Notes under the pieces: model-generated
What the model saw: the letters and a program-made list of their open reading frames with translations, nothing else
Databases searched by the model: none
Told to the model about the DNA's origin: nothing
Part shown: positions 1 through 64,000 of the stretch, in pieces
How the letters are laid out: the number at the start of each line of letters is the position of its first letter
Numbering within the stretch: the first letter of the stretch is position 1
Program-made: the position numbers and the translations under genes
Source: Phascolarctobacterium sp.
GTDB taxonomy: Bacteria > Bacillota > Negativicutes > Acidaminococcales > Acidaminococcaceae
Reading direction: 5' to 3'
Assembly (NCBI GenBank): GCA_017457085.1
Contig: JAFTID010000048.1
Span: forward strand, 4,893 to 68,892
DNA length: 64,000 nt

Positions 1-110
1 AACATTTCCTCTTTGGGTTTTACACATTGTTGAATGAAAAATAAATCGTACTAATTCCGAATAAGAGTAAAATTTTATATAAAACTTTCGAAATTTTTTT
101 AGAAAATAGC

Positions 111-141
111 TTGACAATATACTGGGTATATACTTTACAGT
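111..141 (+). promoter_or_regulatory. Regulon-type promoter P1 (19-bp spacer with dyad)
   Basis: TTGACA-ATATACTGGGTATATACTT-TACAGT. The spacer is exactly 19 bp and carries TATATA half sites. An A-rich tract lies upstream. Confidence 0.5.
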
Positions 142-544
142 ATGATTAAGGAATAAATCAATATTTCGCATAAGAAACTCAGGATAAAGAAAGTTAAAGA
201 GGTTCACAACATCACAACATCTTTAGCTGAAAACTGATTGTTTCAAAATAGCGTTAGCTACCTGCTTACGACGGAAGATGTGAAAACTGCTAATTCTGTT
301 TATGTGAGAGTGGCAAAATTACAGTGGAAACATTTCTTGATGCGAACTTCATGCTTGCCGAAGCTAGCATCTACTTTCCCAAGTGACAGGGCGAAATATT
401 GGTTTCCTTTGACAAAGAGAACAAGCAACTTGGACACTTGCTTACGCATATAATAAATGCTGTTCTGATAGAATTGAAATTTACTCTTCTACTTTCTCCT
501 CTCCTCTCTCAAAGTGCATTCTGTAGGGGTGCAGCAATGCCAAG

Positions 545-592
545 ATAAGATGCGTGTTACCTATCGTGGGTAATAGGCATCTTATTTTTTTG
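545..592 (+). terminator. Intrinsic terminator closing the P1 transcript
   Basis: ATAAGATGC...GCATCTTAT stem with an inner CCTAT/ATAGG extension, followed by a T7 run. Confidence 0.6.
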
Positions 593-625
593 CGTAAAAC
601 TATAAGCGTACCCTTGGCGTACCTC

Positions 626-656
626 TTGACCGTAAAGCAACTATATAGTTTATCAT
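626..656 (+). promoter_or_regulatory. Regulon-type promoter P2
   Basis: TTGACC-GTAAAGCAACTATATAGTT-TATCAT, 19-bp spacer. The -10 ends 72 nt upstream of the start codon at 728. Confidence 0.55.
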
Positions 657-727
657 TAGTAGCAAATAAAAAGCTTGGCTAAAAAATTTCCTTTTAATTT
701 TTATGATTACTATTTAAGGAGACGGTT

Positions 728-1813
728 ATGTCTGAACAAATTTGCACCCTTTCTACAGGTGATAAGGTTTATTTTTACGATAAAAGCATTGTGATTTTCT
801 TTAATGGCAAGCGTAAAGTGTTGAGCACCTCCGTTTATAATGGAGGCTACCACGAAGATTACGTTGCTGTTTATAACTACGATGCTAAGCAAGGATCCGG
901 TATGCCCTGCGAAGTTTTGGCAGATACTTATGTTGAACACATGCGTTTGATTTCCAAACGTCTTGCCTTAAATCCAGATATGGTTACTGGAATGGGAACG
1001 GCGGCGAGCATGGAGAATGCTGTCGTAGAAAAAATGAGTTATAAAGATTTAACTGTTACTGCTATCGTAACAGGTGGTATTGAAACAAATGGTGGGCGTG
1101 TTGGTGACCCTTCAGATTATTACATGCCTATGGAGCGTTTGGGAAAATGCGGGACCATAAACATTATGCTAGTTCTGGATTGTGATATGCCACCGGGAGC
1201 ATTGGCTCGTGCGCTGGTAACTTGCACCGAAGCAAAGACTGCTGCCATTCAAGAACTGCTTGCCGGAAGCAATTATTCCAATGGCTTGGCGACAGGAAGC
1301 GGTACAGACCAGACAATCATTGTTGCTAACCCGGAAAGAGATTTGTATTTTGAAACAACGGGTAAACATTCTAAAATTGGTGAGATGATTGGCAAGGTCA
1401 TTATCAAAGCTGTGAAGCGCGCTTTAGAAAAACAAGCTGGTTTAAACGCAGAATTTCAGCATAACGTGTTCCGTCGCTTAAAACGTTTTGGCATTTTACC
1501 GGGAACAATGTGGAGCGAATACCAAGAAGTTACCAATGCAGAAGTAAAGCCTGTTTACCTTCTCGCTGCTGAAAATTTGGCTAAAGATAAAATGATGCTA
1601 ACATTTACTTCATTATATATACATCTGCTGGATCAGTTTTTATGGAAGCTTATTAGCGCAGAAGAAATGCAGACGGCAGGACAAAGCTTGCTTGATACAA
1701 TTGCTTCCTATTATAATGTAGGAAGTGAGCAAATTCAGGAAGCGAACCTTGAGGGAATGTTAGCAAGCTGGAAAGTTTTGTTCAATAAAATTGTCGCTAC
1801 TAAAAGCGAATAA
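728..1813 (+). CDS. cbiZ: Adenosylcobinamide amidohydrolase-like protein (CbiZ family) with a C-terminal extension of about 120 aa
   Basis: 361-aa ORF with SD TAAGGAG upstream. Motifs STSVYNGG, GTINIMLVLD, TEAKTAAIQEL and ATGSGTDQ resemble CbiZ. Recognised by eye only. Confidence 0.55.
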   Translation: MSEQICTLSTGDKVYFYDKSIVIFFNGKRKVLSTSVYNGGYHEDYVAVYNYDAKQGSGMPCEVLADTYVEHMRLISKRLALNPDMVTGMGTAASMENAVVEKMSYKDLTVTAIVTGGIETNGGRVGDPSDYYMPMERLGKCGTINIMLVLDCDMPPGALARALVTCTEAKTAAIQELLAGSNYSNGLATGSGTDQTIIVANPERDLYFETTGKHSKIGEMIGKVIIKAVKRALEKQAGLNAEFQHNVFRRLKRFGILPGTMWSEYQEVTNAEVKPVYLLAAENLAKDKMMLTFTSLYIHLLDQFLWKLISAEEMQTAGQSLLDTIASYYNVGSEQIQEANLEGMLASWKVLFNKIVATKSE

Positions 1814-1825
1814 GCAGGTATATAT

Positions 1826-2782
1826 ATGAAGCAATTGATAAATTTTTGCCCTGTGCATGGATATAAAGAAGAAATTACAGCTTACCCCGGAGGCATGACT
1901 TGTTACTTAAAGGATAGCAACCTTGACGGGGTGGAGCTGTATGTTTACGATACAAAGCCTTACGAAGAAGATTATTCCAAGTGGGCGACTGGTGTCCATT
2001 TAAAATATTGGCCCTATTGGTTAGATTTTTGGTTTAATAATAAGGAAGAACTGGTGCGTAACCATAAGAATAAGCAAGAAATGATAGCTTACTTTAATGG
2101 TGCAGAGAATTGCGACCAATGGCTAGAGGTCATTCAGAAAAATATTACTGCATCACTCGCCGTCAAGCCGGAGTATTTAGTTTGGCACGTAAGCCATTGT
2201 GGTTTAGAAGAAGCCTTTACTAGAAAGTTTACCTACAATGACGAGCAGATTATTGATGCAACTGCAGATGTATTCAACAGTATTAGTACTTGTGTGCCTG
2301 ATGATGTAATGGTTCTGTTTGAAAATTTGTGGTGGCCAGGCTTGACCTTAACTAATCCTCAAGTTGTAGATAGATTTTTTAGCAAGCTGAACAAAGGCAA
2401 CGTGGGCATAATGCTCGATTCTGGACACCTAATGAGTACGAATTTGGAACTGCAATCTGAAAAGGAAGCATTGGAGTACATTAAGAAGGTCGTTCATAAT
2501 TTGGGAAGCTATAAAGATTTAGTGCAGGGAATGCATTTTAGCTGTTCCCTGTCTGGCGAATACCAAAAGAATTCCATTGGAGCAATGCCTGCTGGCATTA
2601 CAATGGGAGAAATTTTACAGCATGTTGGCAAAATAGACCAGCATAGAATTTTTATGGAGGCTCCCTTAAAAGAGTTCGTCGAGTATATAGCACCTACATA
2701 CCTAGTGCATGAATTGTTCTATAATACTATGAGCGTGATGCAAGAATATGTAAAAAGCGAGCAAAAATTAATGAAAAAATAA
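1826..2782 (+). CDS. Hypothetical protein, possibly a xylose-isomerase-like TIM-barrel (sugar phosphate isomerase/epimerase family)
   Basis: 318-aa ORF 12 nt after the cbiZ-like stop, so co-operonic. The ENLWWPG and IMLDSGH patterns are reminiscent of AP_endonuc_2 TIM barrels. Weak call. Confidence 0.35.
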   Translation: MKQLINFCPVHGYKEEITAYPGGMTCYLKDSNLDGVELYVYDTKPYEEDYSKWATGVHLKYWPYWLDFWFNNKEELVRNHKNKQEMIAYFNGAENCDQWLEVIQKNITASLAVKPEYLVWHVSHCGLEEAFTRKFTYNDEQIIDATADVFNSISTCVPDDVMVLFENLWWPGLTLTNPQVVDRFFSKLNKGNVGIMLDSGHLMSTNLELQSEKEALEYIKKVVHNLGSYKDLVQGMHFSCSLSGEYQKNSIGAMPAGITMGEILQHVGKIDQHRIFMEAPLKEFVEYIAPTYLVHELFYNTMSVMQEYVKSEQKLMKK

Positions 2783-2787
2783 AAAAT

Positions 2788-2836
2788 GAGCGTTAATTTT
2801 ATCTTGAATAAGGATAATTTTAACGCTCTTTTTTAA
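2788..2836 (+). terminator. Intrinsic terminator
   Basis: GAGCGTTAA...TTAACGCTC stem followed by TTTTTT. Confidence 0.65.
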
Positions 2837-2867
2837 TTTTAAATAGGAATTCTTACTAAAAAACATA

Positions 2868-2898
2868 TTGACTGTACAATTGCTATATAGGCTAAAAT
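2868..2898 (+). promoter_or_regulatory. Regulon-type promoter P3
   Basis: TTGACT-GTACAATTGCTATATAGGC-TAAAAT, 19-bp spacer. Confidence 0.5.
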
Positions 2899-2956
2899 AT
2901 TAGCAGTCACAAAAGAACATTCTAGTTAAGCCAAAACTTCACTCTCACAAATCTTG

Positions 2957-2980
2957 CTGCGACCATGAAAGACTGGGCAG
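2957..2980 (+). promoter_or_regulatory. Conserved 5'-leader hairpin (copy 1) upstream of TonB receptor 1
   Basis: CTG-CGACCATGAAAGACTGGG-CAG. The 18-nt core is identical to 32813-32830, and the flanking stem bases differ but stay complementary. Confidence 0.45.
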
Positions 2981-3037
2981 TAACTTCAAGTTCACTTGAT
3001 TGGTTATGTTCAAAAAAATTTTAGGAGATGAAGTTTT

Positions 3038-4987
3038 ATGAAAAAGATGACTAAAGCAATGCTTATGACTGCTCTTATTTGTGGCACTATGTATTGCGGC
3101 GCAGAACCTGTTCATGCAAATGAACTGGATACCTTTGCTCTTGACGAGTATGTAGTAACTGCTGCGAGAACCGAAACCAAATTGGTGGATACTCCGGCAA
3201 ATATCACCATCGTTGGTGCAGATGAAATTGAAAGCAGACATTATACTAATGTAGCAGAAGTTTTGAAAGATGTACCTGGTGCTACTGTTTCAGATAATGG
3301 TAATGGTACTAGTGAAAAATGTGTTTATTTAAATGGTGATGAACGCGTATTGGTATTAGTCGATGGCAGAAGAGTAAATTTTGATTTAGGTACAAGTACT
3401 GGTAGAGCTGGTTATGATATGAATCAGCTTCCTGATGTTAGTCTTATTGAACGTATTGAGGTTTTAAAGGGGGCTGGCGGTGCTCTTTATGGTTCTGAAG
3501 CTGTTGGTGGTGTAATTAACGTAATTACCAAAAAGGCAGATATGAATTATGGCAAAGTATCTCTTGCTTTTGGTTCTAGTGGTGCAGAAGATATGAATGC
3601 AATGTATTCCTTTAAAAAAGGTAAAACTGGTGTAAGTGTATCTGCTTCTAAATACAAACAAGATTACTACAAATATAGGGATTATGCGTCTGATACTACT
3701 AAAAGATGGCCTGTACCAGTAGATTTTGAAAATGAGAAAGTTTCTTTAAAAGTTGATCAACAACTTAATGATGAAAGTAATCTAACCATAGGATATGATT
3801 ATAGTAAATTTGAAGGTCTTGGTACATACAGTATAAGTTATCCAAATACACCAATTGATAAGAGAACTGATAATATTTACGCTAAATATGATTGGACTCT
3901 TAATGAAAAAGACCAAGGTTACTTGCAATTTTATCATAATGAGTTAGATTATTATTATCAAGGTGGAATGGAAGAAAAAACTAATGGCATTGATTTGCAA
4001 CAAGCTATTTCTTTGTCTGATAATAATAAATTAGTTGTAGGCACTTCATGGCGTAAGGTTGATGTTAAAACAACTCCTGAGAATGGTAAGATAGGTTATG
4101 ATGAGAGTATTGATAATTTTGCAATTTTCATTAATGATAATTGGGAATTTGCTCCGACTTGGACTTTAAACGCTGGGGTGCGATATGATGAGCATAGTGA
4201 AGCTGGTAATGAAACAACATTTAGTACTGGCTTAAATAAAAAATTTAATGATGTAAGTCACGCATATATTAACTGGGGACAAGTATTTAGAGCACCTACT
4301 ACAGATGATATGTATACTTTTAGTGGACCTAGTGGTGGTTATGGTGGTACCTATGGTAATCCTAATTTAAAAGCAGAAACAGGTGATACTTGGACTATTG
4401 GTTATAATGCTCAAGTAAGTGCAGTTACCGACATTGGTATCAGTTATTTTGAAAGCGACTTAGAAGATGCGCTTGATTGGGTTCCTGACTATGATGGCCC
4501 GTATTACGGAAAAGGTTATGATTATTATGCCCAAAATATTAATAAGCAAGAGAAAAAAGGTTTAGAATTAACATTAAATCATAAACTTAGCGATAAATTT
4601 GATTTAAATGCATCCTATACTTATGTGAATGTAAAAAATGATGAAGGCGAAGGTTTTGTGAAAGATCCTAACTATGTTCCTAATATGTATAGATTAGGAT
4701 TAAAATATCATGATGAAAAGTGGAATGCTGATTTATTCCTACGTTATGGAACTGGCTGTTCTACTTCTTATAATGCAGCAAGTTGGGCTTATCCATACCT
4801 TGAAAGCAGTTATCTAACTGTAGATATGGCATTAACTTATAAAGCGAATAATAATCTCAAAATTTTTGCAAAGGGATACAATTTGTTTAATGAAGCGTAT
4901 GCAGAAAGAGGCGGTTCCTATGGTAGTTACTATAATAACCCCGCACAATCTCGTCGCTTCTTAATTGGTGCTGAATACTCCTTCTAA
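3038..4987 (+). CDS. TonB-dependent outer-membrane receptor 1
   Basis: 649 aa with a signal peptide and a TonB-box-like DEYVVTA. Plug motif IEVLKGAGGALYGSEAVGGVINVITK. C-terminal aromatic end ...GAEYSF. Confidence 0.9.
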   Translation: MKKMTKAMLMTALICGTMYCGAEPVHANELDTFALDEYVVTAARTETKLVDTPANITIVGADEIESRHYTNVAEVLKDVPGATVSDNGNGTSEKCVYLNGDERVLVLVDGRRVNFDLGTSTGRAGYDMNQLPDVSLIERIEVLKGAGGALYGSEAVGGVINVITKKADMNYGKVSLAFGSSGAEDMNAMYSFKKGKTGVSVSASKYKQDYYKYRDYASDTTKRWPVPVDFENEKVSLKVDQQLNDESNLTIGYDYSKFEGLGTYSISYPNTPIDKRTDNIYAKYDWTLNEKDQGYLQFYHNELDYYYQGGMEEKTNGIDLQQAISLSDNNKLVVGTSWRKVDVKTTPENGKIGYDESIDNFAIFINDNWEFAPTWTLNAGVRYDEHSEAGNETTFSTGLNKKFNDVSHAYINWGQVFRAPTTDDMYTFSGPSGGYGGTYGNPNLKAETGDTWTIGYNAQVSAVTDIGISYFESDLEDALDWVPDYDGPYYGKGYDYYAQNINKQEKKGLELTLNHKLSDKFDLNASYTYVNVKNDEGEGFVKDPNYVPNMYRLGLKYHDEKWNADLFLRYGTGCSTSYNAASWAYPYLESSYLTVDMALTYKANNNLKIFAKGYNLFNEAYAERGGSYGSYYNNPAQSRRFLIGAEYSF

Positions 4988-5032
4988 AAAACATCTCCTC
5001 CAAAATAAACATTATACTTACTCCTGCGAATG

Positions 5033-5111
5033 GGGCGAAGCTGCGGCTTCGCCTTGTTTGCGTGTTGGGGGAAACAAGAAGGCCACGCAACTTCCTGTCA
5101 CGTGGCCTTTT
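5033..5111. terminator. Two hairpins serving convergent genes
   Basis: GGCGAAGC-TGCG-GCTTCGCC followed by TTGTTTG, then GGCCACG...CGTGGCC followed by TTTT. They lie between the receptor stop (4987) and the end of the - strand ATPase (5119). Confidence 0.55.
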
Positions 5112-5118
5112 GCTGGTA

Positions 5119-6348
5119 TTAAATATAACCTATGGGTATTACTTTATCATTACCTTTGAGTGTCAATAAGTTTTCGTATGTGCAAACAACTCCTCCATTA
5201 CCTCGTTTCATACCGGGAATATTGTCTAAAATATCAAATGTCTTAATATCAGCAACTTTTGGGTCAGAATGCTTCTTGATTTCAATGGGATATAAATTGC
5301 CATTATCTTCGATTAGCAAATCAATTTCTTTTTGCTCTTTGTCACGATAAAAGTATAGTGCTGGCTCTAAAATACCTTTGTTATAGTAACTTTTAATTAT
5401 TTCAGAAACAACAAAGGTTTCAAAGAAGGCGCCTGCCATTGCACCATTTTTTAACACGTCAGGAGAGTTCCACTTAGTAAGGTATGCAGCAAGACCAGTA
5501 TCTAAGAAGTATAACTTCGGAGTTTTTACTGCTCGTTTTAAAACATTGTTAGAATATGGTCTAAGCAGGTAAACAATATTGGAAGTTACTAAAATGGATA
5601 ACCATCGTTCTGCTGTAGCGTTGCTAATGCCAACATCTCTCGCTAATGAAGCTAGGTTTAGCAATTGACCTGTTATACTTGCTACAGCAATCATAAATTT
5701 TATGAACAATACTTCGTCGCCAACTTGAGTAAGCTCTCTTACGTCACGTTCAATATAAGTTTTGACATAGGAAGCATAAAATATTTGCCAATCAAATTCT
5801 GGGTTAGCGACTAAATCAGGCATACTTCCTCTATGGATTATTTTCCAAAGCTCGTCATAATCCGTATGAGTTTCATACGAGCTTCTGCTTGTGAAATATT
5901 CTTCTGTTGGCAAGAAGGGAGTTGAAAAATCTATACCCTTGCGTTCACGCATGGAAATTCCTAAAAGGTTTAGCACGCCCAATCTTCCTGCTAAAGATTC
6001 ACTAACGTTTTTCATCAGCTTAAACTGTTGAGAGCCTGAAAGATAAAATAATCCCTTCTCCTTTTTAACATCAACATACATCTTGATGTACGGAAATAGA
6101 TGAGGAGCATATTGAATTTCATCAACAAATACCGGTGGCTTAGCATCTTTGAAAAACGTACTGGGTTCTTCTACTGCGGCTTGTAAGCGCAAAGGGTCAT
6201 CCAAAGTTACATAGGTGATATTGCCAGTAAAGTTGCGTAACAATGTAGTCTTTCCTACTTGTCTAGGGCCAACAACAATAATTGCGCCAAACATTTTTGA
6301 AACCATGGTAAGAATCTTTTCTAAGTGTCTATGGATATACATAAGCAA
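5119..6348 (-). CDS. AAA+ ATPase (AAA_14 / DUF4143-type ATP-binding protein)
   Basis: 409 aa with Walker A GPRQVGKTT. The overall layout is typical of DUF4143 ATPases. A paralogous type occurs at 28838. Confidence 0.75.
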   Translation of the reverse strand: MLMYIHRHLEKILTMVSKMFGAIIVVGPRQVGKTTLLRNFTGNITYVTLDDPLRLQAAVEEPSTFFKDAKPPVFVDEIQYAPHLFPYIKMYVDVKKEKGLFYLSGSQQFKLMKNVSESLAGRLGVLNLLGISMRERKGIDFSTPFLPTEEYFTSRSSYETHTDYDELWKIIHRGSMPDLVANPEFDWQIFYASYVKTYIERDVRELTQVGDEVLFIKFMIAVASITGQLLNLASLARDVGISNATAERWLSILVTSNIVYLLRPYSNNVLKRAVKTPKLYFLDTGLAAYLTKWNSPDVLKNGAMAGAFFETFVVSEIIKSYYNKGILEPALYFYRDKEQKEIDLLIEDNGNLYPIEIKKHSDPKVADIKTFDILDNIPGMKRGNGGVVCTYENLLTLKGNDKVIPIGYI

Positions 6349-6429
6349 TTCTCCGACTAATTTATTATCTAATAATATATTAGTCGAAATTTTTGGCTTT
6401 TACAAGTGATTTCTTAAAGAATTTCCCTC

Positions 6430-6460
6430 TTGACACAATAGCAACTATATACCTTATCAT
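6430..6460 (+). promoter_or_regulatory. Regulon-type promoter P4
   Basis: TTGACA-CAATAGCAACTATATACCT-TATCAT, 19-bp spacer. Confidence 0.5.
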
Positions 6461-6491
6461 CTTAGCCAAGGGCATAGATTATTTTAAAAGC

Positions 6492-6513
6492 AAATGTTTC
6501 ACGTGAAACATTT
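6492..6513. repeat. Perfect 22-bp palindrome AAATGTTTCACGTGAAACATTT in the leader of the PBP gene
   Basis: Perfect self-complementarity centred on CACGTG. The inner 20 bp recur exactly at 20878-20897. Confidence 0.8.
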
Positions 6514-6536
6514 TATTTTTGGAAGGTGTTGTAGTT

Positions 6537-7514
6537 ATGGGAAAAGATTTCAATAAAGTTTTTGGAGCCATCAAATTTTTGCTGGTATTTGTAATTTGCG
6601 TAGGCGTTCTGCTTTGCACAGGCTGTTCTAAAAAAGAAAGCACTACTGAAATTTTAAAAGAAGGTGGCTACACTGTAACGGACTTTACCAACACGAAGCT
6701 TACCTTTTCAGAAAAACCACAGCGAATTGTATCGATGTCTATTGGTACTGACGAGATACTTCTAGATTTGGTACCACTAAACAGAATTTTAAGCGTTACT
6801 TATTTGGCAGATGATGGTGGTATTTCCAATATCGTTGAGCGTGTAAAAAGCATTCCTAATCGTACCCACGGTAATACTCCTGAAAGCGTAATTGGTCTTA
6901 ACCCTGATGTGGTACTTATTTCTGACTTCTTCCCTCCCGAAAGTTATCAGACCTTGCGGGAAATGGGGATGAAGGTGTACGTTTACAAGACTCCTTCTAA
7001 TTTTGAAGAGATTAAGGCTTCAATCTTAGAGCTTGCCCAAGTTGTAGGTGAGCTGGAAAAAGGCAAGCAGATGGTTGCGGAAATGGATGCTCGCATTCAA
7101 AAGGTGCAGAAAAAATTAGGAGACATTAAGGAAAAGCGCAAGGTTCTCTTCATGCACGCAATGGGAGCCTACTATTCTCCGGACGGAACCTTTAGCGATA
7201 CTTGTCGCCTTGCCGGCGTGGTAGATGTTACCCAAAGCTTGAACTATTCCCAAACCTGCACTCTTTCTCAAGAAACCATAGTGCAGTTAAATCCGGATAG
7301 CTTCGTTATTGGCGATTGGAACTTTGATGGGGAACATAGTCCTGAAGATTTAAAGGCAGAGCTTTTATCCAACCAGTCTTATATGACGACCAATGCTGGT
7401 AAAAATAAAAGCATTATTGTCATTCCATCAGCCCACCTTCTGACTTGCTCACAACAATTCGTTTTAGGAGTGGAGGATATGGCGAAAGCCGCTTATCCTG
7501 AAAAATTCCCTTGA
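6537..7514 (+). CDS. ABC-type periplasmic substrate-binding protein (FecB/BtuF-like, iron-siderophore/heme/cobalamin class), orphan
   Basis: The ATG at 6537 is preceded by GGAAGGTG, whereas the track start at 6519 is TTG. Signal peptide with a CTGC lipobox-like site. KPQRIVSMSIGTDEILLDL and the C-terminal AKAAYPEKF are shared with the PBPs at 12284 and 35572. Confidence 0.8.
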   Translation: MGKDFNKVFGAIKFLLVFVICVGVLLCTGCSKKESTTEILKEGGYTVTDFTNTKLTFSEKPQRIVSMSIGTDEILLDLVPLNRILSVTYLADDGGISNIVERVKSIPNRTHGNTPESVIGLNPDVVLISDFFPPESYQTLREMGMKVYVYKTPSNFEEIKASILELAQVVGELEKGKQMVAEMDARIQKVQKKLGDIKEKRKVLFMHAMGAYYSPDGTFSDTCRLAGVVDVTQSLNYSQTCTLSQETIVQLNPDSFVIGDWNFDGEHSPEDLKAELLSNQSYMTTNAGKNKSIIVIPSAHLLTCSQQFVLGVEDMAKAAYPEKFP

Positions 7515-7541
7515 CTATATAACTACTATATAGTGTATAGT
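7511..7541 (+). promoter_or_regulatory. Regulon-type promoter P5 (perfect 8+8 dyad)
   Basis: TTGACT-ATATAACTACTATATAGTG-TATAGT, with ACTATATA-N5-TATATAGT perfect. The stop codon of the PBP gene lies inside the -35. Confidence 0.6.
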
Positions 7542-7575
7542 GTAGCTTACCAAATAATATAAAGAGGTGAAAATT

Positions 7576-7893
7576 ATGACCTGTACCCATCCGAAATATG
7601 AACTTCCCAACGATCCCCATGCTAAATATCGCTATGAGAGCGCTATGAAACATGTGGAAGCTGCTAAAGCTGCTGGTAAATCTAGCGAAGAAATCCATGC
7701 TATCTTTAAAAAAGTTATGGAATTTGATCCGAAAAACATCGATGCTATTCCCAATGACGAAGCTCATGCAAAATATCGTAGTGCAATGGTGCACATGCAA
7801 AAAGCACTTGCCAACGGTAAAAGTGTAGAAGAAGCTCACGAAATTTTTGAGAAAATTAAAAGCGGCAATACCTCTGGTCACTGTAAGCAATAA
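7576..7893 (+). CDS. Small cytoplasmic His/Cys-containing protein with an internal tandem duplication, function unknown
   Basis: The ATG at 7576 follows SD AAGAGG by 8 nt. Two repeats of about 45 aa (PNDPHAKYRYESAMKHVEAAKAAGKSSEEIHAIFKKV and PNDEAHAKYRSAMVHMQKALANGKSVEEAHEIFEKI), with an N-terminal CTH and a C-terminal GHC. Confidence 0.6.
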   Translation: MTCTHPKYELPNDPHAKYRYESAMKHVEAAKAAGKSSEEIHAIFKKVMEFDPKNIDAIPNDEAHAKYRSAMVHMQKALANGKSVEEAHEIFEKIKSGNTSGHCKQ

Positions 7894-7895
7894 AA

Positions 7896-7944
7896 AGAAG
7901 TCCCAAGCTGATTAGTCTAAACGATTAATCCTTGGGACTTTTTC
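7896..7944. terminator. Bidirectional terminator between convergent genes
   Basis: AAGTCCCAAG...CTTGGGACTT stem flanked by A and T runs. Confidence 0.65.
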
Positions 7945-8790
7945 TTATTTCTTTTTAACATTGAGGAAGATTTTATTAATGTATTCGTTGGTGTCCTTAT
8001 AGAACAAGTGGTTTTCAATGGTGAGTATGTAAATATCACCACTGGCTTCTAATTCGTTTAATTCCATAAATTTGTTGATTATATCTACAAGCTTAGGGAA
8101 GTTTTGGTAGAAGGTACCTTTAAAATAAATTTCCAGATATAATCCGGCAGGAATTTTTATCATGGACTTTGCTTTATGTTTAGGTGTGTTCAGAACAAAG
8201 GAGAAGTAAGCTTTCGTGGGATGGTAGTCTCGTTTTACAAACAAGTCATCTTGGGAGATTATCCAACCAACGTGACGTTCCAGAGATTTTTTGTTGTGGA
8301 AAGTATGTTGGGCATGCTTTGTAAATAAAACTACCCTGTCTTTACCAGTATCTTTGCTGTAAACGGGGGTAACCTTCATCAAGCGTTCTTCTTGGAATGT
8401 AAGCAAAGGCTTGAAAAAAACGAAAGGTCTCTCGCATTTTGCAATGTCGTTGATGGCTTCTAAAGATTTTATGATGGCTTGGTTTTCTTTGATGATAGCC
8501 ATACATTCTTTTTCTTTGCGGGCAACCAAGTCAATAAATTCATTTTTGCTACGGTTTTCAAGATAAGTTTTTATATCAGGTATGCTGATATTGAATGAGC
8601 GCAAGTTAACAATGATTTCTAAATCTAAATATTGTTGGATGGAATAATGCCTATAGCCTTTTTCGCAAATAAAATCGGGTGAGAGTAGGCCAATTTTGTC
8701 ATAATACAACAAGGTTTGCTTAGAGATACTAAAAAGATTTGCCAGTTCTCCTGCTGTGAAATAGGCATCGTCAGAATTATTGTTGCTCAT
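7945..8790 (-). CDS. MerR-family transcriptional regulator with a C-terminal GyrI-like effector-binding domain (BmrR/TipA-like architecture)
   Basis: 281 aa. The N-terminus YFTAGELANLFSISKQTLLYYDKIGLLSP...GYRHYS is a MerR HTH, followed by a coiled-coil linker. The C-terminus IPAGLYLEIYFKGTFYQNFPKLVDIINKFMELNELEASGDIYILTIENHL resembles GyrI-like domains. Confidence 0.8.
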   Translation of the reverse strand: MSNNNSDDAYFTAGELANLFSISKQTLLYYDKIGLLSPDFICEKGYRHYSIQQYLDLEIIVNLRSFNISIPDIKTYLENRSKNEFIDLVARKEKECMAIIKENQAIIKSLEAINDIAKCERPFVFFKPLLTFQEERLMKVTPVYSKDTGKDRVVLFTKHAQHTFHNKKSLERHVGWIISQDDLFVKRDYHPTKAYFSFVLNTPKHKAKSMIKIPAGLYLEIYFKGTFYQNFPKLVDIINKFMELNELEASGDIYILTIENHLFYKDTNEYINKIFLNVKKK

Positions 8791-8807
8791 AAAGATTTCA
8801 CCTACCC

Positions 8808-8838
8808 TTGACTATATAACCAGTATATAGTTTAAAAT
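8808..8838 (+). promoter_or_regulatory. Regulon-type promoter P6 (perfect 8+8 dyad), divergent from the MerR gene
   Basis: TTGACT-ATATAACCAGTATATAGTT-TAAAAT, 19-bp spacer. It starts 18 bp from the merR-like start codon on the opposite strand. Confidence 0.6.
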
Positions 8839-8860
8839 TAAAAATAAATCTATGTAGGAC

Positions 8861-8889
8861 ATTGTATCATATTCATAATCGTATTGCAA
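8861..8889 (-). promoter_or_regulatory. Candidate canonical promoter of the MerR-like gene
   Basis: On the - strand: TTGCAA, 17 bp, TACAAT. The resulting transcript would read through the P6 dyad before the start codon at 8790. Confidence 0.4.
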
Positions 8890-8907
8890 AATGTTAGGGG
8901 GATTTTT

Positions 8908-9714
8908 ATGAAAAAGATTGCTATATATGGTAAGGGTGGCATTGGTAAATCTACAACGACGGCAAATGTGTCTGCTGCATTGAGCGAACAAGGCTTTAAG
9001 GTTTGCCAAATTGGTTGCGACCCTAAAAATGATTCCACACGTTTGTTGCTGGGAAGAATTTGCACCCAAACAGTTTTAGATGTTGTACGTGATAAAGAAG
9101 AAGTTTTAGCGGAAGATATTGTGCATATTGGCTACAACGGAATTAAGTGCGTGGAAGCTGGCGGTCCTGAACCGGGAGTTGGCTGTGCAGGACGTGGTAT
9201 TATTGTTGCTTTAGAAAAACTTCGTTCTTTAGACGTCATCGAAGACGAAGATGTTTTGCTTTACGACGTTTTAGGTGACGTGGTATGTGGTGGCTTTGCC
9301 GTGCCTATTCGTGAAGGCTACGCTACTGATATTTATATTGTTTCTTCCGGTGAGCTAATGAGTCTTTACGCTGCCAACAATATTGCCAAAGGCGTGAAGC
9401 GTTTTGCTTTGCGTGGTGGAGTTCGATTGGGCGGCATTATCGGTAACAGCCGTAACACTCCCAACGAAAAGAATTTGTTGGAAGAATTTGCCAAACGTTT
9501 AAATACAAAACTGATTGCCTTTATTCCCCGTGATGTTGTTGTGAATAAGGCAGAAAATAATCGCCAAACTGTTTTGCAATACGCACCGGAAAGTGAGCAA
9601 GCACAAATCTATCGTAATTTGAGCAAGGTGCTTGTGGAAAATGCAGAGCTTTCCGTGCCTACGCCAATGACCTTTGAAGAATTAGAAAAGCTGGTTGAAA
9701 AATATGGGAATTAA
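8908..9714 (+). CDS. Nitrogenase iron protein-like ATPase (NifH/BchL/CfbC family)
   Basis: The ATG at 8908 follows AGGGGGA. P-loop GKGGIGKST, switch I CDPKNDS, and both 4Fe-4S cysteines in GVGCAGRG and DVVCGGFAVP. Confidence 0.9.
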   Translation: MKKIAIYGKGGIGKSTTTANVSAALSEQGFKVCQIGCDPKNDSTRLLLGRICTQTVLDVVRDKEEVLAEDIVHIGYNGIKCVEAGGPEPGVGCAGRGIIVALEKLRSLDVIEDEDVLLYDVLGDVVCGGFAVPIREGYATDIYIVSSGELMSLYAANNIAKGVKRFALRGGVRLGGIIGNSRNTPNEKNLLEEFAKRLNTKLIAFIPRDVVVNKAENNRQTVLQYAPESEQAQIYRNLSKVLVENAELSVPTPMTFEELEKLVEKYGN

Positions 9715-10996
9715 AACGAAACGTTTTATCAATATTAGAAAAAGTTGTAGCTGCAGTATGCCCGGCGTGTGGCGAGCAGTTGCTTATATGGATGGTGTGG
9801 TTGTAATTTTTCACAGTCCCCGTGCGTGCGCGCATATTGCTCGTACCATGGATATCAATACTCATTATCGTGCTATGGGTGATGGTAGAAAAGAAGAACG
9901 TGCTTCCGTACCCTTGCTGTCTAGTCAATTAGAAGAAAAGCATTCCATTTTTGGTGGCATAGATAGATTGAAGAAGTGTATTGCCTACGCTATAGAAAAG
10001 TACGCTCCTCAATGCTTGGTACTGGGTGGTTCCTGCGTTGCCGGTGTAATTGGTGACGATGTGGAAGCTGTAGCCAAAGAAGTTGAGGAAGAATATAATT
10101 TGCCAGTCATTACGGTGGATAGCTACGGATTTTTAGATGGGGAATTTTTTGAAGGCTACTTTGAAATTACTTATAAATTGATTGATAGATATTTATATCC
10201 GCAAAAGTATATTCCCAAAACAGTTGTGCTGATTGGGGATAATGGTGGGCCGTGGGGACATTACGCCACAGAGGTTACAAGAATTTTAAAAGCAATGGGG
10301 GTTACTGTCATTGGACAGTTCCCTGGCTATATTACTCTTGAAGATTTACCGAAGATTACCAGTGCGGAAGCAATGGTAGTTTTAGGTGGTAAGGGGAATA
10401 CTCACGAAGGTCTTGAGTGTTTGACGAAGCGTTTGCAGGAAAAATTTGGCTTTAAATTTTTGCAGGACGTCTATCCTGTTGGCTGGCAAAGAACTCAGCA
10501 ATGGATTATTGAGATGGGCAAGCTGTTAAATTGTGAAGAACAGGCTGAAGAAGTTTTGCAGGCAGAGCGCCTTCTTATGGAGAAAAGCTTGGCACAATTT
10601 TTACCGGTTACTAAAAATAAAAAGGCTACTCTTTGCATTGGTAGGTGGTTGATGTACTTCCATCCAGAATCTATGCTGGGTGTGATTAATGCCTTGGAGT
10701 TAGATTTACAGGGAATAGTTTTGCTGGATGCGTTGGAAGCAGGCTATTTTGACGAGATGGTAGGCGCTTTGCGGAAGTATACCGATGTTCCTATTTACTC
10801 TAATCTTGACGGGGAACACTTACTGAAAGAAGCAGATGTAGTGCTGACAACTCACGAATTGCAGGATAAAAACTTAAAGCAGGTTTTCCTGCCCATGCTT
10901 CCCAAGGTGGGAACCCTCGGTGAAATTGAATTTATGCAAGTTATTTACAGAGTGCTGTGCAGTAAGCACAAGGGCGGAGGTTTAGTTTATGTATAG
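9695..10996 (+). CDS. Nitrogenase component-1-type oxidoreductase, alpha-like subunit (NifD/NifE/BchN family)
   Basis: 433 aa, overlapping the nifH-like stop (alternative start at 9704). Cys pattern C20-x24-C45 plus GGSCVAGVIGDD, typical of this family. Confidence 0.8.
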   Translation: MKNMGIKTKRFINIRKSCSCSMPGVWRAVAYMDGVVVIFHSPRACAHIARTMDINTHYRAMGDGRKEERASVPLLSSQLEEKHSIFGGIDRLKKCIAYAIEKYAPQCLVLGGSCVAGVIGDDVEAVAKEVEEEYNLPVITVDSYGFLDGEFFEGYFEITYKLIDRYLYPQKYIPKTVVLIGDNGGPWGHYATEVTRILKAMGVTVIGQFPGYITLEDLPKITSAEAMVVLGGKGNTHEGLECLTKRLQEKFGFKFLQDVYPVGWQRTQQWIIEMGKLLNCEEQAEEVLQAERLLMEKSLAQFLPVTKNKKATLCIGRWLMYFHPESMLGVINALELDLQGIVLLDALEAGYFDEMVGALRKYTDVPIYSNLDGEHLLKEADVVLTTHELQDKNLKQVFLPMLPKVGTLGEIEFMQVIYRVLCSKHKGGGLVYV

Positions 10997-12287
10997 CAAT
11001 AACCAATGGGGAAATATTTGTCATAGAGTTGACTGCTGTGCATTAAGTGGAGCTGCTGCCTTTGTGGCAGGCATTCCTGATGCAGAAATTTTGGTGAATG
11101 GTCCGTTGTGGTGTTACTTTTACGCATTACGTACTTTGGAACACGCTAAGTACGATATGGGGGAGCGCTTTCACGATTGTCAGCCCGATAATAATGCAAT
11201 TGTCTATGGAACGGAAAAGTTTTTGACGGAAGCTTTGAAGCGTTTGCTGGATAGTGGTCGTAAGCCTTCACTTTTATTGGTAGAAAATAGCTGCTCACTT
11301 AGTTTGATTGGCGATGATTTAGCAGGCATCGTTCGTAAAATGGAACTGCCTTATCCCTTTGTAACCATGGATTGCGGTGGCTTGGTTGGTGGTTTTGCCG
11401 AAGGTTATACCAAAGCGGCACTTGCTGTTTTGAAAAAATTTGCTGTTGAAAAGGTTGAAACCGTAGAAAACAGAGTAAATGTTTTAGGCTTAAGTGATTT
11501 TTATTACAACGGTATTGCTGATAGAAATGAAATAATTCGCTTGCTGACTAAGGCAGGCTACGAAATAAATGCTGTTCCCGGTGCGGGAAGCAGTTTGGAA
11601 AATTTACAAAAGATTGCTCGTGCTAAGCTAAACATTGTCTGCAACGAAGAGCTTGGCTTGCAATTGGCACAGTGTTTGGAAAAACGCTTTGGTACTCCTT
11701 ACGTTGTAGCAGGTATGCCTTACGGAATTGAGGACACTAAAAATTGGTTAACACGTATTCACGAAGCACTGCCTTGTGAAAATTTACAAGCAGTTTTTGA
11801 TGAAGGCACTGCTCAAATGGAACGCTTAACTGCTAAAGAAAATGACTATCGTGGTGTGTGGGGAAGCCTTTGGTTTGATAAGGTTATTCTTTCGGCAGCG
11901 GGGACCCAAGCTTTGTGTATGGCGCAGGCTTTACGTAACGAGTGGTTAGATATAGGAGAACTTACCGTAATTTGCCAACACGAGGTCAAAAGTGCAAACT
12001 ACTGCGACGTGGCAGATAAAGTTCTGGTCACTGGTAAAGATGTTGATGAAATTGAAAGGCTCTTCCAAAATGCAGAAGACGTATTACTTTTTGCGAGTAG
12101 CAGTGAAGCCAGCAATTTACGTCGTCGCGGGGCAACTTTTTACAGCTGTAACATTGCCTATCCATCAGCTGACGAAGTTTTACTGACGGAAACTCCCTTT
12201 GTGGGAATCAAGGGTGCGGCGCATATGCTAGAGCGTTTGTGGAATGTATATATTAAAAAACAAATGGATGAGCAGGTGAATAAATGA
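10989..12287 (+). CDS. Nitrogenase component-1-type oxidoreductase, beta-like subunit (NifK/NifN/BchB family)
   Basis: 432 aa, overlapping the upstream gene by 8 nt. Cys pattern C17-x24-C42 plus ENSCSLSLIGDD. Confidence 0.75.
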   Translation: MYSNNQWGNICHRVDCCALSGAAAFVAGIPDAEILVNGPLWCYFYALRTLEHAKYDMGERFHDCQPDNNAIVYGTEKFLTEALKRLLDSGRKPSLLLVENSCSLSLIGDDLAGIVRKMELPYPFVTMDCGGLVGGFAEGYTKAALAVLKKFAVEKVETVENRVNVLGLSDFYYNGIADRNEIIRLLTKAGYEINAVPGAGSSLENLQKIARAKLNIVCNEELGLQLAQCLEKRFGTPYVVAGMPYGIEDTKNWLTRIHEALPCENLQAVFDEGTAQMERLTAKENDYRGVWGSLWFDKVILSAAGTQALCMAQALRNEWLDIGELTVICQHEVKSANYCDVADKVLVTGKDVDEIERLFQNAEDVLLFASSSEASNLRRRGATFYSCNIAYPSADEVLLTETPFVGIKGAAHMLERLWNVYIKKQMDEQVNK

Positions 12288-13255
12288 AAAGATTGTTATT
12301 AATCTGCTTAATGCTATTTCTGGTTTGTCTTACTGGTGGCTGTGGCACACAAGAACCAGTTAATAATTCTGTACAGGAGAAAGTTGCTTACGAGGTTATT
12401 GATGAAGCTGGCAGAAAATTGACCTTTACAGAAAAACCTCAGAGAATTGCTTCCCTTACCTATGGCACAGATGAAATATTAACAGATTTAGTAGACACGA
12501 AACGAATTGTTGGCTATAGTCGTTGGGCTGGTGACCCGGAGATTACATTTATCACTAAGGAACAGGCACGTAAAGTTGGAAGGAAGCTAGAAGAAAATAC
12601 AGAAGCTGTTTTATCTGTTAAGCCTGATTTGGTGGTGGCGACCACTGCTTCCAATAGCGAAGTAATACATTCACTAGAGGCTTTAGGGTTAAAGGTGTAT
12701 TTAGCCGGAAGACCTAAAAACTATGAACAAATGAGAGTTAAGGTTTTAAAGCTTGGTGAAGCCGTTGGGGAAAAAGCCAAGGGTGAAGAGTTAGTAAAAC
12801 AAATGGACGAACGCATTGCCAAACTGGAAAGTAAGCTTTGCAAAATTCCTGATGATAAGCGTAAAACTGTTGTTGCCTTTAATTTTATTTCAGCTATGGG
12901 GCGCAAGGGTGATTTGATTGATAATATGCTAAACATGGCTCACGTTATCAATGGTGTTGCGCAAATACCTAATGAATTTATGACTAGCTATGTTAGCAAA
13001 GAGCAAGTAGTACGTATTAATCCAGATATTTTTCTTTTACCTACATGGAATTATGACAATAGACAGGATATAGAAGGATATCTTAATAGAGTACAGAATG
13101 ACCCTGCCTATAAAGACGTTAAAGCCATAAAAAATAATCAAATCAAATTTGTTTCGGATAAATATCGTTATGTAGCAAGTCATCATATTGTGGATGCGGT
13201 TGAAAATTTTGCTAAAGCTGTTTATCCGGAATATTTTAGAGGTGAAAAATATTGA
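12284..13255 (+). CDS. ABC-type periplasmic substrate-binding protein (FecB/BtuF-like), probable lipoprotein
   Basis: 323 aa with signal peptide ...LTGGCG. KPQRIASLTYGTDEILTDL and AKAVYPEYF match its paralogs. ATGA overlap with the upstream gene. Confidence 0.85.
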   Translation: MKRLLLICLMLFLVCLTGGCGTQEPVNNSVQEKVAYEVIDEAGRKLTFTEKPQRIASLTYGTDEILTDLVDTKRIVGYSRWAGDPEITFITKEQARKVGRKLEENTEAVLSVKPDLVVATTASNSEVIHSLEALGLKVYLAGRPKNYEQMRVKVLKLGEAVGEKAKGEELVKQMDERIAKLESKLCKIPDDKRKTVVAFNFISAMGRKGDLIDNMLNMAHVINGVAQIPNEFMTSYVSKEQVVRINPDIFLLPTWNYDNRQDIEGYLNRVQNDPAYKDVKAIKNNQIKFVSDKYRYVASHHIVDAVENFAKAVYPEYFRGEKY

Positions 13256-14289
13256 TTGTTAAAAGAAAGAATAGTGGTCTTGCGCTGATTGTGTTAGGTA
13301 TTGTTCTGGTAATAGTTGCTTTAGGCTCACTAACCTTTGGGCAAATTGATGTGCCTTTGGAAAGTACGCTGGCAATTATTTGTGGAAAGTTAGGCTTACC
13401 TTTTATTAATGAAGGAAACTTCACCAAGGAACAGCTTGCTGTCATTTGGTTTATCCGTATGCCACGTATGCTGGTTGGCTTGCTTGTAGGTGCAACCCTT
13501 GGTATTTCCGGTGCAGTAATGCAGGGCATTTTTAGTAATCCCTTGGCAGACCCCGGTCTAATTGGCGTTTCTGCAGGGGCGGCGACTGGTGCAGTACTTT
13601 CTATTGCGCTGGGTAGTGCTACAAGTAGTATGTACACTATGCCCGCTTTTGCCTTTTGCGGAAGTATTTGCGCCGTGTGCTTGACAGTTTTCCTTGCCAT
13701 GCGCAATGGCAAGATTCCTGTAATGACCTTGCTCCTCGCTGGTGTTGCCGTTGGCATGCTTTTAGGCGCAGTAACTTCTGGTTTGCTTACCTTTATGAAT
13801 GAGCAAAAGCTACAACAATATTTGTTCTGGATGGTTGGCGGTCTTGACTATCGTCGTTGGGAACATGTTTACCTTGCAGTTGGCCCCGTCCTGACAGGCA
13901 TTTTCATAATGCTTTTGATGGCTCGTCATTTAAATATCTTAGTACTTGGGGAAACAGAAGCCAAGGCTGTGGGAATGCCTGTTACTGCTTTCCGCATGGG
14001 TTTGCTTTTCGTATCTGCCATGACTACGGCAACTTCTGTTTGCGTAAGTGGTAGCATTGGTTTTGTTGGGTTGGTCATTCCCCACATGATGCGCATGCTG
14101 CTTGGTCCGGACCATCGCGTGTTGTTACCGGCAAGTGCTCTTGGTGGCGCTATGTTTTTAGTTTTGTGCGACACTTTGGGCAGAATAGTTATTCCTCCCT
14201 CCGAAGTTAGGGTAGGTATAATGACTGCGCTTTTAGGTACACCCTATTTCTTATATTTGCTTAGAAGAATGCAAAAGCAATTCTTCTAG
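13252..14289 (+). CDS. FecCD/BtuC-family ABC import permease
   Basis: 345 aa, polytopic. Contains GISGAVMQGIFSNPLADPGLIGVSAGA and a C-terminal GIMTALLGTPYFLYLL, both typical of FecCD permeases. Confidence 0.9.
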   Translation: MIVKRKNSGLALIVLGIVLVIVALGSLTFGQIDVPLESTLAIICGKLGLPFINEGNFTKEQLAVIWFIRMPRMLVGLLVGATLGISGAVMQGIFSNPLADPGLIGVSAGAATGAVLSIALGSATSSMYTMPAFAFCGSICAVCLTVFLAMRNGKIPVMTLLLAGVAVGMLLGAVTSGLLTFMNEQKLQQYLFWMVGGLDYRRWEHVYLAVGPVLTGIFIMLLMARHLNILVLGETEAKAVGMPVTAFRMGLLFVSAMTTATSVCVSGSIGFVGLVIPHMMRMLLGPDHRVLLPASALGGAMFLVLCDTLGRIVIPPSEVRVGIMTALLGTPYFLYLLRRMQKQFF

Positions 14290-14302
14290 AATTGAGGTAA
14301 AA

Positions 14303-17300
14303 ATGAGTAAGATTTTATTTTTGACAAACGTTATCCGTCGTATGGGAATGATGCAGCAAACTGTGGAACGTTTGCAACGTGAGCAAAAGGTTAGCAATGA
14401 TTGTGCTTGCCATTGGATAACAGATCAAACCGTATGGGATAAAAAATGGGAAGAAAACCTGCGTACTACGGACGTTGTACTTTTAAAATGGATGGGTAGC
14501 GGTTTGGACACACCTTTTCTGAAAAAATTAGTACAGTTTTTAGATGCACGCAAAATTCCTTATTACATAGATGCTGCTGGTACTAATGAAGGCGAGCTGA
14601 AATTTGGCTTCACCCCTGAACAGCTGGCAGCCTTGAAAAAATATACTTCCTTTGGCGGCGAGCGTAACTACTATAATTTGTGGCAGTACCTTGACCAATG
14701 CTTGGAAGGTAAAGGCAAAGAGATTGAAGCACCTGACCCGATTCATTGGTGCGGAATTTATCACCCCCGTGCGAAAAAGGTTTATACAGATTTGGCAGAA
14801 TACCAAGCGGATTTCTGCGATGCTTCTAAACCGACTATTGGTATGCTTTTCTATCGTGACGAATGGGTTTGGGGAGATTTAACTTACCAAAGCGCAACCA
14901 TCGAAGAAATTGAAGCCCAAGGTATGAACGCAATTTGCGTATTCAGTAATGGTATGCCCATTGAAGAAATGGGGATGCCTAGCTTGACAAAAGTTTTTGA
15001 TAGCTTCTTCTGCAAAGATGGAGTGCCTGCCATTGATGCTCTTATCAATGTAATGAAATTTTCATTGAGCAGTAGCGGTACTATTACCGTAGACTATTTC
15101 AAAAAATGGAACGTGCCTATTTTGGCAGGCTATACCATTATGACTGACTATGATGAATGGAAGGAAAGTTTCGAGGGGATGAATCCCATGGAAGTTTCCA
15201 TTGCCATTTCCTTACCAGAATTTGACGGAACCATCCACGGCGTACCCATTGGTTACAAAAAAGTTTTGGAAAATGGTGACGTGCGTTACTTGCCCATCGT
15301 AGAACGCGTTCAACGTATGGTAAGTAAGGCTCGCAAATGGGCAAGCCTGCGCCGTAAGGCTAATGCAGATAAAAAAATTGCTATTATCTTCCATAATTAT
15401 CCGCCCCGTAATTCCAATATTGGCAGCGCCCTTGGCTTGGACACCATTGAAAGTATCCGTCGTGTGTTGGTTGCAATGAAAGAACGTGGCTACAAAGTGG
15501 ATAGTATTCCGGAAGATACTAAGGAATTTATCAAGGAGCTTACCTCCAACGCTACCAATGACAAGGCGTTGCTGACAGAAAAACAAATTGCCGAAGCCCA
15601 AAAGATTACAGGCGCTGAATATAAAAAATTCTTTGCTACCATTGAACCCAAGGTACAAGCACAACTTATTAAAGATTGGGGCGAAGCACCGGGAAGCGTT
15701 ATGGAATATGATGGCGACCTGTTGGTACCGGGAACTATGAACGGCAATGTTTTTGTTACGGTGCAACCACCTCGTGGTTTTGGTGATGATCCTAGCAAAA
15801 TTTACCATTCTCCTTACTGCGCACCTACTCATCATTATTTAGGGTTCTATCGTTGGGTGCGTGATATTTGGCAAGCAGATGCTGTTGCTCATATTGGTAC
15901 TCATGGTTCCTTAGAATGGTTGCCAGGCAAAAACGCAGGTCTTGACTGCACCTGCTATCCTGATTTGGCATTAGGTGACCTGGTTAATATTTATCCCTAT
16001 AATATTGCGATTACCGGCGAGGGTATTCAGGCAAAACGTAGAGGTGCTGCCTGCTTGATTGAACATTTGCCTGCTCCTCAAAGCAAGGCAGATGTTTATG
16101 ACGAGCTGGAAGAACTGGAAAAAATTATGGATGAGTACGTGCATTTTGAAACTACTCAACCGGAAAACTTGCCTAGTTTAGAAGCACTGGTAAAAGAAAA
16201 GGTTGTTGCTGCCAATTTGCAGGATGAAGTTGAATATGACGAAAGCAAACCTTTTGGCGAATATGTAATGGCATTGCACAACTACATTACAGATTTAAAA
16301 AACCTTGAAGTACACGTTGGCTTACATATTTTGGGGCAACCTCCTGTTGAGGAAGGCTTGACTGAATATTTGTGGATGCTTACCCGTCTTAACAATGGTG
16401 ACATTCCTAGCTTGAGCCAAGCGTTGTCCCAATACTATGGCTTTGATTACTACTATTTGCTGGAAAACAGCAGCTTGATTTACGAACCACTGAATATTAC
16501 CTACGCAGTATTGCTTGATAAAATTACAGACCAAAGCCAAGAGATTATCAAGATTTTGCAGGACAAAGATTTTAGTGCAGTAGCCTTGCAGGAAGTTTTG
16601 GCATTGACTTGGGTACAGGAAGGCAGTGCTGAATTTAAGGAACAGCTGGAAAAAGTTTGCACTTATATTTGTGAAACAATCTATCCTAATTTACAGCTCA
16701 CTACCCAAGAACAAGACAATATGCTTCGTGGCTTTGAAGGTCAGTATGTAGAACCTGGTCCTTCCGGAGCACCCACTAGTGGTTGTGCAGATTTACTGCC
16801 TACTGGTCGCAACTTTTATGGCGTAGACCCGCGCACCTTGCCAACTCCTGCGGCATGGGAAATTGGCAAAACCTTGGGTGACCAAGTTATTGAACGCTTT
16901 ATTGCGGAAGAGGGTCACTATCCAGAAAATATCGGTATCGTATTGTGGAGTGGGGCCAATATGCGCAGTCATGGTCAATGCGTGGCAGAATTCCTCTATC
17001 TGATGGGCGTACGCCCCATTTATCAAGCAGGCAGTATGCGTGTTAATGGCTTGGAACCTATTCCTTTGACAGAACTGCGCCGTCCCCGCATTGACGTTAC
17101 TGCAAGAATAAGTGGCTTATTCCGTGATACCATGCCTACCATTATGGAACTCCTTGACCAAGCAACGCTGCTTGTTGGTGGTTTGGACGAAGATTTGGAA
17201 CTGAACTATGTGCGTAAGCATTTACTGGCAGATAGTGCAGAGCTGGAAGCTGAAGGTATGAGCAAGGAAGATGCTTGGCGACAAGCTGCCTTTAGAATTT

Positions 17301-18022
17301 TTGGCGACGAGCAAGGCGTTTATGGTGCAGGTGTTGCGGCTTTACTGGAAGCTAAGAACTGGGAAACCATTGACGACATTGCAGAAGTTTATGTGCGTTG
17401 GGGTGGTCATGCTTACGGTGGCAAGGTTAAGGGTAAATTCTTGCCCCAACAATTCCGTAAACGTATGGGCAGCTTAGACATTACTATTAAAAATGAAGAC
17501 AATCACGAAACTAATATGCTTTCCAGTGATGACTACAACGCTTATCACGGTGGTATGATTGCTGCCGTTCGAAGCATTAAGGGTAGTGCGCCTCGTTCCT
17601 ACTGTGGTGATAGTACGGACAGAAGCAAAATTAAAATGTATAGCGTGCAAGAACAAGCTAAACGCATTTTCCGCAGTGAATCCATTAATCCTAAATATAT
17701 TGAAGGCATGATGAAGCATGGCTACAAAGGCGCAGCAGATTTGGCAAATATGATTGCTCACAGTTATCAATGGGATGCGACCAGCGCTGTCATGGAAGAT
17801 TGGATGTACGAAAAGTACGCAGAAAAATATACCTTCGATCCCAAGGTGCAGGAATGGTTGCGTGACGTGAATCCTTGGGCATTGCAACGTATGGCAGAGG
17901 TTCTTCTGGAAGCAGAAAAACGTGGCTTGTGGAATGCGAAGCCTGAAACTAAGAGCGAGCTGCAAAAATTGTACCTTTCCATCGAGGGCGAGATTGAGGA
18001 ACGCAGTGATGCAAACTCCTAA
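14303..18022 (+). CDS. cobN: CobN/ChlH-family large chelatase subunit
   Basis: 1239 aa with the family hallmark GTHGSLEWLPGK. Size and layout are typical of CobN. Confidence 0.9.
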   Translation: MSKILFLTNVIRRMGMMQQTVERLQREQKVSNDCACHWITDQTVWDKKWEENLRTTDVVLLKWMGSGLDTPFLKKLVQFLDARKIPYYIDAAGTNEGELKFGFTPEQLAALKKYTSFGGERNYYNLWQYLDQCLEGKGKEIEAPDPIHWCGIYHPRAKKVYTDLAEYQADFCDASKPTIGMLFYRDEWVWGDLTYQSATIEEIEAQGMNAICVFSNGMPIEEMGMPSLTKVFDSFFCKDGVPAIDALINVMKFSLSSSGTITVDYFKKWNVPILAGYTIMTDYDEWKESFEGMNPMEVSIAISLPEFDGTIHGVPIGYKKVLENGDVRYLPIVERVQRMVSKARKWASLRRKANADKKIAIIFHNYPPRNSNIGSALGLDTIESIRRVLVAMKERGYKVDSIPEDTKEFIKELTSNATNDKALLTEKQIAEAQKITGAEYKKFFATIEPKVQAQLIKDWGEAPGSVMEYDGDLLVPGTMNGNVFVTVQPPRGFGDDPSKIYHSPYCAPTHHYLGFYRWVRDIWQADAVAHIGTHGSLEWLPGKNAGLDCTCYPDLALGDLVNIYPYNIAITGEGIQAKRRGAACLIEHLPAPQSKADVYDELEELEKIMDEYVHFETTQPENLPSLEALVKEKVVAANLQDEVEYDESKPFGEYVMALHNYITDLKNLEVHVGLHILGQPPVEEGLTEYLWMLTRLNNGDIPSLSQALSQYYGFDYYYLLENSSLIYEPLNITYAVLLDKITDQSQEIIKILQDKDFSAVALQEVLALTWVQEGSAEFKEQLEKVCTYICETIYPNLQLTTQEQDNMLRGFEGQYVEPGPSGAPTSGCADLLPTGRNFYGVDPRTLPTPAAWEIGKTLGDQVIERFIAEEGHYPENIGIVLWSGANMRSHGQCVAEFLYLMGVRPIYQAGSMRVNGLEPIPLTELRRPRIDVTARISGLFRDTMPTIMELLDQATLLVGGLDEDLELNYVRKHLLADSAELEAEGMSKEDAWRQAAFRIFGDEQGVYGAGVAALLEAKNWETIDDIAEVYVRWGGHAYGGKVKGKFLPQQFRKRMGSLDITIKNEDNHETNMLSSDDYNAYHGGMIAAVRSIKGSAPRSYCGDSTDRSKIKMYSVQEQAKRIFRSESINPKYIEGMMKHGYKGAADLANMIAHSYQWDATSAVMEDWMYEKYAEKYTFDPKVQEWLRDVNPWALQRMAEVLLEAEKRGLWNAKPETKSELQKLYLSIEGEIEERSDANS

Positions 18023-19052
18023 AATAAAAAACTTGGTGCTAAGTTTAACAGGACAATGTAATTTTGCTTGTCGCTACTGTTACGCTGCAGAGCACGATAA
18101 AAACATAATGAACGTAGAAACTGCTCTTGCCGCCATTGATTTGGCGGTAAGTAGTTTACCCGTCAATGAAAAGTTCATTATTCAGTTTAGTGGTGGTGAA
18201 CCTCTATTAAATTTTAAGGTCTTGCACGCGGCGGTGAGCTACGTTCAGAAAAATAATATACCTGCCGTTTTGCAAATTCAGACTAATGGTTCGCTCTTGA
18301 CTGACCAAATTGCTCAGTATCTTTTTAAAAATAAGGTTGCCATTGGGGTAAGTCTTGATGGTAAACCTAACGTGAACGATAAATTGCGTTTGACCAAGGA
18401 CGGAAAAGGGGCAACCAATTTAATCTTACACGGTTTGGAAGTTTTGAGGCGTAATAACATTGCCTGCGGTCTTACCTGCGTGGTAACGGCAGATAATGTT
18501 GAGGAACTTTCAGGAATTGTGGATATAGCTTATTTTTTGGGCAACGTGCGTAAGATTGGCTTCGATTTATTGCGAGGACAGGGGCGTGGCAGCGGACTAG
18601 TACCTCCTTCGGAAGCACAAATGTTAAAAAGTATGGAAGAGGTTTACGAACGGGTAGAGCAGTTAAGTAGATTGGCAGGCTATAAAATTGTTATCTCCCA
18701 AGCAGAAAGGGCAAAGCTTCTGTGTACGGAAAGCTGTCGACAGTTTGGACATTGCTACGCTATGAACGGAGAAGCTGCCTTTGTAGATGCCAGTGGTAAA
18801 ATTTACGCCTGTTCTTCCTTGATTGGCAACGAGGATTTTTATCTTGGCAATGTGCAGGACGGTTTAGACAATGCGCTTGTAGAAAAGGTAAGTAAGAAAA
18901 TTTTTCAGAGTATGTCCTTTTGCAGGGAGTGTGCAGATTTTAAATTGTGTGGAGGCGGCTGCTTCGCCCGTTGGTACGGGAGTGGGGAGAAAGTTGCCTA
19001 CAAAAGCGAGTGCGCAATGAAGCGTGTTTCCATTGGGCAGATAAAATCATAA
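18009..19052 (+). CDS. Radical SAM enzyme with a SPASM domain (anaerobic sulfatase maturase / AhbD / NirJ-like class)
   Basis: The ATG at 18009 overlaps the cobN stop, and the track's 5' extension lies inside cobN. CNFACRYC (CxxxCxxC) at the N-terminus and CRECADFKLCGGGC near the C-terminus. Confidence 0.85.
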   Translation: MQTPKIKNLVLSLTGQCNFACRYCYAAEHDKNIMNVETALAAIDLAVSSLPVNEKFIIQFSGGEPLLNFKVLHAAVSYVQKNNIPAVLQIQTNGSLLTDQIAQYLFKNKVAIGVSLDGKPNVNDKLRLTKDGKGATNLILHGLEVLRRNNIACGLTCVVTADNVEELSGIVDIAYFLGNVRKIGFDLLRGQGRGSGLVPPSEAQMLKSMEEVYERVEQLSRLAGYKIVISQAERAKLLCTESCRQFGHCYAMNGEAAFVDASGKIYACSSLIGNEDFYLGNVQDGLDNALVEKVSKKIFQSMSFCRECADFKLCGGGCFARWYGSGEKVAYKSECAMKRVSIGQIKS

Positions 19053-19056
19053 ATAA

Positions 19057-19096
19057 AAAGGCTGACTGGAATTGAAAGGTTCTTGTCAGCTTTTTG
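19057..19096 (+). terminator. Intrinsic terminator ending the nif-like/cobN operon
   Basis: GCTGAC...GTCAGC stem followed by TTTTT. Confidence 0.55.
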
Positions 19097-19117
19097 CATT
19101 CTTGTGAAAAATAAGTG

Positions 19118-19148
19118 TTGCGTATATAGGAAGTATATAGTTTATAAT
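19118..19148 (+). promoter_or_regulatory. Regulon-type promoter P7
   Basis: TTGCGT-ATATAGGAAGTATATAGTT-TATAAT, 19-bp spacer. Confidence 0.55.
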
Positions 19149-19201
19149 CAGACGTATATCTTGATAAGAATAATTACTAAACGTTAGGAGCGAGTGAGAA
19201 A

Positions 19202-20233
19202 ATGAAAAGAACAGCAGTATATCCTTTTACCGCCATTGTTGGGCAAGAGGATATGAAAATGGCATTAATCTTGAACGTAATAAATCCTGCATTGGGAGGA
19301 GTGTTGATTAAAGGTGAAAAAGGAACAGCAAAATCAACAGCAGTACGTGCCTTGGCAGAACTGCTCCCTGCTATGCAAGCTGTCCATGGTTGCAGATTTA
19401 ATTGTGATCCTCATAATGCTAACTTGTTTTGCGATGACTGCGCAAAGAATTATGCATCTAATGCAGTTTGTCACATTGAAGACATTAAAATGCGTGTGGT
19501 GGAACTGCCTGTTAGCGCTACTGAAGATAGAGTAGTAGGTACTTTGGATATTGAACACGCTATCAAACATGGTGAAAAGAAATTTGAAGCAGGTATTCTG
19601 GCGCAAGCTAACCGCAATATTTTATATGTTGACGAAATAAACCTTTTGGATGACCACGTTGTAGACGTTTTGTTAGATGCTGCTGCAATGGGTATTAATA
19701 CTGTTGAACGTGAGGGAGTTTCCTATTCTCACCCGGCACGTTTCGTTTTGGTAGGAACAATGAATCCGGAAGAAGGGGATATTCGTCCTCAATTACTTGA
19801 CCGTTTTGGTCTTTCCGTTGTTGTTACAGGTGAACACGACCCCAGCCAACGTGTTGAAGTTATAAAACGACGTTTGGCTTATGAAGATAACGCAGATGAT
19901 TTCATTGCAGGCTATCAAGAGGAACAGCAAGCTCTTGCTGAAAAAATTATGCAAGCACGCGAAGCATTGCCCAATGTTACCATCAGTGATGCACTTTTGG
20001 AAACCGTTGCCAAATTGGCAGTAGAGCTGGGCGTTGATGGTCACCGTGCAGATATTACCGTAATTAAAACTGCTTTGACCTTGGCTGCCTTTAATGAACA
20101 TAACGAAGTAGAGCTTGTTGACGTAAAAGCTGCGGCAAAACTTGTACTGCCTCATCGTATGCGTCGTCGTCCTTTTGAAGAAGGACAATTAGATTGGAAT
20201 AAAGTTGAAGCTTTCTTGGGACAGGAAGCCTGA
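19202..20233 (+). CDS. chlI: ChlI/BchI-type AAA+ chelatase subunit
   Basis: 343 aa. [40 protein letters not shown] is nearly the canonical ChlI N-terminus. Walker B YVDEINLL is present. Confidence 0.9.
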
Positions 20234-20247
20234 AAGGAGCATGCGGA

Positions 20248-22179
20248 ATGTTACTGCACGCTATATATCCCTTTACTGCTGTAGTTGGTTTGGAGCAGGT
20301 GAAAAGGGCAATTCTTATTGCGTTGGTTAACCCTCATGCTGGTGGGCTATTAATTGGTGGGCGCAAGGGTACGGCAAAAACAACTTTAGTCCGTGCTGCC
20401 CAAGAACTGCTTACGCCACGCAATATTATAGAATTACCCTTAAATGTTACGGAAGATATGCTTTTTGGCAGTATAGATATTGAATATGCTGTTAGTAAGG
20501 GTGAACGTCGCTTCTTGCCAGGCATTTTAGGAAAAGCTAACGACAATGTGCTTTATATAGATGAAGCAAACCTGCTTCGCCAAGAACTTTTAACTGCAGT
20601 CCTTGATGCCAATACTGCTGGCTTTAACCATGTGGAACGTGATGGTATTAGCTTCACCCACGAGGTTAACTACACTGTCATTGGCACTATGAATCCAGAA
20701 GAAGGAATTTTGCCGGGACATATCCTTGATAGATTTGGAATGTATGTAGATGTACAAGGCGAAGCAGAGATTGCTGATAGAGTGGAAATTATTAAACGCG
20801 CCTTGGCGTATGGCAAAGACATTGCGGGATTTAGAAAGCAGTATGCCGAAAGCGTTGCTGAGCTGTGTGAACTGGTAAATGTTTCACGTGAAACATTGAA
20901 GCAGGTAGAAGTAACTGAGGCTATGATGCAACTGGCGGCGCAAATGTGCGCTCAAGCCTTCTGCGCAGGACATAGGGCAGAAATTTATCTGCTTGAAGCT
21001 GCCCGTGCCATTGCTGCTTTAGAAAAACGCACCTACATTTTACCAAAGGATATGCAGGAAGCCGCTGTTTACGTTTTGGCTCATCGCATGCGCACTCCGC
21101 CGGAAGCTCAGGAAATGGAACAAGACCAACAGGAAAATGAAGAGCAGGAGCAAAACGAAGAACAACAATCTGATGAACAAGACGATGCTCCTGAACAACC
21201 TGATGAACTTCCTCCACCTCCACAGCTGCCTGATAACGAAGATGATGGCAGTGACGAAGACAGTGATGAAAATAATGAGCAAGATGAAAAACAGGAACAA
21301 GAGCAAAATAGCAACCAGCTTGCTCCCGAAGAACAGATTGCTGATATTGACAGAAGCTTTAAAATTCCCAAGCTTGTCCTTGATATGGGCAAGAATACTA
21401 CCTTGCGGAGAGGTAGTGGCAAACGTAGCGCGACCAAGACTGATTTGAAGCAAGGTCGTTACGTGCGGGCAGAGCTTCCCAAAGCAAAGGTAGAGGACTT
21501 GGCTTTTGATGCTACCATTCGTGCGGCGGCGCCCTACCAAAGAATGCGCGAGGCAAATGGATGCGCCTTGAACATTCAAAAAGAAGACCTGCGCCAAAAG
21601 GTAAGGGAAAAACGCATTGGTAACACCTTCCTATTTGCCGTAGATGCCAGCGGTTCCATGGGAGCACGGGAAAGAATGCGTGCCGTGAAAGGGGCAATCT
21701 TTTATATGCTCCAAGATGCGTACCAAAAACGCGACCGAGTTGGCATGCTAGCCTTTCGTCGTCAAAAGGCAGAGGTGCTTTTACCAATTACTAGAAGCGT
21801 TGACCTTGCCCAAAAATGTTTAGCAGAAATGCCTACGGGCGGGAAGACTCCTCTTGCTGACGGCTTGGCTACTGCGCTTTTAACCTTGGCAAGGCTCAAC
21901 AAAAAGGATAGCGAGCTGGAACCAATCTTAGTTCTGGTAACTGATGGTAGAGCCAACGCTGTGGAAGAAGACGGCGGCGACCCTGTTACTGCTGCTATCA
22001 AAATGGCAGAAAAAATTCGTAAAGCAAAAATAACTTCCGTTGTCATTGACACGGAAAATGATTTTATAAAATTAGGCGTAGCTAAAAAGGTTGCCCAAGC
22101 TATGGGCGCAAGCTACTACAGTTTGAACCAGCTTTCCAAGGAACAGATTTTGAGGATTGTAAGAAATTTGGGAGAGTAA
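20248..22179 (+). CDS. chlD: ChlD/BchD-type chelatase subunit (AAA-like N-domain, acidic/Pro linker, vWA domain)
   Basis: 643 aa. ChlI-like N-terminus, then a long E/D/Q-rich linker with PPPPQLP. The C-terminal vWA domain has MIDAS DASGSM. Confidence 0.9.
   Translation: MLLHAIYPFTAVVGLEQVKRAILIALVNPHAGGLLIGGRKGTAKTTLVRAAQELLTPRNIIELPLNVTEDMLFGSIDIEYAVSKGERRFLPGILGKANDNVLYIDEANLLRQELLTAVLDANTAGFNHVERDGISFTHEVNYTVIGTMNPEEGILPGHILDRFGMYVDVQGEAEIADRVEIIKRALAYGKDIAGFRKQYAESVAELCELVNVSRETLKQVEVTEAMMQLAAQMCAQAFCAGHRAEIYLLEAARAIAALEKRTYILPKDMQEAAVYVLAHRMRTPPEAQEMEQDQQENEEQEQNEEQQSDEQDDAPEQPDELPPPPQLPDNEDDGSDEDSDENNEQDEKQEQEQNSNQLAPEEQIADIDRSFKIPKLVLDMGKNTTLRRGSGKRSATKTDLKQGRYVRAELPKAKVEDLAFDATIRAAAPYQRMREANGCALNIQKEDLRQKVREKRIGNTFLFAVDASGSMGARERMRAVKGAIFYMLQDAYQKRDRVGMLAFRRQKAEVLLPITRSVDLAQKCLAEMPTGGKTPLADGLATALLTLARLNKKDSELEPILVLVTDGRANAVEEDGGDPVTAAIKMAEKIRKAKITSVVIDTENDFIKLGVAKKVAQAMGASYYSLNQLSKEQILRIVRNLGE
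20878..20897. repeat. Second copy of the 20-bp palindrome AATGTTTCACGTGAAACATT, inside chlD-like coding sequence
   Basis: Exact match to 6493-6512. It encodes VNVSRETL. Confidence 0.8.
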
Positions 22180-22197
22180 AGAAGGAGAAATCAGAAG

Positions 22198-23457
22198 ATG
22201 TCTTGGTTGCAATTTAAGGAATACTTTATAAAACGTAAAAAAATACACTTCACCATCATCCTTATCCTGGGTATTCTTTTGTTGAGTAGTTTAGCATCCA
22301 AGCATCTTCTGTTTTCTAATAAAGCTAAAACGAAGATTATAAAACCAATTGTAAAAACCACGCTAGTTAGTGCTAAACCTATGTATAAAACAATTTCTCT
22401 TTTTGGAAAGACGAAGGCTTTGGCAAAAATAAACATCGTTAATAAATACGCAGGCACCATTAGTGCTGTGCATGTAGATTTAGGCGATGAAGTAAAAGCT
22501 GGCGATATGCTTTTAGAACAGGATTTGAAAGATATTGAGCTAAAACTTGCTGAAGCTAAAGCAAAGTATGGTGAATACCATGGTAAAGCTTTGGCCTACG
22601 AAACAGAATATAATGCTCAAATTGAAAGATATAAGGCAACTTATGAGTTACATAAAACAAATTATGAGCGTTACTTGAAATTGCACGAAGCAGGTGCTGT
22701 TTCTAAATTAGAAGTTGATAATGTGAAGCAAACGATGCTTTCTTCAAAAGCAAATTACGAAGAGCTTGCACAGCAAGCGATGATTGATGATATGCCTGCA
22801 GCAGTATTTGCACGAATGCAGGATGGTGAGCAAAAGTATAATGATTATCTTCTTTTACAAAACCAAAGGGAAGATATGACTTTGAGAGCTACGCGCAATG
22901 GAATTATTAGCTACCGTAATGCAGAGGTTGGTAATTACATTGCTGCTGGAACTAAGTTGTTTACCATTGTGGATAATAGCAAAGTTTTTGTAGATTGTAT
23001 TGTGTCTGAAAGTGATTCTGCCTTGCTTCAAGTGGGTCAAGAAGTTGAAGTAGATATTGAAGCGCTTGGCAACGAAGCAAAAGGTAAGATTATTTTTATC
23101 AGCCCTGCTGCTTCTGACGAAAACAATGGATTTTCTGTAAGGCTTGCCCTTGAAGGCGCAGATGCGAATATTAAAGAAGGCTTATTTGCCAAGAGCAAGT
23201 TCAATTATTTGCAAAAAGAAAATACCATTTATCTCAATAAAACTACAATTATTGAAAAAAATGGTAAGAACTATGTTTTTGTGTTAAATAAAAATAACAA
23301 GGTTGAGCAACGAGAAATTAAAACTGGCATCCGCAATGATATTAATATAGAAATTATTAAAGGTATCAGTGCTGGCGATTGCGTTGTTACTAATAACCTT
23401 TCACGTTTGCGTAATGGTATGACTGTGGAAATTGCAGAAGCAGGGGACGATAAGTAA
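22198..23457 (+). CDS. RND efflux periplasmic adaptor (HlyD/MFP family)
   Basis: 419 aa with an N-terminal TM segment, coiled-coil region and beta-barrel. Starts 18 nt after the chlD-like stop. Confidence 0.8.
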   Translation: MSWLQFKEYFIKRKKIHFTIILILGILLLSSLASKHLLFSNKAKTKIIKPIVKTTLVSAKPMYKTISLFGKTKALAKINIVNKYAGTISAVHVDLGDEVKAGDMLLEQDLKDIELKLAEAKAKYGEYHGKALAYETEYNAQIERYKATYELHKTNYERYLKLHEAGAVSKLEVDNVKQTMLSSKANYEELAQQAMIDDMPAAVFARMQDGEQKYNDYLLLQNQREDMTLRATRNGIISYRNAEVGNYIAAGTKLFTIVDNSKVFVDCIVSESDSALLQVGQEVEVDIEALGNEAKGKIIFISPAASDENNGFSVRLALEGADANIKEGLFAKSKFNYLQKENTIYLNKTTIIEKNGKNYVFVLNKNNKVEQREIKTGIRNDINIEIIKGISAGDCVVTNNLSRLRNGMTVEIAEAGDDK

Positions 23458-26400
23458 TGAACATAACAAGATTTTCCATTAAGCGTCCCATTGGCATCTG
23501 TATGATTTATGCTTTAATTGTTATCTTGGGGTTATTTAGCTTTAAGAAAATTGGCGTAGAACTTTTGCCGGAGCATGATACTAAATATGTAAGTGTTATT
23601 GTCAATTATCCTGGGGCAAGTACGGAATCAGTGGAAGAGCAGGTTACGAAGCCTATTGAGGACTGTCTATCGTCTATTTCGTACTTTAAGCAAGTACGTA
23701 GTGCTACGCGCCCAGGTCGTGCAGAAATTTTTGTAGAGCTTACGCCCGAAGCAGATGCTGACTTGGTGGCAATTGAAGCTACGAAAAAAGTAAGTACAAT
23801 TCGCAAAAATCTTCCTGCTGATATGGATGAGCCTGTTGTTTTAAAGCGTGCTTCTGAAGATTATCCTATTATGGAGATTGCGGTAACTGCACCTTTTGAA
23901 ATGTCAGAAGTGTATTCAACTGCAGAAAATATCTTCGCTGAAAGATTACAGCAAGCAGGCGGTGTATCCGAAGTTGTAGTTACAGGTGGCAGGGAAAAAG
24001 AAATTGCTATTGTTGTTAATAAAGACAAGCTTAGTTATTACGGCCTAACTCTTAAAAACGTCATTGATGCGGTTAAAGGTGAAAACGTAATATATTCTGC
24101 CGGTTCTGTTTATAGTGATGTATTACAGACTACAGTAAGGCTTGATTCTCAATATATAGATATTAAAGAAATAGAAGATATTAGCATTACTGTTGGTAAA
24201 GGAAAGGGCGTTGCTCTTAAAGATGTTGCAGAAGTTAAATTCCAAGAGAAGCGAGCAACAGCTTTTAGCCGTGTGAATGGTAATGATGCTATAGCTTTGG
24301 AAGTTCATAAAAATAGTGGTGCTAACATTGTAAAAACTGCTGATGGTGTTTTACAACAGTTAGAAAAATTGCGTACTACCTATCCTGATTATAAATTCAC
24401 TATGGTTTACGACCAGTCTGAATTTATTAGAAGTTCTTTAAAAAATACCTTACACACTTTGCTTGAAGGTTTAGTTACTACAAGTTTGGTACTGTATTTG
24501 TTTTTGCGTGGTTGGAAATCTTCTTCCGCTGTTATCATCGCCATACCTGTATCACTAGTTGCAACTTTCTTTCTAATGTTTCTTGCCGGATTTACATTTA
24601 ATATGATGTCATTAATGGGGATGGCGTTATGTATTGGTATTCTAGTGGACGACTCCATCGTAGTTTTGGAAAACATACACCGTTTTTTAGAAAAGGGCTA
24701 TTCTGCAGAAGAAGCTGCAGAAAAAGGGCGTAACCAAATTGGTATGGCAGCAGTTGCCATGACACTGTGTGATATCGTAGTATTCTTGCCCATCGCTTTT
24801 TTAGAAAGCACGACGGGGCAGTACTTTAAAGAATTTGGGTTGACCATTGTATTTGCGACATTGATGTCCTTAATGGTTTCTTTTACCCTTACGCCTATGA
24901 TGGCTTCCAAACTATATGCTAATGGTCTGATTATTCCTAAGGGTAAGTTTTGGGATTGGGTGGACAGGGCAGAAAACCAAAGCATTGAAAAATATGCAGG
25001 CTTTTTAAGAAAATGCCTTATCAAACCTAAAAAAGTTTTAGTTGCAATCGCAATTGCTTTTGTAACATCAATAATGCTTGTTCCCTTGGGACTTGTTGGA
25101 TCTGAATATATGCCTCGCACTGACGAGAACGCTATTCAAGTTAGCATTGAACTTCCTCGTGGATACAACGCTGAACAAACTAACGAAGTACTTTTAGTTT
25201 TTGATGACTACCTAGCCACTATTCCTGAAATAGAGTTTTTTCTTTCCAAGGTTACTAATACGGAAAGTAATGCGAAAATTTCCATTACTTTATTAAACAG
25301 AGGAAATCGTAGTAAAAGTGTTTGGGATGTTTCGGATGAAATTAGACGCTTTAGTAGAGCAAATTTTGGCGGCGTCAATATTCGTGTTAATGAAATCCAA
25401 TCTTCTGTAACAGGTGTTTCCGGTGGTCGTTCCTTAGTGCGTTCACCCGTACAAGTGGAACTTTACGGAAGGGATATGGATTTATTAATTGAAGAATCTC
25501 AAATTCTTTTAAAAATTTTCCGTGAAGTAGAAGGTCTTAAAGATATAAAAAGCTCCTACACAGAAGGCGTGCCGGAGCTGAAAGTAACTGTTGATAGGGA
25601 CAAGCTAAAGTATTACGGCACTTCTGTAGAAAATGTACTGAAATCCTTTAGTGCAGCCATTGCAGGTCGTAATGCAGGGGTGCTGCCTAACGATAGTGCT
25701 AATGATGGTCGTGATACAAATATTAATGTGCGTTTTGCAAATAGTGATGGATTTTATATTGAAGATTTAAAATCTATAAAAGTTCCCACTAAAAGGGAAG
25801 GTGCTGTTTTTCTTGGAGACGTTGCCAAAATTGAGGAAACAGTTGGGCCTATTACCATCAGGCGAGTGAATAAGGAACGCATTATCAACGTGCAAAGCAA
25901 TCTTTCCGATAGACCTTTAAAAGAAGTTCTGGAAGAGATTGAGCAAAAAATAATTGCAAGCGGTATCAAAAGTAGATACGAATTTACAGGACAGGCAGTA
26001 AGCATGAACGACTCCTTCAACGAAATGGTTTTTGCCTTGTCGTTATCCTTAGTTTTAATTTACTTGCTTCTCGCAGTATTGTATGAATCTGTCTTTACTC
26101 CGCTGATAAGAATGTTCTCTCTGCCTTTGGGCATAATTGGTTCTATCTTTTGTCTTCTCTTAACGGGAAATACCATTAACCTTTATTCCTTAATTGGTAT
26201 TTTGGTAATGGATGGCTTAGTTGCTAAAAATGGTACATTGCTTTTAGACTATACCCTTACCTTAATGCACGAAGAAGGTAAGAGTGCGGTAGAAGCTGTT
26301 GTTGAAGCTGGTAAGGCTCGCCTTAAACCAATTATGATGACTGCATTAACAATGGTTGTTGGTATGTTGCCTACAGCTTTGGCAATGACAGAGGGTTCCG

Positions 26401-26522
26401 AAACTCGCGTTAGTATGGCGTGGGTAATTATTGGCGGTATGATAACATCTACAGTATTTACCTTAATAGTTATTCCGATTATCTTTGTTTGGATAAAAAA
26501 TAAATTCCCTAACAGGATATAA
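23457..26522 (+). CDS. RND efflux permease (AcrB/HAE-type)
   Basis: 1021 aa with 12-TM RND topology and two large periplasmic loops. ATGA overlap with the adaptor gene. Confidence 0.9.
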   Translation: MNITRFSIKRPIGICMIYALIVILGLFSFKKIGVELLPEHDTKYVSVIVNYPGASTESVEEQVTKPIEDCLSSISYFKQVRSATRPGRAEIFVELTPEADADLVAIEATKKVSTIRKNLPADMDEPVVLKRASEDYPIMEIAVTAPFEMSEVYSTAENIFAERLQQAGGVSEVVVTGGREKEIAIVVNKDKLSYYGLTLKNVIDAVKGENVIYSAGSVYSDVLQTTVRLDSQYIDIKEIEDISITVGKGKGVALKDVAEVKFQEKRATAFSRVNGNDAIALEVHKNSGANIVKTADGVLQQLEKLRTTYPDYKFTMVYDQSEFIRSSLKNTLHTLLEGLVTTSLVLYLFLRGWKSSSAVIIAIPVSLVATFFLMFLAGFTFNMMSLMGMALCIGILVDDSIVVLENIHRFLEKGYSAEEAAEKGRNQIGMAAVAMTLCDIVVFLPIAFLESTTGQYFKEFGLTIVFATLMSLMVSFTLTPMMASKLYANGLIIPKGKFWDWVDRAENQSIEKYAGFLRKCLIKPKKVLVAIAIAFVTSIMLVPLGLVGSEYMPRTDENAIQVSIELPRGYNAEQTNEVLLVFDDYLATIPEIEFFLSKVTNTESNAKISITLLNRGNRSKSVWDVSDEIRRFSRANFGGVNIRVNEIQSSVTGVSGGRSLVRSPVQVELYGRDMDLLIEESQILLKIFREVEGLKDIKSSYTEGVPELKVTVDRDKLKYYGTSVENVLKSFSAAIAGRNAGVLPNDSANDGRDTNINVRFANSDGFYIEDLKSIKVPTKREGAVFLGDVAKIEETVGPITIRRVNKERIINVQSNLSDRPLKEVLEEIEQKIIASGIKSRYEFTGQAVSMNDSFNEMVFALSLSLVLIYLLLAVLYESVFTPLIRMFSLPLGIIGSIFCLLLTGNTINLYSLIGILVMDGLVAKNGTLLLDYTLTLMHEEGKSAVEAVVEAGKARLKPIMMTALTMVVGMLPTALAMTEGSETRVSMAWVIIGGMITSTVFTLIVIPIIFVWIKNKFPNRI

Positions 26523-26638
26523 GCAGATTTCTGTTTATATATAAACTCTCATTATATTTTATGCTGAGTAATCTACAGGCAAGCCATTTATGGGTACTTG
26601 AAAAGCATACAAAAAAATTTTTAAGGAGATGAACTTTA

Positions 26639-28522
26639 ATGAAAAAAAGAACCCTCACAAAAGGCATGCTTATGGCAGCTCTCATTTGCGGTTGTGTACA
26701 ATGGGGGGGTACAGCAGTACACGCTGCTGAACTGCAAGAGTTTACTCTTGACCCGATGGTTGTTACTGCACAAAGAATGGAAACTAGAGATTTGGATACT
26801 CCGGCAACGGTAACTGTAGTTAATGCTAAAAAAATTGAAGATGCTGGTTACAAGAATGTTTTTGATGCGATTGAACATCAAGTAGGTTTATCAAGTACTG
26901 GTTATGGTGATGCTGGGCAGGATTTTGGCTTTAGTTCTGGACGTACTGTTATTCGTGGCTTTGACCGTGGTACTTTAGTAATGGTTGATGGAATTCCTAT
27001 GAACCTAAAAAATTATAACTCTTTAGATGGTATACCAATTGATATGGTTGAACGAATTGAGATTGTAAAAGGTGCTGCAAGTACTCTTTATGGTAGTGAA
27101 GCTATGGGCGGTGTTGTCAATATTATTACTAAAACACCTTCTGGTTCTCCTAAATTTAAGATAAAAGGTACTATTGGTAATTATTATAAAGATTGGGGAT
27201 TAACATATTCTGGAGAAAAATTAATTTTAAGTGTTGCGAAGGAATATTCTGATAGTGTGGATAAGGCTAATGACTACCCTGCTGGGTCTACTACTGATTG
27301 GTGGAATGGAAAAGGACAAAAAGATAGGTTGGCTTTAGCTGCCAAATTAAATGAAGAACTAGCGTTTAACTTTATGTATCAAGAAGGTGATATTACTAGA
27401 GGTGGTTATGACGCGGTTAAGAATAAATCTTACAGTTATTCAAATGAAGATAAGCGACTTACAACTGGCTTGAGTTATGTTGGTAAAGATAATGGTGTAA
27501 GTGCAACTGTTGGCTATAATTATAGAGAAGTTGATGGTTGGGATTTTGTAGCCAATACCAAGACGTCTAGTAATGCGGAGATGTGTAGTTGGATTGGTGA
27601 TGTGCAAAAGGAATGGGACTTTGGTGGTAATAGTTTAATAGCAGGATATTCTTTTAAACGTGAAAATTATGATGGTTTAGTTAAGAAAGCAAATAAAGCA
27701 CATAGAATAGATAATTCAATATATTTATCTTATAATCATAAATTTAGTGATAAATTTAGCACGACCGTTGGTATTCGTGGAGAATTAATTGATGACCCAG
27801 TAAAAGACCAAGAGGTTGTGAATCCTCAATTCCAAACTCTTTACAAGGTCAATGAAAATACTTCTTGGTATACAAATATTGGTAAAGCTTTTCAAATGCC
27901 GACTGTAGATTCATACTATGATAAGAAACCTGATTCATCTAGCTTGAAGCCTGAAGAAGGATGGACATATGAAACTGGTATTAAAAAGATTTTTGATGAT
28001 TCCAGTGTTAAACTAGCTATTTATCATATGGAATTTGAAAATAAGATTGGTTGGACCGATAAGAATAAGGATCCGCAAGGTATCCAATATGCTTATAATA
28101 AAGGAGATTTTAGAAATACTGGTGTTGAAGTAGAATATGTAAAAATTATAGATGACAATTGGTCTTATAACTTAGGCTTGGGATATGGTAATCCAGAGAT
28201 TAAAGATCCTAGTGGCAATTCTGGTTGGGTTCAAGATTCTGGTAGAATTGATGTTGCTGCATCTTTGACTTATTCTGCTGAAAAATTAAGAAGCACTTTA
28301 TCTTGGAAATATTTGGGCGATAGAGAAGCCGCTTATTACAAGTCAAGAGGTGATGTACCTTCTCGCAATAGACTTACTTGGAATACCAGTTATGATATTA
28401 CTAAAAACGACACAATCACATTAACTTTGAACAATTTGTCGGACAAAGTTAATTATGCCAATAAATATGGTAACTTAGACTTGCCGTTTAACTGGAGAGT
28501 TATGTACACTCATACCTTTTAA
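26639..28522 (+). CDS. TonB-dependent outer-membrane receptor 2
   Basis: 627 aa with a signal peptide and TonB box DPMVVTA. Plug motif IEIVKGAASTLYGSEAMGGVVNIITK. Terminal ...YTHTF. Confidence 0.9.
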   Translation: MKKRTLTKGMLMAALICGCVQWGGTAVHAAELQEFTLDPMVVTAQRMETRDLDTPATVTVVNAKKIEDAGYKNVFDAIEHQVGLSSTGYGDAGQDFGFSSGRTVIRGFDRGTLVMVDGIPMNLKNYNSLDGIPIDMVERIEIVKGAASTLYGSEAMGGVVNIITKTPSGSPKFKIKGTIGNYYKDWGLTYSGEKLILSVAKEYSDSVDKANDYPAGSTTDWWNGKGQKDRLALAAKLNEELAFNFMYQEGDITRGGYDAVKNKSYSYSNEDKRLTTGLSYVGKDNGVSATVGYNYREVDGWDFVANTKTSSNAEMCSWIGDVQKEWDFGGNSLIAGYSFKRENYDGLVKKANKAHRIDNSIYLSYNHKFSDKFSTTVGIRGELIDDPVKDQEVVNPQFQTLYKVNENTSWYTNIGKAFQMPTVDSYYDKKPDSSSLKPEEGWTYETGIKKIFDDSSVKLAIYHMEFENKIGWTDKNKDPQGIQYAYNKGDFRNTGVEVEYVKIIDDNWSYNLGLGYGNPEIKDPSGNSGWVQDSGRIDVAASLTYSAEKLRSTLSWKYLGDREAAYYKSRGDVPSRNRLTWNTSYDITKNDTITLTLNNLSDKVNYANKYGNLDLPFNWRVMYTHTF

Positions 28523-28590
28523 TAAAACAATATTGTAATATACGTGGCACTCCCAAACTTTAAAAATAACTTCATTTCTCCTCCAAAATT

Positions 28591-28645
28591 CACAACACCC
28601 CCGTCAACCTTGCTGTTGGCGGGGGTGTTGTGTGTTGGGGGAGAG
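28591..28645 (+). repeat. Hairpin repeat copy a (terminator-like) with G-rich tail
   Basis: CACCCCCGTCAAC-loop-GTTGGCGGGGGTG followed by TTGTGTGTTGGGGGAGAG. Confidence 0.7.
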
Positions 28646-28683
28646 TAAAAGTTTTTGCTCAATCTTAAGGCTTAAAAAATAAT

Positions 28684-28774
28684 GCGTATTGAAAAATTGA
28701 TATTTTTCAGAGGTTGAGGTATTGAAAAAACTATACTTTTTTAACATTTAGGTATTGAAAAAACTATACTTTTT
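28684..28774 (+). repeat. Three tandem units with a 33-bp period (iteron-like)
   Basis: AGGTATTGAAAAAACTATACTTTTT at 28717 and 28750, plus a degenerate GCGTATTGAAAAATTGATATTTTT at 28684. Confidence 0.7.
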
Positions 28775-28837
28775 GTATAGGATGTATAAAAGAACAAGAT
28801 TCAGTAGAGTGCTTTCGTTACATGATGGAGGTAATTT

Positions 28838-30175
28838 ATGTTTAAAAGAAAAGTATATGATGAGCTCTTAGAATGGAAAAAAGAATGGAATGGAAGATAT
28901 GCTTGCCTTCTTGAAGGTGCTAGACGTGTGGGTAAAACTACAATAGCGGAAGAGTTTGCTCGAAATGAGTACGATTCGTATATTTTAATTGATTTTTCTA
29001 ATGTTAGTAAAGAAATAATAGATATTTTTGATGACATTTCAAGGCTTGACCGTTTCTTTTTAAGGTTACAAATAGAAACTGGAATAGAACTTTATGAAAG
29101 AAAATCTGTTATTATTTTTGATGAGATTCAATTGTTTCCAAAAGCAAGGCAGGCTATAAAACATCTTGTTAAAGATGGACGATATGATTATATAGAAACT
29201 GGTTCCTTGATATCTATAAAGAAGAATGTTAAAAATATTTTGATTCCATCGGAAGAACATAAGATTTATGTGTATCCGATGGATTATGAAGAGTTTATGT
29301 GGGCTATAGGTAGTAATCCTAATGTAATAAATATAATGTATAAAAGTGATTTAGAATTAGGAAATACTGCCAATCGTAATGCTATGAGAGAGTTTAGGAT
29401 TTATATGGCCGTAGGTGGAATGCCGCAGGCAGTTGAATCGTATATTGCTACAAATAATTTTGAAGCTGTTGATAAGGTGAAACGTGAAATTTTAGATTTA
29501 TACTATGATGATTTAAAGAAAATTGATGATTCAGGAAGAATTACAGATATGTATAAATCTGTTCCAAGTCAGCTTGCTGCTAAGAAAAAGCATTATATGA
29601 TAACAACTGCAACTGGTAAACAGAAGACTAGGAAAGATGAAGAAAGGCTTTTTGAATTAATTGAATCTGGCTTAGTATTGCCTTGTTATAATGTTTTGAA
29701 CCCGTCTATATCACTTTCACAAACAAAAGATATAGATTGTTTTAAATTGTATCTGTCAGATATAGGGTTATTTACAACAATGCTATTCAATGATTCACAA
29801 AATGGTATTGAGGATATTTATAGGAAACTTTTAAGTGATGCTTTGCCTGCAGATTTAGGTTATTTGTATGAGAATGTCGTAGCACAAGCTATTAAGGCGA
29901 GTGGTAGGAATTTGTACTATCATACATGGAAAAAAGAAGGAAGTGTACATTCTTTTGAAGTTGACTTTTTGATTACGTCTAAAAATAAACTTATTCCAAT
30001 AGAAGTAAAATCTTCAGCAGTAAAGAATCATAAATCAATAGATGCTTTTGAAACAAAGTACTCTAAATATGTAGGAGAACGTTTTCTTTTATCACAGAAA
30101 GATGTTGGCAAAATAGGAACATTAAAGTTGAAGCCGATATATATGATTTTATTTTTGTTGAAAAATTTGAATTAG
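28838..30175 (+). CDS. AAA+ ATPase (AAA_14 / DUF4143-type)
   Basis: 445 aa with Walker A GARRVGKTT and Walker B IIFDEIQ. Typical DUF4143 tail. Confidence 0.75.
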   Translation: MFKRKVYDELLEWKKEWNGRYACLLEGARRVGKTTIAEEFARNEYDSYILIDFSNVSKEIIDIFDDISRLDRFFLRLQIETGIELYERKSVIIFDEIQLFPKARQAIKHLVKDGRYDYIETGSLISIKKNVKNILIPSEEHKIYVYPMDYEEFMWAIGSNPNVINIMYKSDLELGNTANRNAMREFRIYMAVGGMPQAVESYIATNNFEAVDKVKREILDLYYDDLKKIDDSGRITDMYKSVPSQLAAKKKHYMITTATGKQKTRKDEERLFELIESGLVLPCYNVLNPSISLSQTKDIDCFKLYLSDIGLFTTMLFNDSQNGIEDIYRKLLSDALPADLGYLYENVVAQAIKASGRNLYYHTWKKEGSVHSFEVDFLITSKNKLIPIEVKSSAVKNHKSIDAFETKYSKYVGERFLLSQKDVGKIGTLKLKPIYMILFLLKNLN

Positions 30176-30190
30176 ATTAGTGAAGTAAAC

Positions 30191-30236
30191 CACAGCACCC
30201 CGTCAACCTAAATGGTTGGCGGGGTATTTTTTTAGT
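30191..30236 (+). repeat. Hairpin repeat copy b (with T-run, functional terminator shape)
   Basis: CACCCCGTCAACC-loop-GGTTGGCGGGGT followed by ATTTTTTT. Confidence 0.7.
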
Positions 30237-30253
30237 ACATTTTAAAAATATGC

Positions 30254-30284
30254 TTGAGTATATAACAACAATATAGTTTAGAAT
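30254..30284 (+). promoter_or_regulatory. Regulon-type promoter P8
   Basis: TTGAGT-ATATAACAACAATATAGTT-TAGAAT, 19-bp spacer. Confidence 0.55.
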
Positions 30285-30328
30285 GTATGTGTTAAAAATT
30301 CTAATAGTATGAAGTTGGAGGTTTCCAG

Positions 30329-30880
30329 ATGAAAAAACTTAAACTTATTCTTTGTATGACTTTGGGGCTTTTGCTGTTTGGTGCGGTTGGAACACAAGCT
30401 GCTGGTAAGAAACCTGAGATGGACAGAACAAAAGCTATTGCCACATTACAAGTCGGTTTTGATTATAGTGATGAAGAGCTTGGTGCTTTATACGATACCG
30501 GTATTAGCTATCAAGAATTGAAAAATACTTGTATGCATGCTTTTATTGCAAATGTTCCTTTGCAAGAAATCGTAGACTTACGTAAGAAATATGGTTGGAC
30601 ACGCATTAAGTTCTTACTTGGACTTACTCCACAAAAATTTTATGAAGGCGAATTGCAATACAAAGCTAATAGACTTTATAAAATTATGGGATTAGATAAA
30701 GAAGTGTCTATTAAGTATATGAAACTTGGCTTCCCTTCCCATCAAGTAAAGCGCGCTCACTATATTGCTCGCCATTGTGATGTTCCTGTTATTGAGATTT
30801 TGAATATGAAAACTCGCCAAATAAAATGGGGCGATGTGGCAGAACAACTTGGTTTGCCTAGAGATGCGTGTATGAAATAA
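30329..30880 (+). CDS. Secreted helical-repeat protein of unknown function (paralog of 34927..35484)
   Basis: 183 aa with a signal peptide ending ...TQAAG. Roughly four-fifths identical by eye to the 185-aa paralog, with mostly synonymous DNA differences in the identical C-terminal 40 aa. Confidence 0.75.
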   Translation: MKKLKLILCMTLGLLLFGAVGTQAAGKKPEMDRTKAIATLQVGFDYSDEELGALYDTGISYQELKNTCMHAFIANVPLQEIVDLRKKYGWTRIKFLLGLTPQKFYEGELQYKANRLYKIMGLDKEVSIKYMKLGFPSHQVKRAHYIARHCDVPVIEILNMKTRQIKWGDVAEQLGLPRDACMK

Positions 30881-30900
30881 AATGATTAACTTACAATAAA

Positions 30901-30950
30901 CACCCCGTCAATCTTGCTGGTTGGCGGGGGTGTTGTGTGTTGGGGGAGAG
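30901..30950 (+). repeat. Hairpin repeat copy c with G-rich tail
   Basis: CACCCCGTCAA-loop-TTGGCGGGGGTG followed by TTGTGTGTTGGGGGAGAG, the same tail as copy a. Confidence 0.7.
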
Positions 30951-31071
30951 TTCTTGTCTTTTGCGTTGCTTTGAGGCAATGTGGTATAATTAATAATGAA
31001 AGAAATTACTTGTGTTTTGGTGTAAGTTTTATCGAAATTAGGGTAAAGTTTGTATGCGAGGAGAATGCCTT

Positions 31072-32556
31072 ATGAACTTCAAAGAATTGATAGGCGAAAC
31101 AACTTCATATGATAAAAAAGTTTTGTTGGAAGAACGTAAACCTAAAAGCTGGTGCAAGAGTGTAAGTGCTTTTGCAAATTATTCTGGTGGTTGTTTAATT
31201 TTTGGCATCAATGATGCTGACCAGGTGGTTGGCTTAGATAACCCACAAGAAGTTTCTGAAAAGATTAGCGAGATTATTACAAGTAGAATAGATCCCATAC
31301 CAGTATTTGATATGGCGTTTCATACCATAGAGGGAAAAGTAATTGTTGTTTTGAAAATTGAAGAAGGTAAAATACCACCATACTACTATGTTGATGGTGG
31401 TAATCGTACAGCATACAGACGTGTTGGCAATGAAAGTATACCTGTAGATGGGAATGCATTGCGGGCTTTGATTTTAAAAGGTGCGAATAGTTCTTATGAT
31501 ATTGTATGTTCCCAATATGATAAGGATAAATTTTCCTTTTCAAAATTAAAGGCTACTTATTTTAATAAAACAGGTAACGCTTTTAATGAAGACGATTATG
31601 AATCTTGGTGCTTGATTGAAAATGATAAATTGACTAATGCAGGAGCGTTGTTGGTTGATGAGTCTCCTATACGTCATTCTAGATTATTCTGTACTAGATG
31701 GAATGGACTAGATAAGGCATCTGGTGTAATTGATGCGTTAGATGATAGGGAATTTGCTGGTAGTTTGATTTCTTTGTTACAGAATGGCTTGGAGTTCATT
31801 TTTAATAATTCTAAAAAGCAATGGAAAAAGGTTTCTGATTCTAGAATAGAGATGCCAGATTATCCTGAACGTAGTGTTCAGGAAGGCTTGGTTAATGCCC
31901 TAATACATAGGGACTATTTAGAAATTGGAAGCGAAGTTCATATTGATATGTACGATGACAGATTAGAAATATATTCACCTGGTGGTATGTATGATGGCTC
32001 TTTTGTTCAGGAAAGAGACATTCTTCGTGTGCCGTCTAAAAGACGTAATCCAATTATTGCGGATGCGTTTAATCGTTTAAGGTTAATGGAACGCAGAGGC
32101 AGTGGGTTCAAGAAGATTTGTTCTGATTATTCTACACAAGTAAATTATACTGAAGCTATGGCTCCTCAATTTTATTCGGACTTTGATTCCTTTGTGCTGA
32201 CGTTGCGTAATTTAAATTACAGGTATGGTGCACAAGAAACTAGTGAAAAGATACAAGAAACTAGTGAAAAGATACAAGAAACTAGTGGAAAGATACAAGA
32301 AACTAGTGAAAAGATACAAGAAACTAGTGAAAAGATACAAGAAACCAAAGACAAAACTCAATTTATAAGAGCCATGATAATTGATTTTTGTGCCGTACCT
32401 AGAAGTAGATTAGAAATAATAGAACATATTGGGTACAAGAGTAAAACTACATTATGGAGAAATTATTTGAAGCCATTGCTTGTCGAGGGTAGGCTTGAAA
32501 TGACCATTCCCGAACAACCTAAGAATCGTAATCAAAAATATGTAACTGTAAAATAA
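31072..32556 (+). CDS. AlbA_2 (Schlafen-like) plus RecG-C-terminal-like ATPase-fold putative DNA-binding regulator
   Basis: The ATG at 31072 follows GAGGAG by 7 nt. N-terminus ...KSVSAFANYSGGCLIFGINDADQVVGL is AlbA_2-like, and RNPIIADAFNRLRLMERRGSGFKKI is HATPase_c_4-like. A C-terminal wHTH-like tail follows. Confidence 0.65.
   Translation: MNFKELIGETTSYDKKVLLEERKPKSWCKSVSAFANYSGGCLIFGINDADQVVGLDNPQEVSEKISEIITSRIDPIPVFDMAFHTIEGKVIVVLKIEEGKIPPYYYVDGGNRTAYRRVGNESIPVDGNALRALILKGANSSYDIVCSQYDKDKFSFSKLKATYFNKTGNAFNEDDYESWCLIENDKLTNAGALLVDESPIRHSRLFCTRWNGLDKASGVIDALDDREFAGSLISLLQNGLEFIFNNSKKQWKKVSDSRIEMPDYPERSVQEGLVNALIHRDYLEIGSEVHIDMYDDRLEIYSPGGMYDGSFVQERDILRVPSKRRNPIIADAFNRLRLMERRGSGFKKICSDYSTQVNYTEAMAPQFYSDFDSFVLTLRNLNYRYGAQETSEKIQETSEKIQETSGKIQETSEKIQETSEKIQETKDKTQFIRAMIIDFCAVPRSRLEIIEHIGYKSKTTLWRNYLKPLLVEGRLEMTIPEQPKNRNQKYVTVK
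32233..32346 (+). repeat. In-frame 21-bp tandem repeat, five copies plus a partial copy (QETSEKI)n
   Basis: CAAGAAACTAGTGAAAAGATA repeated head to tail, with one copy carrying a single A-to-G change (E to G). Confidence 0.9.
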
Positions 32557-32630
32557 TTTTAAGCATGTAGCTGGAAATAGCAGAAGATGTCTGAACGTTA
32601 ATGATGAAAATTTTAAAAGCACGATGTACT

Positions 32631-32675
32631 ACAACACCCTCGTCAACCTTGTTGGTTGGCGGGGGTGTTTGTTAT
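32631..32675 (+). repeat. Hairpin repeat copy d
   Basis: ACACCCTCGTCAACC-loop-GGTTGGCGGGGGTGT followed by TTGTTAT. Confidence 0.7.
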
Positions 32676-32764
32676 ATGTGTTTAGATTTTTTCTGTTACC
32701 ATTTATTCAAACCAGTTCCTAAAACAAGCAATAAATCTTTTTGAGAACTATTCTCAAAAAATGC

Positions 32765-32795
32765 TTGCGTGTATAGTAACTACATAGTTTACAAT
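32765..32795 (+). promoter_or_regulatory. Regulon-type promoter P9
   Basis: TTGCGT-GTATAGTAACTACATAGTT-TACAAT, 19-bp spacer. Confidence 0.5.
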
Positions 32796-32808
32796 GATAC
32801 GCAAGTAC

Positions 32809-32834
32809 CACACGACCATGAAAGACTGGGTGTG
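32809..32834 (+). promoter_or_regulatory. Conserved 5'-leader hairpin (copy 2) upstream of TonB receptor 3
   Basis: CACA-CGACCATGAAAGACTGGG-TGTG. The core is identical to copy 1 and the outer stem base pairs are compensatory. Confidence 0.45.
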
Positions 32835-32868
32835 CGAAAGGACAAATAATTTTTTAGGAGTGTGTTCT

Positions 32869-34902
32869 ATGAAAAAGATGACTAAGGCAATGTTGATGAC
32901 AGCGCTTATTTTAGGCTCTGTTCAATGGGGGGGTACAGCAGTACACGCAGCTGAAACCTTGCAAGAATTTACTCTTGACCCGATGGTAGTAACTGCAAGC
33001 AGAATGGAAAAAATGGATTTAGATACCGCGGCCGCAGTTGAAGTTCTTGATAATGAACGTATCGAGAAAAGTGGTGCTGGTAATGCTTTTGAAGTGTTAA
33101 GAGGTGCATTAGGTATTTTTTCATCTACTCAAGGTCCTAATGGTGTTTCTCTAGGTTCTATGACTAGTAAAATTAATATTCGCGGTGTAGATAAAGGTAC
33201 TTTGGTTTTGCTTGATGGTATGCCGTTGAACCAGGATGGTAAATATAATCTTGAGGATATTCCTGCTGATTTGATTGAAAAGATTGAAATTGTACGTGGT
33301 GGTGGTGCTGTTCTTTATGGTTCTGAAGCTACGGGTGGTGTAGTAAATATTATTACAAAAAGTAAAGTTCGTAATAGTGTAAAAGTTTCCGCAGGTAATT
33401 ATGGCAGAGAAAGATATTCTGTGAATGTCGGTAATGAAAAGTTTAGTTTGTTAACTCATTTAAATAATAGAGGTGAAATGAGTCCTATGACCACAACTGT
33501 AAATAAATCTGGCATGGGAGGCAAGGTAACTCAACAACACTATGATTATTCAAATGGCGAAGATAAAGGTTTACTGTTTAATTATAATATCAATGATAAT
33601 TTAAAATTTACTTATAATTATTCTAAAACTAATAATGCTGTTGACATTTTCGATAATACATATTTGAAGAGTGCCTATCAAAGAAAAGAATATGAAGATC
33701 ATAATAACAGTTTTATATTAAGGTATGATGATCAGAATGGCTTAATCGCAAATATTTCTTATAACACACAGGAAAGAAATTACGACCAGATAAACTATAA
33801 GAAAGCTACTGGCGAAATTGATAAGGCATTTAAGTACAGCTGGAGAGAAGGCAAAAACACTAATATTGATATTCAAAAATCTTGGGATGTCAATGGAAAA
33901 GATAAGTTTTTAATTGGTGCCACCTTGAAGAAAGAAGATTTGAATGTTTATAATTCTCCCACTAAAAAAATGGGTAGCACGCCAGCAAAACCTGAAAGAA
34001 CAGGCGATTATGTTAGGGACGTATATTCATTATATGCTTCATACGATTGGCAAATGAATGATAATGATAATTTAATATTGAATTTACGAGAAACTATTGT
34101 TAGAAATTGTGATGGTACTGAGAATAATTTAGAAACAGGAACCTCTGATGATAACCAAAAGGATGATGTAAATAAGTTCACTCCAGAATTACAATATATT
34201 AAAAAAATTAGCGAGGATAGAACAGTGTATGCTAAAGCAGGCAAGTCTTTCAGACTTCCTGAATTAACTAAACTTTTTGGTGGTAGTGTAATTTTGAAAT
34301 CTCCTGAATTAAAACCTGAACAAGGTACTCACTACGAAGTTGGTTATAAGCTCAATGAGAATAATCGTTCTTGGCGTTTAGCATTATTCCAATATGATAT
34401 TAAAGATTCTATTGAAGCTAAAGAAGGTACTTCTGCTTCAGCAGGTAACTTGGAATATGAAAATAATGATGCAGAGAATATCGGTATCGAGTTATCTTGT
34501 AATATTAAGCATAATGACAATTTTGATAGTTATTATGGAATCTCTTATAGCAATCCTAAAACAAGACATATTGATAAAGATGGCAATAAGGGCGAATGGG
34601 TTAAGACAAACAATCAATTACAATTTAATTTAGGTTTGAATTATAACTATGAAAAAACTACTGCATCTTTAATGGCTAACTATGTTGGTGAGCGTCATGA
34701 TTCTGGTGGTAAAGTAAGACCCGCACTTTACACTGATTTACACTTTACTTATGCACCTGAGAAAAATCAAAAAGTATTCTTGCATATAAATAATTTATTT
34801 GATAGAGCGGATTATACCACTAGCAATGGTCCTGACGAAGATACTTATGCATATTATGCTATGGGTCGTAACTTTATGCTCGGTTACGAAGTTAGTTTCT
34901 AA
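32869..34902 (+). CDS. TonB-dependent outer-membrane receptor 3
   Basis: The ATG at 32869 follows TAGGAG, and the track's upstream extension covers the promoter. MKKMTKAMLMTALI signal peptide and DPMVVTA. Plug motif IEIVRGGGAVLYGSEATGGVVNIITK. Terminal YEVSF. Confidence 0.9.
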   Translation: MKKMTKAMLMTALILGSVQWGGTAVHAAETLQEFTLDPMVVTASRMEKMDLDTAAAVEVLDNERIEKSGAGNAFEVLRGALGIFSSTQGPNGVSLGSMTSKINIRGVDKGTLVLLDGMPLNQDGKYNLEDIPADLIEKIEIVRGGGAVLYGSEATGGVVNIITKSKVRNSVKVSAGNYGRERYSVNVGNEKFSLLTHLNNRGEMSPMTTTVNKSGMGGKVTQQHYDYSNGEDKGLLFNYNINDNLKFTYNYSKTNNAVDIFDNTYLKSAYQRKEYEDHNNSFILRYDDQNGLIANISYNTQERNYDQINYKKATGEIDKAFKYSWREGKNTNIDIQKSWDVNGKDKFLIGATLKKEDLNVYNSPTKKMGSTPAKPERTGDYVRDVYSLYASYDWQMNDNDNLILNLRETIVRNCDGTENNLETGTSDDNQKDDVNKFTPELQYIKKISEDRTVYAKAGKSFRLPELTKLFGGSVILKSPELKPEQGTHYEVGYKLNENNRSWRLALFQYDIKDSIEAKEGTSASAGNLEYENNDAENIGIELSCNIKHNDNFDSYYGISYSNPKTRHIDKDGNKGEWVKTNNQLQFNLGLNYNYEKTTASLMANYVGERHDSGGKVRPALYTDLHFTYAPEKNQKVFLHINNLFDRADYTTSNGPDEDTYAYYAMGRNFMLGYEVSF

Positions 34903-34926
34903 TCTCAAATATTCGGAGGTACTCCA

Positions 34927-35484
34927 ATGAAAAAACTTGAACTCATTCTTTGTTTAGCTCTAGGTTGCTTCTTACTTATTGGTGGTGGCGGTACTGCGCA
35001 AGCTGCCAGCAAACGCCCGGAGATGGACAAGGCAAAAGCAATCGCAACGCTTCAAGTTGGTTTTGATTATAGCGAAGCAGAGCTTGGCAAATATCTTGAC
35101 GAGGGTATGAGCTACAAGGAACTTAAAAGTATTTGTATGCATGCTTTTGCGGCAAATGTTCCTTTACAAAAGGTTGTAGAGCTTCGTCACAAATATGGTT
35201 GGACAAGAGTTAAGTTTTTGCTTGGGCTTACTCCGCAAAAGTTTTATGAGGGTGAGCTTGAGTATAAAGCTAACCGTCTTTACAAAATTATGGGGTTAGA
35301 TAAAAAGACTTCTATTAAATATATGAAGCTTGGTTTTGCTTCTCACCAAGTTAAACGTGCCAGCTACATTGCTCGTCATTGTGATGTGCCTTTAATTGAA
35401 ATCTTGAATATGAAAACCCGTCAAATTAAATGGGGCGATGTGGCAGAACAATTAGGCTTGCCACGTGATGCTTGCATGAAATAA
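34927..35484 (+). CDS. Secreted helical-repeat protein of unknown function (paralog of 30329..30880)
   Basis: 185 aa with a signal peptide ending ...TAQAAS. Starts 24 nt after the receptor 3 stop. Confidence 0.75.
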   Translation: MKKLELILCLALGCFLLIGGGGTAQAASKRPEMDKAKAIATLQVGFDYSEAELGKYLDEGMSYKELKSICMHAFAANVPLQKVVELRHKYGWTRVKFLLGLTPQKFYEGELEYKANRLYKIMGLDKKTSIKYMKLGFASHQVKRASYIARHCDVPLIEILNMKTRQIKWGDVAEQLGLPRDACMK

Positions 35485-35497
35485 TATTACAAACTTC

Positions 35498-35536
35498 AAT
35501 GACGGCGCTTCGTGCGCCGTCATTACAACTTTTTTA
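35498..35536 (+). terminator. Intra-operon hairpin (partial terminator or processing site)
   Basis: AATGACGGCGC-TTCG-(T)GCGCCGTCATT, then ACAAC and TTTTTT. Confidence 0.45.
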
Positions 35537-35571
35537 ATTCCCGAAACGTTCTGATGAAAGACGTATATATA

Positions 35572-36531
35572 ATGAAGAAAACTTTATTTTTACTGCTCTG
35601 CTTGCTTACTTGTTTTATCGTTGGTTGTGCAAGTGAGAGCAAACCCCTTGAAAAAGAAAACAATGTTAAGGCTGCTTATAGCGTAACTGATGATAGAGGC
35701 AAAGTCTTTGAATTTGCCAAGCCACCTACAAGAATGGTGACCACAAGTCTTGCTTTCCAAGATATTCTTTTGGAAATGGTACCTGTGGAACATTTCATTG
35801 CCACTTCTGTTTCCGCAGCGGACCCTAATTACTCCATGACCGCAGAAATTTCCAAGAAGATTCCCAACAAATATCGTCCTCGTATTACAGTGGAACAGGT
35901 TTTGAAATACAAGCCAGACCTTTTTATTACCACACCTCTTACCAATCCGGAAGTGAGCAGTACTCTGGAGGATATGGGTGTTAAGGTTTTTATGCTTAAT
36001 CAAGTTGATACCTATCCCGATATTAAAAAGAGTATCACTAAATTAGGCGAGCTTGTTAACGAAAAAGAAAAGGGTGTTGCCCTAATTGAAAAGATGCAGG
36101 TTGGCGAGAAGGCTCTTGCTGAAAAATTGGCAGTTATTCCCAAGGACAAACAGAAACTAGTGATTCAGCTTACTTACAGCGGAACCTACGGAATGCTGCA
36201 AAATATTTTTGGTATGCTTTGTGATTTGGCACACGTGAAAAATGGTATGGCGATTATGCCTGTTCGTGCCAGCATGCCTGTGAGCAAGGAAAAGATTGTG
36301 GAACTGAACCCTGATGTTTTATTCTTGCCCTCTTGGGATGCCAAAGGAAGTCAAAATTCTGATACCTACTTTAACCAAATCGTCAATGACCCTGCTTATA
36401 AGGATTTGGCTTGCGTAAAAAACAAAGCAGTCTATAAATTTCCAGAACGCTATCGCTACTGCACCTCTCAACATATTTTAGAGGGTGCTGAGTACATGGC
36501 GAAGCTTGTTTATCCTGAATACTTACACTAA
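35572..36531 (+). CDS. ABC-type periplasmic substrate-binding lipoprotein (FecB/BtuF-like)
   Basis: ATG at 35572. MKKTLFLLLCLLTCFIVGC lipobox. The C-terminal AKLVYPEYL is shared with the other two PBPs. Confidence 0.85.
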   Translation: MKKTLFLLLCLLTCFIVGCASESKPLEKENNVKAAYSVTDDRGKVFEFAKPPTRMVTTSLAFQDILLEMVPVEHFIATSVSAADPNYSMTAEISKKIPNKYRPRITVEQVLKYKPDLFITTPLTNPEVSSTLEDMGVKVFMLNQVDTYPDIKKSITKLGELVNEKEKGVALIEKMQVGEKALAEKLAVIPKDKQKLVIQLTYSGTYGMLQNIFGMLCDLAHVKNGMAIMPVRASMPVSKEKIVELNPDVLFLPSWDAKGSQNSDTYFNQIVNDPAYKDLACVKNKAVYKFPERYRYCTSQHILEGAEYMAKLVYPEYLH

Positions 36532-37379
36532 TGGGAGCTGACTTTATGTCTGAGGGTGTTATCGAACTTAAAAATTTAACTATTGGTTATGGCGAGCGCC
36601 ACGTGCTTTCTAATGTTAACGCTACCATTCAAACTGGCGAGATTGTTGGCATAATTGGTCGTAATGGCGCAGGCAAAAGTACCTTGCTGAAAACAATCCG
36701 TGGTATTTTGCCCAAGCATAGCGGCGAAGTGCTGTTCTTCCATAAAAAATTAGAAGATTACCACGAAAAGGAACTTGCCTGTAAGGTTGCCTATTTGCAA
36801 CAGCACGTTGAGGTTGGCTTTGGTTACACGGGTCAGGACATTGTTCTTGCTGGTCGTTATCCATATATGAAGTGGTACGAGAGTGAAAGTGAAGCAGATA
36901 AACAGCTTGCCTTAGATTGCATGGACTACACTGGTACTTTGGAACTGGCAGATACTCCTGTTACAGAAGTTAGTGGTGGTCAAAAGCAACGCATTCTTTT
37001 AGCGAAGGTTTTAGCACAACAGACACCCATCTTATTTTTGGATGAACCTACTACCGGTCTAGATATGGTTTATCAGGAAGAAATTTTCCGTTTTGCTAAG
37101 GAGCTTGCTCAAATGGGTAAGACTATTCTGATGGTAGTACACGAGCTTAATTTTGCAGCTAAGTATTGCAGTCGCATCCTTCTTTTAGGTGAGGGCAAGC
37201 TTTTAGCTGATGCACCACCTGAAGCTGCATTTACGGAAGAACTTTTAAGTAGAGCCTACGATGCTGACATTCAGGTAACACGTAATCCGTTGAATAATAA
37301 TTTGGAAATTACAACCAAGGTTAACGCCAAGGAAAAGGCAAAGGAAAATGCTTTGCTCCAAAAAATCTGTAACTTTTAG
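36531..37379 (+). CDS. ABC import ATPase (FepC/BtuD/HmuV-like)
   Basis: Walker A GRNGAGKST, signature VSGGQKQR, Walker B LFLDEPTTGLD. ATG alternatives at 36531 and 36546. Confidence 0.9.
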   Translation: MGADFMSEGVIELKNLTIGYGERHVLSNVNATIQTGEIVGIIGRNGAGKSTLLKTIRGILPKHSGEVLFFHKKLEDYHEKELACKVAYLQQHVEVGFGYTGQDIVLAGRYPYMKWYESESEADKQLALDCMDYTGTLELADTPVTEVSGGQKQRILLAKVLAQQTPILFLDEPTTGLDMVYQEEIFRFAKELAQMGKTILMVVHELNFAAKYCSRILLLGEGKLLADAPPEAAFTEELLSRAYDADIQVTRNPLNNNLEITTKVNAKEKAKENALLQKICNF

Positions 37380-37420
37380 TTTTATAGGCTTACTGCCTAA
37401 AATAAAAAGGAGTGATTTGT

Positions 37421-38419
37421 ATGAAATTGAATATGAAAAAAATGTTAGCAATGGGTTTGTTGTGTATGGTAGGCTGTGGCTTTGCAGCTGTTGGTAATGC
37501 CGGTAGCTTCCAGCTTAGCGAAGATGTTAAGGCTCCTACCGTTGCTTTGAAGCAAGCTGCACAAGTTGGTCTGCTCACTCACGAAACTGCAGCGCTGCAA
37601 AACTTGGAAAACAAAGATGCCATCCTTGTAATGAGTTTTGGTACCACCGTTAAAGAAACTCGCGAAAAAAATATCAATGCCACCGTTAATGCAATTAAAG
37701 CTTTGTATCCTGACACCAAGGTTGTGCTTGCCTTTACCTCCCACATCATCATCGACAGAGTAAACGCTAACGAAGGCTTGGTTATCCCCACTCCGGAAGA
37801 AGCTTTGGCACAGCTGAAAGCAGAAGGCTACACTCGTGTTGCCATGACTTCCTTGGATATCATTCCCGGAATTGAATACGATTACAAAAAAGCAGTGTTC
37901 AATCTGCACAAGAACGATTTCAAAAAAGTTACCTTCGGTACTCCGTTGATGTACTGGCAAGGTCAAGAAGATAAAGACGATGATGTTGCTGATGCTATGC
38001 AAGCAGTAGCAACTCAATTCCCGGAAACTGGTAAAAAAGATGCAGTGCTGATTATGGCACATGGTACCCCCCATCCGGCAAATGCTTACTACGCTGTAAT
38101 GCAAGATAAACTGGAAGCTTTAGGCTACAAAAATGCTTTGCTGTTCTCCGTTGAAGGCTGGCCTAATTTTGAAAACGTTCTGGAAGAATTGAAGGAAAGA
38201 AAAATTAAGAACGTAACCATGATGCCCTTGATGATGGTTGCTGGTGACCACGCTATGAATGACATGGCTGGTGATGAAGAAGATTCCTTTAAATCTATGT
38301 TGATTAAAGAAGGCTTTAAGGTTGATACCTACCTTCACGGCTTGGGCGAAAACAGCGCAGTACAAAACCTCTTTGTAAAAAAAGCAAGCCAAGCTTGGGA
38401 AGCATTGCAAGCAAAATAA
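37421..38419 (+). CDS. cbiK: Exported CbiK-family (class II) chelatase-like protein
   Basis: The ATG at 37421 follows AAGGAG by 8 nt. N-terminal signal peptide MKLNMKKMLAMGLLCMVGCGFAAVG, with a possible lipobox. The CbiK core includes ILVMSFGTTVKETREKNI, AFTSHIIIDRV and MAHGTPH. Confidence 0.8.
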   Translation: MKLNMKKMLAMGLLCMVGCGFAAVGNAGSFQLSEDVKAPTVALKQAAQVGLLTHETAALQNLENKDAILVMSFGTTVKETREKNINATVNAIKALYPDTKVVLAFTSHIIIDRVNANEGLVIPTPEEALAQLKAEGYTRVAMTSLDIIPGIEYDYKKAVFNLHKNDFKKVTFGTPLMYWQGQEDKDDDVADAMQAVATQFPETGKKDAVLIMAHGTPHPANAYYAVMQDKLEALGYKNALLFSVEGWPNFENVLEELKERKIKNVTMMPLMMVAGDHAMNDMAGDEEDSFKSMLIKEGFKVDTYLHGLGENSAVQNLFVKKASQAWEALQAK

Positions 38420-38453
38420 AAATTACTTTAAAAAATTGTTAGGTTAATAATTT

Positions 38454-38488
38454 AGAACCCTCTACCGCATTGGTGGAGGGTTCTTTGT
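38454..38488 (+). terminator. Intrinsic terminator
   Basis: AGAACCCTCTACC...GGTGGAGGGTTCT followed by TTGT. Confidence 0.65.
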
Positions 38489-38531
38489 CTAGAAAAAGTG
38501 CTTTAATTGTGAAGAAGTGTCGTTTTACCCC

Positions 38532-38562
38532 TTGAGTATATACCAACTATATAGTTTATAAT
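38532..38562 (+). promoter_or_regulatory. Regulon-type promoter P10, heading the ECF/cbi operon
   Basis: TTGAGT-ATATACCAACTATATAGTT-TATAAT, 19-bp spacer. Confidence 0.6.
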
Positions 38563-38626
38563 TACCCAATATAATGGAGGGAATATTTTCTCCGAAATAT
38601 TGGCAAGCGATATAAGGAGGCTTTTT

Positions 38627-39229
38627 ATGAAAAAGTTTTTAGTGATGATATGTACTTTAGTAGCAATGTTAGTCTTAAACGGTAACGCTTTTGCCAATAA
38701 CCCTGTACCTCAGCCGAACCAAGACCCTATGAACTGGCAAATTAGTATGATGCCGGAGCCTACTGCCGAAGAAATTGAAGCTGCTCGTTGGAGCGTGGTA
38801 GTTGAAAATGATTTGGGTGTTTACGCCTACGATATGGGTTCCTTGGATTTTGGCAAGGATAAAAAAGATGAGTACGATAAAAATATCGTTAATGTTCTGG
38901 TAAAGACTGTGTTTACCAATAAAGATGTCCTGAAAAAATTAAAACAGGACTACGCTACCAAGCTTGAGGGTAAGGAAAAGGTTTTATATTGCAAAATGGA
39001 TATGCAATATAAGATGAAGGAAAAGACCTACACCGTTAAGACCATGCAAGTTTTTACCAACACCGATAGACAAATTGACGTGAAGAAGAATAAAAATAAA
39101 TTTGCTCCCATTCCGGAAAAATCTTTTGCAGAAGCACTGTATGAGGTTTGCCAAAAATTCGTTGCAGACGTAGAAGCAGCAGAACTGGCAATGCAGGAAC
39201 AAGCTGCCAAGGAAGCGAGTAAAAAATAG
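38627..39229 (+). CDS. Secreted hypothetical protein
   Basis: The ATG at 38627 follows AAGGAGG. Signal peptide MKKFLVMICTLVAMLVLNGNAFA. No recognisable family. Confidence 0.6.
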   Translation: MKKFLVMICTLVAMLVLNGNAFANNPVPQPNQDPMNWQISMMPEPTAEEIEAARWSVVVENDLGVYAYDMGSLDFGKDKKDEYDKNIVNVLVKTVFTNKDVLKKLKQDYATKLEGKEKVLYCKMDMQYKMKEKTYTVKTMQVFTNTDRQIDVKKNKNKFAPIPEKSFAEALYEVCQKFVADVEAAELAMQEQAAKEASKK

Positions 39230-39244
39230 TTAAGGAAATTCAAG

Positions 39245-40900
39245 ATGAAAATTTTTACATTGGTATTACTGCTTTTGACTTATGTGCAGGTGGCTTGCGC
39301 CAGTATGAAGCTGGAAGCGGTGTATCCTTATCATTTGGAAAAGAAGGGTATTGAAACTGTTTTTGAGGAAAGTACCGTTCCTCTTTATGTGAACATCGTT
39401 AACTCTGGTAATGCTGCTCCCATTGAAACAGAAGTAAAGATTACCTTGACTGAGGGGTTCAAGCCTGTTGTAGATAACAAGTGGCAGGCTAAGACCATTG
39501 GCGATAAAACCATTGTTACTACCAAGTGGCTGCTGCCTCAAGATTACGGACAAACCTTTGATTTGCTCTACGTGGAAGCTCAAGAGGACGTTCCTTTTGG
39601 CAAGAAGCAGGTGCTTGTAGAAGCAAAGAGTGGTGCGTGGCAGGAAAGCAAGCTTTTAAGCTTCACCTACGAGGCGGGGCAGAAGGCTGCCGTGGAAATT
39701 CCCAAGGGCAAGAAAAAATTAGATAAGAAAAAATTTAACTGGTATATCCAAAGCATTACCTTTCCTGTAGATAACTTAGGTTTAAAGGATGACAGAGCAG
39801 AAGCTGGCGTAATTTATGTACGCGACACTTCTTTAGAAGGCTTCCGCAATCGCATGACGGGGGAGGGGGCAACAAGCTGGTCTTCCGTTTTTAACCATCC
39901 TGCAGCTCACTTGCTCTTAGAATTGCGCAATCCCCAAAGTGATGTACGTGTCTTGAAGTTCAAGGCAGAGCTGACGGACAAAAATACTGGCGAGCCTATG
40001 CCAGGTTTATGTGTGGCTGGTAGTGTTGACGATGATGAAGCCCAAGGCTGGCAAGAAAAAAATAAAGCAAACGATGCGACTACGGCGCTGATTTCTTTAG
40101 ACGGCAACAAGGCACCGCGATTTATTCTTCCTTTATATATAGACTATCTGAATGTTTTAGAGGGTGAATATAATCTGCGTGTTACCCTTTCCGGCGGTGG
40201 GCAGGAAAAGCTTTACGAAGCACCCATCGTTATTGCCAAGAAACATAGCATCGGACTTTTTGCCGTAGGCTTCGCCTTTACCTGCTTGGCTCTTGTTTTG
40301 GCATGCAGCTACAAAATTAAGAACACCATTTACGCCATCGGAGCAAAGGGTGCAATCACGGTTGCTCTGTTTGCTGCTATTGCCTTTGGCGGAATTACTT
40401 TGCCCACTACCATTTTGGGCGACTTGCTCCACGTTTTCTTAGGACCTTTTTCTGGACTAGTGACTGGGCTTTTGAACGGGGTACTGCAATATCTTTTGAT
40501 AGTTTCTCTTTTGGTGCTGTTTCGTGCGCCGGGAGTTTTAAGCTTGATGTTCGTAGTGAAGTTCATGCTTTCAGGCTTGATGTTTGGTCACTTTTCTCCA
40601 CTAGGTGTGTTAAGCTGCTGCGTTTACATCGTAGTTTTGGAAGCTACCTTATATTTCTGTGGCTTCTATAAAAATGATACCAAGGGTAATTACATGCTGC
40701 TTTTGTGCTTTATGCTTGGGGTAGCAGATGCGTTCATTACCTTTATCAATTTGGAACAGATGATGTTCTTCTACCGTCTGTATTATGCAGATTGGTATTT
40801 AGCTTTATATATGTTGATTAACGGCTTGCTTTATAGCAGTGTGGGCAGCTGGCTCGGAATTAAAACGGGCTTAAAGCTGCGACAGGTAATGGGGGAATAG
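39245..40900 (+). CDS. Membrane protein: signal peptide, extracytoplasmic domain of about 330 aa, and a C-terminal polytopic domain (candidate ECF S-component)
   Basis: 551 aa. MKIFTLVLLLLTYVQVACA, then a beta-rich soluble region. From about residue 335 there are roughly six hydrophobic segments by eye. It lies immediately upstream of EcfA-A' and EcfT-like genes. Confidence 0.5.
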   Translation: MKIFTLVLLLLTYVQVACASMKLEAVYPYHLEKKGIETVFEESTVPLYVNIVNSGNAAPIETEVKITLTEGFKPVVDNKWQAKTIGDKTIVTTKWLLPQDYGQTFDLLYVEAQEDVPFGKKQVLVEAKSGAWQESKLLSFTYEAGQKAAVEIPKGKKKLDKKKFNWYIQSITFPVDNLGLKDDRAEAGVIYVRDTSLEGFRNRMTGEGATSWSSVFNHPAAHLLLELRNPQSDVRVLKFKAELTDKNTGEPMPGLCVAGSVDDDEAQGWQEKNKANDATTALISLDGNKAPRFILPLYIDYLNVLEGEYNLRVTLSGGGQEKLYEAPIVIAKKHSIGLFAVGFAFTCLALVLACSYKIKNTIYAIGAKGAITVALFAAIAFGGITLPTTILGDLLHVFLGPFSGLVTGLLNGVLQYLLIVSLLVLFRAPGVLSLMFVVKFMLSGLMFGHFSPLGVLSCCVYIVVLEATLYFCGFYKNDTKGNYMLLLCFMLGVADAFITFINLEQMMFFYRLYYADWYLALYMLINGLLYSSVGSWLGIKTGLKLRQVMGE

Positions 40901-40903
40901 TTA

Positions 40904-42559
40904 ATGTTAAAAATTGAAGAGCTGTCCTATCGTTACCAAAGCCGTGAAAATTTTACCTTACAAAAAATTAACCTCCAGCTTGCCCGTGGTGAGATGCTTC
41001 TTTTGGCAGGGCGTAGTGGCTGTGGCAAAAGTACTTTGATTAAAGCTATCAGCGGCTTGCTTAATAATAATGACAAGGGCGAGTTGGTTGGCAAGATTTT
41101 TTTGGAGAATGAAGATATTACTAACTTTTCTCCGGAAAAGATTGGCATTATGGTTGGTACTGTGTACCAATCTCCTGATGACCAGCTTTTTGCCATGACT
41201 GTTGCTGATGAAGTCGGTTTCGCTTTGGAAAACCAAGGTCTTGAACCTGACTACATTCGTGAGCAGGTAAGTGAAACCTTGCGTTTGGTAGGCTTGGCTG
41301 GCTTTGAAAGTTACAGCATTCACCAGCTTAGTGGTGGTCAACGGCAACGTTTGGCTCTGGCTTCCATCTTGATTACCAAACCACGTCTATTAATTTTAGA
41401 CGAGCCTGTCAGCCAGATGAACCCTCAAGGTGTGCAAGACTTTCTGAATTTACTTTTGAAGCTTAATCGCGAAGAAAAGATTGCCATTTTAATGGTGGAA
41501 CATCGTGTAAATGAGCTTGCCGGCTATTTTAAACGTCTTGCCGTAATGCAAGCAGGCAAAATAATTTACGATGGAGCCATTGAAAATGCTTGGAGCCTTT
41601 TGGACGGCAAGGAAGATGTTGGCTTACGTGAACCACAAAACGTAAAGCTGTGTCGTGTCTTGAAGCTTTCTGCTTTATCCAGCATTCACCAAAAGGTTGT
41701 AAGCCTTATTAAAAATGAATGCTCTATTTTAGAAAAGGGCAAGGCTACTTGCAAAACTTGTTGTGCTCCCGAAGAAAAGCTTGTGGAAGTGCAAAAGCTT
41801 CATTATAAATATCCCGGTGCTGTTCAGGAAACACTGCACGGTTTAAATTTTGAACTTTGCAAAAAACAGATTACTGCCTTAATGGGCTTCAACGGTGCTG
41901 GCAAAAGTACCTTGATGAATTTGCTGGGTGGGCTCACTTCCGTAGAAGAAGGAAAAATATTTTTAACAGGCTCTCCCATTCACAAGGAGCTTGGCAAAAT
42001 TGGTTACCTTCGTCAGGAACCGGACTTAATGCTTTTGGCAGACACTGTTCTAGAAGAATTGTGCTGGAAAAATAAAACCATTACTGCTCAGGAAGTGGAA
42101 GCACTTTTAGTAAAACTGAACTTAGAAGCTTACGCCCACGATTTTCCCTTAGCTTTAAGTAAGGGGCAACGCCTGAGAGTTGTCTTGGGGGCAATGCTTG
42201 CTAAGAAACCACAACTTTTGCTTTTGGACGAGCCTACTACTGGGCAGGACGAGCAAAGTTTAACGGAAATAAAGAAGCTGCTTTTAGATTATAAAAATTC
42301 TGGTGGCTGCGTGTTTATCTGCACTCATGACGTAGAGCTGGCGACAGAAGTTGCCGATAGGGTAATTGTTCTGAACCAAGGCAAGATTATCGCCGATGCG
42401 CCTACGGAAAAAGTGTTGAGCAACAGGGAACTTCTGCACGCAGGTGGCTTGGCTGCTTCCAGTTTGCTAGATGTGTGCGAAGAAATTAGCGTACCACCGT
42501 GTATTTCAGCAGAGGAGGTGAAGCGTTATGTCAGTACGTCAGCTGTGGGAAGGCACTGA
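40904..42559 (+). CDS. ECF/CbiO-type ATPase with two fused ABC domains
   Basis: 551 aa. Two Walker A motifs (GRSGCGKST, GFNGAGKST), two signature motifs (LSGGQRQR, LSKGQRLR) and two Walker B motifs. Confidence 0.85.
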   Translation: MLKIEELSYRYQSRENFTLQKINLQLARGEMLLLAGRSGCGKSTLIKAISGLLNNNDKGELVGKIFLENEDITNFSPEKIGIMVGTVYQSPDDQLFAMTVADEVGFALENQGLEPDYIREQVSETLRLVGLAGFESYSIHQLSGGQRQRLALASILITKPRLLILDEPVSQMNPQGVQDFLNLLLKLNREEKIAILMVEHRVNELAGYFKRLAVMQAGKIIYDGAIENAWSLLDGKEDVGLREPQNVKLCRVLKLSALSSIHQKVVSLIKNECSILEKGKATCKTCCAPEEKLVEVQKLHYKYPGAVQETLHGLNFELCKKQITALMGFNGAGKSTLMNLLGGLTSVEEGKIFLTGSPIHKELGKIGYLRQEPDLMLLADTVLEELCWKNKTITAQEVEALLVKLNLEAYAHDFPLALSKGQRLRVVLGAMLAKKPQLLLLDEPTTGQDEQSLTEIKKLLLDYKNSGGCVFICTHDVELATEVADRVIVLNQGKIIADAPTEKVLSNRELLHAGGLAASSLLDVCEEISVPPCISAEEVKRYVSTSAVGRH

Positions 42560-43403
42560 TGCTGCACCTTGGATGCAGAAATTAAATGGTCGTACAAAAT
42601 TGATTGTGCTGTTTCTATTCGCCATCCTCACCATTACCATTGATAACCCTCGTAGTTTGTTTGTGCTTTTTTCAATTACGCTGCTCTTGCACGTGGCGGC
42701 AAAGACTTCCATTTATAAATGGAAGGTGCTGGCAATCTTACTGCTTCTTGGTTTGTGGGGTAGCATGTTCAGTCAGGCACTGTTCTTTGCTCAAAGCACG
42801 CGCACTCCTCTTTTTGTCTTGATTGAACCAAATGCAGGCTTTCTTGGAACTTTGACAGGCGGTCTTTACGTTTACAGGGAAGGCATTCTGTACGGGGCGG
42901 TGCAGGGCTTACGCTCTGCAAGCATGATGAGCTTGGGACTTTTGGTGTGCTGGACCAGTGACCCGCGCCAATTACTACAAGCCTTGATTGCGTGGCGCCT
43001 TTCTCCACAAATCGCCTTTATGTTGGTTACGGCAATCCGTTTTTTACCGGTATTGGCAGCAGAAACTGGCGAGGTAATTACTGCCCTACAGTTACGCAGT
43101 GATAGTCATAGTGGTAGAACGGCTGTTATCCGTCATTTACCCTATATTGCTAAACCACTGCTTGCCCGTTGTCTAAGACGTGCCCAAACTTTGGCGCTTT
43201 CTGTTGTCAGCAGGGGCTTCTTCCTTGCCAACGCCAATAAGCAGGCAAACTTGTGGGATTGGCGAGAAAAGCTTTGCTGCATTTCCTTGAGCCTTTTAGT
43301 TGCTGTGATTGTCAGCAGTAAAATTTCTTATCTTTTGTCGGAGCAAGGCTTTTACTTTGGCGTGCTAAGACAAGCTTATGATTGGACGAAATTATACTTA
43401 TGA
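42528..43403 (+). CDS. ECF transporter T-component (CbiQ/EcfT family)
   Basis: 291 aa, polytopic, with C-terminal RRAQTLALSVVSRGF typical of EcfT/CbiQ. Overlaps the ATPase gene; an alternative start is at 42573. Confidence 0.7.
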   Translation: MSVRQLWEGTDAAPWMQKLNGRTKLIVLFLFAILTITIDNPRSLFVLFSITLLLHVAAKTSIYKWKVLAILLLLGLWGSMFSQALFFAQSTRTPLFVLIEPNAGFLGTLTGGLYVYREGILYGAVQGLRSASMMSLGLLVCWTSDPRQLLQALIAWRLSPQIAFMLVTAIRFLPVLAAETGEVITALQLRSDSHSGRTAVIRHLPYIAKPLLARCLRRAQTLALSVVSRGFFLANANKQANLWDWREKLCCISLSLLVAVIVSSKISYLLSEQGFYFGVLRQAYDWTKLYL

Positions 43404-44815
43404 ATAAATTAAAGGGGTGGCTTGCCCTCGTAATTTTAGCAGTGAGCTGGTGCGCGCTGTATTGGATTACGGGGAGTCGAACACCATGGAACCAATTTAA
43501 TACTGGAAGTAATGAGCAGGGAGTGAGTGCTTACTTAGGCGATATTCCTGTTATCAATTACGATCGTATGGGTTTTACCAAAGCCATTGTGCGTTACATT
43601 AAAGCGGAAGATGGTTGGCTGGTAGGTACGGAACGGGGCGAGCTATTCCTTTTCAATAACGAAGGGCGTGCCTTGTGGAAACGTTCTCTTGGTATTGGCA
43701 AGCTTATTTCCGTGTGCATCAGCAACGATACCAAAACAGCTTACATTGGCGAAGCCAGTCCTGAAGGTAGCCTTTTCGCCATTAATGTGAAAACTGGCGA
43801 TATCATTTGGCAACACAAGGCTTCTGATTTTGTAGGTACGGAGGCTTCCCTGCGTTCCCATCCTTCTATCGTGCATATTGCCGTGGATAAAGAGGATAAT
43901 GTTTTTGCCAACTGCTATCGTTTCAAGATGACTAAGGACGGAACCAGAAGCTACAGCGCAAAAATGTTAGCCATTGAAAAAACTGGCCAGCTGTTGTGGG
44001 AATATCCCACCCATGAAACTATCGACTGCTGGATAAACTGGTGTGACGTTAACGATAACAACGGTAAGGTTGTCATTTCCACATCTGCCTACGATTACAG
44101 ACCTGATATGAAATATAGGGACACCTTGTACTTTTTAGATAAGAAGACTGGTGAAAAGGTAAACTCCGTGTGGGTTCCTCCTGTTCCTCCCTTTGAGAAC
44201 ACTGTTGTCCGTAGTAGCCCAAACTATTCTAAAGACGGAAGATTTTTGGCGGCTTCCTGTAGTGACGGCAGGGGAATGCTTTTTGATGACATAGGCAACC
44301 TGCTGTGGACAAGGTTTGTTTCCGTTCCGGCAAATGTGGATAATACTTGGATTAATGCTTCCGGACGTGACGGTTTCGTTACGGATTACGGGGTAACATT
44401 TACTACTATCAACACCTTTAACCGTGAAAACTGGCAGTTACCTACACCTTTGGAGCATCCTAGTAATAATAGCATCTTCCTTTTCAGTTTAGATGGTGAG
44501 TTCAAATATCAGTTTAAGGCAGAGGGAACTATGGAAGAACTTGCCTTTGCTGATAATCTGGTCGCCTGCGCCGTAGGTCGTAATGTGCGTACTCACAACT
44601 ACGCAGCTCACGGAATGCTTTTAGTAGATTTGAAGGACGGCAAGGAAAAACTCTTTCACCATACAGAAGGACCTTGCCAAGCTATAGATATAAGTGCTGA
44701 CGGTAGTAAGGTTGCGGCTGTGGAAGCGCCTGTCTTAACACCCCAAGGAAAAATCTTGGGAGCGTATCGCCTGCATATTTGGGAGACTGGGTTAGGAGGT
44801 AAAGGCAATGATTAA
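43400..44815 (+). CDS. Membrane-anchored beta-propeller protein (PQQ/BamB-like repeats)
   Basis: ATGA overlap with the EcfT stop. N-terminal TM segment WLALVILAVSWCALYW. Repeated G-x-L/I-W and TG-x-x-W patterns are compatible with PQQ-like propeller blades. By eye only. Confidence 0.45.
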   Translation: MNKLKGWLALVILAVSWCALYWITGSRTPWNQFNTGSNEQGVSAYLGDIPVINYDRMGFTKAIVRYIKAEDGWLVGTERGELFLFNNEGRALWKRSLGIGKLISVCISNDTKTAYIGEASPEGSLFAINVKTGDIIWQHKASDFVGTEASLRSHPSIVHIAVDKEDNVFANCYRFKMTKDGTRSYSAKMLAIEKTGQLLWEYPTHETIDCWINWCDVNDNNGKVVISTSAYDYRPDMKYRDTLYFLDKKTGEKVNSVWVPPVPPFENTVVRSSPNYSKDGRFLAASCSDGRGMLFDDIGNLLWTRFVSVPANVDNTWINASGRDGFVTDYGVTFTTINTFNRENWQLPTPLEHPSNNSIFLFSLDGEFKYQFKAEGTMEELAFADNLVACAVGRNVRTHNYAAHGMLLVDLKDGKEKLFHHTEGPCQAIDISADGSKVAAVEAPVLTPQGKILGAYRLHIWETGLGGKGND

Positions 44816-46520
44816 AGATTTTCTTGCTTATTATCGTCCCTATAAAGCACATTTTGTCTTTGTAGTGCTTGGCTCCTGCGTGGCTGCACTTTTAGATTTA
44901 ATTTTCCCAATTTTGGTAAGACATATTCTAAATGTGGAGCTTCCTCAGAAAAACGTGGAAGGCATTCTGAACTGGATATGCCTTCTGATGGCAATGTACT
45001 TTTTCAATTTTGGCTTGCTCTTTTGCATAAATTATTTTGGACATATTATGAGCGCTTCCATTGAGAATGATATGCGCCGTGATATGTTTACCCATTTGCA
45101 AAAGATGTCCTTCCGTTTTTATGACAATGTTAAAACTGGGCAGCTGCTTTCTCGTTTGACTAGCGACATTGTGGAAATAAGCGAGCTTACTTATCGCGGA
45201 CCTAACGATTTATTTATCTGCTGTATTACAATGGCTGGTACTTTGGGTGTTTTAGTGTGGATGAACCCCACCCTTGGAGCCTTGATTGCTTTCCTGCTTT
45301 TAGTGAAAGCGGTGCATACGGTCATTGTAAATCGCAAGATGAAGAACGCGTTCAGGCGCAACCGTGCCAAATCCGGCGAGCTTTCTGCTCAGGCAGACGA
45401 AGCCTTGGGCGGTGTACGCCTTGTGAAAGCCTTCGCCGCCGAAGAGGCAGAACGCTTACGCTTTATGAATAAAAGTGATGAACTGCGGAACACACGCATC
45501 TCATCCTATAAATTGCTTTCCTATTTTAATAGTAGTGTCAATTTATTTACTAATACAACCAATTTAGCCCTGCTTGGCTGTGGTGCCCTGCTCATTGCGG
45601 CAGATGAACTGACCTTGAGTGATTTCGTTGCCTTCTTGCTATACGTAAACCTGTTTATGAAACCTCTCTTGCGTTTGACGGTGTTTACGGAAATGTACCA
45701 AAGAGGTATGGCAGGCTTCGCCCGCTTCCACGAAATTATGTCCAAGCCTGAAGAAATTAAAGACGTTGGTGATGCTATCCCCTGTACCAATATCAAAGGT
45801 GAGATTGTTTTTGAGAACGTTACCTTTGGTTATCTAGAAGGCAAGAACGTTTTGGAAAATATTAATTTACGCATTGCCCCCGGTGAAAAGGTTGCCTTTG
45901 TAGGCACTACGGGAGCAGGCAAGACTACTATCGCTAATCTGCTCTTACGCTTCTACGAGCCTAACCAAGGCAGAGTTTTGTTGGACGGTTTAGATATTCA
46001 AAAATATCAACAGCGAAGCTTGCGTGAACAGATTGGTTTAGTACAGCAGGACGTGTTCCTGTTTTCAGATTCCGTGAAGTTTAACATTGCCTACGGCAAA
46101 TGGGAGGCTAGTGAAACTGAAATTATGGAAGCAGCCAAGAATGCAGCTGCTGATGAATTTATCGGGCGTTTACCCCAAGGCTATGCTACTGAAATTGGCG
46201 AGCGTGGGGTGAAACTAAGTGGTGGTCAGAAGCAACGTATTGCCATTGCCAGAGTGTTCTTGAAAAATCCACCTGTCTTAATCTTGGACGAAGCAACTTC
46301 TGCGCTGGATACTAAGACTGAAAAACAAATTCAGGGTGCGCTGGACAAGCTGTCCCAAAATAGAACTACCCTTATCATCGCCCATCGTCTATCTACAATT
46401 ATTAATGCAGATAGGATTGTGGTGCTGGACAATAACAAAATTGTTGAGATTGGCACCCACCAAGAACTGTTGGCGATGAATGGTATTTATAAAAAATTAT
46501 ATGAACTAAGTGAGCAGTAA
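44808..46520 (+). CDS. ABC exporter, fused permease-ATPase (MsbA/type I exporter-like)
   Basis: 570 aa with an N-terminal 6-TM domain. GTTGAGKTT, LSGGQKQRIAIARV and ILDEATSALD. Confidence 0.85.
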   Translation: MIKDFLAYYRPYKAHFVFVVLGSCVAALLDLIFPILVRHILNVELPQKNVEGILNWICLLMAMYFFNFGLLFCINYFGHIMSASIENDMRRDMFTHLQKMSFRFYDNVKTGQLLSRLTSDIVEISELTYRGPNDLFICCITMAGTLGVLVWMNPTLGALIAFLLLVKAVHTVIVNRKMKNAFRRNRAKSGELSAQADEALGGVRLVKAFAAEEAERLRFMNKSDELRNTRISSYKLLSYFNSSVNLFTNTTNLALLGCGALLIAADELTLSDFVAFLLYVNLFMKPLLRLTVFTEMYQRGMAGFARFHEIMSKPEEIKDVGDAIPCTNIKGEIVFENVTFGYLEGKNVLENINLRIAPGEKVAFVGTTGAGKTTIANLLLRFYEPNQGRVLLDGLDIQKYQQRSLREQIGLVQQDVFLFSDSVKFNIAYGKWEASETEIMEAAKNAAADEFIGRLPQGYATEIGERGVKLSGGQKQRIAIARVFLKNPPVLILDEATSALDTKTEKQIQGALDKLSQNRTTLIIAHRLSTIINADRIVVLDNNKIVEIGTHQELLAMNGIYKKLYELSEQ

Positions 46521-46533
46521 AGGAGCTGAGGTT

Positions 46534-47682
46534 GTGCAAGAATATCAATTTTCCTACGGGAAGAATTTGCGTTGTGGTTACACTACCGGAAGCTGTGCAA
46601 CTGCTGCTGCCAAAGCTGCGGCAACTATGCTGCTTACTGGTGAACGGGTAGAAGTAATCCGCATTGATACACCCAAAGGGATTATTTTGAATTTAGAGCC
46701 TTTGGAGGTGGAGCGTGGCGAAGCTTACGTTAGCTGTGCAATACGTAAGGATTCAGGAGATGACCCGGACGACACCAACGGTATTCTGGTTTACGCTCGC
46801 GTAGAAAAGCTTGCTGCTTCTGGCGTGGAAATCTGTGGTGGCGTAGGTGTGGGCAGAGTAACCCAACCAGGGCTTGCCTGTGCCATGGGTGGTCCTGCCA
46901 TAAATCCCACCCCACGCAAAATGATTACTGCTGAACTTGAAAAAGTTATGTCAGAAGCAGACTATGATGGTGGTTTAAAGGTAACCATTTCCATTCCTGC
47001 GGGGGTGGAGATTGCCAAGAAAACCTTTAATCCACGTTTAGGAATTGTAGGTGGGCTTTCCGTTTTGGGAACTAGCGGCATTGTAGAACCCATGAGTGAA
47101 AAAGCTTTAGTGGAAACCATGCACGTGGAGCTTAATTCTCAAAAGGCTAAGGGTAATAAAAACCTTTTGGTTTTCTTTGGCAACTACGGCGAAGATTTTA
47201 CCCGTGATGTTCTGAAGCTGGATATTTCCAACCGAGTGACCTGTAGCAATTTTGTAGGTGAGCTTTTGGATTACGCAGTGTTCTGCGGTTTTGAAACCTT
47301 GCTTTTGATTGGACACGCAGGTAAATTGGTGAAACTTTCCCAAGGGGTGATGAACACCCATTCCAAATACGCTGATTGTCGCACGGAGCTTTTTGCCCTG
47401 CAGGCAATGCTGCACGGTGCTTCCAAAGAAGTGGGGCAGGAAATTTACAACTGCCTGACTACGGACGAGGTAACCAAGATTTTACAGCGTGAGCAAATTT
47501 TTGAACCTGTTATACAGGAAGTAACTAAGAAGATTGATTTTTACATGCAGCATCGGGTGCATGGAAAGATAAAAACTGGAGCGTTGATGTTCTCCAATGT
47601 TTACGGCATTCTGGGAAAAACAGAATGTGCTGATGAACTTGTGAACTTACATAAACGTGTAGAAAAGGAGATTGAGGTATAA
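46534..47682 (+). CDS. cbiD: Cobalt-precorrin-5B C1-methyltransferase
   Basis: The GTG at 46534 lies 8 nt after AAGGAG. LRCGYTTGSCATAAAKAA is the CbiD hallmark. Confidence 0.85.
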   Translation: MQEYQFSYGKNLRCGYTTGSCATAAAKAAATMLLTGERVEVIRIDTPKGIILNLEPLEVERGEAYVSCAIRKDSGDDPDDTNGILVYARVEKLAASGVEICGGVGVGRVTQPGLACAMGGPAINPTPRKMITAELEKVMSEADYDGGLKVTISIPAGVEIAKKTFNPRLGIVGGLSVLGTSGIVEPMSEKALVETMHVELNSQKAKGNKNLLVFFGNYGEDFTRDVLKLDISNRVTCSNFVGELLDYAVFCGFETLLLIGHAGKLVKLSQGVMNTHSKYADCRTELFALQAMLHGASKEVGQEIYNCLTTDEVTKILQREQIFEPVIQEVTKKIDFYMQHRVHGKIKTGALMFSNVYGILGKTECADELVNLHKRVEKEIEV

Positions 47683-48467
47683 TGATTTATTTTATTGGTG
47701 CTGGTCCTGGCGCAGTTGACTTGATTACTGTTAAAGGCAAAGAATTGTTGGAAAAAGCTGACCTGATTATTTACGCAGGTTCTTTGGTTAATCCCGGCTT
47801 GCTTGATTATGCAAAACCGGAATGTGTAATTATGGATAGTGCTTCCATGACCTTGGAAGAAGTTATTGCGGCAATGGTTCCTGCTGCTCAAGAAGGTAAG
47901 CTGGTAGTACGCTTGCATACTGGTGACCCCAGCGTGTACGGTGCTCACCGTGAACAAATCGATTTGCTGCGTAGCTATAACTTGGATTTTGAAATTGTTC
48001 CGGGCGTAAGCTCCTTCTGTGCGGCGGCAGCTGCTCTTGATGCAGAATATACTCTGCCCAATGTAAGCCAATCTGTAATTATCACCCGTATGGAAGGCAG
48101 AACTCCTGTTCCCTCCAAACAAAAAATTGCTGATTACGCAGCACATAAAGCTACTATGGTTATTTTCCTCAGTAGCGGTATGCTGGACAAATTACAAAAA
48201 GAACTTATCAGAGGCGGTTACAGCGAAGATACTCCGGCTGCAATCGTTTACAAGGCTTCTTGGCCTGATGAAAAGGTTGTACGTTGCACCGTTGGTACCA
48301 TTGCAACCTGCGCAGCAGAACACAATATTACCAAAACTGCTTTGATTACCGTAGGTGGTTTCCTTGGTCATGAATATGAACGTAGCGAATTGTATAATCC
48401 GACATACACCCATATGTTCCGCCAAGCTGATCCCAGCAAATTGGATTTGAAACCTGAGGTTAAATAA
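47682..48467 (+). CDS. cbiF: Cobalt-precorrin-4 C11-methyltransferase
   Basis: MIYFIGAGPGAVDLITVKG and LHTGDPSVYG, the tetrapyrrole methylase fold. Position is between cbiD and cbiG. Confidence 0.85.
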   Translation: MIYFIGAGPGAVDLITVKGKELLEKADLIIYAGSLVNPGLLDYAKPECVIMDSASMTLEEVIAAMVPAAQEGKLVVRLHTGDPSVYGAHREQIDLLRSYNLDFEIVPGVSSFCAAAAALDAEYTLPNVSQSVIITRMEGRTPVPSKQKIADYAAHKATMVIFLSSGMLDKLQKELIRGGYSEDTPAAIVYKASWPDEKVVRCTVGTIATCAAEHNITKTALITVGGFLGHEYERSELYNPTYTHMFRQADPSKLDLKPEVK

Positions 48468-48468
48468 A

Positions 48469-49539
48469 ATGCGTGCTGCAGTTTATTCCTTTTCCCTGCG
48501 TGGAGCAGAGTTAAGTAAAAAGGTTGGTGCCCTTTTGGAAAGTCTTGGCTACGAAACTAGGGTGGAGGCTTTGCCTAAATATGCAGAAGAAGCTAAGCTA
48601 CCTGCCATGGTTGGCAATCACTACGCTGTGACGGAAGTTGCCTTTAAGGATTGCCAAGCTATTGTTTACGTTGGCTCTGTAGGGATTGCCGTGCGCTCCA
48701 TTGCTCCTTATTTGAAAAGCAAGCTGGTGGACCCGGCAGTAATCTCCGTAGATGAACGTGGTAATTTTGTAATTCCCTTGGTTTCCGGTCACATTGGCGG
48801 TGCTAATGAACTGGCACGAGTGCTAGCTGCACACATTGGCGGTCAAGCCTGCGTGACTACTGCTACCGATGTCAACGGACTTTTTGCCGTAGATGAATGG
48901 GCTGCTCGTAACAGAATGGTTATCTGCTCTTTGAATGCAGCGAAGGATTTTGCAGGAGCCCTCGTTCACAATGATGTTGTGGGCGTGTACAGCGACTTTC
49001 CTGTTTTAGAACCCTTGCCCCGTAATATGGAGCTGACTTCTGAAAATGGCAAGTACCTTGTGGGTATGGCAGTAACCTTGGATAAAATGGCGCAGCCTTT
49101 TTTGACCACGGTACGTCTTTTGCCGAAGATTGTGCATCTTGGCATAGGCTGTCGCAGAAATACACCCTTGGAAAAAATAGAAGCGTTGGTGCTTCCCGAA
49201 CTGGAGCGTTTGAAAATTGACAAGCGCTGTATCGTAAGCATTGCTTCTGTAGATTTGAAGAAGGACGAGCAAGGCTTGCTTGCCTTTGCTGAAAAATATA
49301 AATGGCGTACTAAATTCTACAGCGCAGAAGAATTGAACAAGGTGGAAGGCGATTTTACTCCTTCTGATTTTGTGGCAAGCGTTGTAGGTGTGAGCAATGT
49401 GTGCGAGCGTAGTGCGGTGCTGGCTAGTGGTGGTGGTAAACTTTTACTTCGCAAGACTAGCTTCGACGGCGTGACCCTCGCCATTGCTTGTGAAGAAATT
49501 ACTTTAGATTTAAATAAAACCGGTCTCAAGACCGAGTAA
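48469..49539 (+). CDS. cbiG: Cobalt-precorrin-5A hydrolase
   Basis: 356 aa with CbiG-like N, middle and C regions (VSGHIGGAN, LGIGCRR). Gene order supports the call. Confidence 0.75.
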   Translation: MRAAVYSFSLRGAELSKKVGALLESLGYETRVEALPKYAEEAKLPAMVGNHYAVTEVAFKDCQAIVYVGSVGIAVRSIAPYLKSKLVDPAVISVDERGNFVIPLVSGHIGGANELARVLAAHIGGQACVTTATDVNGLFAVDEWAARNRMVICSLNAAKDFAGALVHNDVVGVYSDFPVLEPLPRNMELTSENGKYLVGMAVTLDKMAQPFLTTVRLLPKIVHLGIGCRRNTPLEKIEALVLPELERLKIDKRCIVSIASVDLKKDEQGLLAFAEKYKWRTKFYSAEELNKVEGDFTPSDFVASVVGVSNVCERSAVLASGGGKLLLRKTSFDGVTLAIACEEITLDLNKTGLKTE

Positions 49540-49554
49540 GGATGGTGCCTTGAA

Positions 49555-50286
49555 ATGGCTAAGATTTTTGTTGTGGGCCTTGGCCCCGGCGGCGTAGAAC
49601 AAATGACTAAACGCGCTATTGATGCGCTGAACTCCTGTGATGTTATTGCAGGCTACCACGTGTATGTAAATTTGATTAAAGAAGATTTTGCTGATAAAAA
49701 ATTCCTTTCTACTGGTATGCGTAAGGAAGTTGACCGTTGCAAGCTGACTTTGGAAGAAGCCTTGAAAGGTCAAACCGTTGCCATGATTTCCAGTGGTGAT
49801 GCTGGCGTTTACGGTATGGCAGGCATTATGTACCAAGTTGCTGCTGACCATCCGGAAGTAGAAATTGAAGTTGTTCCCGGTATTACTGCTGCTTGCTCCG
49901 GCGCTGCAGTTCTTGGTGCTCCGCTGATTAGTGACTTCTGTCTGATTTCCCTGAGCGACTTGCTTACTCCCTGGGAAAAAATTGAAAAACGTCTGGACTG
50001 CGCTTCCCAAGCAGATTTCTGCATTTGCCTCTACAATCCGTCCAGCATTAAACGTCACGATTATTTGCAACGCGCTTGCGATATTATGCTGAAGAACCAA
50101 CGCGGTGACGTACCTGCTGGTATCGTTCGTAACATTGGTCGCGAAGGTGAAGCTTACGAAATTACTACCCTGCAAGAACTCCGTGAAATGAAAGTGGATA
50201 TGTTCTCCACTGTCATCATCGGTAACAGCCAAACCCAAGTAATCAATGGCAAGCTGGTAACTCCTCGCGGTTACCGACTGGCATGA
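49555..50286 (+). CDS. cbiH: Cobalt-precorrin-3B C17-methyltransferase
   Basis: IFVVGLGPGGVEQMTKRA, SSGDAGVYGM and PGITAA. Confidence 0.85.
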   Translation: MAKIFVVGLGPGGVEQMTKRAIDALNSCDVIAGYHVYVNLIKEDFADKKFLSTGMRKEVDRCKLTLEEALKGQTVAMISSGDAGVYGMAGIMYQVAADHPEVEIEVVPGITAACSGAAVLGAPLISDFCLISLSDLLTPWEKIEKRLDCASQADFCICLYNPSSIKRHDYLQRACDIMLKNQRGDVPAGIVRNIGREGEAYEITTLQELREMKVDMFSTVIIGNSQTQVINGKLVTPRGYRLA

Positions 50287-51041
50287 AACCTGTAATCTGG
50301 CTTATTGGCGGTACTAGCGAAGGACGTGCTTTAATCAAAGCCTTGGCAGATTTTGACATCAAGCTTTTCGTTTCCGTTGCTACTGGCTACGGCGCAGAGC
50401 TTATTGAAAAGCAGGATAACCTTACGGTTATGGCAGAGCGTATGAATCTGGAAAAGATGCGTGAATTTATTAGGGAGCATCGTCCTGTGTGCGTCATTGA
50501 TGCCACTCATCCCTACGCTGCCATCGTAACTGCTACGGTTCAGGAAGCCTGTGCTTTGGAAAATACCAAGTACCTCCGTTTGCTCCGCCCCGTCGGTGAA
50601 GCAGGGGATGCCATTATAGTTCACGATTTTTCTGAAGCAGTGGAACTGCTCAACCACGTGGAGGGCAATATCTTCCTCACAACTGGCAGTAAAAATTTAA
50701 AGGACTTTACTGCTGTGGAGAATTATCAGGAGCGTATCGCCTTGCGTGTTCTGCCTATGGAAAGCTCTTTGCAAAGTGCTATTGAGCTTGGCTACAAGCC
50801 AAGCAACATTGTGTGTATGCAAGGGCCTTTCTCTAAGGAAATGAACGTTGCCACTTTGAAAAAGTTTGGCAGTAAATTTATGGTGACCAAGGATTCCGGG
50901 GAAGCCGGTGGCTTTTCTGAAAAGATTGTCGCCGCCCAAGAAGCTGGGGCAAAAATTATCGTAGTTGGTCGCACTAAAGAAGAGCAGGGCGCAAGCTACC
51001 AAGAAATTTTAAAATATCTGCAAGCAAATTTTGCAGACTAA
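50283..51041 (+). CDS. cbiJ: Cobalt-precorrin-6A reductase
   Basis: IWLIGGTSEGR, IDATHPYA and VTKDSG motifs. Confidence 0.8.
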   Translation: MKPVIWLIGGTSEGRALIKALADFDIKLFVSVATGYGAELIEKQDNLTVMAERMNLEKMREFIREHRPVCVIDATHPYAAIVTATVQEACALENTKYLRLLRPVGEAGDAIIVHDFSEAVELLNHVEGNIFLTTGSKNLKDFTAVENYQERIALRVLPMESSLQSAIELGYKPSNIVCMQGPFSKEMNVATLKKFGSKFMVTKDSGEAGGFSEKIVAAQEAGAKIIVVGRTKEEQGASYQEILKYLQANFAD

Positions 51042-51090
51042 AGATAAGACATATATTAATGAAGAAAAGTGTATGAAAAGGAGCAAAGCT

Positions 51091-52302
51091 ATGCTGCAAG
51101 TAAATATTGTGGGCATCGGTCCGGGCAATCCGGAACTGCTGACCTTTGCTGCCCGTCAGGCAATTGCCAAAAGCAATATTCTGATTGGCGACAAGCGCAT
51201 GTTGGCTGCCTTTGCTGATGAAAATAAAAAGACTTATGGGACTATTAAGACTGCTGAAATCGTAGAGCTTGCCAAAAAGGCACAGGATACTGATGAAATT
51301 GCCGTGCTTGTTTCCGGTGATGTAGGCTTCTTTAGTCTTGCAAAAACCATTAGCGGTAAATTGCCAGATTGTAACTGCACTCGTTACTGTGGCATTAGCA
51401 GTTTGGTTTATTTTACTTCCAAGCTGGAAATGTCTTGGGACGATGCCAAAATTGTGAGTATGCACGGACGTGAACAAAATCTCGTGTCAGCAGTTGCTCA
51501 TAATAAAAAGGTCTTTTCCTTAACTGGTGGGGACAATTCTCCCCAAGTGCTGTGCCAAAAATTATGTGACCACGGTTTAGGCGAAGTTAAGGTATACGTG
51601 GGCGAGAACCTTTCTTATCCGGAAGAAAAGATTACCTGCGCTACGGCAGAAGAGATTAGCAAGCTGGAATTTCCTTCCCTTTCCGTAATGCTCATCATCA
51701 ACGAAAAGGCAAGTGCCTTTGAGTACGCAGTACACGGCTTGGCAGACGAGCTGTTTATGCGTAGCAAGGTTCCCATGACTAAACAGGAAGTGCGTAGCGT
51801 ATCCATGTCCAAGCTGCAGCCCAAGGCAACTGATTTAATTTATGACATTGGTGCAGGAACAGGCTCCTGCTCCATTGAACTGGCTTTGCTTGCCAATAAG
51901 GGTAAGGTGTGGGCGTTTGAAAGAAATCCTGTTGCCGTAGAACTTTTAGGTAAAAATAAAGAGCTTTTCGCTGTAGATAATTTAGAAATTGTAGCAGGAG
52001 AAGCTTTGGAAAATATTCAGAAGATGCCTGCTCCCGATTGCGTTTTTGTAGGTGGTAGTGGTGGTGACCTGTGCGATATGCTGGACGTTATTTACAGTAA
52101 GAACAGTAAGTGTCGCGTAGTGATTAACGCAATTACCATTGAAACCTTGGGTGAGGTTGTTGCCTACTACGGCGCTCACAAGGATTACGAGCTGGAAGTA
52201 GTAAATGTTTTTGTTGCACGCAATAAAAAATTAGGTAGCTACAATTTGATGATGGCGCAAAACCCCGTATATGTAATGACTGCGTTAAAAAAGGAAGATT
52301 AA
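51091..52302 (+). CDS. cbiET: Cobalt-precorrin-6B/7 C5,C15-methyltransferase and C12-decarboxylase fusion
   Basis: The ATG at 51091 follows AAAGGAG. N-terminus GIGPGNPELLT is CbiE-like. C-terminal SAM-MTase motif DIGAGTGS is CbiT-like. Confidence 0.8.
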   Translation: MLQVNIVGIGPGNPELLTFAARQAIAKSNILIGDKRMLAAFADENKKTYGTIKTAEIVELAKKAQDTDEIAVLVSGDVGFFSLAKTISGKLPDCNCTRYCGISSLVYFTSKLEMSWDDAKIVSMHGREQNLVSAVAHNKKVFSLTGGDNSPQVLCQKLCDHGLGEVKVYVGENLSYPEEKITCATAEEISKLEFPSLSVMLIINEKASAFEYAVHGLADELFMRSKVPMTKQEVRSVSMSKLQPKATDLIYDIGAGTGSCSIELALLANKGKVWAFERNPVAVELLGKNKELFAVDNLEIVAGEALENIQKMPAPDCVFVGGSGGDLCDMLDVIYSKNSKCRVVINAITIETLGEVVAYYGAHKDYELEVVNVFVARNKKLGSYNLMMAQNPVYVMTALKKED

Positions 52303-52303
52303 C

Positions 52304-53665
52304 ATGGCAAAAGTGAAGATGCCTCGCTTTATGATTAGCGCCACTGGAAGTGGTTGCGGAAAAACAACTATTACCTGTGGAATTTTGAAAGCCTTAATGA
52401 ATAAGGGCTTGAAGGTTACTGCCTTTAAGTCCGGACCCGATTATATTGACCCTATGTTTCACTCCAAGGTCATTGGTGCCAAGTCTAGAAACCTTGACGT
52501 ATTCATGCTTGGCAAGGAAACTGTAAAATTTCTGGCGGCGAAGAACTCTGCTGGCGTAGACGTTTCTGTTTTTGAAGGAGCTATGGGTTTTTATGATGGT
52601 ATGGGCAAAACTGCAGATGCTAGTGCCTACGATTTGGCACGTACCTGTGCTGCACCGGTCATTTTGATTGTCAACGGTAAGGGTGCTGCCCTGTCCGTTG
52701 CTGCCCAGATAAAAGGCTTTAAGGAATTTCGTCAGGACAGTCATATTGCGGGAGCCATCCTCAACAATGTTAATCCTATGAGTTACGCATATTATAAGGA
52801 AGTAATTGAACAGGAAAGTGGCGTGAAGCTCTTAGGCTACTTCCCTGTACTGGAAGGCTGTAATTTTGAAAGCCGCCATCTTGGTTTGGTAACTGCGGAA
52901 GAAATTGGCGACCTGCAAGCCATTGTGGAAAAACTGGCGGCGCAGGCAGAGAAGTCTTTAGATTTGGAAGGCATCTTAGAAATTGCCAAGGCTGCTTCTG
53001 AATTAGAATACACACCTCAAAAAATAGAACCTCTTGGCAAAGTGAAGCTTGCCATTGCTCAGGACAAAGCTTTTTGCTTCTACTACCAAGATGCTTTAGA
53101 CCTGCTTACGGAATTAGGAGCAGAGCTTGTACCCTTTAGTCCCATTAGCGACAAGCACTTACCTGACTGCGACGGCTTAGTCCTTGGTGGCGGTTATCCT
53201 GAGCTGTACGCCAAGGAGCTTTCTGAAAACGTAACCTTGCTTGCAGAAATTAAAGCTGCTTTGGAAAATGGCTTGCCCTGTTTCGCAGAATGTGGTGGTT
53301 TTATGTATCTGCTGGAGCGTTACGTGGATAAAGACGTTGCTTTTAATTGGGTAGGAGCGCTCCAAGGGGAAACTGCCATGACCAGCAGGCTTACCCGTTT
53401 TGGCTACGTGACCCTTACTGCCCAAGAGAAAAACCTTTTGTGCGGGGCGGGGGAGCAGATTAACGGACACGAGTTTCATTATTCGGACAGCACCAATAAT
53501 GGAGCAGGCTTCTTGGCACAAAAGGCTTCCGGCAAAGGTGAGTGGAGCTGCGCCAACGTAAGTAAAACCTTGTACGCAGGCTATCCTCACCTTCATTTAT
53601 GGGGCAATGTAAATTTTGCCCGCAATTTTATTAAGGCTTGCGTAGCTTACGCACAACAAAAATAG
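52304..53665 (+). CDS. cbiA: Cobyrinate a,c-diamide synthase
   Basis: ATGSGCGKTT P-loop and a C-terminal glutaminase domain with AECGGFMYL. Confidence 0.85.
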   Translation: MAKVKMPRFMISATGSGCGKTTITCGILKALMNKGLKVTAFKSGPDYIDPMFHSKVIGAKSRNLDVFMLGKETVKFLAAKNSAGVDVSVFEGAMGFYDGMGKTADASAYDLARTCAAPVILIVNGKGAALSVAAQIKGFKEFRQDSHIAGAILNNVNPMSYAYYKEVIEQESGVKLLGYFPVLEGCNFESRHLGLVTAEEIGDLQAIVEKLAAQAEKSLDLEGILEIAKAASELEYTPQKIEPLGKVKLAIAQDKAFCFYYQDALDLLTELGAELVPFSPISDKHLPDCDGLVLGGGYPELYAKELSENVTLLAEIKAALENGLPCFAECGGFMYLLERYVDKDVAFNWVGALQGETAMTSRLTRFGYVTLTAQEKNLLCGAGEQINGHEFHYSDSTNNGAGFLAQKASGKGEWSCANVSKTLYAGYPHLHLWGNVNFARNFIKACVAYAQQK

Positions 53666-53680
53666 ATTTTAGGAGTTATT

Positions 53681-54649
53681 ATGACTACTGTCGCAGCCAT
53701 TGTTACTGGCTTCATCTTAGATTTAATATTGGGGGATCCTCATAGTTTGCCGCACCCTATTTGTCTTATTGGGAATATGATTAGCTTTTTGGAGCGTAAC
53801 CTGCGGAAAATTTTTGGCTTTAGTAATAAGGGCTTGCTTTTTGGCGGTGGGGTAATGGTGCTTGTTGTAATCAGCGCCTGCTTTGCTGTACCTTATGCTC
53901 TGCTTTATTTTGCTGGCTTGGTAAATCCGTGGTTTGCTTTTGGCTTGGAAACCTTGATGTTCTATCAGATTTTTGCTACCAAATGCCTGCGTGATGAAAG
54001 TATGAAGGTGTTCTACGCTTTACAAAAGGGAGATTTAGAAGAAGCTCGTTTAATGCTGTCTTGGATAGTTGGTCGTGATACGAAAAACCTTTCGGAAGCA
54101 GAGGTAACCAAGGGTGCAGTGGAAACCATTGCAGAAAATACTGCTGACGGAATTATCGCTCCCATGCTTTATATGTTCATTGGCGGTGCGCCGCTGGCAT
54201 TTTTGTATAAGGGTATTAACACCATGGATTCCATGGTGGGTTACAAAAACGAAAAGTATTTATATTTTGGCAGATGTGCTGCCAAATTAGATGACGTGGC
54301 TAATTTTATTCCTGCCCGCATTACAGGCTTGGTGATGATTGCGGCAGCTTACTTCCTAAATTTTGATGCTGCACGGGCGTGGAAAATTTTCCGTCGCGAC
54401 AGGTATAACCATTTAAGTCCCAATTCTGCCATGACAGAATCCGTTGCAGCTGGCGCACTTAACATTCAGCTGGGCGGTGGACATTTCTATTTTGGCAAAT
54501 GGGTGCACAAGGATACCATTGGTGACGATATCCGTCCTGTTAAAGCTGAGGATATTGTTGCTACCAATAATCTGCTGTATATGACAGCGGTGCTTAGTTT
54601 AATTTTCTTTACGTTGATTTATTTATTAAGGATTTTTCCGATAGTTTGA
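53681..54649 (+). CDS. cbiB: Adenosylcobinamide-phosphate synthase
   Basis: Membrane protein with GDPHSLPHPICLIG and NTMDSMVGYK. Confidence 0.85.
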   Translation: MTTVAAIVTGFILDLILGDPHSLPHPICLIGNMISFLERNLRKIFGFSNKGLLFGGGVMVLVVISACFAVPYALLYFAGLVNPWFAFGLETLMFYQIFATKCLRDESMKVFYALQKGDLEEARLMLSWIVGRDTKNLSEAEVTKGAVETIAENTADGIIAPMLYMFIGGAPLAFLYKGINTMDSMVGYKNEKYLYFGRCAAKLDDVANFIPARITGLVMIAAAYFLNFDAARAWKIFRRDRYNHLSPNSAMTESVAAGALNIQLGGGHFYFGKWVHKDTIGDDIRPVKAEDIVATNNLLYMTAVLSLIFFTLIYLLRIFPIV

Positions 54650-54658
54650 GTATAAAGG

Positions 54659-55756
54659 GTGAAAGATATGTATAAGTACGAACATGGTGGAGATGTTTAT
54701 AGCAGTAAGACCACTGCTGACGGAAAAGAATATATAGATTTTTCTGCTAACATCAATCCGTTGGGCTTACCTGCTGGCGTGAAAGAGGCAGTAAAGTCTG
54801 CTTTGAAAAATTGTGTAAATTATCCGGATCCCTTCTGCCGTGAGCTGCGTACTGCGACGGCAAATTATTTGCAGGTGGCAGAGGAAAATATTTTCTTCGG
54901 CAATGGTGCGGCAGATGTGCTGTTTCGTTTGGTACTTGCCTTGAAGCCGCGTAGGGCTTTGCTTTTGGCACCTACCTTTGCTGATTACGAAAAGGCTTTA
55001 CGTTCTGTGGACTGCAAAATAAATTGCTATGACCTGCAACCCCAAAGAGATTTCAAAATTGGGAAAGGCATTTTGCGTGCCATCACCACCACTACGGATA
55101 TGGTTGTCATTTGCAATCCCAATAATCCCACAGGACAGTTAACCGATAGAGAACTGCTGTTAAAAATTCTTAATAAATGTGTCGAAGTAAATGCAAAGCT
55201 TCTGATTGACGAATGCTTCATGGATTTTGTAGATGCTGACAGAAGCTTTAGCATGCGAGATTTATTAGAGGAATATCCCAATCTGATTATCCTCAAGGCG
55301 TTTACCAAAACTTTCGCCATGCCGGGCATCCGCCTTGGCTATTGCTTGAATGGTGATGCCAAGCTTCACGAAATGTTGTACAAACACGGACAAGACTGGA
55401 GCGTTTCCATCCTTGCACAGGAAGCTGGCAAGGCTGCTTTGCAAGAACAGTATTATCTTTATGCAGCGTTTACCCTCATTAAGGAAGAACGCCAGTACCT
55501 TATTAATCAGCTGCGTAGCTTGGGAGCAGAGGTGTATGGTTCCCACGCTAATTATATTTTTTTCAAGATGGAACAGCCGAAAAATTTAGATGTTCTGTTA
55601 CGGGAGCAGGGGTATTTGATTCGTTCCTGCGCAAATTATCATAATTTAAATGAAGATTATTATCGAATCGCGGTGAAGACGAGAGTTTTGAACCGTGGTT
55701 TGATTAAAGCAATTAAGGAAGTTAAGAAAAATGCGCTCTTTGCTGGTAATCATTGA
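54659..55756 (+). CDS. cobD: L-threonine-O-3-phosphate decarboxylase (class I/II aminotransferase fold)
   Basis: N-terminus YEHGGDVY, ICNPNNPTG and the KAFTKTFAMPGIRLGY PLP-lysine region. Position is next to cbiB. Confidence 0.75.
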   Translation: MKDMYKYEHGGDVYSSKTTADGKEYIDFSANINPLGLPAGVKEAVKSALKNCVNYPDPFCRELRTATANYLQVAEENIFFGNGAADVLFRLVLALKPRRALLLAPTFADYEKALRSVDCKINCYDLQPQRDFKIGKGILRAITTTTDMVVICNPNNPTGQLTDRELLLKILNKCVEVNAKLLIDECFMDFVDADRSFSMRDLLEEYPNLIILKAFTKTFAMPGIRLGYCLNGDAKLHEMLYKHGQDWSVSILAQEAGKAALQEQYYLYAAFTLIKEERQYLINQLRSLGAEVYGSHANYIFFKMEQPKNLDVLLREQGYLIRSCANYHNLNEDYYRIAVKTRVLNRGLIKAIKEVKKNALFAGNH

Positions 55757-56855
55757 TGGCTTGGGGGATGATTCTTTTGCCGCGTGGCAGGGGAAGTCTC
55801 CTTTTGAAAAGGCAGTACATAAAAATATAGATGAGCTTATATATAAAGGAAGCTTTCAGCAGTTGAGCATTTGCGAAAATGACCTTGTGCCTGAAAGCTG
55901 TAGCTGTATTTTACGCTTGCTAGGCGTTGATAAAAAGGATATGCCCCAAAATCGGGCTTACCTAGAGCTGCTCGCCAATGGACGTGACGTTTCAGAATAC
56001 GAAATGGTTTTGCGCTGTAACCTTGTGGCAGTAGATGAAGCTGGTTATCTGGTAGGCTTTAACGGAGCAGGACTGAATGCTTCCCAAATGGAAGAAGCAG
56101 CCAAGCTGTGTGATGGTATTTTGAAGGATATCGAGTTCATTCATTTGTCGGAGTACCGCAATCTGCTGATTATGAGTAAGGAAGCCAAGGTGCTGAACTG
56201 CAAAATAAAACCCCCACACGAAAGTGTAGGGGAGCATTTAGAAGAACTGCTTGCCGATTTAAAGAATAGTTCTTTAGCCGTAAAGTATTTTTTGCAGGAA
56301 GCAGAGGCTCGTTTAAAAAGCTTCTCCCACGACGGAGTGCATTATGCTCTTTATCCCTGGGGCGTTTCTGCACGACAAAGCTTGCCCAGTTTTTATAATT
56401 TGCATAAATTGCGGGGTGGTGTTGTCTGTAAGGCAGAGATTGTCCGTGGCATAGGCAAGGCTTTGGGAATGGAAGTGCTTGTTCCTAAAAATGCAACAGG
56501 CGATGTGGATACGGACTTAACTGCGAAAGCAGAAGCAACCTTGGAATTATTACAGCAGTACGATTTTGTAGTGGCGCACTTCAACGGTACGGACGAAGCT
56601 GCTCACCGATACGATGCTTTGGGAAAGGTAGCGTTCCTTGAGCGTATCGACAGGGAATTTTTAGGCAAGGTGCTTAGTGAAGCACGGGAGCCTTTAAAAA
56701 TAGTAATCTGTGGTGACCACGTAACAAGTTCCGTAACAGGTAAGCACGATAGTGGTGCAGTTCCTGTTGTCGCTGTTTGTACTGACGGAAGCGTTGCAGT
56801 TAAATTGGAAAATTATCAAGATATCATAAAATTTTTAATGAAAGAGTGTGATTAG
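55731..56855 (+). CDS. Alkaline-phosphatase-superfamily metalloenzyme, cofactor-independent phosphoglycerate mutase (ApgM)-like
   Basis: 374 aa. The N-terminus [14 protein letters not shown] and late GDHVT motif are typical of the metalloenzyme/phosphomutase family. Overlaps the cobD stop by 26 nt. Confidence 0.6.
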
Positions 56856-56856
56856 T

Positions 56857-58380
56857 ATGGCAAAGGTAATTATGGTGCAGGGCACAATGTCTAATGCAGG
56901 CAAAAGCTTGGTAACTGCAGGTTTGTGCCGTGTGTTTAACCAAGACGGCAAAAAGGTTGCACCCTTTAAATCTCAAAATATGGCGCTGAACTCCTTCATT
57001 ACCAGTGAGGGAGCTGAAATGGGACGTGCGCAGGTTGTACAGGCGGAAGCTGCCGGTATTGAACCTAGCGTGCTGATGAACCCCATTCTCTTGAAGCCGA
57101 CTAGCGATAGCGGTTCCCAGGTCATTGTTAATGGTGAGCCTATCGGTACCATGAGTGCAGGTGAATATTTTAAAATGAAGCACACCCTGCGCCCGAAGAT
57201 TATGGAAGCCTACAACAAGCTGGACGAAAATTTTGATGTTATCGTCATTGAAGGCGCAGGCAGTCCTGCGGAAATCAACATTAAAAAAGACGACTTCGTG
57301 AATATGGGCATGGCTAAGATGGCAAAGTCCCCCGTGCTTTTGGTAGCAGATATTGACAGGGGCGGTGTCTTTGCTTCCATTTATGGAACCTTGATGCTTT
57401 TGGAAGAAGATGAACGCGCCTTGGTGAAAGGTGTTATTATCAACAAGTTCCGTGGCGATGTGGAAATTCTTCGTCCCGGCTTGAAGATGATTGAAGATAA
57501 AACTGGTGTGCCCATCGTAGGCGTGCTGCCCATGCTCCACGTTGACATCGAAGATGAAGACAGTCTTTCTGAACGCATCAGCGGTCATAGCGAAGTGAAG
57601 CTGATTGACATTGCCGTAGTACGTTTGCCTAGAATGTCCAATTATACTGACTTCAACGTCTTTGAATTGATTCCCGGTGTGTCCCTGCGTTATGTAAGTA
57701 GCGTGCGTGAACTGGGCAACCCGGATATGATTATCATTCCCGGAACTAAGAACACCATTGGTGATTTGAAATGGTTGCGCCAAAGTGGTTTGGAAGCTTC
57801 CATTTTGAAAAAAGCCAATACTGGAACTGTAGTCTTCGGTATTTGCGGTGGCTACCAAATTTTAGGTAAGAACCTTTCTGACCCCTTGGGTGTGGAAGAT
57901 GGCGGCGACGTTCCTGGTATGGGACTTCTTGATGCGGAAACTGTTTTCATCGAAAAGAAACGCACCATTCAAATGGAAGGCAAGTTCGGCGAAGTGCAAG
58001 GCATCTTTGCTGGTTTAAGTGGTATGCCTCTTTACGGCTACGAAATTCATTCCGGCGTAACTAACGTATCTAATGAAGAAAACTGTTTAACCAGCATTAA
58101 ACCCATTCACGAAACTGGGGAGGTAATGGCAGAAGGTGCCCAAACTGTTAAAGATAAATTGAACGTTTACGGTACCTACGTCCACGGCATTTTTGACTGC
58201 GAGGGTATTGCCGTTAAAATTGTGGAAGCCTTACTGGCGAAAAAGGGTATGAAGATGGAAGACATCAAGATTATCAATTTTGCTGATTACAAAAAGCAAC
58301 AGTACGATATTTTAGCAGATAGCATTCGCCAAAATCTTGATATGGAAAAAATCTACGAAATTCTGGAAGCTGGTGTGTAA
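56857..58380 (+). CDS. cbiP: Cobyric acid synthase
   Basis: ATG at 56857. [12 protein letters not shown]-loop and a C-terminal GATase with ICGGYQILG. Confidence 0.9.
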
Positions 58381-58911
58381 ATGAAGGACGGCGGCTTGAT
58401 TCACATTTATTGTGGTGACGGTAAGGGGAAGACCACTGCTTCCTTAGGTTTGGCAGTACGTTGTAGCGGTCACGGGAACAAGGTGCTTTTTGTGCAGTTC
58501 CTTAAGGCGTGGCGCACAGGGGAGCTGAATACCTTGGAACTGCTTCCTAATATTGAAGTGTTGCGTGCTAAGGAAACTGCTAAATTCACTTTCCAGATGA
58601 CTGCAGAAGAAAAGGCGCAGGTTCTAAAAGACCACATGACTTTATTTGAAACTGTCAAAAATAAATGTGTTGCTGAGAAAATTGACCTGCTTATTTTAGA
58701 TGAAGTTGTAGGTGCTTGTGACAGAGGTGTCTTTAATAAGGAAGCACTCTTAGAGTTTTTAAGAAACAAGCCTGAAAATTTAGAGGTTGTTATGACGGGA
58801 CGTAATCCTTTTCCAGAATTAGTAGAGTTGGCAGATTATGTCTCTGAAATTTGCAAGCGTAAGCATCCCAAAGATAAGGGGATTATGGCGCGCGTAGGAA
58901 TAGAAAGGTAG
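58381..58911 (+). CDS. cobO: Cob(I)yrinic acid a,c-diamide adenosyltransferase
   Basis: GLIHIYCGDGKGKTTASLGLAVR and ILDEV. Confidence 0.85.
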   Translation: MKDGGLIHIYCGDGKGKTTASLGLAVRCSGHGNKVLFVQFLKAWRTGELNTLELLPNIEVLRAKETAKFTFQMTAEEKAQVLKDHMTLFETVKNKCVAEKIDLLILDEVVGACDRGVFNKEALLEFLRNKPENLEVVMTGRNPFPELVELADYVSEICKRKHPKDKGIMARVGIER

Positions 58912-58919
58912 CGATAAAA

Positions 58920-59549
58920 ATGGAATTACAAAATGTTTTGCCTGCGGATATTGAAAAACGCAGTATGGAAATTATTGGCGAAGAATTGGGACAAATCCAC
59001 ATTGACGAAGAAAAGCTGGATATTGTAAAACGTGTTATTCATACTTCTGCAGATTTTGATTATGCACGCACCCTGTTGTTTTCTGAAGGTGTAGTTGCAA
59101 AAGCTTTGGAAGCTTTGAAAAAAGGTGCGACCATTGTAACCGATACAAACATGGCTTGCACCGGTATTAACAAAATGGGTTTGAACAAGCTGGGGGCGAA
59201 AGCAGTATGCTTCATGGCAGATGCAGATATTGCTGCCCGTGCCAAGGAAGCTGGTTCCACCCGTGCAGCTGCTTGCATGGAAAAGGCTTGTGAAATTGCA
59301 GGACCTGTTATCATTGCCGTAGGCAATGCTCCCACTGCCCTGGTTCGTCTTGACGAATTGGTAAAGGAAGGCAAAATTAAACCGGAGCTTGTCATTGGTG
59401 TACCTGTTGGTTTCGTAAACGTAGTTGAATCTAAAGAAATCATTATGCAAACCGGCGTGCCCTACATCGTAGCGCGCGGTCGCAAGGGTGGTAGCAATGT
59501 AGCTGCTGCAATTTGCAATGCTCTTATTTACAAATTGATAGAGCGCTAA
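58920..59549 (+). CDS. cbiC: Cobalt-precorrin-8 methylmutase
   Basis: VIHTSADFDY and GNAPTAL motifs. Confidence 0.85.
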   Translation: MELQNVLPADIEKRSMEIIGEELGQIHIDEEKLDIVKRVIHTSADFDYARTLLFSEGVVAKALEALKKGATIVTDTNMACTGINKMGLNKLGAKAVCFMADADIAARAKEAGSTRAAACMEKACEIAGPVIIAVGNAPTALVRLDELVKEGKIKPELVIGVPVGFVNVVESKEIIMQTGVPYIVARGRKGGSNVAAAICNALIYKLIER

Positions 59550-59570
59550 AATTTGATTTTAAAATATTAA

Positions 59571-59608
59571 AAGTCATTGGGAACATTAAATTCCTAATGA
59601 CTTTTTTA
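59571..59608 (+). terminator. Intrinsic terminator ending the cbi operon
   Basis: AGTCATTGGGAA...TTCCTAATGACT followed by TTTTT. A second weak AT hairpin plus a T12 run lies at about 59670-59705. Confidence 0.65.
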
Positions 59609-59726
59609 CTTTATGAGGTTGTAAATAATTGAACACGAGTATTCGAACAAGATGCTAAGCTCATTACATAAAGAAATATTAATTTCTTGCCTATTTTTTT
59701 TTTTTGGATAAAAATTACAAAAAAGC

Positions 59727-59757
59727 TTGCGTATACAATAACTATATAGTTTATAAT
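59727..59757 (+). promoter_or_regulatory. Regulon-type promoter P11
   Basis: TTGCGT-ATACAATAACTATATAGTT-TATAAT, 19-bp spacer. Confidence 0.55.
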
Positions 59758-59869
59758 ACCTACAAGTTAATGATAACTTATCTTAAATACAATGAATAAG
59801 AAATAGTAAAATAATTTCTGCATCAAAAAATACAAGAAGTCACTTTATTATGAAGTGCATATACTGAAA

Positions 59870-59995
59870 AATAATTTGGCAGGGAAGTTTGGTGAAAATC
59901 CAACGCTGCAAAGCAACTGTGATGTGAGTCGTTTTATCTTAACCGATCGCAAGGGATAAAAGGACAATGAACTAAGTCAGGGCGCTGCCTTTTGT
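59870..59995 (+). promoter_or_regulatory. Cobalamin riboswitch aptamer
   Basis: TGGCAGGGAAGTTTGGTGAAAATCCAACGCTGC...GCAACTGTGATG...AAGTCAGGGCGCTGCC. The GGGAA, GGTGAAAATCC, ACTG and B12-box-like AGTCAGG elements are present. TGGCAG and CTGCC close P1. Confidence 0.75.
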
Positions 59996-60060
59996 ACAAC
60001 ACCTATCAAATACGTAGAGGGATGAACAAAGGGCAATTCTGATACAAAGGGGGTGTATGT

Positions 60061-60237
60061 ATGAATTACAAAGAACTAAAATATTATATTGAGCAATTAG
60101 AGGGTATGGAAGCAGAGAATGTTACGGTAGCCAAGAAAATGCTTCTTGATATTGCAAAGGAAGCACTTATTTATCGTAAGCAGAACGCCGTAAAAGCGCG
60201 ATCAAAATTTGTACAACCAAAATTGAAATCAATGTAA
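60061..60237 (+). CDS. Small ORF (58 aa) directly downstream of the riboswitch
   Basis: The ATG at 60061 follows GGGGGTG. Encodes MNYKELKYYIEQLEGMEAENVTVAKKMLLDIAKEALIYRKQNAVKARSKFVQPKLKSM. It is below the ORF-track cutoff, and coding status is unproven. Confidence 0.35.
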   Translation: MNYKELKYYIEQLEGMEAENVTVAKKMLLDIAKEALIYRKQNAVKARSKFVQPKLKSM

Positions 60238-60328
60238 TTTTCAAGAGCATTAAATAGCATTTGCTTACTTTCAACAGAAGCCGTAAAGTCGGTTTGCTCT
60301 GAAAATAGAATATAAAATTTCGCTGTAG

Positions 60329-60380
60329 GACGTAATTTTATCGTAAGATGGAACACGATAAAATTAGGTCTTTTTTTATT
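60329..60380 (+). terminator. Strong intrinsic terminator (attenuator) 32 nt upstream of the receptor start
   Basis: GAC-G-TAATTTTATCGT, loop, ACGATAAAATTA-G-GTC followed by TTTTTTTATTTT. The upstream ATAAAATT (60312-60319) can pair instead with AATTTTAT (60334-60341). Confidence 0.65.
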
Positions 60381-60411
60381 TTCCAAAACTTTTTAGATTG
60401 GGGATGTATGT

Positions 60412-63102
60412 ATGAAAAAGCACAAGAACAACAAAAGGTTAAGCTTGGCGGTAGCTTTTGTTCTGGGGTGTTTAACGAGCCTTCCTGTATTTGCGGAAGA
60501 GGCAAGTTCAAAAGCAGAGCTTGCTTTTGATTTGGAAGGTATTACCGTAGAGGCTGCGCGCCCTGATTGGGAGAGTAAGCTTTCTCCTGGTAGTGTAACA
60601 GTAATCCGTCCGGATGATTACAAAGGTGAACAAAAAACTTTGCCTGATTTGATGAAAAAAGTTCCTGGTGTGCATGTGCGTGAGGTAAATGGTAAAGGGC
60701 AATATACAACTGTTACCGTTCGTGGCTCTACTGCAGCACAAGTAGGCGTGTTTATTGACGGTGTGCTTAGTAATCTTGGCGGTGATGCTGCTGCGGATCT
60801 TTCCACAATTCCTATTAGTAATGTAGAACGTGTTGAAGTATATCGTGGTTACATTCCTGCACGTTTTGCAGGTACTTTTATTGGCGGTGTTATTAACATT
60901 GTTACTAAAAAGCCTGATAAAGCAAATGTAAATGTGGAACTTGGCAAAAGCTCCTATGGTGGTAAAAAAGGTGCTTTAGAAATTGTTGCTCCGTTAGGTG
61001 ATGGTAGCTTAATGGTTGGCGCTAACTACGAAAGTAGTGATGGCGATTTTAAATATGAAAACTATGCTGCGAAGTATGCTGCTGTAGAAATAGAGAGAGA
61101 AATTGCTGGATATAATCAACATATTAATAATTTGAATAAAGAAAATATAGTAAAATACGAAGGTTTAGGTTTGTTTAGCAGTGACGAATCTAAAGTGTAT
61201 CAGCAGGATACTAATAAATGGAATGAGTTTTTATTAAATGCAGGAAATGATGGTTTCGCTTATCAATATTTAAATTCTGAAAGCTTTCAAAATGAAATAA
61301 AAAATGAGACATATTATCCTGAAAAAAAGATACTTACTCAAGTTGGACTTAAAAATATAGGTGCGTTTTGGAGCGCACCTGAGGATGTGAAACAAAAAGT
61401 TTATGAGTTAGATGCACAATATAGAATTTCTGAAATTCTTCCGGGTAATAATCCTGATGTAAATAAGCTTACAGATCAAGTTAAGGGAGCTCAAAAAAGG
61501 TTAGATTCTGCCAAAAATCCTTATAGATGGAGAGAATATAATGATTACGAAAAAATAAACTCCATAGTTAAATGGCAAAATGATAATTGGATGGTTAAGG
61601 GGGCATGGAATAAAGTTGATAGACATTTGCCGAATAGTTTATATCAAGAAGTACAAGCGGCCAGTGCTATATATGCTTATCAAACTGATACAGGTGAAGT
61701 TATAAGTTGGAGACCATTAGATAGTAGGCGCCAGAAAATTGACGATAAAGAATTGTTGATACAAAATAGGCAAACTATTGGTGACCTTGAATGGGGTTGG
61801 ATGCTTGATTATGTTAAATCAGAAAAGGATTATCGCGCAGAACAAGTTTTAAATGCAGACAATGCACCTCCAATGACTAAATGGAGTGAATATAATTCTG
61901 ATAAATATAGTGGTCAAATTGATGGTGCTTATAAGATTTCTGATAACAATATGTTAGATTTTCAAGTGAATTATTCTTATGAGCAAATGAAGGTTGATGG
62001 AAATGATGTTAATAAACCTTTAGATACATTTGGTGATGGTGGCACAAGTTCTGAAAATAGTGTTTTGGATCCCTATAGACAACTTAGAAAAAAATATGAT
62101 CAAGAACTTCTAAATATGCAGTTACAAGACACTATAACTTTAGATAAAAAAGCATCCTGGCAAATAACACCAAGTATTCGATACAATAAATCTACTATTA
62201 TAGGTTATAGTGATGCATCTCGTTTAGGGAATAATTTATATAGTTGGATTAGTACAAAAGATGAGCAGTCTAATAGTAAGACTACCTGGCAATTGGCATT
62301 AAAGAAAAAGTTTGATGACAATTTTACAATGCGTCTGACTGGTGGTACCTATTATCGTTTGCTTAATATGTATGAAATTGCTGGCGATGGTGCTTCAATA
62401 GTACCTGCTCCTAATTATGGTGATACTAGTGCTGCAAGTTTTCTTGAACCAGAATATGGTAAACAATTTGATGTCAGTGCTATTTGGCATGGCAAAGCTT
62501 TGGGGGCTGATAATAATACGACAGTGACATATTTTTGGAGAGATTCTGAAAATATGCTGCAGTTAGAAAAATACACTAATTATTTCTGGTGTTATCGTAA
62601 TGACATTAAAGGCACTTCTAATGGTATAGAGCTACAAAGTACTTTTAATTGGAATAAGTTTGATTTAGATATTAAGGCAACATATACCAATAGCAAGTTG
62701 CAACAAAAATATAGCACACCTGGTCTTCATTATGACTACAGAGATGTATACGCAACCTATCAACCTGAATGGGAAGGGAATGTACGCTTAACCTATAGAC
62801 CTGTTGAAAATGTAGATTTGTTTGGAGAAATGCATTATATGGATTCCTATTACACAAATCATAGCAAAGTTGATGGTGCTTCTAGTGGTATGCCAACAGA
62901 TGAATTGTTAGTGTTTAATACTGGTATTAAGTTCAAAACAAGAAATAACTGGCAGTTTACTATTGGATGTAATGATGTATTTAATCAAGGCCCAAAACAA
63001 TCAGTAGTTATCAAGTCTTATGAAGCAGGCATCATAAATGTAAATCCAGAATATCCGCAGCAGGGAAGAACTTATTATATAACTGCAAAATATAGTTTTT
63101 AA
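60412..63102 (+). CDS. TonB-dependent outer-membrane receptor 4 (large, riboswitch-linked, BtuB-like role inferred)
   Basis: 896 aa with a signal peptide. Plug motif VEVYRGYIPARFAGTFIGGVINIVTK. Terminal AKYSF. Confidence 0.85.
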   Translation: MKKHKNNKRLSLAVAFVLGCLTSLPVFAEEASSKAELAFDLEGITVEAARPDWESKLSPGSVTVIRPDDYKGEQKTLPDLMKKVPGVHVREVNGKGQYTTVTVRGSTAAQVGVFIDGVLSNLGGDAAADLSTIPISNVERVEVYRGYIPARFAGTFIGGVINIVTKKPDKANVNVELGKSSYGGKKGALEIVAPLGDGSLMVGANYESSDGDFKYENYAAKYAAVEIEREIAGYNQHINNLNKENIVKYEGLGLFSSDESKVYQQDTNKWNEFLLNAGNDGFAYQYLNSESFQNEIKNETYYPEKKILTQVGLKNIGAFWSAPEDVKQKVYELDAQYRISEILPGNNPDVNKLTDQVKGAQKRLDSAKNPYRWREYNDYEKINSIVKWQNDNWMVKGAWNKVDRHLPNSLYQEVQAASAIYAYQTDTGEVISWRPLDSRRQKIDDKELLIQNRQTIGDLEWGWMLDYVKSEKDYRAEQVLNADNAPPMTKWSEYNSDKYSGQIDGAYKISDNNMLDFQVNYSYEQMKVDGNDVNKPLDTFGDGGTSSENSVLDPYRQLRKKYDQELLNMQLQDTITLDKKASWQITPSIRYNKSTIIGYSDASRLGNNLYSWISTKDEQSNSKTTWQLALKKKFDDNFTMRLTGGTYYRLLNMYEIAGDGASIVPAPNYGDTSAASFLEPEYGKQFDVSAIWHGKALGADNNTTVTYFWRDSENMLQLEKYTNYFWCYRNDIKGTSNGIELQSTFNWNKFDLDIKATYTNSKLQQKYSTPGLHYDYRDVYATYQPEWEGNVRLTYRPVENVDLFGEMHYMDSYYTNHSKVDGASSGMPTDELLVFNTGIKFKTRNNWQFTIGCNDVFNQGPKQSVVIKSYEAGIINVNPEYPQQGRTYYITAKYSF

Positions 63103-63120
63103 AAGAAAGGATGTAGTTTA

Positions 63121-64000
63121 ATGAAAGTTAGTAAATTTAAAAAGGCTGCCATTCTTGCAAGTGTTTTAGGTGGTTTAACTTTTAATGGTAGTGTTAATGC
63201 TGCACCAATAAGTGTTTTTAGTAGTTTTGACCAAAGTGCTTATTCTGATGTAGCAATTATAAATGGTTCGTATGTAAATTCCACTATTGATACCAACATA
63301 GACTTTGTTTTGGCAGATGGAAATAATGGCGATATGAAAGCATATGGGTTTTCTGTTGGTGGAAAGGAGCAAATTTATTTAAGTGGATATGGTTCAGGAA
63401 TACCCGATTATTTGTTTAATACAGGTGAGTGGGAAAAATACGCTGCAACTGGCAGGACAGAGGAAGCAACTAATGTTTTTGACGCAGTAAAACATGGTAA
63501 TCATATTTACTTGGCTGGCTCTTCTTATGGTACTATTGGTATTGCAACAGTAGTAGATGTTGAAAATGATGATGTAGACCAATTATCTATTTTGACAAGA
63601 GATTTGAAGCAAGATTTAATTGAAAATGAATATCTTGCAGAGAATGATGATTTGGCAGTAGCAACACGTTCTTTGCTGCTGGATGGTGACTATTTGTATG
63701 CTTTAGTGGCTAGGCATGATGGTGATCCTATTTGGATGACAACAAATTACTCTAATGGATATTTGATGAAATATAAAATAGATTCTACAGGTAAGTTGAC
63801 ATTTATTGATGCAATTGCAACTGGTCTTGGTGGTGCTTATACCAAAATTCAAAAATACAATAACTTATTATATTCTGCATCAGTTGGGACAGGTGATTCT
63901 CAAAATAATGCACCTTACAACGGTGGATATAATGATACTTCTAGTTTAGATGTGGTGCAACTTGGTCAATATGAAGAGTTTGTTTCAAGTGAAGCGGTTA
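63121..64000 (+). CDS. Secreted protein of unknown function, 3'-truncated by the window end
   Basis: The ATG at 63121 follows AAAGGA, and the frame stays open for 293 codons to the window edge. It is not in the ORF track because no stop is reached. Signal peptide MKVSKFKKAAILASVLGGLTFNGSVNA. Confidence 0.6.
   Translation, partial: MKVSKFKKAAILASVLGGLTFNGSVNAAPISVFSSFDQSAYSDVAIINGSYVNSTIDTNIDFVLADGNNGDMKAYGFSVGGKEQIYLSGYGSGIPDYLFNTGEWEKYAATGRTEEATNVFDAVKHGNHIYLAGSSYGTIGIATVVDVENDDVDQLSILTRDLKQDLIENEYLAENDDLAVATRSLLLDGDYLYALVARHDGDPIWMTTNYSNGYLMKYKIDSTGKLTFIDAIATGLGGAYTKIQKYNNLLYSASVGTGDSQNNAPYNGGYNDTSSLDVVQLGQYEEFVSSEAV

Follow-up and report, generated by a model that had tools for sequence, protein, structure and literature searches.

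Which factor reads the eleven similar promoter elements spread over a 64,000-nucleotide stretch of Phascolarctobacterium DNA (here called the window), and which genes does it join? Among these are B12 and corrinoid genes, a textbook case of riboswitch control, which normally stand under B12 riboswitches. In the window, a protein regulator with a clean and easily scanned operator appears to tie together about 45 genes, including an orphan nitrogenase-like/CobN/radical-SAM system. Phascolarctobacterium, Succiniclasticum, and Dialister are abundant succinate users of the gut and rumen and depend on B12. We found no publication on the regulon and no published function for the nitrogenase-like/CobN/radical-SAM system. 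The mechanism that we propose is canonical for the MerR family, which limits the conceptual surprise; it is the regulon that is new.

The promoter element and its geometry

An earlier note made from the sequence had placed eleven copies of a MerR-type promoter in the window, and all of its coordinates, as well as the plus orientation of every copy, proved correct (Table 1). A 31-column log-odds matrix built from the eleven sites gave 33.0 to 45.6 bits at those same sites, while the best other position in the 64 kb scanned reached −1.6 bits on the plus strand and 5.0 bits on the minus strand, the top minus-strand scores being the palindromic cores of the eleven sites themselves. With at most one mismatch, the core ACTATATAGT occurred eight times in the window versus 2.07 ± 1.45 expected, a count reached in 0 of 100 shuffles. 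The bare TTGnnT-N19-TAnnAT pattern was not enriched in the window (8 matches versus 5.3 expected). The dyad, rather than the hexamers, carries the statistical signal. The earlier note had assigned this pattern to each site, but its literal form fits only 7 of the 11, since position 6 of the −35 is A or C at sites 111, 626, and 6430 and the −10 reads TAnnGT at sites 111 and 7511; relaxed to TTGnnn-N19-TAnnnT, it fits them all.

The −35 (TTGAC) and −10 (TAnAAT) are near consensus and lie 19 bp apart in all eleven sites. When spacing was left free, exactly 19 bp was found in 123 of 125 matches in the window and 59 Negativicutes loci. For the housekeeping sigma factor, this spacing is 2 bp too long and leaves the hexamers about 70 degrees out of phase. 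An 8-5-8 dyad, ACTATATA-N5-TATATAGT, occupies positions 4 to 24 of the 31-mer, filling the spacer and overlapping the last 3 nt of the −35, and is perfect at 7511 and 8808, as had been claimed. Its axis falls on position 14 in every regulator clade, with a complementarity of 0.69 to 0.82 in four of the five clades and of 0.42 in paralogue clade C, compared to 0.02 to 0.30 for axes moved by half a base pair. Upstream of the −35, the proposed A-tract plus GC was weaker than described: runs of at least four A's were seen at 7 of the 11 sites and GC at only 4, and a C directly precedes the TTG at 9.

In the DNA scanned, the motif was not that of a generic promoter: 42 kb of sister-species DNA contained no match above 2.1 bits and the same-genome flanks contained no match of 10 bits or more beyond one extra site just left of the window, in front of another TonB-receptor gene.

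TABLE 1 Coordinates of the promoter elements and associated features in the window
Feature	Position	Strand	Matrix score (bits)	Downstream unit or description	Also found in
Site 1, TTGACA-19-TACAGT	111-141	+	33.0	~450-nt noncoding structured transcript, terminator near 545-595	
Site 2	626-656	+	39.8	cbiZ (728-1813) and TIM-barrel gene (1826-2782)	L005, L007, L008, L011, L013, L016, L035, L049 (with CbiZ)
Site 3	2868-2898	+	33.5	TonB-dependent receptor 3038-4987 (plug and beta-barrel domains)	L005, L007, L008
Site 4	6430-6460	+	34.6	Periplasmic binding protein 6519-7514 (Peripla_BP_2)	L001, L005-L007
Site 5, perfect 8+8 dyad, −10 TATAGT	7511-7541	+	40.7	Small His/Cys-rich protein with two repeats (ATG 7575 to 7893)	Phascolarctobacterium, Succiniclasticum, Dialister, Sporomusa (with small His-rich protein)
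Site 6, perfect dyad	8808-8838	+	41.6	Operon 8909-19052: nifH-like/two nifDK-like/PBP/FecCD/CobN/radical-SAM-SPASM (Pfam)	>40 loci
Site 7	19118-19148	+	40.9	chlI-chlD-HlyD-AcrB(RND) (Pfam)	P. faecium DSM 14760 (L048; with ChlI/ChlD)
Site 8	30254-30284	+	40.9	Secreted 183-aa protein 30329-30880	
Site 9	32765-32795	+	40.2	TonB receptor/185-aa protein/PBP/ABC ATPase/CbiK (Pfam)	
Site 10	38532-38562	+	45.6	19-gene, 21-kb operon 38600-59549	
Site 11	59727-59757	+	43.0	Leader RNA, 58-aa ORF, TonB receptor 60412-63102 (Pfam)	
Regulator gene	7945-8790	−		281-aa BmrR-type MerR protein: HTH, coiled coil, GyrI-like effector domain	
Predicted sigma-70-type promoter of regulator gene, TTGCAA-17-TACAAT with upstream TG	8861-8889	−		Consensus scan	
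Cobalamin-riboswitch-like aptamer	59825-60006	+		RF00174, 28.3 bits, E = 0.0028, full model 1-189	

A BmrR-type regulator and its probable operator

Neither the window nor its flanks contain a MerR-family ORF other than 7945-8790, whose start codon lies 18 bp from site 6, from which it diverges. Residues 11 to 79 of its product match Pfam MerR_1, and its profile aligned end to end with Bacillus subtilis BmrR (BmrR residues 2 to 275, E ~1e-17, ~20% identity). The AF2 model (pLDDT 87) shows a helix at 81 to 117 and a beta-rich C-domain; Foldseek matched this model to BmrR-DNA structures (E ~1e-16, TM 0.63 to 0.70) and also to the EcmrR C-terminal domain, CTR107, and SbmC, and distant homologues gave GyrI-like Pfam matches. 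A winged HTH, a long dimerisation helix, and a C-terminal GyrI-like (SHS2-repeat) domain were thus all found, while Pfam, NCBIfam, and fold searches detected no CobH/CbiC-like or B12-binding Rossmann domain, nor was there a C-terminal Cys-His-Cys motif. The regulator is of the BmrR/GyrI-like type and not a metal- or redox-sensing MerR.

Operator and regulator gene travel together. Nearly all of the about 70 to 79 regulator-homologous loci examined bear the 31-bp element a short distance upstream of the regulator gene, in almost all cases 17 to 80 bp away and on the opposite strand. The loci came from Phascolarctobacterium, Succiniclasticum, Dialister, and Sporomusa and included efflux-pump regulators of Clostridia and Desulfobacterales; the latter, only 23 to 29% identical, still adjoin the element, although their neighbours are unrelated (MATE or RND/HlyD-AcrB pumps). 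Clades that share the operator also agree in the helix and wing that read the DNA (ISKQTLLYYDK...GYRxY), while their effector domains diverge. The profile and fold of the regulator, this co-localisation, the fixed 19-bp spacer, and the specificity of the motif all support the MerR-type promoter reading.

BmrR at the B. subtilis bmr promoter, and likewise Escherichia coli EcmrR, share with the present regulator the MerR winged HTH, antiparallel coiled coil, and GyrI-like domain; in BmrR/bmr, too, the dyad lies inside a 19-bp spacer and the regulator gene adjoins its target. In the present family, distant members, each next to one divergent MATE or RND pump, keep the "YE" pocket motif: of the five clade D (efflux-pump) regulators aligned, three (L065, L068, and L073) have "SYE", L076 being without it and L069 being truncated there. 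In contrast, the Negativicutes clade has Ile or Val at the position aligned to E253, the buried, cation-binding Glu of BmrR, together with conserved GKxR, FHN, GW, and (E/K)NH motifs of its own, indicating that the fold is common with BmrR but the ligand class probably is not. The operator sequence also differs. In place of an efflux pump alone, the proposed targets are genes for the transport, salvage, and biosynthesis of tetrapyrroles/corrinoids, with a predicted scope of at least 12 promoters compared to one for BmrR.

The merOP of Tn501/Tn21 and the CueR, ZntR, and SoxR promoters have near-consensus hexamers 19 to 20 bp apart, with the dyad slightly towards the −35, and merOP-type systems have a divergent regulator gene that the operator can also control; merOP and bmr operators are centred at roughly 13.5 to 14.5, about the same place as the axis found here. 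The geometry that we measured is thus alike, but the present regulator has a GyrI-like small-molecule pocket instead of a metal-binding loop or [2Fe-2S] cluster. It also differs in that its own predicted promoter is oriented towards that of the target, with transcription running across the operator, while those of merOP stand back to back within the operator. A transcript from 8889-8861 would cross the operator at 8838-8808, so that bound regulator probably limits its own synthesis and autoregulation appears plausible. In the 22 orthologous loci that were scored, a comparable promoter was predicted within 2 to 35 bp upstream of the operator; only the closest relatives keep its hexamers and distance.

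Genes joined by the element

The units that the earlier note considered to be driven by the motif stand as it listed them, except that no separate site precedes TonB receptor 26639-28522, which closes the chlID-RND operon and is probably part of the site 7 unit. Genes regarded as later insertions (two AAA_14/DUF4143 genes and the AlbA_2 gene) indeed lack the motif. The product of cbiZ is a clear member of its family (Pfam CbiZ, 8e-55). Site 8 precedes a secreted protein that is a paralogue of 34927-35484 and matches no Pfam family. For the TonB receptor of site 9, we place the true start at ~32869, as the signal peptide begins at codon 26 of the ORF. Downstream of site 1, the RNA 147-600 folds with a z score of −3.7 and gave no convincing ORF and no Rfam match.

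The operon behind site 10, whose genes overlap or are separated by less than 20 bp, holds two uncharacterised proteins, an ECF-type ATPase and T component, and an ABC exporter, along with cbiD/F/G/H/J/ET/A/B, cobD, a PGM-like gene, cobQ, cobO, and cbiC (NCBIfam). Judged from the comparison of loci, in which target genes recur across Phascolarctobacterium, Succiniclasticum, Dialister, and Sporomusa, the conserved Negativicutes regulon comprises the nifH-like/CobN/radical-SAM operon, the small His-rich protein, CbiZ, TonB receptors, binding proteins, and ChlID, and the cbi biosynthesis operon would belong to it in this lineage only. In sister species, an ordinary promoter and a riboswitch-like leader precede cbiD instead.

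No cobalamin riboswitch reached the gathering score in the window. With permissive filters, one RF00174 match was obtained behind site 11, and as its score is below the curated threshold (gathering score, 31.5), this aptamer is probable rather than certain. The other 10 of the 11 leaders, including those of the 21-kb cbi operon and three TonB receptors, showed no riboswitch even with such filters. Cobalamin riboswitches acting on btuB/cbi/cob genes and PocR (AraC family) acting on the Salmonella cob operon have the same target genes. PocR is unrelated to the present regulator in fold and promoter architecture. Compared to the riboswitch, control here would be exerted by a protein at initiation, and the site at 59727 appears to combine a promoter with a riboswitch-like leader.

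Proposed mechanism and competing explanations

We consider it probable that the BmrR-type regulator 7945-8790, or a close paralogue, acts through the eleven MerR-type promoter-operators on tetrapyrrole/corrinoid genes. A dimer of this protein would bind the dyad and, by homology with MerR, BmrR, CueR, and EcmrR, would keep the promoter inactive when no effector is present. Binding of a small molecule in the C-terminal GyrI-like domain would make the regulator kink and undertwist the spacer, bringing the hexamers into register, and RNA polymerase would then start about 7 nt past the −10. At least 12 units would be controlled, including that of the extra site just left of the window. Their predicted functions are tetrapyrrole-type uptake across both membranes (TonB receptors, BtuF-like binding proteins, FecCD permease, and ABC ATPase), a class-I chelatase (CobN and ChlID), an uncharacterised nitrogenase-like reductase, a radical-SAM enzyme, an RND pump, CbiZ corrinoid salvage, and CbiK, plus, in this lineage only, the whole cbi/cob operon.

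The earlier note spoke of a single regulon. The motif does link all units, but whether they form one regulon is less certain, since at least one paralogue has an operator that is nearly the same, which complicates assigning each site to one regulator. The eleven sites could be divided between at least two BmrR-like paralogues that respond to different ligands and overlap in DNA specificity, giving several small regulons. Indeed, the closely related (97%) MAG RGIG8666 encodes, alongside L005, a 46% identical paralogue (L037) with a near-identical operator, and P. succinatutens has up to two paralogues with almost the same operator, L013 and L057 being ~12 kb apart; in both, each paralogue adjoins its own motif-bearing TonB-receptor or binding-protein genes. 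Window sites also vary at positions 23 to 25 (GTT, CTT, CCT, GGC, or GTG), and a different regulator may act at some of them, for example 111 and 6430, which have TATATAC. However, a single MerR-family gene is present in the window and flanks, we found no clear operator subclass following gene function, and the paralogues hardly differ in recognition helix and wing, making cross-binding at least as likely as partitioning. We thus regard such a division as rather unlikely, though a serious contender. It is improbable that the dyad is instead the operator of a pure repressor, be it the same protein acting in the manner of CarH/LitR or an unrelated factor, with the empty site as the active promoter and the 19 bp merely accommodating the operator. 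MerR-family members acting purely as repressors do exist (CarH/LitR), the operator fills the spacer and extends into the −35, which is the classic repressor position, it lies within the regulator's own leader, and end-product repression would suit B12 biosynthesis genes better than induction. Steric repression nevertheless does not require a spacer kept so exactly across genera, such a spacer would cripple a sigma-70-type promoter left unassisted, and the full-length alignment is to an activator, BmrR, for which a structure of the activation complex with RNA polymerase exists (7ckq). The high similarity of the 31-mers, their single orientation, and their location on an island flanked by ISL3 transposase genes would also fit a sequence recognised by an alternative sigma factor, or else a mobile or REP-like repeat. 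Against this, the hexamers are those of the housekeeping consensus, the conserved portion is a dyad within the spacer, a part not read by sigma factors, the sites have flanks that bear no relation to one another, and the element consistently lies 30 to 140 nt upstream of a start codon or leader; moreover, it is conserved at orthologous positions across genera while its central 5 nt and flanks drift. We give this explanation hardly any credence.

Within the preferred reading, activation by a BmrR-type protein, the effector would likely be a tetrapyrrole, be it haem/porphyrin or an incomplete corrinoid such as cobinamide or a cobyrinate derivative, which would make this a substrate-induced salvage system. 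CarH and LitR combine a MerR domain with a B12-binding domain, CarH being a light-dependent repressor. CoaR of Synechocystis has a MerR domain along with a CobH-like domain for tetrapyrrole binding and is linked to cobalt/B12 (PMC11615248). These proteins offer a precedent for a MerR protein reading the tetrapyrrole status of the cell, although their sensor domains are unrelated to the GyrI-like C-domain and CoaR controls one cobalt exporter, unlike the multi-unit regulon proposed here. A corrinoid ligand activating de novo B12 synthesis would amount to positive feedback, which is physiologically odd, and sister species keep the cbi operon outside the regulon.

The lineage likely arose from single-target multidrug-pump activators using the same operator, and would thus exemplify how a one-target drug-pump activator can become the regulator of a multi-operon metabolic regulon with its DNA specificity kept. 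It is possible, if on balance doubtful, that in Acidaminococcaceae and other Negativicutes this BmrR branch was retooled as a sensor of corrinoid intermediates or haem/porphyrin and became master activator of an unrecognised tetrapyrrole-processing pathway, displacing the B12 riboswitch at the cbi operon here. Under the same tentative proposal, the pathway would consist of TonB/BtuF-type import, a CobN-ChlID chelatase or dechelatase, the nitrogenase-like reductase, the radical-SAM enzyme, CbiZ, and the RND pump, and the regulon would be a gene list for giving the orphan nitrogenase-like clade a function. The ligand of the regulator offers a testable route to the substrate of the pathway, and the motif is a computational handle with which to delimit the regulon in any Negativicutes genome.

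A putative fixed-spacer operator and its specificity

The element TTGnnn-19 bp-TAnnnT was present at 11/11 coordinates when the sites were printed out, always on the + strand, and a log-odds matrix built from the 11 31-mers scored them at 33.0 to 45.6 bits. Elsewhere on the + strand of the 64 kb no position exceeded -1.6 bits, and the best minus-strand scores (≤5.0 bits) were the palindromic cores of the same 11 sites. These data confirmed the eleven copies, the 19-bp spacing and the common orientation described in the earlier note. The stricter pattern it had given for every site, TTGnnT-N19-TAnnAT, was not borne out, since only 7 of the 11 fit it, and the bare pattern was dropped as evidence in favor of the matrix because its 8 matches versus 5.3 expected are not significant. 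The signal resides in the dyad, which is of the form 8-5-8 (ACTATATA-N5-TATATAGT), is centered on position 14 of the 31-mer and is, as had been claimed, perfect at sites 7511 and 8808. The 10-mer ACTATATAGT occurred 8 times with at most one mismatch, compared to 2.07 ± 1.45 expected. The A-rich tract said to lie upstream of most copies was found in 7/11 sites, and C directly precedes TTG in 9/11. When the two matrix halves were left free to slide, the spacer was exactly 19 bp in 123 of 125 matches. Readings of the motif as an alternative-sigma promoter or as a mobile repeat were rejected.

We then scanned the flanks, using contigs that match the window exactly and extend it on both sides. Approximately 4.6 kb to the left of the window start is a twelfth site (38.2 bits), which precedes a TonB-receptor gene and, 240 bp beyond that gene, one for an HMA-domain P-type ATPase. 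Nothing scored ≥10 bits in the 4.6 kb beyond this site or in the 8.4 kb of the right flank, and two 21-kb loci of sister species (42 kb) gave no match above 2.1 bits, indicating that the motif is not the general promoter of the organism. A metagenome scan with TTGACNNTANANNNNNNTATATAGTNTA returned 113 stretches, only about 12 of them divergent from MerR homologues; as most were ordinary AT-rich promoters with TATAAT in a different register, these matches were not used to define the regulon. The approximately 75-kb cluster is flanked left and right by ISL3-family transposase genes, so that it may be an island that is mobile or was rearranged.

Window features and compared loci. Gene assignments are from Pfam and NCBIfam; all 11 window sites are on the + strand.
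Feature	Position	Strand	Content	Basis
Site	111	+	predicted transcript 147-600, strong terminator ~545-595	
Site	626	+	CbiZ, TIM-barrel protein	Pfam/NCBIfam
Site	2868	+	TonB-dependent receptor	Pfam/NCBIfam
Site	6430	+	BtuF-like binding protein	Pfam/NCBIfam
Site	7511	+	small protein with two His-rich repeats (7575-7893)	
Regulator	7945-8790	-	281 aa, MerR HTH at residues 11-79	
Predicted regulator promoter	8889-8861	-	TTGCAA-17-TACAAT, sigma-70-like	consensus scan
Site	8808	+	nifH-like, two nifDK-like, BtuF-like PBP, FecCD permease, CobN (1239 aa), radical-SAM/SPASM (8884-19052)	
Site	19118	+	ChlI, ChlD, HlyD, AcrB; fourth TonB-dependent receptor at operon end	Pfam/NCBIfam (receptor)
Site	30254	+	secreted 183-aa protein	
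Site	32765	+	TonB-dependent receptor; PBP, ABC ATPase, CbiK	Pfam/NCBIfam (receptor)
Site	38532	+	tightly packed 19-gene operon, 38600 to 59549: two unknown proteins, ECF-type A and T components, ABC exporter; then cbiD, F, G, H, J, ET, A, B, cobD, PGM-like gene, cobQ, cobO, cbiC	spacing of genes
Site	59727	+	aptamer match 59825-60006, 58-aa ORF 60061-60237, TonB-dependent receptor 60412-63102	Pfam/NCBIfam (receptor)
Paralogous secreted proteins	30329-30880; 34927-35484	+	~184 aa, no known domain	
GC-rich hairpin	28608-28624; 30197-30225; 30903-30929; 32633-32669	+	CCCCGTCAACC...GGTTGGCGGGG	
Twelfth site (left flank)	L198:4661		TonB receptor, HMA-domain P-type ATPase (L198:4661-9086)	
ISL3-family transposases	L198:3112-4595; L197:19522-20925			
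Sister cbiD leader	L193:9700-9990; L195:9740-9990		...ACGGTCCCGCCGCTGTG...AAGTCAGCAnCCAGCC..., terminator	
Sister cbiL-like gene	L193:11140-11841		233-aa TP_methylase	
Element before a single divergent MATE or HlyD-AcrB pump	L065:8479-10804; L069:8558-10726; L076:5485-10795		Clostridia/Desulfobacteraceae; regulators 23-27% identical	

A predicted BmrR-type regulator with a divergent effector domain

The window has a single MerR-family ORF, the regulator adjoining site 8808, and no Pfam domain was found after its HTH. A profile of 17 homologues nevertheless aligned over its whole length with Bacillus subtilis BmrR (E 4e-17 to 2e-16) and more weakly with BrlR, EcmrR, SkgA, Mta and TipA. The AlphaFold model (mean pLDDT 87.1) displayed the HTH together with a long helix spanning 81-117 and a C-domain rich in beta structure; its best Foldseek matches were complexes of BmrR with DNA and drug and 7ckq, the complex of BmrR with RNA polymerase (E about 1e-16, TM 0.63 to 0.70), followed by the GyrI-like domains of EcmrR (C-terminal domain), CTR107 and SbmC. 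In every respect that could be tested, the architecture was that of a MerR-type promoter and a BmrR fold, in line with the reading proposed in the earlier note.

The mechanism of MerR, BmrR, CueR and EcmrR is established, and structures 7ckq and 6xl5 were among the Foldseek matches of the regulator. By homology with these proteins, a dimer of the regulator would occupy the dyad and, when effector bound, would undertwist the 19-bp spacer so as to align the -35 and -10 hexamers, the promoter being presumably poor or repressed without effector. The predicted promoter of the regulator gene is placed such that its transcript must cross the operator, which suggests autoregulation by roadblock or occlusion. 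In the orthologous loci scored, a promoter-like match was likewise found at a similar place upstream of the operator, with the same hexamers and distance only in the closest relatives.

Negativicutes members of the family were aligned with five pump-associated relatives. The DNA-reading segment (ISKQTLLYYDK, GYRxY) is near invariant across both groups, which fits a shared operator, whereas the C-domains diverge. BmrR binds cationic drugs through a buried carboxylate, Y-E253. Of the five pump-associated relatives, L065, L068 and L073 keep the aligned "SYE," which is missing from L076 and falls in the truncated part of L069; the Negativicutes clade has Y-(I/V)-L at this position, together with conserved GKxR, FHN, GW and (E/K)NH motifs of its own. 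As judged from this divergence and from the replacement of "SYE," the ligand class of the Negativicutes regulators has very probably changed. We conjecture that an anionic tetrapyrrole containing a metal would be a suitable partner for the basic residues and the conserved His. The regulator thus differs from BmrR in its cation pocket; it also lacks the features tested for CarH/LitR and CoaR, and both CarH-like and CoaR-like identities were rejected. Tetrapyrrole sensing by a MerR protein has a precedent in CoaR, which uses another domain for it (PMC11615248). A literature search turned up neither this regulon nor any GyrI-like MerR protein described as sensing tetrapyrroles. As proposed, the system pairs a canonical mechanism with a new effector-domain variant, and its putative regulon is unusually large and coherent in function. 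Corrinoid-induced de novo B12 synthesis would be a positive feedback, and the true signal may instead come from a precursor, from haem or porphyrin, or from a compound that has no relation to the cargo.

Conservation of the putative regulon and its genes

Regulator homologues came from Phascolarctobacterium and other Acidaminococcaceae, one of them (97% identical) being encoded by a Phascolarctobacterium MAG from water-deer colon. When the window matrix was applied to 79 loci from a scan of species-representative genomes, the element was found opposite the regulator strand, ending 17 to 80 bp from the regulator start codon, in almost every locus, including those of Phascolarctobacterium, Succiniclasticum, Dialister, Sporomusa and a Veillonellaceae MAG. 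Cultivable strains with the putative regulon include P. faecium DSM 14760, P. succinatutens YIT 12067 and Succiniclasticum ruminis DSM 9236. In Negativicutes, the genes recurring downstream are the nifH-like or radical-SAM/PBP/FecCD/CobN operon, the small His-rich protein, CbiZ, TonB receptors, binding proteins and ChlI-ChlD; such recurrence is standard phylogenetic-footprinting support for a putative regulon and its predicted regulator. The element also stands beside regulators of only 23 to 29% identity in Clostridia and Desulfobacterales (Desulfobacteraceae), e.g., TTGACTATATAGTTACTATATACTTTATCAT, where it serves a MATE pump or an HlyD-AcrB pair and the regulators have GyrI-like Pfam matches. 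These single-pump loci look like the ancestral state of the expanded Negativicutes regulon.

The earlier note had united all sites in a single putative regulon. A sole MerR-family ORF in the window speaks for one regulator, but the closely related (97%) MAG RGIG8666 encodes at least one paralogue (46% identical), and Phascolarctobacterium succinatutens has two regulators about 12 kb apart. Since the operators of these paralogues are almost the same, the 11 sites are possibly not all under one protein. The two AAA_14/DUF4143 genes and the AlbA_2 gene of the window, presumed to be later insertions without the motif, indeed have no site.

The 105-aa product of 7575-7893 is cytoplasmic, with Cys/His at both ends and two repeats, PNDxxHAKYR...SAMxH...GKSxEExHxIFxK. 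Its gene has its own motif and adjoins the regulator from Phascolarctobacterium to Sporomusa and Dialister; the protein gave weak TPR-like and CMD matches, nothing stronger, and may be a metal or tetrapyrrole chaperone. The composition of the operon behind site 8808 links a nitrogenase-like system to a class-I chelatase and import genes. Many Phascolarctobacterium genomes keep this operon beside the regulator gene; no such CobN-linked system is treated in a 2026 review of nitrogenase-like proteins. Of the two secreted paralogues, one has its own site and the other sits within the operon of a TonB receptor, PBP and CbiK; both may capture ligands at the surface or in the periplasm, in the manner of hemophores.

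Leaders, riboswitches and the cbi operon

At gathering score, Rfam gave no match in the whole window, an unusual outcome for a 64-kb stretch of B12 genes. When filters were made permissive, a full-length cobalamin aptamer match (28.3 bits versus a gathering score of 31.5; E = 0.0028) was found beginning about 70 nt downstream of site 59727, this being the only riboswitch-like element in the window; the other ten leaders showed no riboswitch. On the basis of this subthreshold match, the unit at 59727 probably combines promoter and riboswitch. The putative regulon partly replaces riboswitch control and takes in an orphan nitrogenase-like system.

The cbi operon was rejected as a conserved regulon member, since in sister Phascolarctobacterium species (CbiD 81 to 83% identical) it begins at cbiD and has no MerR element. 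An ordinary 17-bp-spacer promoter precedes the sister cbiD, followed by a conserved leader with a B12-box-like sequence and a terminator. In the lineage of the window, a fusion places the cbi genes after the ECF/ABC genes, from which they thereby acquire site 38532. The sister leader scored weakly with Rfam (18.9 bits, AdoCbl, partial match); read by its B12-box-like sequence, it looks like a cobalamin riboswitch and may be a divergent variant missed by current Rfam models. Sister operons also carry a cbiL-like methyltransferase gene between cbiD and cbiF, an orthologue of which was not found in the 64 kb of the window (cbiD/cbiF junction at 47682), so that either the de novo pathway is incomplete in this organism or cbiL lies elsewhere in its genome.

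No convincing ORF was found in the approximately 450 nt after site 111. The predicted transcript folds better than shuffles (z = -3.7), has no Rfam family match, and may be an unknown regulatory RNA or leader. An Rfam miRNA match obtained in permissive mode was spurious, being one copy of the repeated GC hairpin. The four copies of this hairpin bracket the motif-less genes (AAA_14 and AlbA_2) and the small secreted-protein gene and may be shared terminators or cassette insertion scars.

Follow-up and report, generated by a model that had tools for sequence, protein, structure and literature searches.

The regulators that most resemble the one treated here are BmrR of Bacillus subtilis, EcmrR of Escherichia coli, and BrlR of Pseudomonas aeruginosa, all of which share its length and its three-part architecture. 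The operator of a BmrR-type regulator is a pseudo-palindrome that sits in a 19-bp promoter spacer and overlaps the -35 element, and the operator described below is built alike. Its identity to BmrR is, however, only ~20%. In BmrR, a buried glutamate, E253, binds lipophilic cationic drugs (a property of BmrR itself and not of every GyrI-like regulator), whereas the corresponding position in the present protein is hydrophobic and the polar residues E220, N260, H261, H159, H165, K150, and R152 are invariant instead. The output of BmrR is one efflux pump; the output predicted here is 11 promoters spread over ~60 kb of genes for corrinoids, cobalt, and tetrapyrroles. Another difference from BmrR is that regulator and target genes diverge, with a predicted promoter of the regulator's own on the far side of the operator.

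A second point of reference is MerR and its operator-promoter in Tn501 and Tn21. As in mer, divergent genes share one common operator, the spacer is 19 bp long, and autoregulation is expected; the dyad is centered on spacer base 8 here and at about 8.5 in PmerT. In mer, the merR promoter and start site overlap the dyad. In the present locus, by contrast, the regulator promoter appears to lie off the dyad at a distance that varies among genera, a GyrI-like effector domain takes the place of the Cys3 metal site, and one regulator would serve 11 promoters. The metal sensors MerR, CueR, ZntR, and CadR are proteins of ~130 to 150 amino acids with Cys/His ligands at the helix end or loop, features that the 281-residue regulator does not have.

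MerR-type DNA-binding domains are also linked to corrinoids or cobalt in other proteins, and in this respect the present regulator is comparable to them. CarH and LitR are MerR-family members with a B12-binding domain that act as light-released repressors, and CoaR, which combines a CbiC-like domain with a Cys-His-Cys motif, controls a cobalt exporter and is said to read the B12 pathway through its precorrin-isomerase-like domain. None of these carries a GyrI-like domain or controls genes of B12 synthesis or uptake, unlike what is predicted here, and Pfam and NCBIfam searches of the regulator detected neither a B12-binding nor a CbiC-like domain. Almost everywhere in bacteria, genes for the synthesis and uptake of B12 are under the control of cobalamin riboswitches. 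The regulons of these riboswitches hold the same kinds of genes as the regulon described below (the cbi operon, BtuB-type receptors, BtuF, CbiZ, and cobalt transport), whereas control here would fall to a predicted DNA-binding protein at the promoter. We found no literature on a regulator of this kind.

The protein

The analysis covered a 64-kb stretch of DNA from a gut Phascolarctobacterium, called the window below. The regulator gene and the parts of its product are as follows.

7945 to 8790, minus strand: regulator gene, 281 amino acids, start ATG at 8790
Residues ~11 to 79: MerR winged helix-turn-helix (HTH)
Residues 82 to 118: long predicted dimerization helix
Residues ~125 to 281: GyrI-like effector domain

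A six-frame hmmsearch with the family profile found no second MerR-family ORF in the window, in agreement with the first-pass annotation of this DNA; the statement holds for the window, closely related genomes having a second paralogue elsewhere. The N terminus is matched by Pfam MerR_1 (E 2.4e-11 over residues 11 to 79) and MerR (1.5e-8), both above their cut-offs, and the MerR-type HTH profile is matched by all 38 aligned relatives. The Pfam GyrI-like profile remains below cut-off on the regulator itself (E 0.07); it is matched by 12 of the 38 relatives (best, 8e-6) and by a Clostridia homologue (L061, 3.8e-7).

An AlphaFold model (pLDDT 86) predicts the C-terminal domain as a duplicated beta-beta-alpha-beta unit. 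Helix 82-118, modeled at a pLDDT of ~90 to 96, superposes on BmrR (Foldseek) and is the predicted counterpart of the antiparallel coiled-coil dimerization helix of MerR-type proteins. With the full-length model, Foldseek ranks BmrR first (E 7e-16, TM 0.68), with EcmrR and BrlR next, and the isolated C-terminal domain matches 1bow, CTR107, SbmC/GyrI, and Rob. By sequence as well, the best match among solved structures is full-length BmrR, colinear over residues 8 to 271 (phmmer). The GyrI-like C-terminal fold that had been proposed earlier is therefore confirmed by structure prediction and Foldseek, Pfam alone being insufficient.

Within the Negativicutes, the family alignment shows invariant polar residues in the C-terminal domain (K150, R152, H159, H165, W176, E220, N260, H261, and Y270), and C96, in mid-helix, is the sole conserved cysteine. 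BmrR Y268 corresponds to the invariant Y270. BmrR E253 pairs with I255 in a column that is hydrophobic family-wide (phmmer and family alignment), which indicates that the pocket chemistry differs from that of BmrR and suggests a different ligand chemistry.

The best NCBIfam matches are to ZntR/CueR-like metal-sensor equivalogs. We rejected this identity: the scores (28 to 40 bits) are far below the cut-offs (143 to 168 bits), coverage is limited to the N terminus, the Cys motif is missing, and the C terminus is GyrI-like.

Based on these observations, we propose that the protein is a BmrR-type MerR-family activator, in which a winged HTH and a coiled-coil helix are joined to a GyrI-like small-molecule domain, and we consider this explanation, taken as a whole, to be likely.

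The divergent promoter and its operator

The intergenic region holds the following elements.

8807 to 8839, plus strand: P6, MerR-type promoter of the nif-like/CobN operon (PWM scan; kept in orthologous loci)
8811 to 8831, no strand: operator, perfect 8-5-8 dyad ACTATATA-ACCAG-TATATAGT (pattern search)
8791 to 8807, minus strand: 17-nt gap between the P6 -35 and the regulator ATG, with the regulator's ribosome-binding site AGGTGA (sequence)

P6 joins a -35 TTGACT (8808 to 8813) to a -10 TAAAAT (8833 to 8838) across a 19-bp spacer, and the dyad, centered on spacer base 8, covers the last 3 bases of the -35. Both arms are invariant in an alignment of nine orthologous intergenic regions, and the 5-bp center is variable. 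On the other side, the nifH-like ATG is at 8908, which makes 8907 the final intergenic base. From the regulator ATG at 8790 it is 18 bp to the first base of the P6 -35; the coordinates thus bear out the first-pass annotation, which had placed the gene at this distance from a promoter with a perfect dyad. The same annotation called P6 the best operator copy. The dyad is indeed perfect but not uniquely the best, given that P5 also has a perfect dyad and that P10 and P11 have PWM scores at least as high. A gap of 16 to 17 nt between operator and ATG is kept in most orthologues, too little to accommodate a promoter.

Eleven promoters and the genes behind them

A PWM scan of the window found exactly 11 sites, all on the plus strand, all with a 19-bp spacer, and all in one register. 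They score 25 to 47 bits, whereas 20 shuffles reached no more than 16 bits, and the dyad pattern alone gave 10 matches against 0.52 expected. The sites, given as 33-mers, comprise P6 (start 8807, listed above) and these 10, all from the PWM scan.

110 to 142, plus strand: P1 operator-promoter, followed by a 485-nt stretch without assigned function
625 to 657, plus strand: P2 operator-promoter of CbiZ and a TIM-barrel gene
2867 to 2899, plus strand: P3 operator-promoter of a TonB-dependent receptor
6429 to 6461, plus strand: P4 operator-promoter, the weakest site (25 bits), of a BtuF-type binding protein
7510 to 7542, plus strand: P5 operator-promoter, with a perfect dyad at 7514 to 7534, of the His-rich 105-amino-acid gene
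19117 to 19149, plus strand: P7 operator-promoter of ChlI-like, ChlD-like, HlyD, AcrB, and TonB-dependent receptor genes
30253 to 30285, plus strand: P8 operator-promoter of a 183-amino-acid protein of unknown kind
32764 to 32796, plus strand: P9 operator-promoter of a TonB-dependent receptor, an unknown 185-amino-acid protein, a binding protein, an ABC ATPase, and CbiK
38531 to 38563, plus strand: P10 operator-promoter, with the top PWM score, of ECF/CbiQ transporter genes and the whole cbi operon
59726 to 59758, plus strand: P11 operator-promoter, followed by a cobalamin riboswitch and a TonB-dependent receptor

Every regulated operon is tied to corrinoid, cobalt, or tetrapyrrole handling. 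The island contains de novo cbi genes (the operon behind P10 extends through CbiC at 59549), CbiK, CbiZ, a CobN/ChlI/ChlD chelatase, nitrogenase-like reductase genes, a SPASM radical-SAM enzyme, four or five TonB receptors, BtuF/FecCD/ECF transporters, and the His-rich 105-amino-acid protein; an RND pump and an ABC exporter also belong to the regulon. We do not favor reading CobN as an HmuS-type heme dechelatase, since the match to true CobN (7c6o, E 3e-213) exceeds the partial match to HmuS (E 7e-124). The immediate neighbors of the regulator gene are the nif-like/CobN genes and the His-rich protein, not multidrug efflux genes; MatE occurs only beside distant Clostridia relatives.

The P5 target adjoins the 3' end of the regulator gene, and P5 is kept beside this gene in 17 related loci.

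7576 to 7893, plus strand: small108, 105-amino-acid protein of four helices, with invariant histidines and a GHC tail at the C terminus

This protein is the most conserved member of the regulon, and searches gave no Pfam or NCBIfam family, no sequence relative among solved structures, and no fold match.

We posit a mechanism in which the predicted dimer would occupy the 21-bp dyad ACTATATA-N5-TATATAGT within the over-long 19-bp spacer of the 11 sigma-A-type promoters. Following the family paradigm, one ligand state of the dimer would untwist and shorten the spacer, bringing the -35 and -10 elements into alignment and allowing transcription to start. In this model, the regulator would be the master switch of the Negativicutes corrinoid and cobalt island.

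Conservation of the pairing between regulator and operator

Among 35 loci that encode a relative of the regulator, 32 have an operator-bearing 19-bp promoter divergently upstream of the regulator gene. The pairing spans the Acidaminococcales, Veillonellales, and Selenomonadales, is found in Sporomusa and Pectinatus too, and extends to Clostridia homologues of 27% identity that adjoin MatE pumps. In Dialister, the operator arms are of the ACTGTATAG type.

An unbiased scan of metagenomes for the dyad gave 115 matches, 69 with a -10 at 19 bp and 46 without a -10. Homologues of the window's regulon genes follow 46 of the 69; MatE follows 5, and 13 have a divergent MerR-family gene. The equivalent of P7 is the most frequent hit of the scan. 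Among the 46 matches without a -10, there was not one regulon gene and not one MerR gene. Because this divergent arrangement of operator and regulator gene recurs in nearly all loci, across orders and into the Clostridia, the protein that recognizes the dyad is, on this comparative evidence, very probably the regulator.

What does the regulator sense?

The set of Cys ligands typical of MerR proteins that sense metals is absent from the regulator, which favors an organic ligand over a bare metal ion, as the earlier reading of the sequence had it. A tetrapyrrole or corrinoid is a plausible ligand and fits the regulon content. A further constraint comes from the one riboswitch in the window.

59825 to 60006, plus strand: cobalamin riboswitch aptamer, downstream of P11 (RF01689, 37.9 bits against a gathering threshold of 36.5; RF00174, 28.3 bits, E 0.003)

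At gathering mode, no Rfam family was returned across the window, and sensitive rescans then gave this single element. The other 10 regulon promoters have no riboswitch behind them, and their leaders are mostly too short for one. Its position after a regulon promoter makes complete cobalamin unlikely as the inducer. The most likely candidates for the effector would be a corrinoid or tetrapyrrole that is not complete cobalamin, or B12 itself in the reverse role, switching off an apo-activator.

Can the GyrI-like domain itself be the corrinoid sensor? We speculate that it might directly bind a corrinoid or cobalt-tetrapyrrole, in which case it would be a DNA-level B12 sensor that largely replaces riboswitches across the Negativicutes; as it stands, this proposal is tentative and somewhat unlikely. 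Candidate species include cobinamide, cobyric acid, a metal-free corrinoid, and cobalamin acting in reverse. If this reading is true, it would provide the first tetrapyrrole-class ligand for the GyrI-like fold and would put cobamide synthesis, remodeling, and uptake under protein control.

It is quite possible, though short of probable, that the effector is no tetrapyrrole or corrinoid at all and that the regulator retains an ancestral, BmrR-like sensing of small planar or amphipathic molecules, with the corrinoid island merely as its output. The effector could then be a base or phenolic of the cobamide lower-ligand type, an aromatic from bile or the diet, or a metabolite signaling a need for B12. 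The ligands of the nearest structural relatives are indeed small aromatic cations or dyes (BmrR, EcmrR, CTR107, and BrlR with pyocyanin), distant relatives that share the operator control MatE efflux pumps, and the RND pump and ABC exporter are part of the regulon. GyrI-like pockets, moreover, are usually too small for a 1.3-kDa cobamide. This explanation has to contend with a C-terminal domain that is strongly conserved in the Negativicutes and carries polar invariant residues, unlike a promiscuous hydrophobic pocket, and with a regulon in which all operons concern corrinoids, cobalt, or tetrapyrroles.

A ligand-bound MerR protein that activates B12 synthesis and uptake would not be the expected logic for a pathway that its end product usually represses. 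The logic may be the reverse: the ligand-free dimer would activate, and a complete cobamide (or cobalt-corrinoid) would convert it to a repressing form, doing at the DNA level the job of a B12 riboswitch. Such an arrangement would explain an activator-type promoter ahead of biosynthesis and uptake genes, is coherent with a B12-off riboswitch after P11, and suits a regulon in which 10 of 11 promoters lack a riboswitch and mostly have leaders too short to hold one. We nonetheless regard it as unlikely: we know of no MerR/GyrI-like protein that works in this way, shutting off P11 through the protein would make the riboswitch there redundant, and Pfam and NCBIfam find no B12-binding motif or domain in the regulator.

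Which protein serves the eleven sites?

The organic-ligand activator that we favor has a close relative to be considered. Three metagenome-assembled genomes (MAGs) hold two family members each (L005/L037, L006/L028, and L007/L039). Over its whole length the paralogue is 46% identical to the regulator, from which it hardly differs in the HTH. It is encoded in a MAG that also has a 97% orthologue of the regulator, and it carries a similar operator of its own with the same consensus. Given the near-identical DNA-binding domain, the 11 sites may be shared or may belong to the other protein. In the stronger form of this argument, the sites would be served mainly by a paralogue encoded elsewhere, or by both proteins as homodimers or heterodimers, and the gene in the window would control only its two adjacent promoters. 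We find this doubtful, since several genomes have a single family locus (for example, P. succinatutens YIT 12067, Succiniclasticum ruminis, and Dialister), and these single copies occupy the syntenic position of the window's gene with regulon sites nearby, with the caveat that incomplete assemblies may hide a second copy.

That the repeated element is merely a strong, lineage-specific promoter with an AT-rich palindromic spacer and no dedicated regulator, its MerR neighbor being coincidental, is hardly credible: AT-rich palindromes are common in low-GC genomes and 46 of the 115 metagenome matches have neither a -10 nor related genes, but the 19-bp spacer is invariant at 11 of 11 sites and elsewhere among the genera, a MerR-family gene accompanies the element across orders and in Clostridia, and the dyad arms are conserved while the 5-bp center varies.

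Implications for cobamide economy

A single BmrR-type protein thus appears to drive 11 promoters over ~60 kb, including the whole cbi operon, with a riboswitch kept at one of them. If confirmed, this would be a different control principle for the cobamide economy of Phascolarctobacterium, Dialister, Succiniclasticum, Sporomusa, and their relatives, which are abundant in the gut and rumen and rely on B12 for their conversion of succinate to propionate. A drug-efflux regulator, linked to MatE in Clostridia and having the same operator there, seems to have been recruited to cofactor metabolism.

The regulon also groups genes of unknown role, namely those for the nitrogenase-like reductase, CobN/ChlID, the SPASM radical-SAM enzyme, and the 105-amino-acid protein with invariant histidines. 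The anaerobe with this CobN/ChlID already possesses CbiK. The operator motif is distinctive enough to allow the regulon to be mapped in any Negativicutes genome, and the protein-operator pair might serve as an inducible switch once its ligand is known.

The regulator's own predicted promoter

How is the regulator gene itself read? The candidate promoter lies on the far side of the operator.

8861 to 8889, minus strand: predicted promoter of the regulator gene (consensus match and conservation)

It consists of a -35 TTGCAA (8889 to 8884), a 17-bp spacer, a TG at 8869 to 8868, and a -10 TACAAT (8866 to 8861), and would place the transcript start near 8853. As a sequence match alone it is not significant, with 9 promoter-like sites found against 5.7 +/- 2.2 expected, and the weight of the call comes only from conservation: the extended -10, TGnTAnAAT, is invariant in the nine-region alignment and present in nearly all syntenic orthologues. 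On that ground, the 17-bp-spacer promoter that had been predicted to read across the dyad stands. No minus-strand promoter overlapping the P6 dyad passes the promoter scan. With a conserved promoter beyond the operator and ~17 nt between operator and ATG, the regulator transcript must cross the dyad, which falls at ~+22 to +42 of the predicted leader.

The first-pass annotation likened this layout to merR/merT. The comparison applies to the divergent genes and their common operator and fails for the regulator promoter, which lies outside the dyad, its -10 being 22 bp beyond the -10 of P6 (~10 to 36 bp, depending on the genus). A promoter off the dyad argues for autoregulation by roadblock, or by competing overlapping RNA polymerase footprints, and not by simple occlusion. 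In the model we propose, the gene would be read from its own extended -10 promoter, its mRNA would begin ~22 bp ahead of the dyad and run through it, and the polymerase footprints of this promoter and P6 would overlap face to face. A bound dimer together with an activated P6 would be expected to lower regulator synthesis.

One RNA-run contig spans 8665 to 8843 and so contains both the 5' end of the regulator gene and the dyad, which is weak evidence for such a transcript, the contig being assembled, undirected, and drawn from relatives of 90 to 95% identity. The regulator and nif-like genes are represented among public, likewise undirected RNA-run contigs of relatives, from which starts cannot be placed.

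At the other end of the gene, an inverted repeat can be read from the sequence.

7898 to 7940, no strand: inverted repeat AAGTCCCAAG...CTTGGGACTT in the interval where small108 and the regulator gene converge

Absent from the output of the terminator scanner, for which its loop is too long, the AAGTCCCAAG...CTTGGGACTT repeat may, judging by its sequence and position, be a bidirectional terminator of the two genes.

Eleven Operator-Promoters in One Register

The regulator, a 281-amino-acid protein encoded on the minus strand at 7945 to 8790, is the only MerR-family gene of the window; a six-frame search of the 64 kb with the family profile returned no second MerR reading frame. A weight-matrix scan finds exactly eleven operator-promoter copies (P1 to P11, each a 33-mer), all on the plus strand and scoring 25 to 47 bits, against at most 16 bits for any of 20 shuffles; the dyad pattern alone has 10 matches in the window versus 0.52 expected.

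Operator-promoters and associated features (start of 33-mer, strand, what follows)
P1: 110, plus; 485-nt leader, then P2
P2: 625, plus; CbiZ, TIM-barrel protein
P3: 2867, plus; TonB-dependent receptor
P4: 6429, plus; BtuF-type binding protein
P5: 7510 (to 7542), plus; 105-aa His-rich protein (small108)
P6: 8807, plus; NifH/D/K-like proteins, binding protein, FecCD, CobN, SPASM radical-SAM enzyme
P7: 19117, plus; ChlI-like, ChlD-like, HlyD, AcrB, TonB-dependent receptor
P8: 30253, plus; 183-aa protein without assigned function
P9: 32764, plus; TonB-dependent receptor, 185-aa protein without assigned function, binding protein, ABC ATPase, CbiK
P10: 38531, plus; ECF/CbiQ-type transporter genes, complete cbi operon through BtuR and CbiC
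P11: 59726, plus; cobalamin riboswitch, then TonB-dependent receptor
Cobalamin riboswitch: 59825-60006, plus; downstream of P11, upstream of the TonB receptor
Intergenic region: 8791-8907, 117 bp; between the regulator and the divergent nifH-like gene (ATG at 8908)
P6 boxes: plus; -35 TTGACT 8808-8813, 19-bp spacer, -10 TAAAAT 8833-8838
P6 perfect dyad: 8811-8831; ACTATATA-ACCAG-TATATAGT
Regulator promoter (consensus match): minus; TTGCAA 8889-8884, 17-bp spacer, TACAAT 8866-8861, preceded by TG

All eleven sites share one register, in which a -35 box and a -10 box flank a 19-bp spacer that holds the dyad, centered on spacer base 8. Good hexamers separated by an invariant 19-bp spacer characterize promoters at which the boxes are brought back into alignment by a required MerR-type activator, and the dyad of PmerT is centered at an essentially equivalent position. 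The first-pass annotation had described a sole MerR-family gene whose ATG lies 18 bp from the first base of the P6 -35 box, next to a perfect dyad, and all of this is borne out by the sequence. Its ranking of P6 as the best copy holds for the perfection of the dyad but not for its uniqueness: P5, just beyond the 3' end of the regulator gene, is also perfect (7514 to 7534), and neither P10 nor P11 scores below P6.

Pairing of Protein and Operator across Genomes

Based on the pairing of gene and operator across genomes, we consider it very probable that the regulator is the protein that binds the window dyads. In a scan of species genomes, which placed the window in Phascolarctobacterium, the closest orthologue (97% identical) came from a water-deer metagenome-assembled genome (MAG); relatives occur in Succiniclasticum, Dialister, and Schwartzia, and homologues of 24 to 29% identity occur in Clostridia. 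A high-scoring site lies divergently upstream of the regulator gene in 32 of the 35 loci examined, usually 49 to 82 bp from the start codon, and Sporomusa rhizae and Pectinatus have such a site as well. When metagenome contigs were searched without bias for TTGACTATATA-N5-TATATAGT, 69 of the 115 oriented matches had a TAnnnT -10 box at 19 bp. Two-thirds of the latter (46 of 69) precede homologues of window regulon genes (35 ChlI-like, 6 NifH-like, 2 TonB receptors, 2 unk209, and 1 CbiK), 5 lie ahead of MatE, and 13 are accompanied by a divergent MerR-family gene; beside the 46 of 115 matches that lack the -10 box there are neither regulon genes nor a MerR gene.

The same operator-promoter accompanies the Clostridia homologues (L061, L063, and L064, and metagenome loci L109, L128, L113, L148, and L171), which are divergent from MatE efflux genes or, at some of the loci, from an unassigned gene of about 460 codons whose product starts MAENKILIKNAAA. 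It follows that the DNA specificity is ancient and moves with the protein, whereas the targets have changed; the pattern suggests that the corrinoid regulator was derived from a drug efflux regulator.

Three MAGs each carry two family members. The paralogue (L037, L028, L039, L023, and L024) is 46 to 49% identical overall with an almost identical helix-turn-helix (HTH), and its gene diverges from that of a TonB receptor, with a similar operator 215 to 304 bp upstream; in this group no extended -10 is conserved beyond the operator. The two regulators probably share one DNA specificity and differ in their effector domains, and it is conceivable that a paralogue also occupies the window sites.

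Possible Autoregulation

The proposed regulator promoter with a canonical 17-bp spacer is present, although a single consensus match is not significant in itself (9 promoter-like sites versus 5.7 +/- 2.2 expected). The extended -10, TGnTAnAAT, recurs at the equivalent position in nearly all syntenic orthologues and is invariant in a nine-sequence alignment; the -35 TTGCAA is retained in close relatives only. The gap between the P6 -35 box and the regulator ATG is conserved at 16 to 17 nt and holds the ribosome-binding site, which leaves no place for a promoter between operator and gene; the regulator mRNA must consequently start past the dyad and run through it. A metatranscriptome contig covering 8665 to 8843, undirected and from a relative 90 to 95% identical, is consistent with such an mRNA; contigs from the same locus in Phascolarctobacterium succinatutens cover all of it without distinguishing the starts.

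Predicted starts fall at about 8845 for P6 and about 8853 for the regulator, placing the dyad at about +22 to +42 of the regulator leader. The two promoters would converge, with overlapping polymerase footprints. The -10 to -10 distance is 21 to 22 bp in close relatives, 35 to 36 bp in P. succinatutens, and about 10 to 15 bp in Succiniclasticum. In mer, the merR promoter overlaps the dyad, whereas here it lies outside. Because of this position, and because the spacing varies among genera, autoregulation would not be mer-like occlusion; roadblock or promoter competition is plausible. Of the mer-like layout claimed earlier, the divergent shared operator stands and the exact analogy does not.

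A BmrR-Like Regulator and Its Presumed Effector

A MerR-type HTH occupies residues 11 to 79 (Pfam MerR_1, E 2.4e-11); metal-sensing MerR equivalogs of NCBIfam match the N terminus alone, below threshold, and the protein has no Cys cluster of the metal sensor type. It is neither a metal-sensing MerR protein nor a CarH-type B12 binder. Among solved structures, the top sequence match is Bacillus subtilis BmrR, colinear over residues 8 to 271 (E about 3e-7). An AlphaFold model built on 38 relatives (mean pLDDT 86) has the HTH, a 37-residue helix (82 to 118), and a C-terminal domain in which a beta-beta-alpha-beta pattern occurs twice. Foldseek places full-length BmrR first (E 7e-16, TM 0.68), followed by EcmrR and BrlR, and matches the isolated C-terminal domain to the BmrR drug-binding domain, CTR107, SbmC/GyrI, and Rob. 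The Pfam GyrI-like model gives E 0.07 for the regulator and matches 12 of the 38 relatives (best 8e-6). Given these matches, the GyrI-like domain assigned in the first pass is confirmed by the predicted structure and, weakly, by sequence.

By fold, the regulator belongs to the MerR/GyrI-like subgroup, and its working mode would match that of BmrR, but two traits specific to BmrR, E253 and an adjacent efflux target, are absent. BmrR E253 falls on a hydrophobic column of the family alignment, in which K150, R152, H159, H165, W176, E220, N260, H261, and Y270 (the equivalent of BmrR Y268) are invariant or nearly so; judged from this alignment, the effector pocket is different from that of BmrR.

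In the model that the data favor, a BmrR-type activator would be bound at all eleven dyads and would be switched by an organic effector. Is that effector a corrinoid or a tetrapyrrole? The earlier guess is attractive because of the regulon content, and we regard it as possible but less likely than not. A small aromatic molecule is a serious rival: GyrI-like pockets usually take small planar molecules, and the regulator's relatives control efflux pumps. Complete cobalamin is unlikely as the inducer, since a cobalamin-off riboswitch sits behind P11. A corrinoid that is incomplete or foreign would fit, as would a precursor, a signal of B12 need, or the opposite logic, with B12 switching off an apo-activator.

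The Regulon and Its Unfamiliar Members

That riboswitch, missed by a whole-window Rfam scan in gathering mode and recovered by sensitive scans, is the one cobalamin riboswitch detectable in the 64 kb, and most regulon leaders are too short to hold one. The P11 TonB receptor would thus be under dual control by a MerR-type promoter and a riboswitch. The core conserved beside the regulator across genera comprises small108, TonB receptors, and a CobN operon; Succiniclasticum and Dialister lack the nif-like genes. The window CobN has its closest match in genuine CobN rather than in the heme dechelatase HmuS.

Our literature search turned up no account of the regulator, nor of any MerR-type B12 regulon in Negativicutes, the nearest discussed neighbors of the target genes being CobN-like proteins in Bacteroides hmu/btu loci. 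The architecture and mechanism are familiar; the regulon is new, large, and coherent, and the ligand class is presumably new. The finding points to a protein-based master control of cobamide metabolism across a whole bacterial class.

Several neighboring features deserve mention. The NifH/D/K-like genes (8908 to 19052) are predicted to be cotranscribed with those for a BtuF-like binding protein, FecCD, CobN, and the SPASM radical-SAM enzyme, and the NifH-like protein scores slightly below both the nifH and CfbC cutoffs. A second operon (19202 to 28522) encodes ChlI/ChlD-like subunits, HlyD, AcrB, and a TonB receptor. Both operons occur in an anaerobe that carries CbiK and a full cbi operon as well. 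Neither of the two opening genes of the P10 operon (209 and 551 aa; 38600 to 40900) matches a Pfam or NCBIfam family; they sit ahead of an ECF-type ATPase and CbiQ and are also conserved elsewhere in the Acidaminococcaceae (L041, L042, and L102), and they may encode novel substrate capture parts of a cobalt or corrinoid ECF transporter.

The P9 receptor's longest open reading frame starts at 32794, overlapping the promoter -10, and its Plug domain is shifted about 25 residues toward the C terminus relative to the other receptors; translation must therefore really start further downstream. Between P1 and P2, the roughly 485 nt at 143 to 624 contain no credible open reading frame and no Rfam match and could be an unrecognized RNA or a gene remnant; the tandem arrangement is present in the 97% orthologous MAG (L005) and not in more distant relatives. 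Two AAA_14/DUF4143 ATPase genes and a Schlafen/AlbA_2 gene with a Fic-like C terminus, located between regulon operons (5119 to 6348, minus strand; 28838 to 30175 and 31054 to 32556, plus strand), look like insertions unconnected with corrinoid metabolism.

The small108 protein (gene at 7576 to 7893, plus strand) is 63 to 96% identical across Negativicutes (Sporomusa, Pectinatus, Methylomusa, and Dialister), with histidine invariant at seven to eight positions and a tail at the C terminus that reads GHC(K/H). Its model has four helices (pLDDT 83) and no fold match in the PDB, and the sequence has no Pfam or NCBIfam family. The gene nearly always adjoins that of the regulator and carries its own operator; we regard the product as a candidate metal-binding (possibly cobalt-binding) partner of CobN. 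In relatives, small108 and the regulator are separated by about 900 additional bases (10846 to 11749 in L005; a contig joint in run X1); the window has merely a 50-bp inverted repeat there, at 7894 to 7945.

Follow-up and report, generated by a model that had tools for sequence, protein, structure and literature searches.

The window, a 64-kb stretch of DNA from a Phascolarctobacterium-group gut anaerobe, contains the nine genes that an earlier sequence-only reading had placed between 8908 and 22179; all are present on the + strand, with exact boundaries. They encode a nitrogenase-like reductase (NflHDK), two import components, a three-subunit chelatase and a radical-SAM (rSAM) enzyme. These genes and the features that bear on them are:

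728-2782, + strand: cbiZ, of the adenosylcobinamide amidohydrolase family, and an AP_endonuc_2 TIM-barrel gene (Pfam CbiZ, 186 bits; AP_endonuc_2 match weak)
7576-7893, + strand: 105-aa His-rich two-repeat protein, read from the sequence, with its own promoter-operator at 7511-7541
7945-8790, - strand: MerR/BmrR-like regulator (Pfam MerR_1, weak GyrI-like match)
8808-8838, + strand: MerR-type promoter-operator of the nfl operon (motif scan of the window)
8908-9714, + strand: NflH (Fer4_NifH, E 3.6e-109)
9704-10996, + strand: NflD, alpha-like subunit, 430 aa (Pfam Oxidored_nitro, E 1e-50)
10989-12287, + strand: NflK, beta-like subunit (Pfam Oxidored_nitro, E 3e-52)
12284-13255, + strand: periplasmic substrate-binding protein, lipoprotein-type (Pfam Peripla_BP_2)
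13252-14289, + strand: FecCD/BtuC-like ABC permease (Pfam FecCD, 318 bits)
14303-18022, + strand: CobN-type large chelatase subunit, 1239 aa (CobN-Mg_chel, 1252 bits)
18009-19052, + strand: radical-SAM/SPASM enzyme (Pfam Radical_SAM and Fer4_12)
19056-19095, + strand: intrinsic terminator-like hairpin with U-run (-19.7 kcal/mol, z = -5.4)
19118-19148, + strand: MerR-type promoter-operator of chlI-chlD (exact motif match)
19202-20233, + strand: ChlI-like AAA+ motor subunit (Pfam AAA_lid_2 and Mg_chelatase)
20248-22179, + strand: ChlD-like subunit (Pfam VWA_2)
32794-38419, + strand: receptor/cbiK operon (TonB receptor, 185-aa protein, binding protein, ABC ATPase, CbiK)

NflD starts at an ATG at 9704 that overlaps the nflH stop, and the start of the rSAM gene overlaps the cobN stop. 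The strong hairpin 3′ of the rSAM gene separates two transcription units, the nfl operon and chlI-chlD, and the same promoter-operator heads both, in agreement with the two co-regulated operons that had been proposed; in a 97%-identical relative (L004), the gap between the rSAM gene and chlI is only 15 nt. The earlier description of the surroundings also stands: TonB receptors lie nearby, a cobalamin pathway adjoins the module, and the annotated ORFs of the window include no further nif, bch or cfb genes.

NflH, a homologue of the nitrogenase Fe protein, carries the Walker A sequence GKGGIGKS and, as read from its translation, two cluster cysteines within GVGCAGRG and VVCGGFA. It scores 393.3 bits with the nifH HMM (cut-off 394.35), 384.3 bits with CfbC (cut-off 402) and 229 bits with BchL, and its solved relatives are, best first, true NifH (327 bits), MarH (298 bits) and BchL (174 bits). 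The top NCBIfam score of NflD is 97 bits, where cut-offs are 268 or more, and its closest solved relative is MarD (9D9U, 83 bits); NflK is matched best by BchB, both in NCBIfam (105.7 bits, cut-off 490) and among solved structures (3AET_B, 58.7 bits). Both subunits lie below every NCBIfam cut-off for NifD/E/K/N, BchN/B/Y/Z and CfbD. Across 24 of 24 homologues, Cys20, Cys45 and Cys114 of NflD and Cys17, Cys42 and Cys102 of NflK are kept, placing six cysteines at P-cluster positions, three per subunit; at the FeMo-co/L-cluster positions of NflD, there is no conserved Cys or His ligand. This pattern agrees with enzymes that act by reducing an organic substrate bound to them. By HMM cut-off, the nif-like proteins fall outside the Nif, Bch and Cfb families, and they lack the cofactor ligand of MarD. 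The regulation of the nfl module (see below) links it to B12 supply and not to nitrogen fixation or heme.

The large subunit of this class I (ATP-dependent) chelatase scores over the cut-off of TIGR02257 cobalto_cobN (906.6 bits, cut-off 822) and under that of BchH (793 bits, cut-off 829). Its solved relatives are M. tuberculosis CobN (714 bits), another CobN (625 bits), ChlH (532 bits) and HmuS (418 bits), the last being its weakest full-length structural relative. Domain V has the CobN-type motif NxDxxE...SDDYxxYHGGM, and the HmuS-defining motif LSLDHxxEFMGG is absent. HMM cut-off, closest solved relatives and motif all mark the subunit as CobN-type, and an HmuS-type assignment is rejected. 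The ChlI-like subunit scores 508 bits with TIGR02442 (putative cobaltochelatase) and 434.5 bits with BchI/ChlI (cut-off 467); the ChlD-like subunit scores 648 bits with TIGR02442 and 470.9 bits with BchD/ChlD (cut-off 499.55), and joins an AAA-like domain through an acidic/proline-rich linker to a VWA domain bearing the MIDAS motif DASGSM. The genome already encodes CbiK, which counts against the reading favored below.

These assignments bear on the earlier proposal that imported heme, or another metalloporphyrin, is anaerobically demetallated for its iron, as by HmuS. Nearby there are TonB receptors and binding proteins of the heme/siderophore class, and HmuS, a CobN homologue of Bacteroidota, is a proven dechelatase (PMC12583661). 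However, HmuS-like heme demetallation is disfavored because score, solved relatives and the motif in domain V all mark the large subunit as CobN-type and it has no HmuS-defining motif; when its distance from HmuS, the cobalamin-riboswitch control in relatives, the co-regulation with cbi genes here and the presence of cbiZ inside the operon are added, the proposal becomes barely credible.

The binding protein belongs to cluster A, the siderophore/heme/B12 class, and resembles solved proteins that bind siderophores, heme or B12 only weakly; the nearest of these bind siderophores or heme. The permease has BtuC as its top NCBIfam match (294 bits); the binding protein and the TonB receptors score far under the cut-offs and are not clearly BtuF/BtuB-like, a point against the B12 reading adopted below. 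The nfl operon contains no ATPase, and an ABC ATPase gene is found at 36531-37379 in the co-regulated receptor/cbiK operon, which supplies the subunit missing from the nfl-operon importer. This split of the importer counts in favor of the B12 reading. The claimed link between these enzymes and import machinery holds.

At nflH, the promoter-operator combines a -35 element (TTGACT), a 19-nt spacer with the palindrome TATATA-N5-TATATA, and a -10 element (TAAAAT). The 31-nt MerR-type motif has eight matches in the window, compared to none in 100 shuffles (0 expected), and it heads nflH, chlI, cbiZ (111-141), the receptor/cbiK operon (32765-32795) and the cbiD-to-cbiC operon; it also lies 5′ of a receptor gene with an AdoCbl-II riboswitch in its leader. 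The motif is kept 5′ of nflH in nine further loci (L004, L006-L008, L010, L013, L016, L018 and L041). The regulator divergent from nflH joins an HTH to a GyrI-like ligand-binding domain, matches BmrR structures full-length (residues 7-270), and is conserved in its divergent position 5′ of nflH in Phascolarctobacterium loci; it is a candidate activator of the TATATA-N5-TATATA promoters.

The nfl operon in the window has no riboswitch, and the Selenomonadaceae loci yielded none either, both of which weigh against the B12 reading. Immediately 5′ of nflH in P. faecium DSM 14760 is an Rfam cobalamin riboswitch (102 bits), and in Pelosinus two such riboswitches (113 and 120 bits) are arranged in tandem at the same place. 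A covariance model made from the P. faecium and Pelosinus riboswitches and run on the other loci finds the element 5′ of nflH in five of them (L021, L036, L040, L027 and L026) and, in a sister clade (L046), 5′ of a TBDR-PBP-NflD-NflK operon. Of the functions proposed from the sequence alone, the one tied to the cobalamin pathway is strongly favored, because these riboswitches occur in relatives and the nfl, chlID and cbi operons share a promoter-operator.

The nflHDK trio is found repeatedly within Negativicutes; cultured P. faecium, Pelosinus, Pectinatus and Selenomonas all have it. Genes for CobN, ChlI/ChlD, CbiZ, the binding protein and the permease accompany it in three arrangements across Acidaminococcaceae, Sporomusaceae and Selenomonadaceae, and the cluster is conserved as a unit, as the earlier reading required. 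For example, the Pelosinus operon runs from the two riboswitches through nflHDK, TBDR, C-N hydrolase, cbiZ and cobN to PBP, with genes that abut or overlap. In relatives (L009, L010, L012, L021, L030, L033 and L042), the cbiZ and AP_endonuc_2 pair lies directly 3′ of the rSAM gene within the nfl operon. Sister-clade loci have NflDK with a receptor and a binding protein and without CobN, and in one Acidaminococcaceae locus (L016) no cobN stands between nflHDK and the rSAM gene, so that the reductase may work independently of the chelatase.

Such loci would suit a reading in which the two enzymes are unlinked neighbors, CobN-ChlID being an ATP-driven, high-affinity cobaltochelatase for de novo synthesis and NflHDK having another task in the B12 regulon, such as a generic reduction, at low potential, of Co(II) to the Co(I) used in adenosylation. 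CobN clears its equivalog cut-off, and most cobamide producers lack CobR-type reductases (PMC6461909). However, nflHDK and cobN stay in one operon, with overlapping or abutting genes, through three rearranged architectures, and CbiK is already available; we consider an absence of functional linkage decidedly unlikely.

The rSAM enzyme ends in a Cys-rich region of the SPASM type and lacks an N-terminal domain for peptide recognition. Its top NCBIfam match is PapB (162 bits, cut-off 340), its solved relatives are CteB (102 bits, with the alignment starting at CteB residue 96) and anSME (62 bits), and, among the fetched loci, its gene occurs in the Acidaminococcaceae branch only. The 105-aa His-rich protein has Cys-bearing termini and is found at 58-97% identity in about 25 loci adjoining nfl clusters; its P. 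faecium homologue is placed between the rSAM gene and cbiZ, and its low-confidence AlphaFold model contains two helical hairpins. It is probably an accessory of the system, and may be a metallochaperone or a substrate of the rSAM enzyme.

SPASM radical-SAM enzymes modify tetrapyrrole side chains, and the enzyme here scores 78 bits with AhbC, which could point to a new reduced tetrapyrrole cofactor of cobalt (or another metal), made under B12 scarcity by a route parallel to that of F430 (chelatase, then amidase/amidotransferase, then nitrogenase-like reduction). Moreover, chlorophyll and F430 synthesis have as their signature a chelatase paired with a nitrogenase-like reductase, and NflH scores on CfbC nearly as well as on NifH. 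Against this, the CfbD scores of the nfl proteins are very low (45 and 23.5 bits, cut-off 268), the operons contain import genes, cbiZ lies within the operon in several lineages, the rSAM enzyme is restricted to one branch, and there is no candidate cofactor-using enzyme nearby, making a new cofactor very improbable.

A different reading concerns cobalt recovery, where a kinetically inert cobalt complex (Co(III) corrinoids that the cell cannot use, or a Co(III) chelate) would be imported and stripped by hydrolases, reduction by NflHDK would labilize the metal, and CobN-ChlID would take the cobalt, either as a dechelatase or by inserting it directly into sirohydrochlorin, to supply the resident cbi pathway. 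Cobalt uptake is commonly under B12-riboswitch control, as is the nfl system in relatives, and three kinds of hydrolase, namely CbiZ, the AP_endonuc_2 TIM barrel and a C-N hydrolase, are repeatedly found with the cluster, which suggests dismantling. However, cobalt removal seems unnecessary because the cobyric acid freed by CbiZ is directly reusable, and we know of no precedent for enzymatic cobalt removal from corrin. Further, the small conserved His/Cys-rich protein resembles a metal carrier, the minimal sister-clade module consists of receptor, binding protein and NflDK only, and the solved proteins closest to the binding protein include siderophore binders. HmuS, a CobN homologue, is a proven dechelatase (PMC12583661), but its specific motif is missing from the CobN here, which is similar to cobalt-inserting CobNs. 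Overall, we regard cobalt recovery as rather unlikely.

With moderate confidence, we instead assign the nfl module to the cobamide (vitamin B12) acquisition/biosynthesis regulon, and not to a nitrogenase or heme-iron system. On the best reading, a corrinoid or a precursor of one would be imported and then processed through ATP-driven chelation of cobalt and low-potential reduction, a substrate and chemistry that we infer. In particular, low B12 would switch the operons on, through the cobalamin riboswitch in relatives and probably through the BmrR-like ligand-binding activator at TATATA-N5-TATATA promoters in this genome. The TonB-dependent receptor, the binding protein and the BtuC-like permease, powered by the ATPase of the cbiK operon, would then bring in the corrinoid or its precursor. 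In the cytoplasm, CobN with ChlI/ChlD would carry out ATP-driven cobalt chelation, while NflH would deliver ATP-costly low-potential electrons to the Fe-S site at the P-cluster positions of NflDK, which may transfer them straight to the bound macrocycle or to its cobalt; the product would feed the resident anaerobic cbi pathway. CbiZ and the CbiR-superfamily TIM-barrel enzyme would trim the nucleotide loops of salvaged cobamides; relatives have the C-N hydrolase as well. CbiZ acts on adenosylated corrinoids that already contain cobalt, so a cobalt-inserting chelatase has no obvious need in the CbiZ branch.

No characterized equivalent of this system was found by NCBIfam cut-offs, among solved structures or in the literature searched, in agreement with the earlier statement that no characterized system of this composition was known. 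Its pairing of a chelatase with a reductase is like that of three known pathways in which the one enzyme is followed by the other: ChlHID and DPOR in chlorophyll synthesis, CfbA and CfbCD in F430 synthesis, and CobNST and CobR in aerobic B12 synthesis.

The nitrogenase-like nfl genes (nflH, nflD and nflK, encoding the Fe-protein homologue NflH and the alpha- and beta-like subunits NflD and NflK) head a cluster with a periplasmic binding protein (PBP), a permease, a chelatase and a radical-SAM (rSAM) enzyme. The gene list and limits proposed by the sequence-only reading were correct, according to the ORF listing and profile searches:

8908-9714, + strand: NflH, nitrogenase Fe-protein homologue
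9704-10996, + strand: NflD, probable start at ATG 9704
10989-12287, + strand: NflK
12284-13255, + strand: binding protein, a Peripla_BP_2 lipoprotein
13252-14289, + strand: FecCD permease
14303-18022, + strand: CobN, 1239 aa
18009-19052, + strand: radical-SAM/SPASM enzyme
19202-20233, + strand: ChlI-like protein, after a 150-nt gap
20248-22179, + strand: ChlD-like protein

NflD probably starts at the ATG at 9704, as this start overlaps the nflH stop and regains the conserved N-terminus with its SCSCS motif. Neighboring genes mostly overlap or abut, as in a single operon. Between the rSAM gene and chlI lies a strong hairpin with a U-run behind it (-19.7 kcal/mol, z = -5.4). In a 97%-identical relative, only 15 nt separate the rSAM gene from chlI, indicating that the split into two units is recent. 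A scan for consensus promoters and terminators gave no signal above shuffles. The system is import-coupled, with its importer divided over two operons: the nfl operon supplies a PBP and the permease, and the cbiK operon supplies a PBP and an ATPase, without a permease.

Downstream, in the region 22198-28522, an RND efflux pump (adaptor at 22198-23457 and permease at 23457-26522, both + strand) begins 18 nt past the chlD stop; behind it lies a TonB receptor (26639-28522, + strand). The G+C content falls from 0.46 to 0.37 where the pump begins. The pump is probably co-transcribed with the cluster in the window; it is not kept with the nfl cluster elsewhere.

Judged by its sequence, NflH is a close NifH relative. 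It carries the P-loop GKGGIGKS and two cluster cysteines in GVGCAGRG and VVCGGFA, and it scores 393.3 bits on the nifH HMM (cut-off 394.35) and 384.3 bits on CfbC (cut-off 402). Among solved structures, it matches true NifH best (327 bits), followed by MarH (298 bits) and BchL (174 bits). The remaining scores were 229 for BchL (cut-off 345) and 179 for BchX (cut-off 331). NflD and NflK lie far below all curated cut-offs for NifD/E/K/N, BchN/B/Y/Z and CfbD, with 82 bits for NifD (cut-off 654), 30 for NifK (427), 41 for BchN (420), 106 for BchB (490) and 53 for BchZ (529), and with CfbD scores of 45 and 23.5 (cut-off 268) for the two D/K-like subunits. In the same comparison with solved structures, NflD comes closest to MarD of Rhodospirillum rubrum (9D9U, 83 bits) and NflK to BchB (58.7 bits). 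A search of 1.84 billion representatives returned only 54 relatives at E <= 1e-30; among the 102 nearest full-length representatives, none came near the NifD/NifE cut-off (best E-value 1e-66) and none matched CfbD at 1e-40. A tblastn search against plasmids found distant NifE, NifK and VnfD only. With HMM cut-offs used in place of a reference phylogeny, these scores place the NflD/NflK family among uncharacterised nitrogenase-like proteins.

Six cysteines at P-cluster positions (Cys20, Cys45 and Cys114 of NflD; Cys17, Cys42 and Cys102 of NflK) are invariant in 24 of 24 homologues, sister clades included. In the C-terminal halves of the same 24 homologues, no Cys or His is conserved, leaving no conserved ligand at the FeMo-co/L-cluster positions (alpha-Cys275 and alpha-His442), and the NflD region aligned to the cofactor Cys of MarD (9D9U_A) has no Cys. 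The reductase is without a nitrogenase-type catalytic cofactor site. The cysteine pattern of NflD and NflK fits an enzyme that, like DPOR, transfers electrons directly from an Fe-S site onto an organic substrate bound to it.

Four known enzymes were considered and rejected. Nitrogenase proper (Nif/Vnf/Anf) shares the Fe protein and the six P-cluster cysteines, but the NifD/NifK scores are low and the FeMo-co ligands are missing. For DPOR/COR (BchLNB, BchXYZ), every subunit is below its HMM cut-off and the window showed no further bch genes. For CfbCD, CfbC and CfbD are below their cut-offs, and there are two different D/K-like subunits instead of a single D. For methylthio-alkane reductase (Group IV-C), there is no Cys at the place of MarD Cys270 and no MarB/NifB-like gene was found in the window. 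The claim that the trio stands apart from characterised families thus holds against the NCBIfam HMM cut-offs for Nif, Bch and Cfb, and against Mar through the missing Cys270 counterpart.

The chelatase is CobN-type. The large subunit scores 906.6 bits on TIGR02257, above the cut-off of 822, and its solved relatives are two CobNs (714 and 625 bits), ChlH (532 bits) and HmuS (418 bits). It contains HIGTHGS, and its domain-V motif NEDNHE...SDDYNAYHGGM aligns with the motif of the two solved CobNs, unlike that of ChlH and unlike LSLDHxxEFMGG (His1209/Glu1212), which defines the HmuS family (PMC12583661); the stretch at the place of the HmuS motif is LSSDDYNAYHGG. HmuS heme dechelatase was rejected as an identity, with its motif missing and a score of 418 bits versus 714 for CobN. 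The ChlI and ChlD subunits score best on the 'putative cobaltochelatase' model TIGR02442. In the window, the partners of CobN are ChlI/ChlD-type rather than CobS/CobT, and CbiK with the anaerobic cbi set is found in place of a late-cobalt-insertion context. CobN-superfamily clusters outside the anchors have been described as mostly impossible to annotate (PMC12583661).

The rSAM enzyme has the CxxxCxxC motif (CNFACRYC) and a Cys-rich SPASM-type C-terminus, without a peptide-recognition domain. Its closest relatives are thioether-forming maturases and anSME, and every NCBIfam score falls below its cut-off (for example, PapB 162, cut-off 340; AhbC 78, cut-off 650). A small His-rich protein of 105 aa (7576-7893, + strand), with no family assignment, adjoins the nfl clusters in about 25 loci at 58-97% identity and lengths of 105-110 aa, including the P. 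faecium locus L042 (19371-19694). It consists of an N-terminal MTC, two HAKYR...H...GKS.EE.H repeats and a C-terminal Cys/His tail, and its low-confidence AlphaFold model (pLDDT 64) shows two helical hairpins. HMM and PDB sequence searches were uninformative on the ligand class of the PBPs and TonB receptors. The AP_endonuc_2 TIM-barrel protein has only a weak Pfam match (26 bits), and its homologues, TIM-barrel proteins without informative names, do not identify it as CbiR.

Several other genes of the island were noted. The start of the cbi operon (38600-46520, + strand) encodes two proteins matching no family (209 and 551 aa) and then, before cbiD, a fused ECF-type ATPase, a CbiQ-like T component, a 477-aa beta-propeller protein and an MsbA-like ABC exporter. 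The window as a whole showed no cbiL, cobA/cysG or hem genes. Between cobD and cbiP, a cofactor-independent phosphoglycerate-mutase-like gene (Metalloenzyme/PhosphMutase; 55731-56855, + strand) may supply a non-orthologous phosphatase or kinase for assembling the nucleotide loop. Two AAA_14/DUF4143 ATPase genes and one Schlafen AlbA_2/HATPase_c_4 gene (5119-6348, - strand; 28838-30175, + strand; 31054-32556, + strand) have no annotated connection to B12 and may have come in as mobile or defence-related elements.

The feature is real and conserved. An identical NflK protein occurs on metagenome contigs with unchanged gene order, and NflD homologues carry the names Acidaminococcaceae, Phascolarctobacterium or Pectinatus. 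A scan of one genome per species yielded 41 loci, almost all from Negativicutes, including P. faecium DSM 14760, Pectinatus frisingensis, Pelosinus, Megamonas, Selenomonas, Schwartzia and Sporomusaceae. The cluster is kept as a unit beyond this genome: by tblastn synteny, nflH-nflD-nflK stay with the permease, PBP, cobN, chlI-chlD and cbiZ through three gene orders, which are nflHDK-PBP-FecCD-cobN-rSAM, then chlID or cbiZ and a TIM-barrel gene, in Acidaminococcaceae; nflHDK-TBDR-C-N hydrolase-cbiZ-cobN-PBP in Pelosinus, where TBDR is a TonB-dependent receptor; and cbiZ-cobN-PBP-chlID-nflHDK-FecCD-ATPase in Selenomonadaceae. An association that survives such rearrangement is good evidence for functional coupling. 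Of the loci fetched, the rSAM gene occurs only in those of the Acidaminococcaceae branch.

Sister-clade relatives of NflD (23-31% identity) occur in three locus types: NflD-NflK-(330-aa protein)-ABC ATPase-ExbB-ExbD-TonB; MerR / riboswitch-TBDR-PBP-NflD-NflK; and PBP-NflD-NflK. From these locus types, the wider NflD family is always tied to TonB/ABC import, with a B12 riboswitch at least once and CobN not always present. Further, in some Phascolarctobacterium genomes the main cluster is closely preceded by another NflK, divergent at 28-29% identity (L008, 347-2514; L023, 3-5136) and accompanied by a PBP or a second CobN (59% identity), which suggests paralogous systems for different substrates. 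A C-N hydrolase of the nitrilase superfamily recurs in the nfl loci (L030, 14488-15339; L004, 7343-8125; L032, L040, L008, L014 and L049) and directly follows NflK in one sister clade; it is absent from the window, although in the 97%-identical L004 it is flanked by the small ORF and the MerR gene.

The system belongs to the B12 regulon. In P. faecium, a cobalamin riboswitch (Rfam RF00174, 102 bits) lies immediately upstream of nflH, and in Pelosinus, nflH is preceded by two tandem cobalamin riboswitches (113 and 120 bits, Rfam). A covariance model built from these three sequences (one from P. faecium and two from Pelosinus) located the element in front of nflH at five further loci and ahead of the TBDR-PBP-NflD-NflK operon in the sister-clade locus L046. 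The cobalamin-riboswitch regulon is thus found in the relatives and not in the window, where Rfam finds no riboswitch in the nfl leader and a MerR-type operator stands instead. In this promoter, 19 nt that include the palindrome TATATA-N5-TATATA separate a -35 box, TTGACT, from a -10 box. It is one copy of a 31-nt promoter-operator motif, TTGNNTATATA-N5-TATATAGTTTANAAT, that occurs eight times in the window, always on the + strand, and not once in 100 shuffles:

111-141, + strand: heads cbiZ and the TIM-barrel gene
7511-7541, + strand: heads the small His-rich ORF
8808-8838, + strand: heads the nfl operon
19118-19148, + strand: precedes chlI
30254-30284, + strand: heads the gene of a 183-aa secreted protein
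32765-32795, + strand: heads the TonB receptor-PBP-ABC ATPase-cbiK operon
38532-38562, + strand: heads the operon of the ECF-type transporter and cbiD, F, G, H, J, ET, A, B, cobD, cbiP, cobA, cbiC
59727-59757, + strand: heads the fourth TonB receptor, with an AdoCbl-II riboswitch leader

The eight copies appear to control the whole B12 island (the cbi pathway, cbiZ, receptors, nfl and chlID), occupying positions usual for cobalamin riboswitches, and other lineages of Phascolarctobacterium, as well as Pectinatus, keep the motif in front of nflH. The divergently oriented gene (7945-8790) codes for a BmrR-like protein of full length that combines a MerR HTH with a GyrI-like ligand domain; together with promoters whose 19-nt spacers bear a palindrome, these are the features of a MerR/BmrR-type regulon. 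This protein is the obvious candidate, and likely the regulator, for these promoters, to which its binding is inferred. A ligand-binding MerR-family activator of B12 genes would be unusual in itself.

A whole-window Rfam scan at the gathering threshold gave zero matches and a 40-kb E-value scan gave noise only. A short targeted Rfam scan detected an AdoCbl-II riboswitch (RF01689; 59863-59995, + strand; 37.9 bits versus a gathering score of 36.5) that the whole-window scan had missed; the element sits behind the MerR-type promoter copy, in the leader of the TonB receptor encoded at 60412-63102. Targeted scans of the leaders at 100-760 and 2700-3100 gave no match. The leader between promoter copy 111-141 and cbiZ (142-727, + strand), about 590 nt of non-coding sequence, has no Rfam match even at E <= 10 and could hold an undescribed regulatory RNA.

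These results bear on the substrate. The sequence-only reading had offered demetallation of heme or another metallo-tetrapyrrole, synthesis of a novel reduced metallo-tetrapyrrole, and feeding of the adjacent cobalamin pathway. The last is favored, with riboswitches upstream of nflH in the relatives and a promoter shared with the cbi operon here. Heme demetallation fared worst: heme-iron piracy, fourth among the rival explanations, would suit a chelatase beside a TonB receptor, and the B12 regulation and the CobN motif argue against it. In the favored scheme, an imported corrinoid or corrinoid precursor would undergo ATP-driven cobalt chelation and ATP-driven low-potential reduction, CbiZ and related hydrolases would trim salvaged cobamides, and the product would enter the resident cbi pathway; a chelatase followed by a reductase has precedents by analogy in ChlHID/DPOR, CfbA/CfbCD and CobNST/CobR. 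The system may then be the first nitrogenase-like enzyme of cobamide metabolism, an ATP-driven corrinoid or cobalt-tetrapyrrole reductase with a class I chelatase and a dedicated importer, either rebuilding B12 from scavenged macrocycles or stripping cobalt from unusable corrinoids; we hold this tentatively, at somewhat below an even chance.

The scheme has weak points. Oddly, the substrates of CbiZ are cobalt-containing corrinoids, which fits a cobalt-inserting chelatase poorly; the foremost rival is recovery of cobalt from inert cobalt complexes or unusable corrinoids, and we know of no enzyme that strips cobalt from corrinoids. Moreover, CbiK is already in the genome and NflDK can exist without CobN. 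The second rival takes CobN/ChlID as an ordinary B12 cobaltochelatase beside an independent reductase of the B12 regulon; the association kept through three gene orders argues for coupling of the two. The ligand class of the PBP, on which sequence searches were uninformative, is a further weak point. A novel reduced cobalt tetrapyrrole comes third among the rivals. A further idea is that these bacteria may salvage oxidised tetrapyrrole precursors, like the 'tetrapyrrole precursor salvagers' of Shelton 2019 (PMC6461909).

Two open questions are touched, namely the roles of orphan nitrogenase-like clades and that of CobN/ChlID in anaerobes. If true, the cobamide reading would explain why CobN/ChlID is retained in anaerobes already having CbiK, and it may resolve the puzzle of such chelatases in hosts of the early-cobalt pathway. 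Phascolarctobacterium produces propionate by B12-dependent enzymes, and the system bears on corrinoid exchange in gut communities. Its function is directly testable, since it is present in the cultured P. faecium DSM 14760, Pelosinus, Pectinatus and Selenomonas. The nfl genes also inflate 'nifH/nifD' counts in gut metagenomes (PMC8597730), and P. faecium and Selenomonas were sources of odd 'nifD' reads in Mise 2021.

Within Group IV, according to a 2026 Chem Rev review, a function has been assigned to Nfa, CfbCD, MAR and ISR only. Most nitrogenase-like clades lack a known function, which the review regards as the main challenge, with gene context of little help so far (PMC13474568). Here, the context is unusually informative, comprising a B12 riboswitch, CobN, CbiZ and an importer. 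Like Nfl, the DPOR/CfbCD-type reductases combine an ATP-dependent NifH-like donor with NifDK-like subunits without FeMo-co ligands; they reduce a bound metallo-tetrapyrrole within a chelatase-containing pathway. In contrast, Nfl scores far under their cut-offs of 268-490 (CfbD 45, BchN 41 and BchB 106 bits), its genes lie in import operons under B12 control, and NflDK is a heteromer with six conserved Cys at P-cluster positions, whereas CfbD has two conserved Cys per subunit there and DPOR has three Cys and one Asp (PMC3464626, PMC13474568). MarHDK (Group IV-C) resembles Nfl in its scores (MarD 83 bits, MarH 298 bits) and in keeping the P-cluster Cys positions; Nfl differs in having no counterpart of MarD Cys270, no MarB/NifB nearby, no sulfur-metabolism context and only about 25-30% identity.

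CobNST/CobR of the aerobic B12 pathway likewise uses an ATP-driven, CobN-type large subunit and needs a reductase after chelation, namely CobR, which acts on cob(II)yrinic acid a,c-diamide. Here, ChlI/ChlD-type motor subunits take the place of CobS/CobT, the host has an anaerobic pathway with CbiK, the adjoining reductase is nitrogenase-like, not a flavoprotein, and the importer is in the same operon. HmuS, of the Bacteroidota hmu operon, is also a CobN-superfamily protein beside a TonB receptor that processes an imported metallo-tetrapyrrole; this CobN lacks its motif, is much less similar to it than to CobN, is under B12 rather than heme/iron regulation and is accompanied by a nitrogenase-like reductase.

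Two further groups were compared by description only. Group VI of Elusimicrobia (Meheust 2020) has a trio without FeMo-co ligands, rSAM neighbors and a proposed action on tetrapyrroles; its loci hold many rSAM genes, with CobN, an importer or a riboswitch not reported (bioRxiv 10.1101/765248). The Chem Rev review calls it uncharacterised, yet linked to tetrapyrrole genes, and gives its NflH as about 40% identical to NifH (PMC13474568); the NflH described here is much closer to NifH, at 327 bits. The NifHEN-like genes of Firmicutes and methanogens in Dos Santos 2012 likewise lack FeMo-co ligands and lie beside ABC transporters; that account assigns no function and gives no B12 link, CobN or TonB context (PMC3464626). 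In the literature searched (full text), no paper describes the combination of nitrogenase-like proteins, CobN and an importer. Overall, the system is a B12-regulated variant of the nitrogenase-like tetrapyrrole-enzyme theme.
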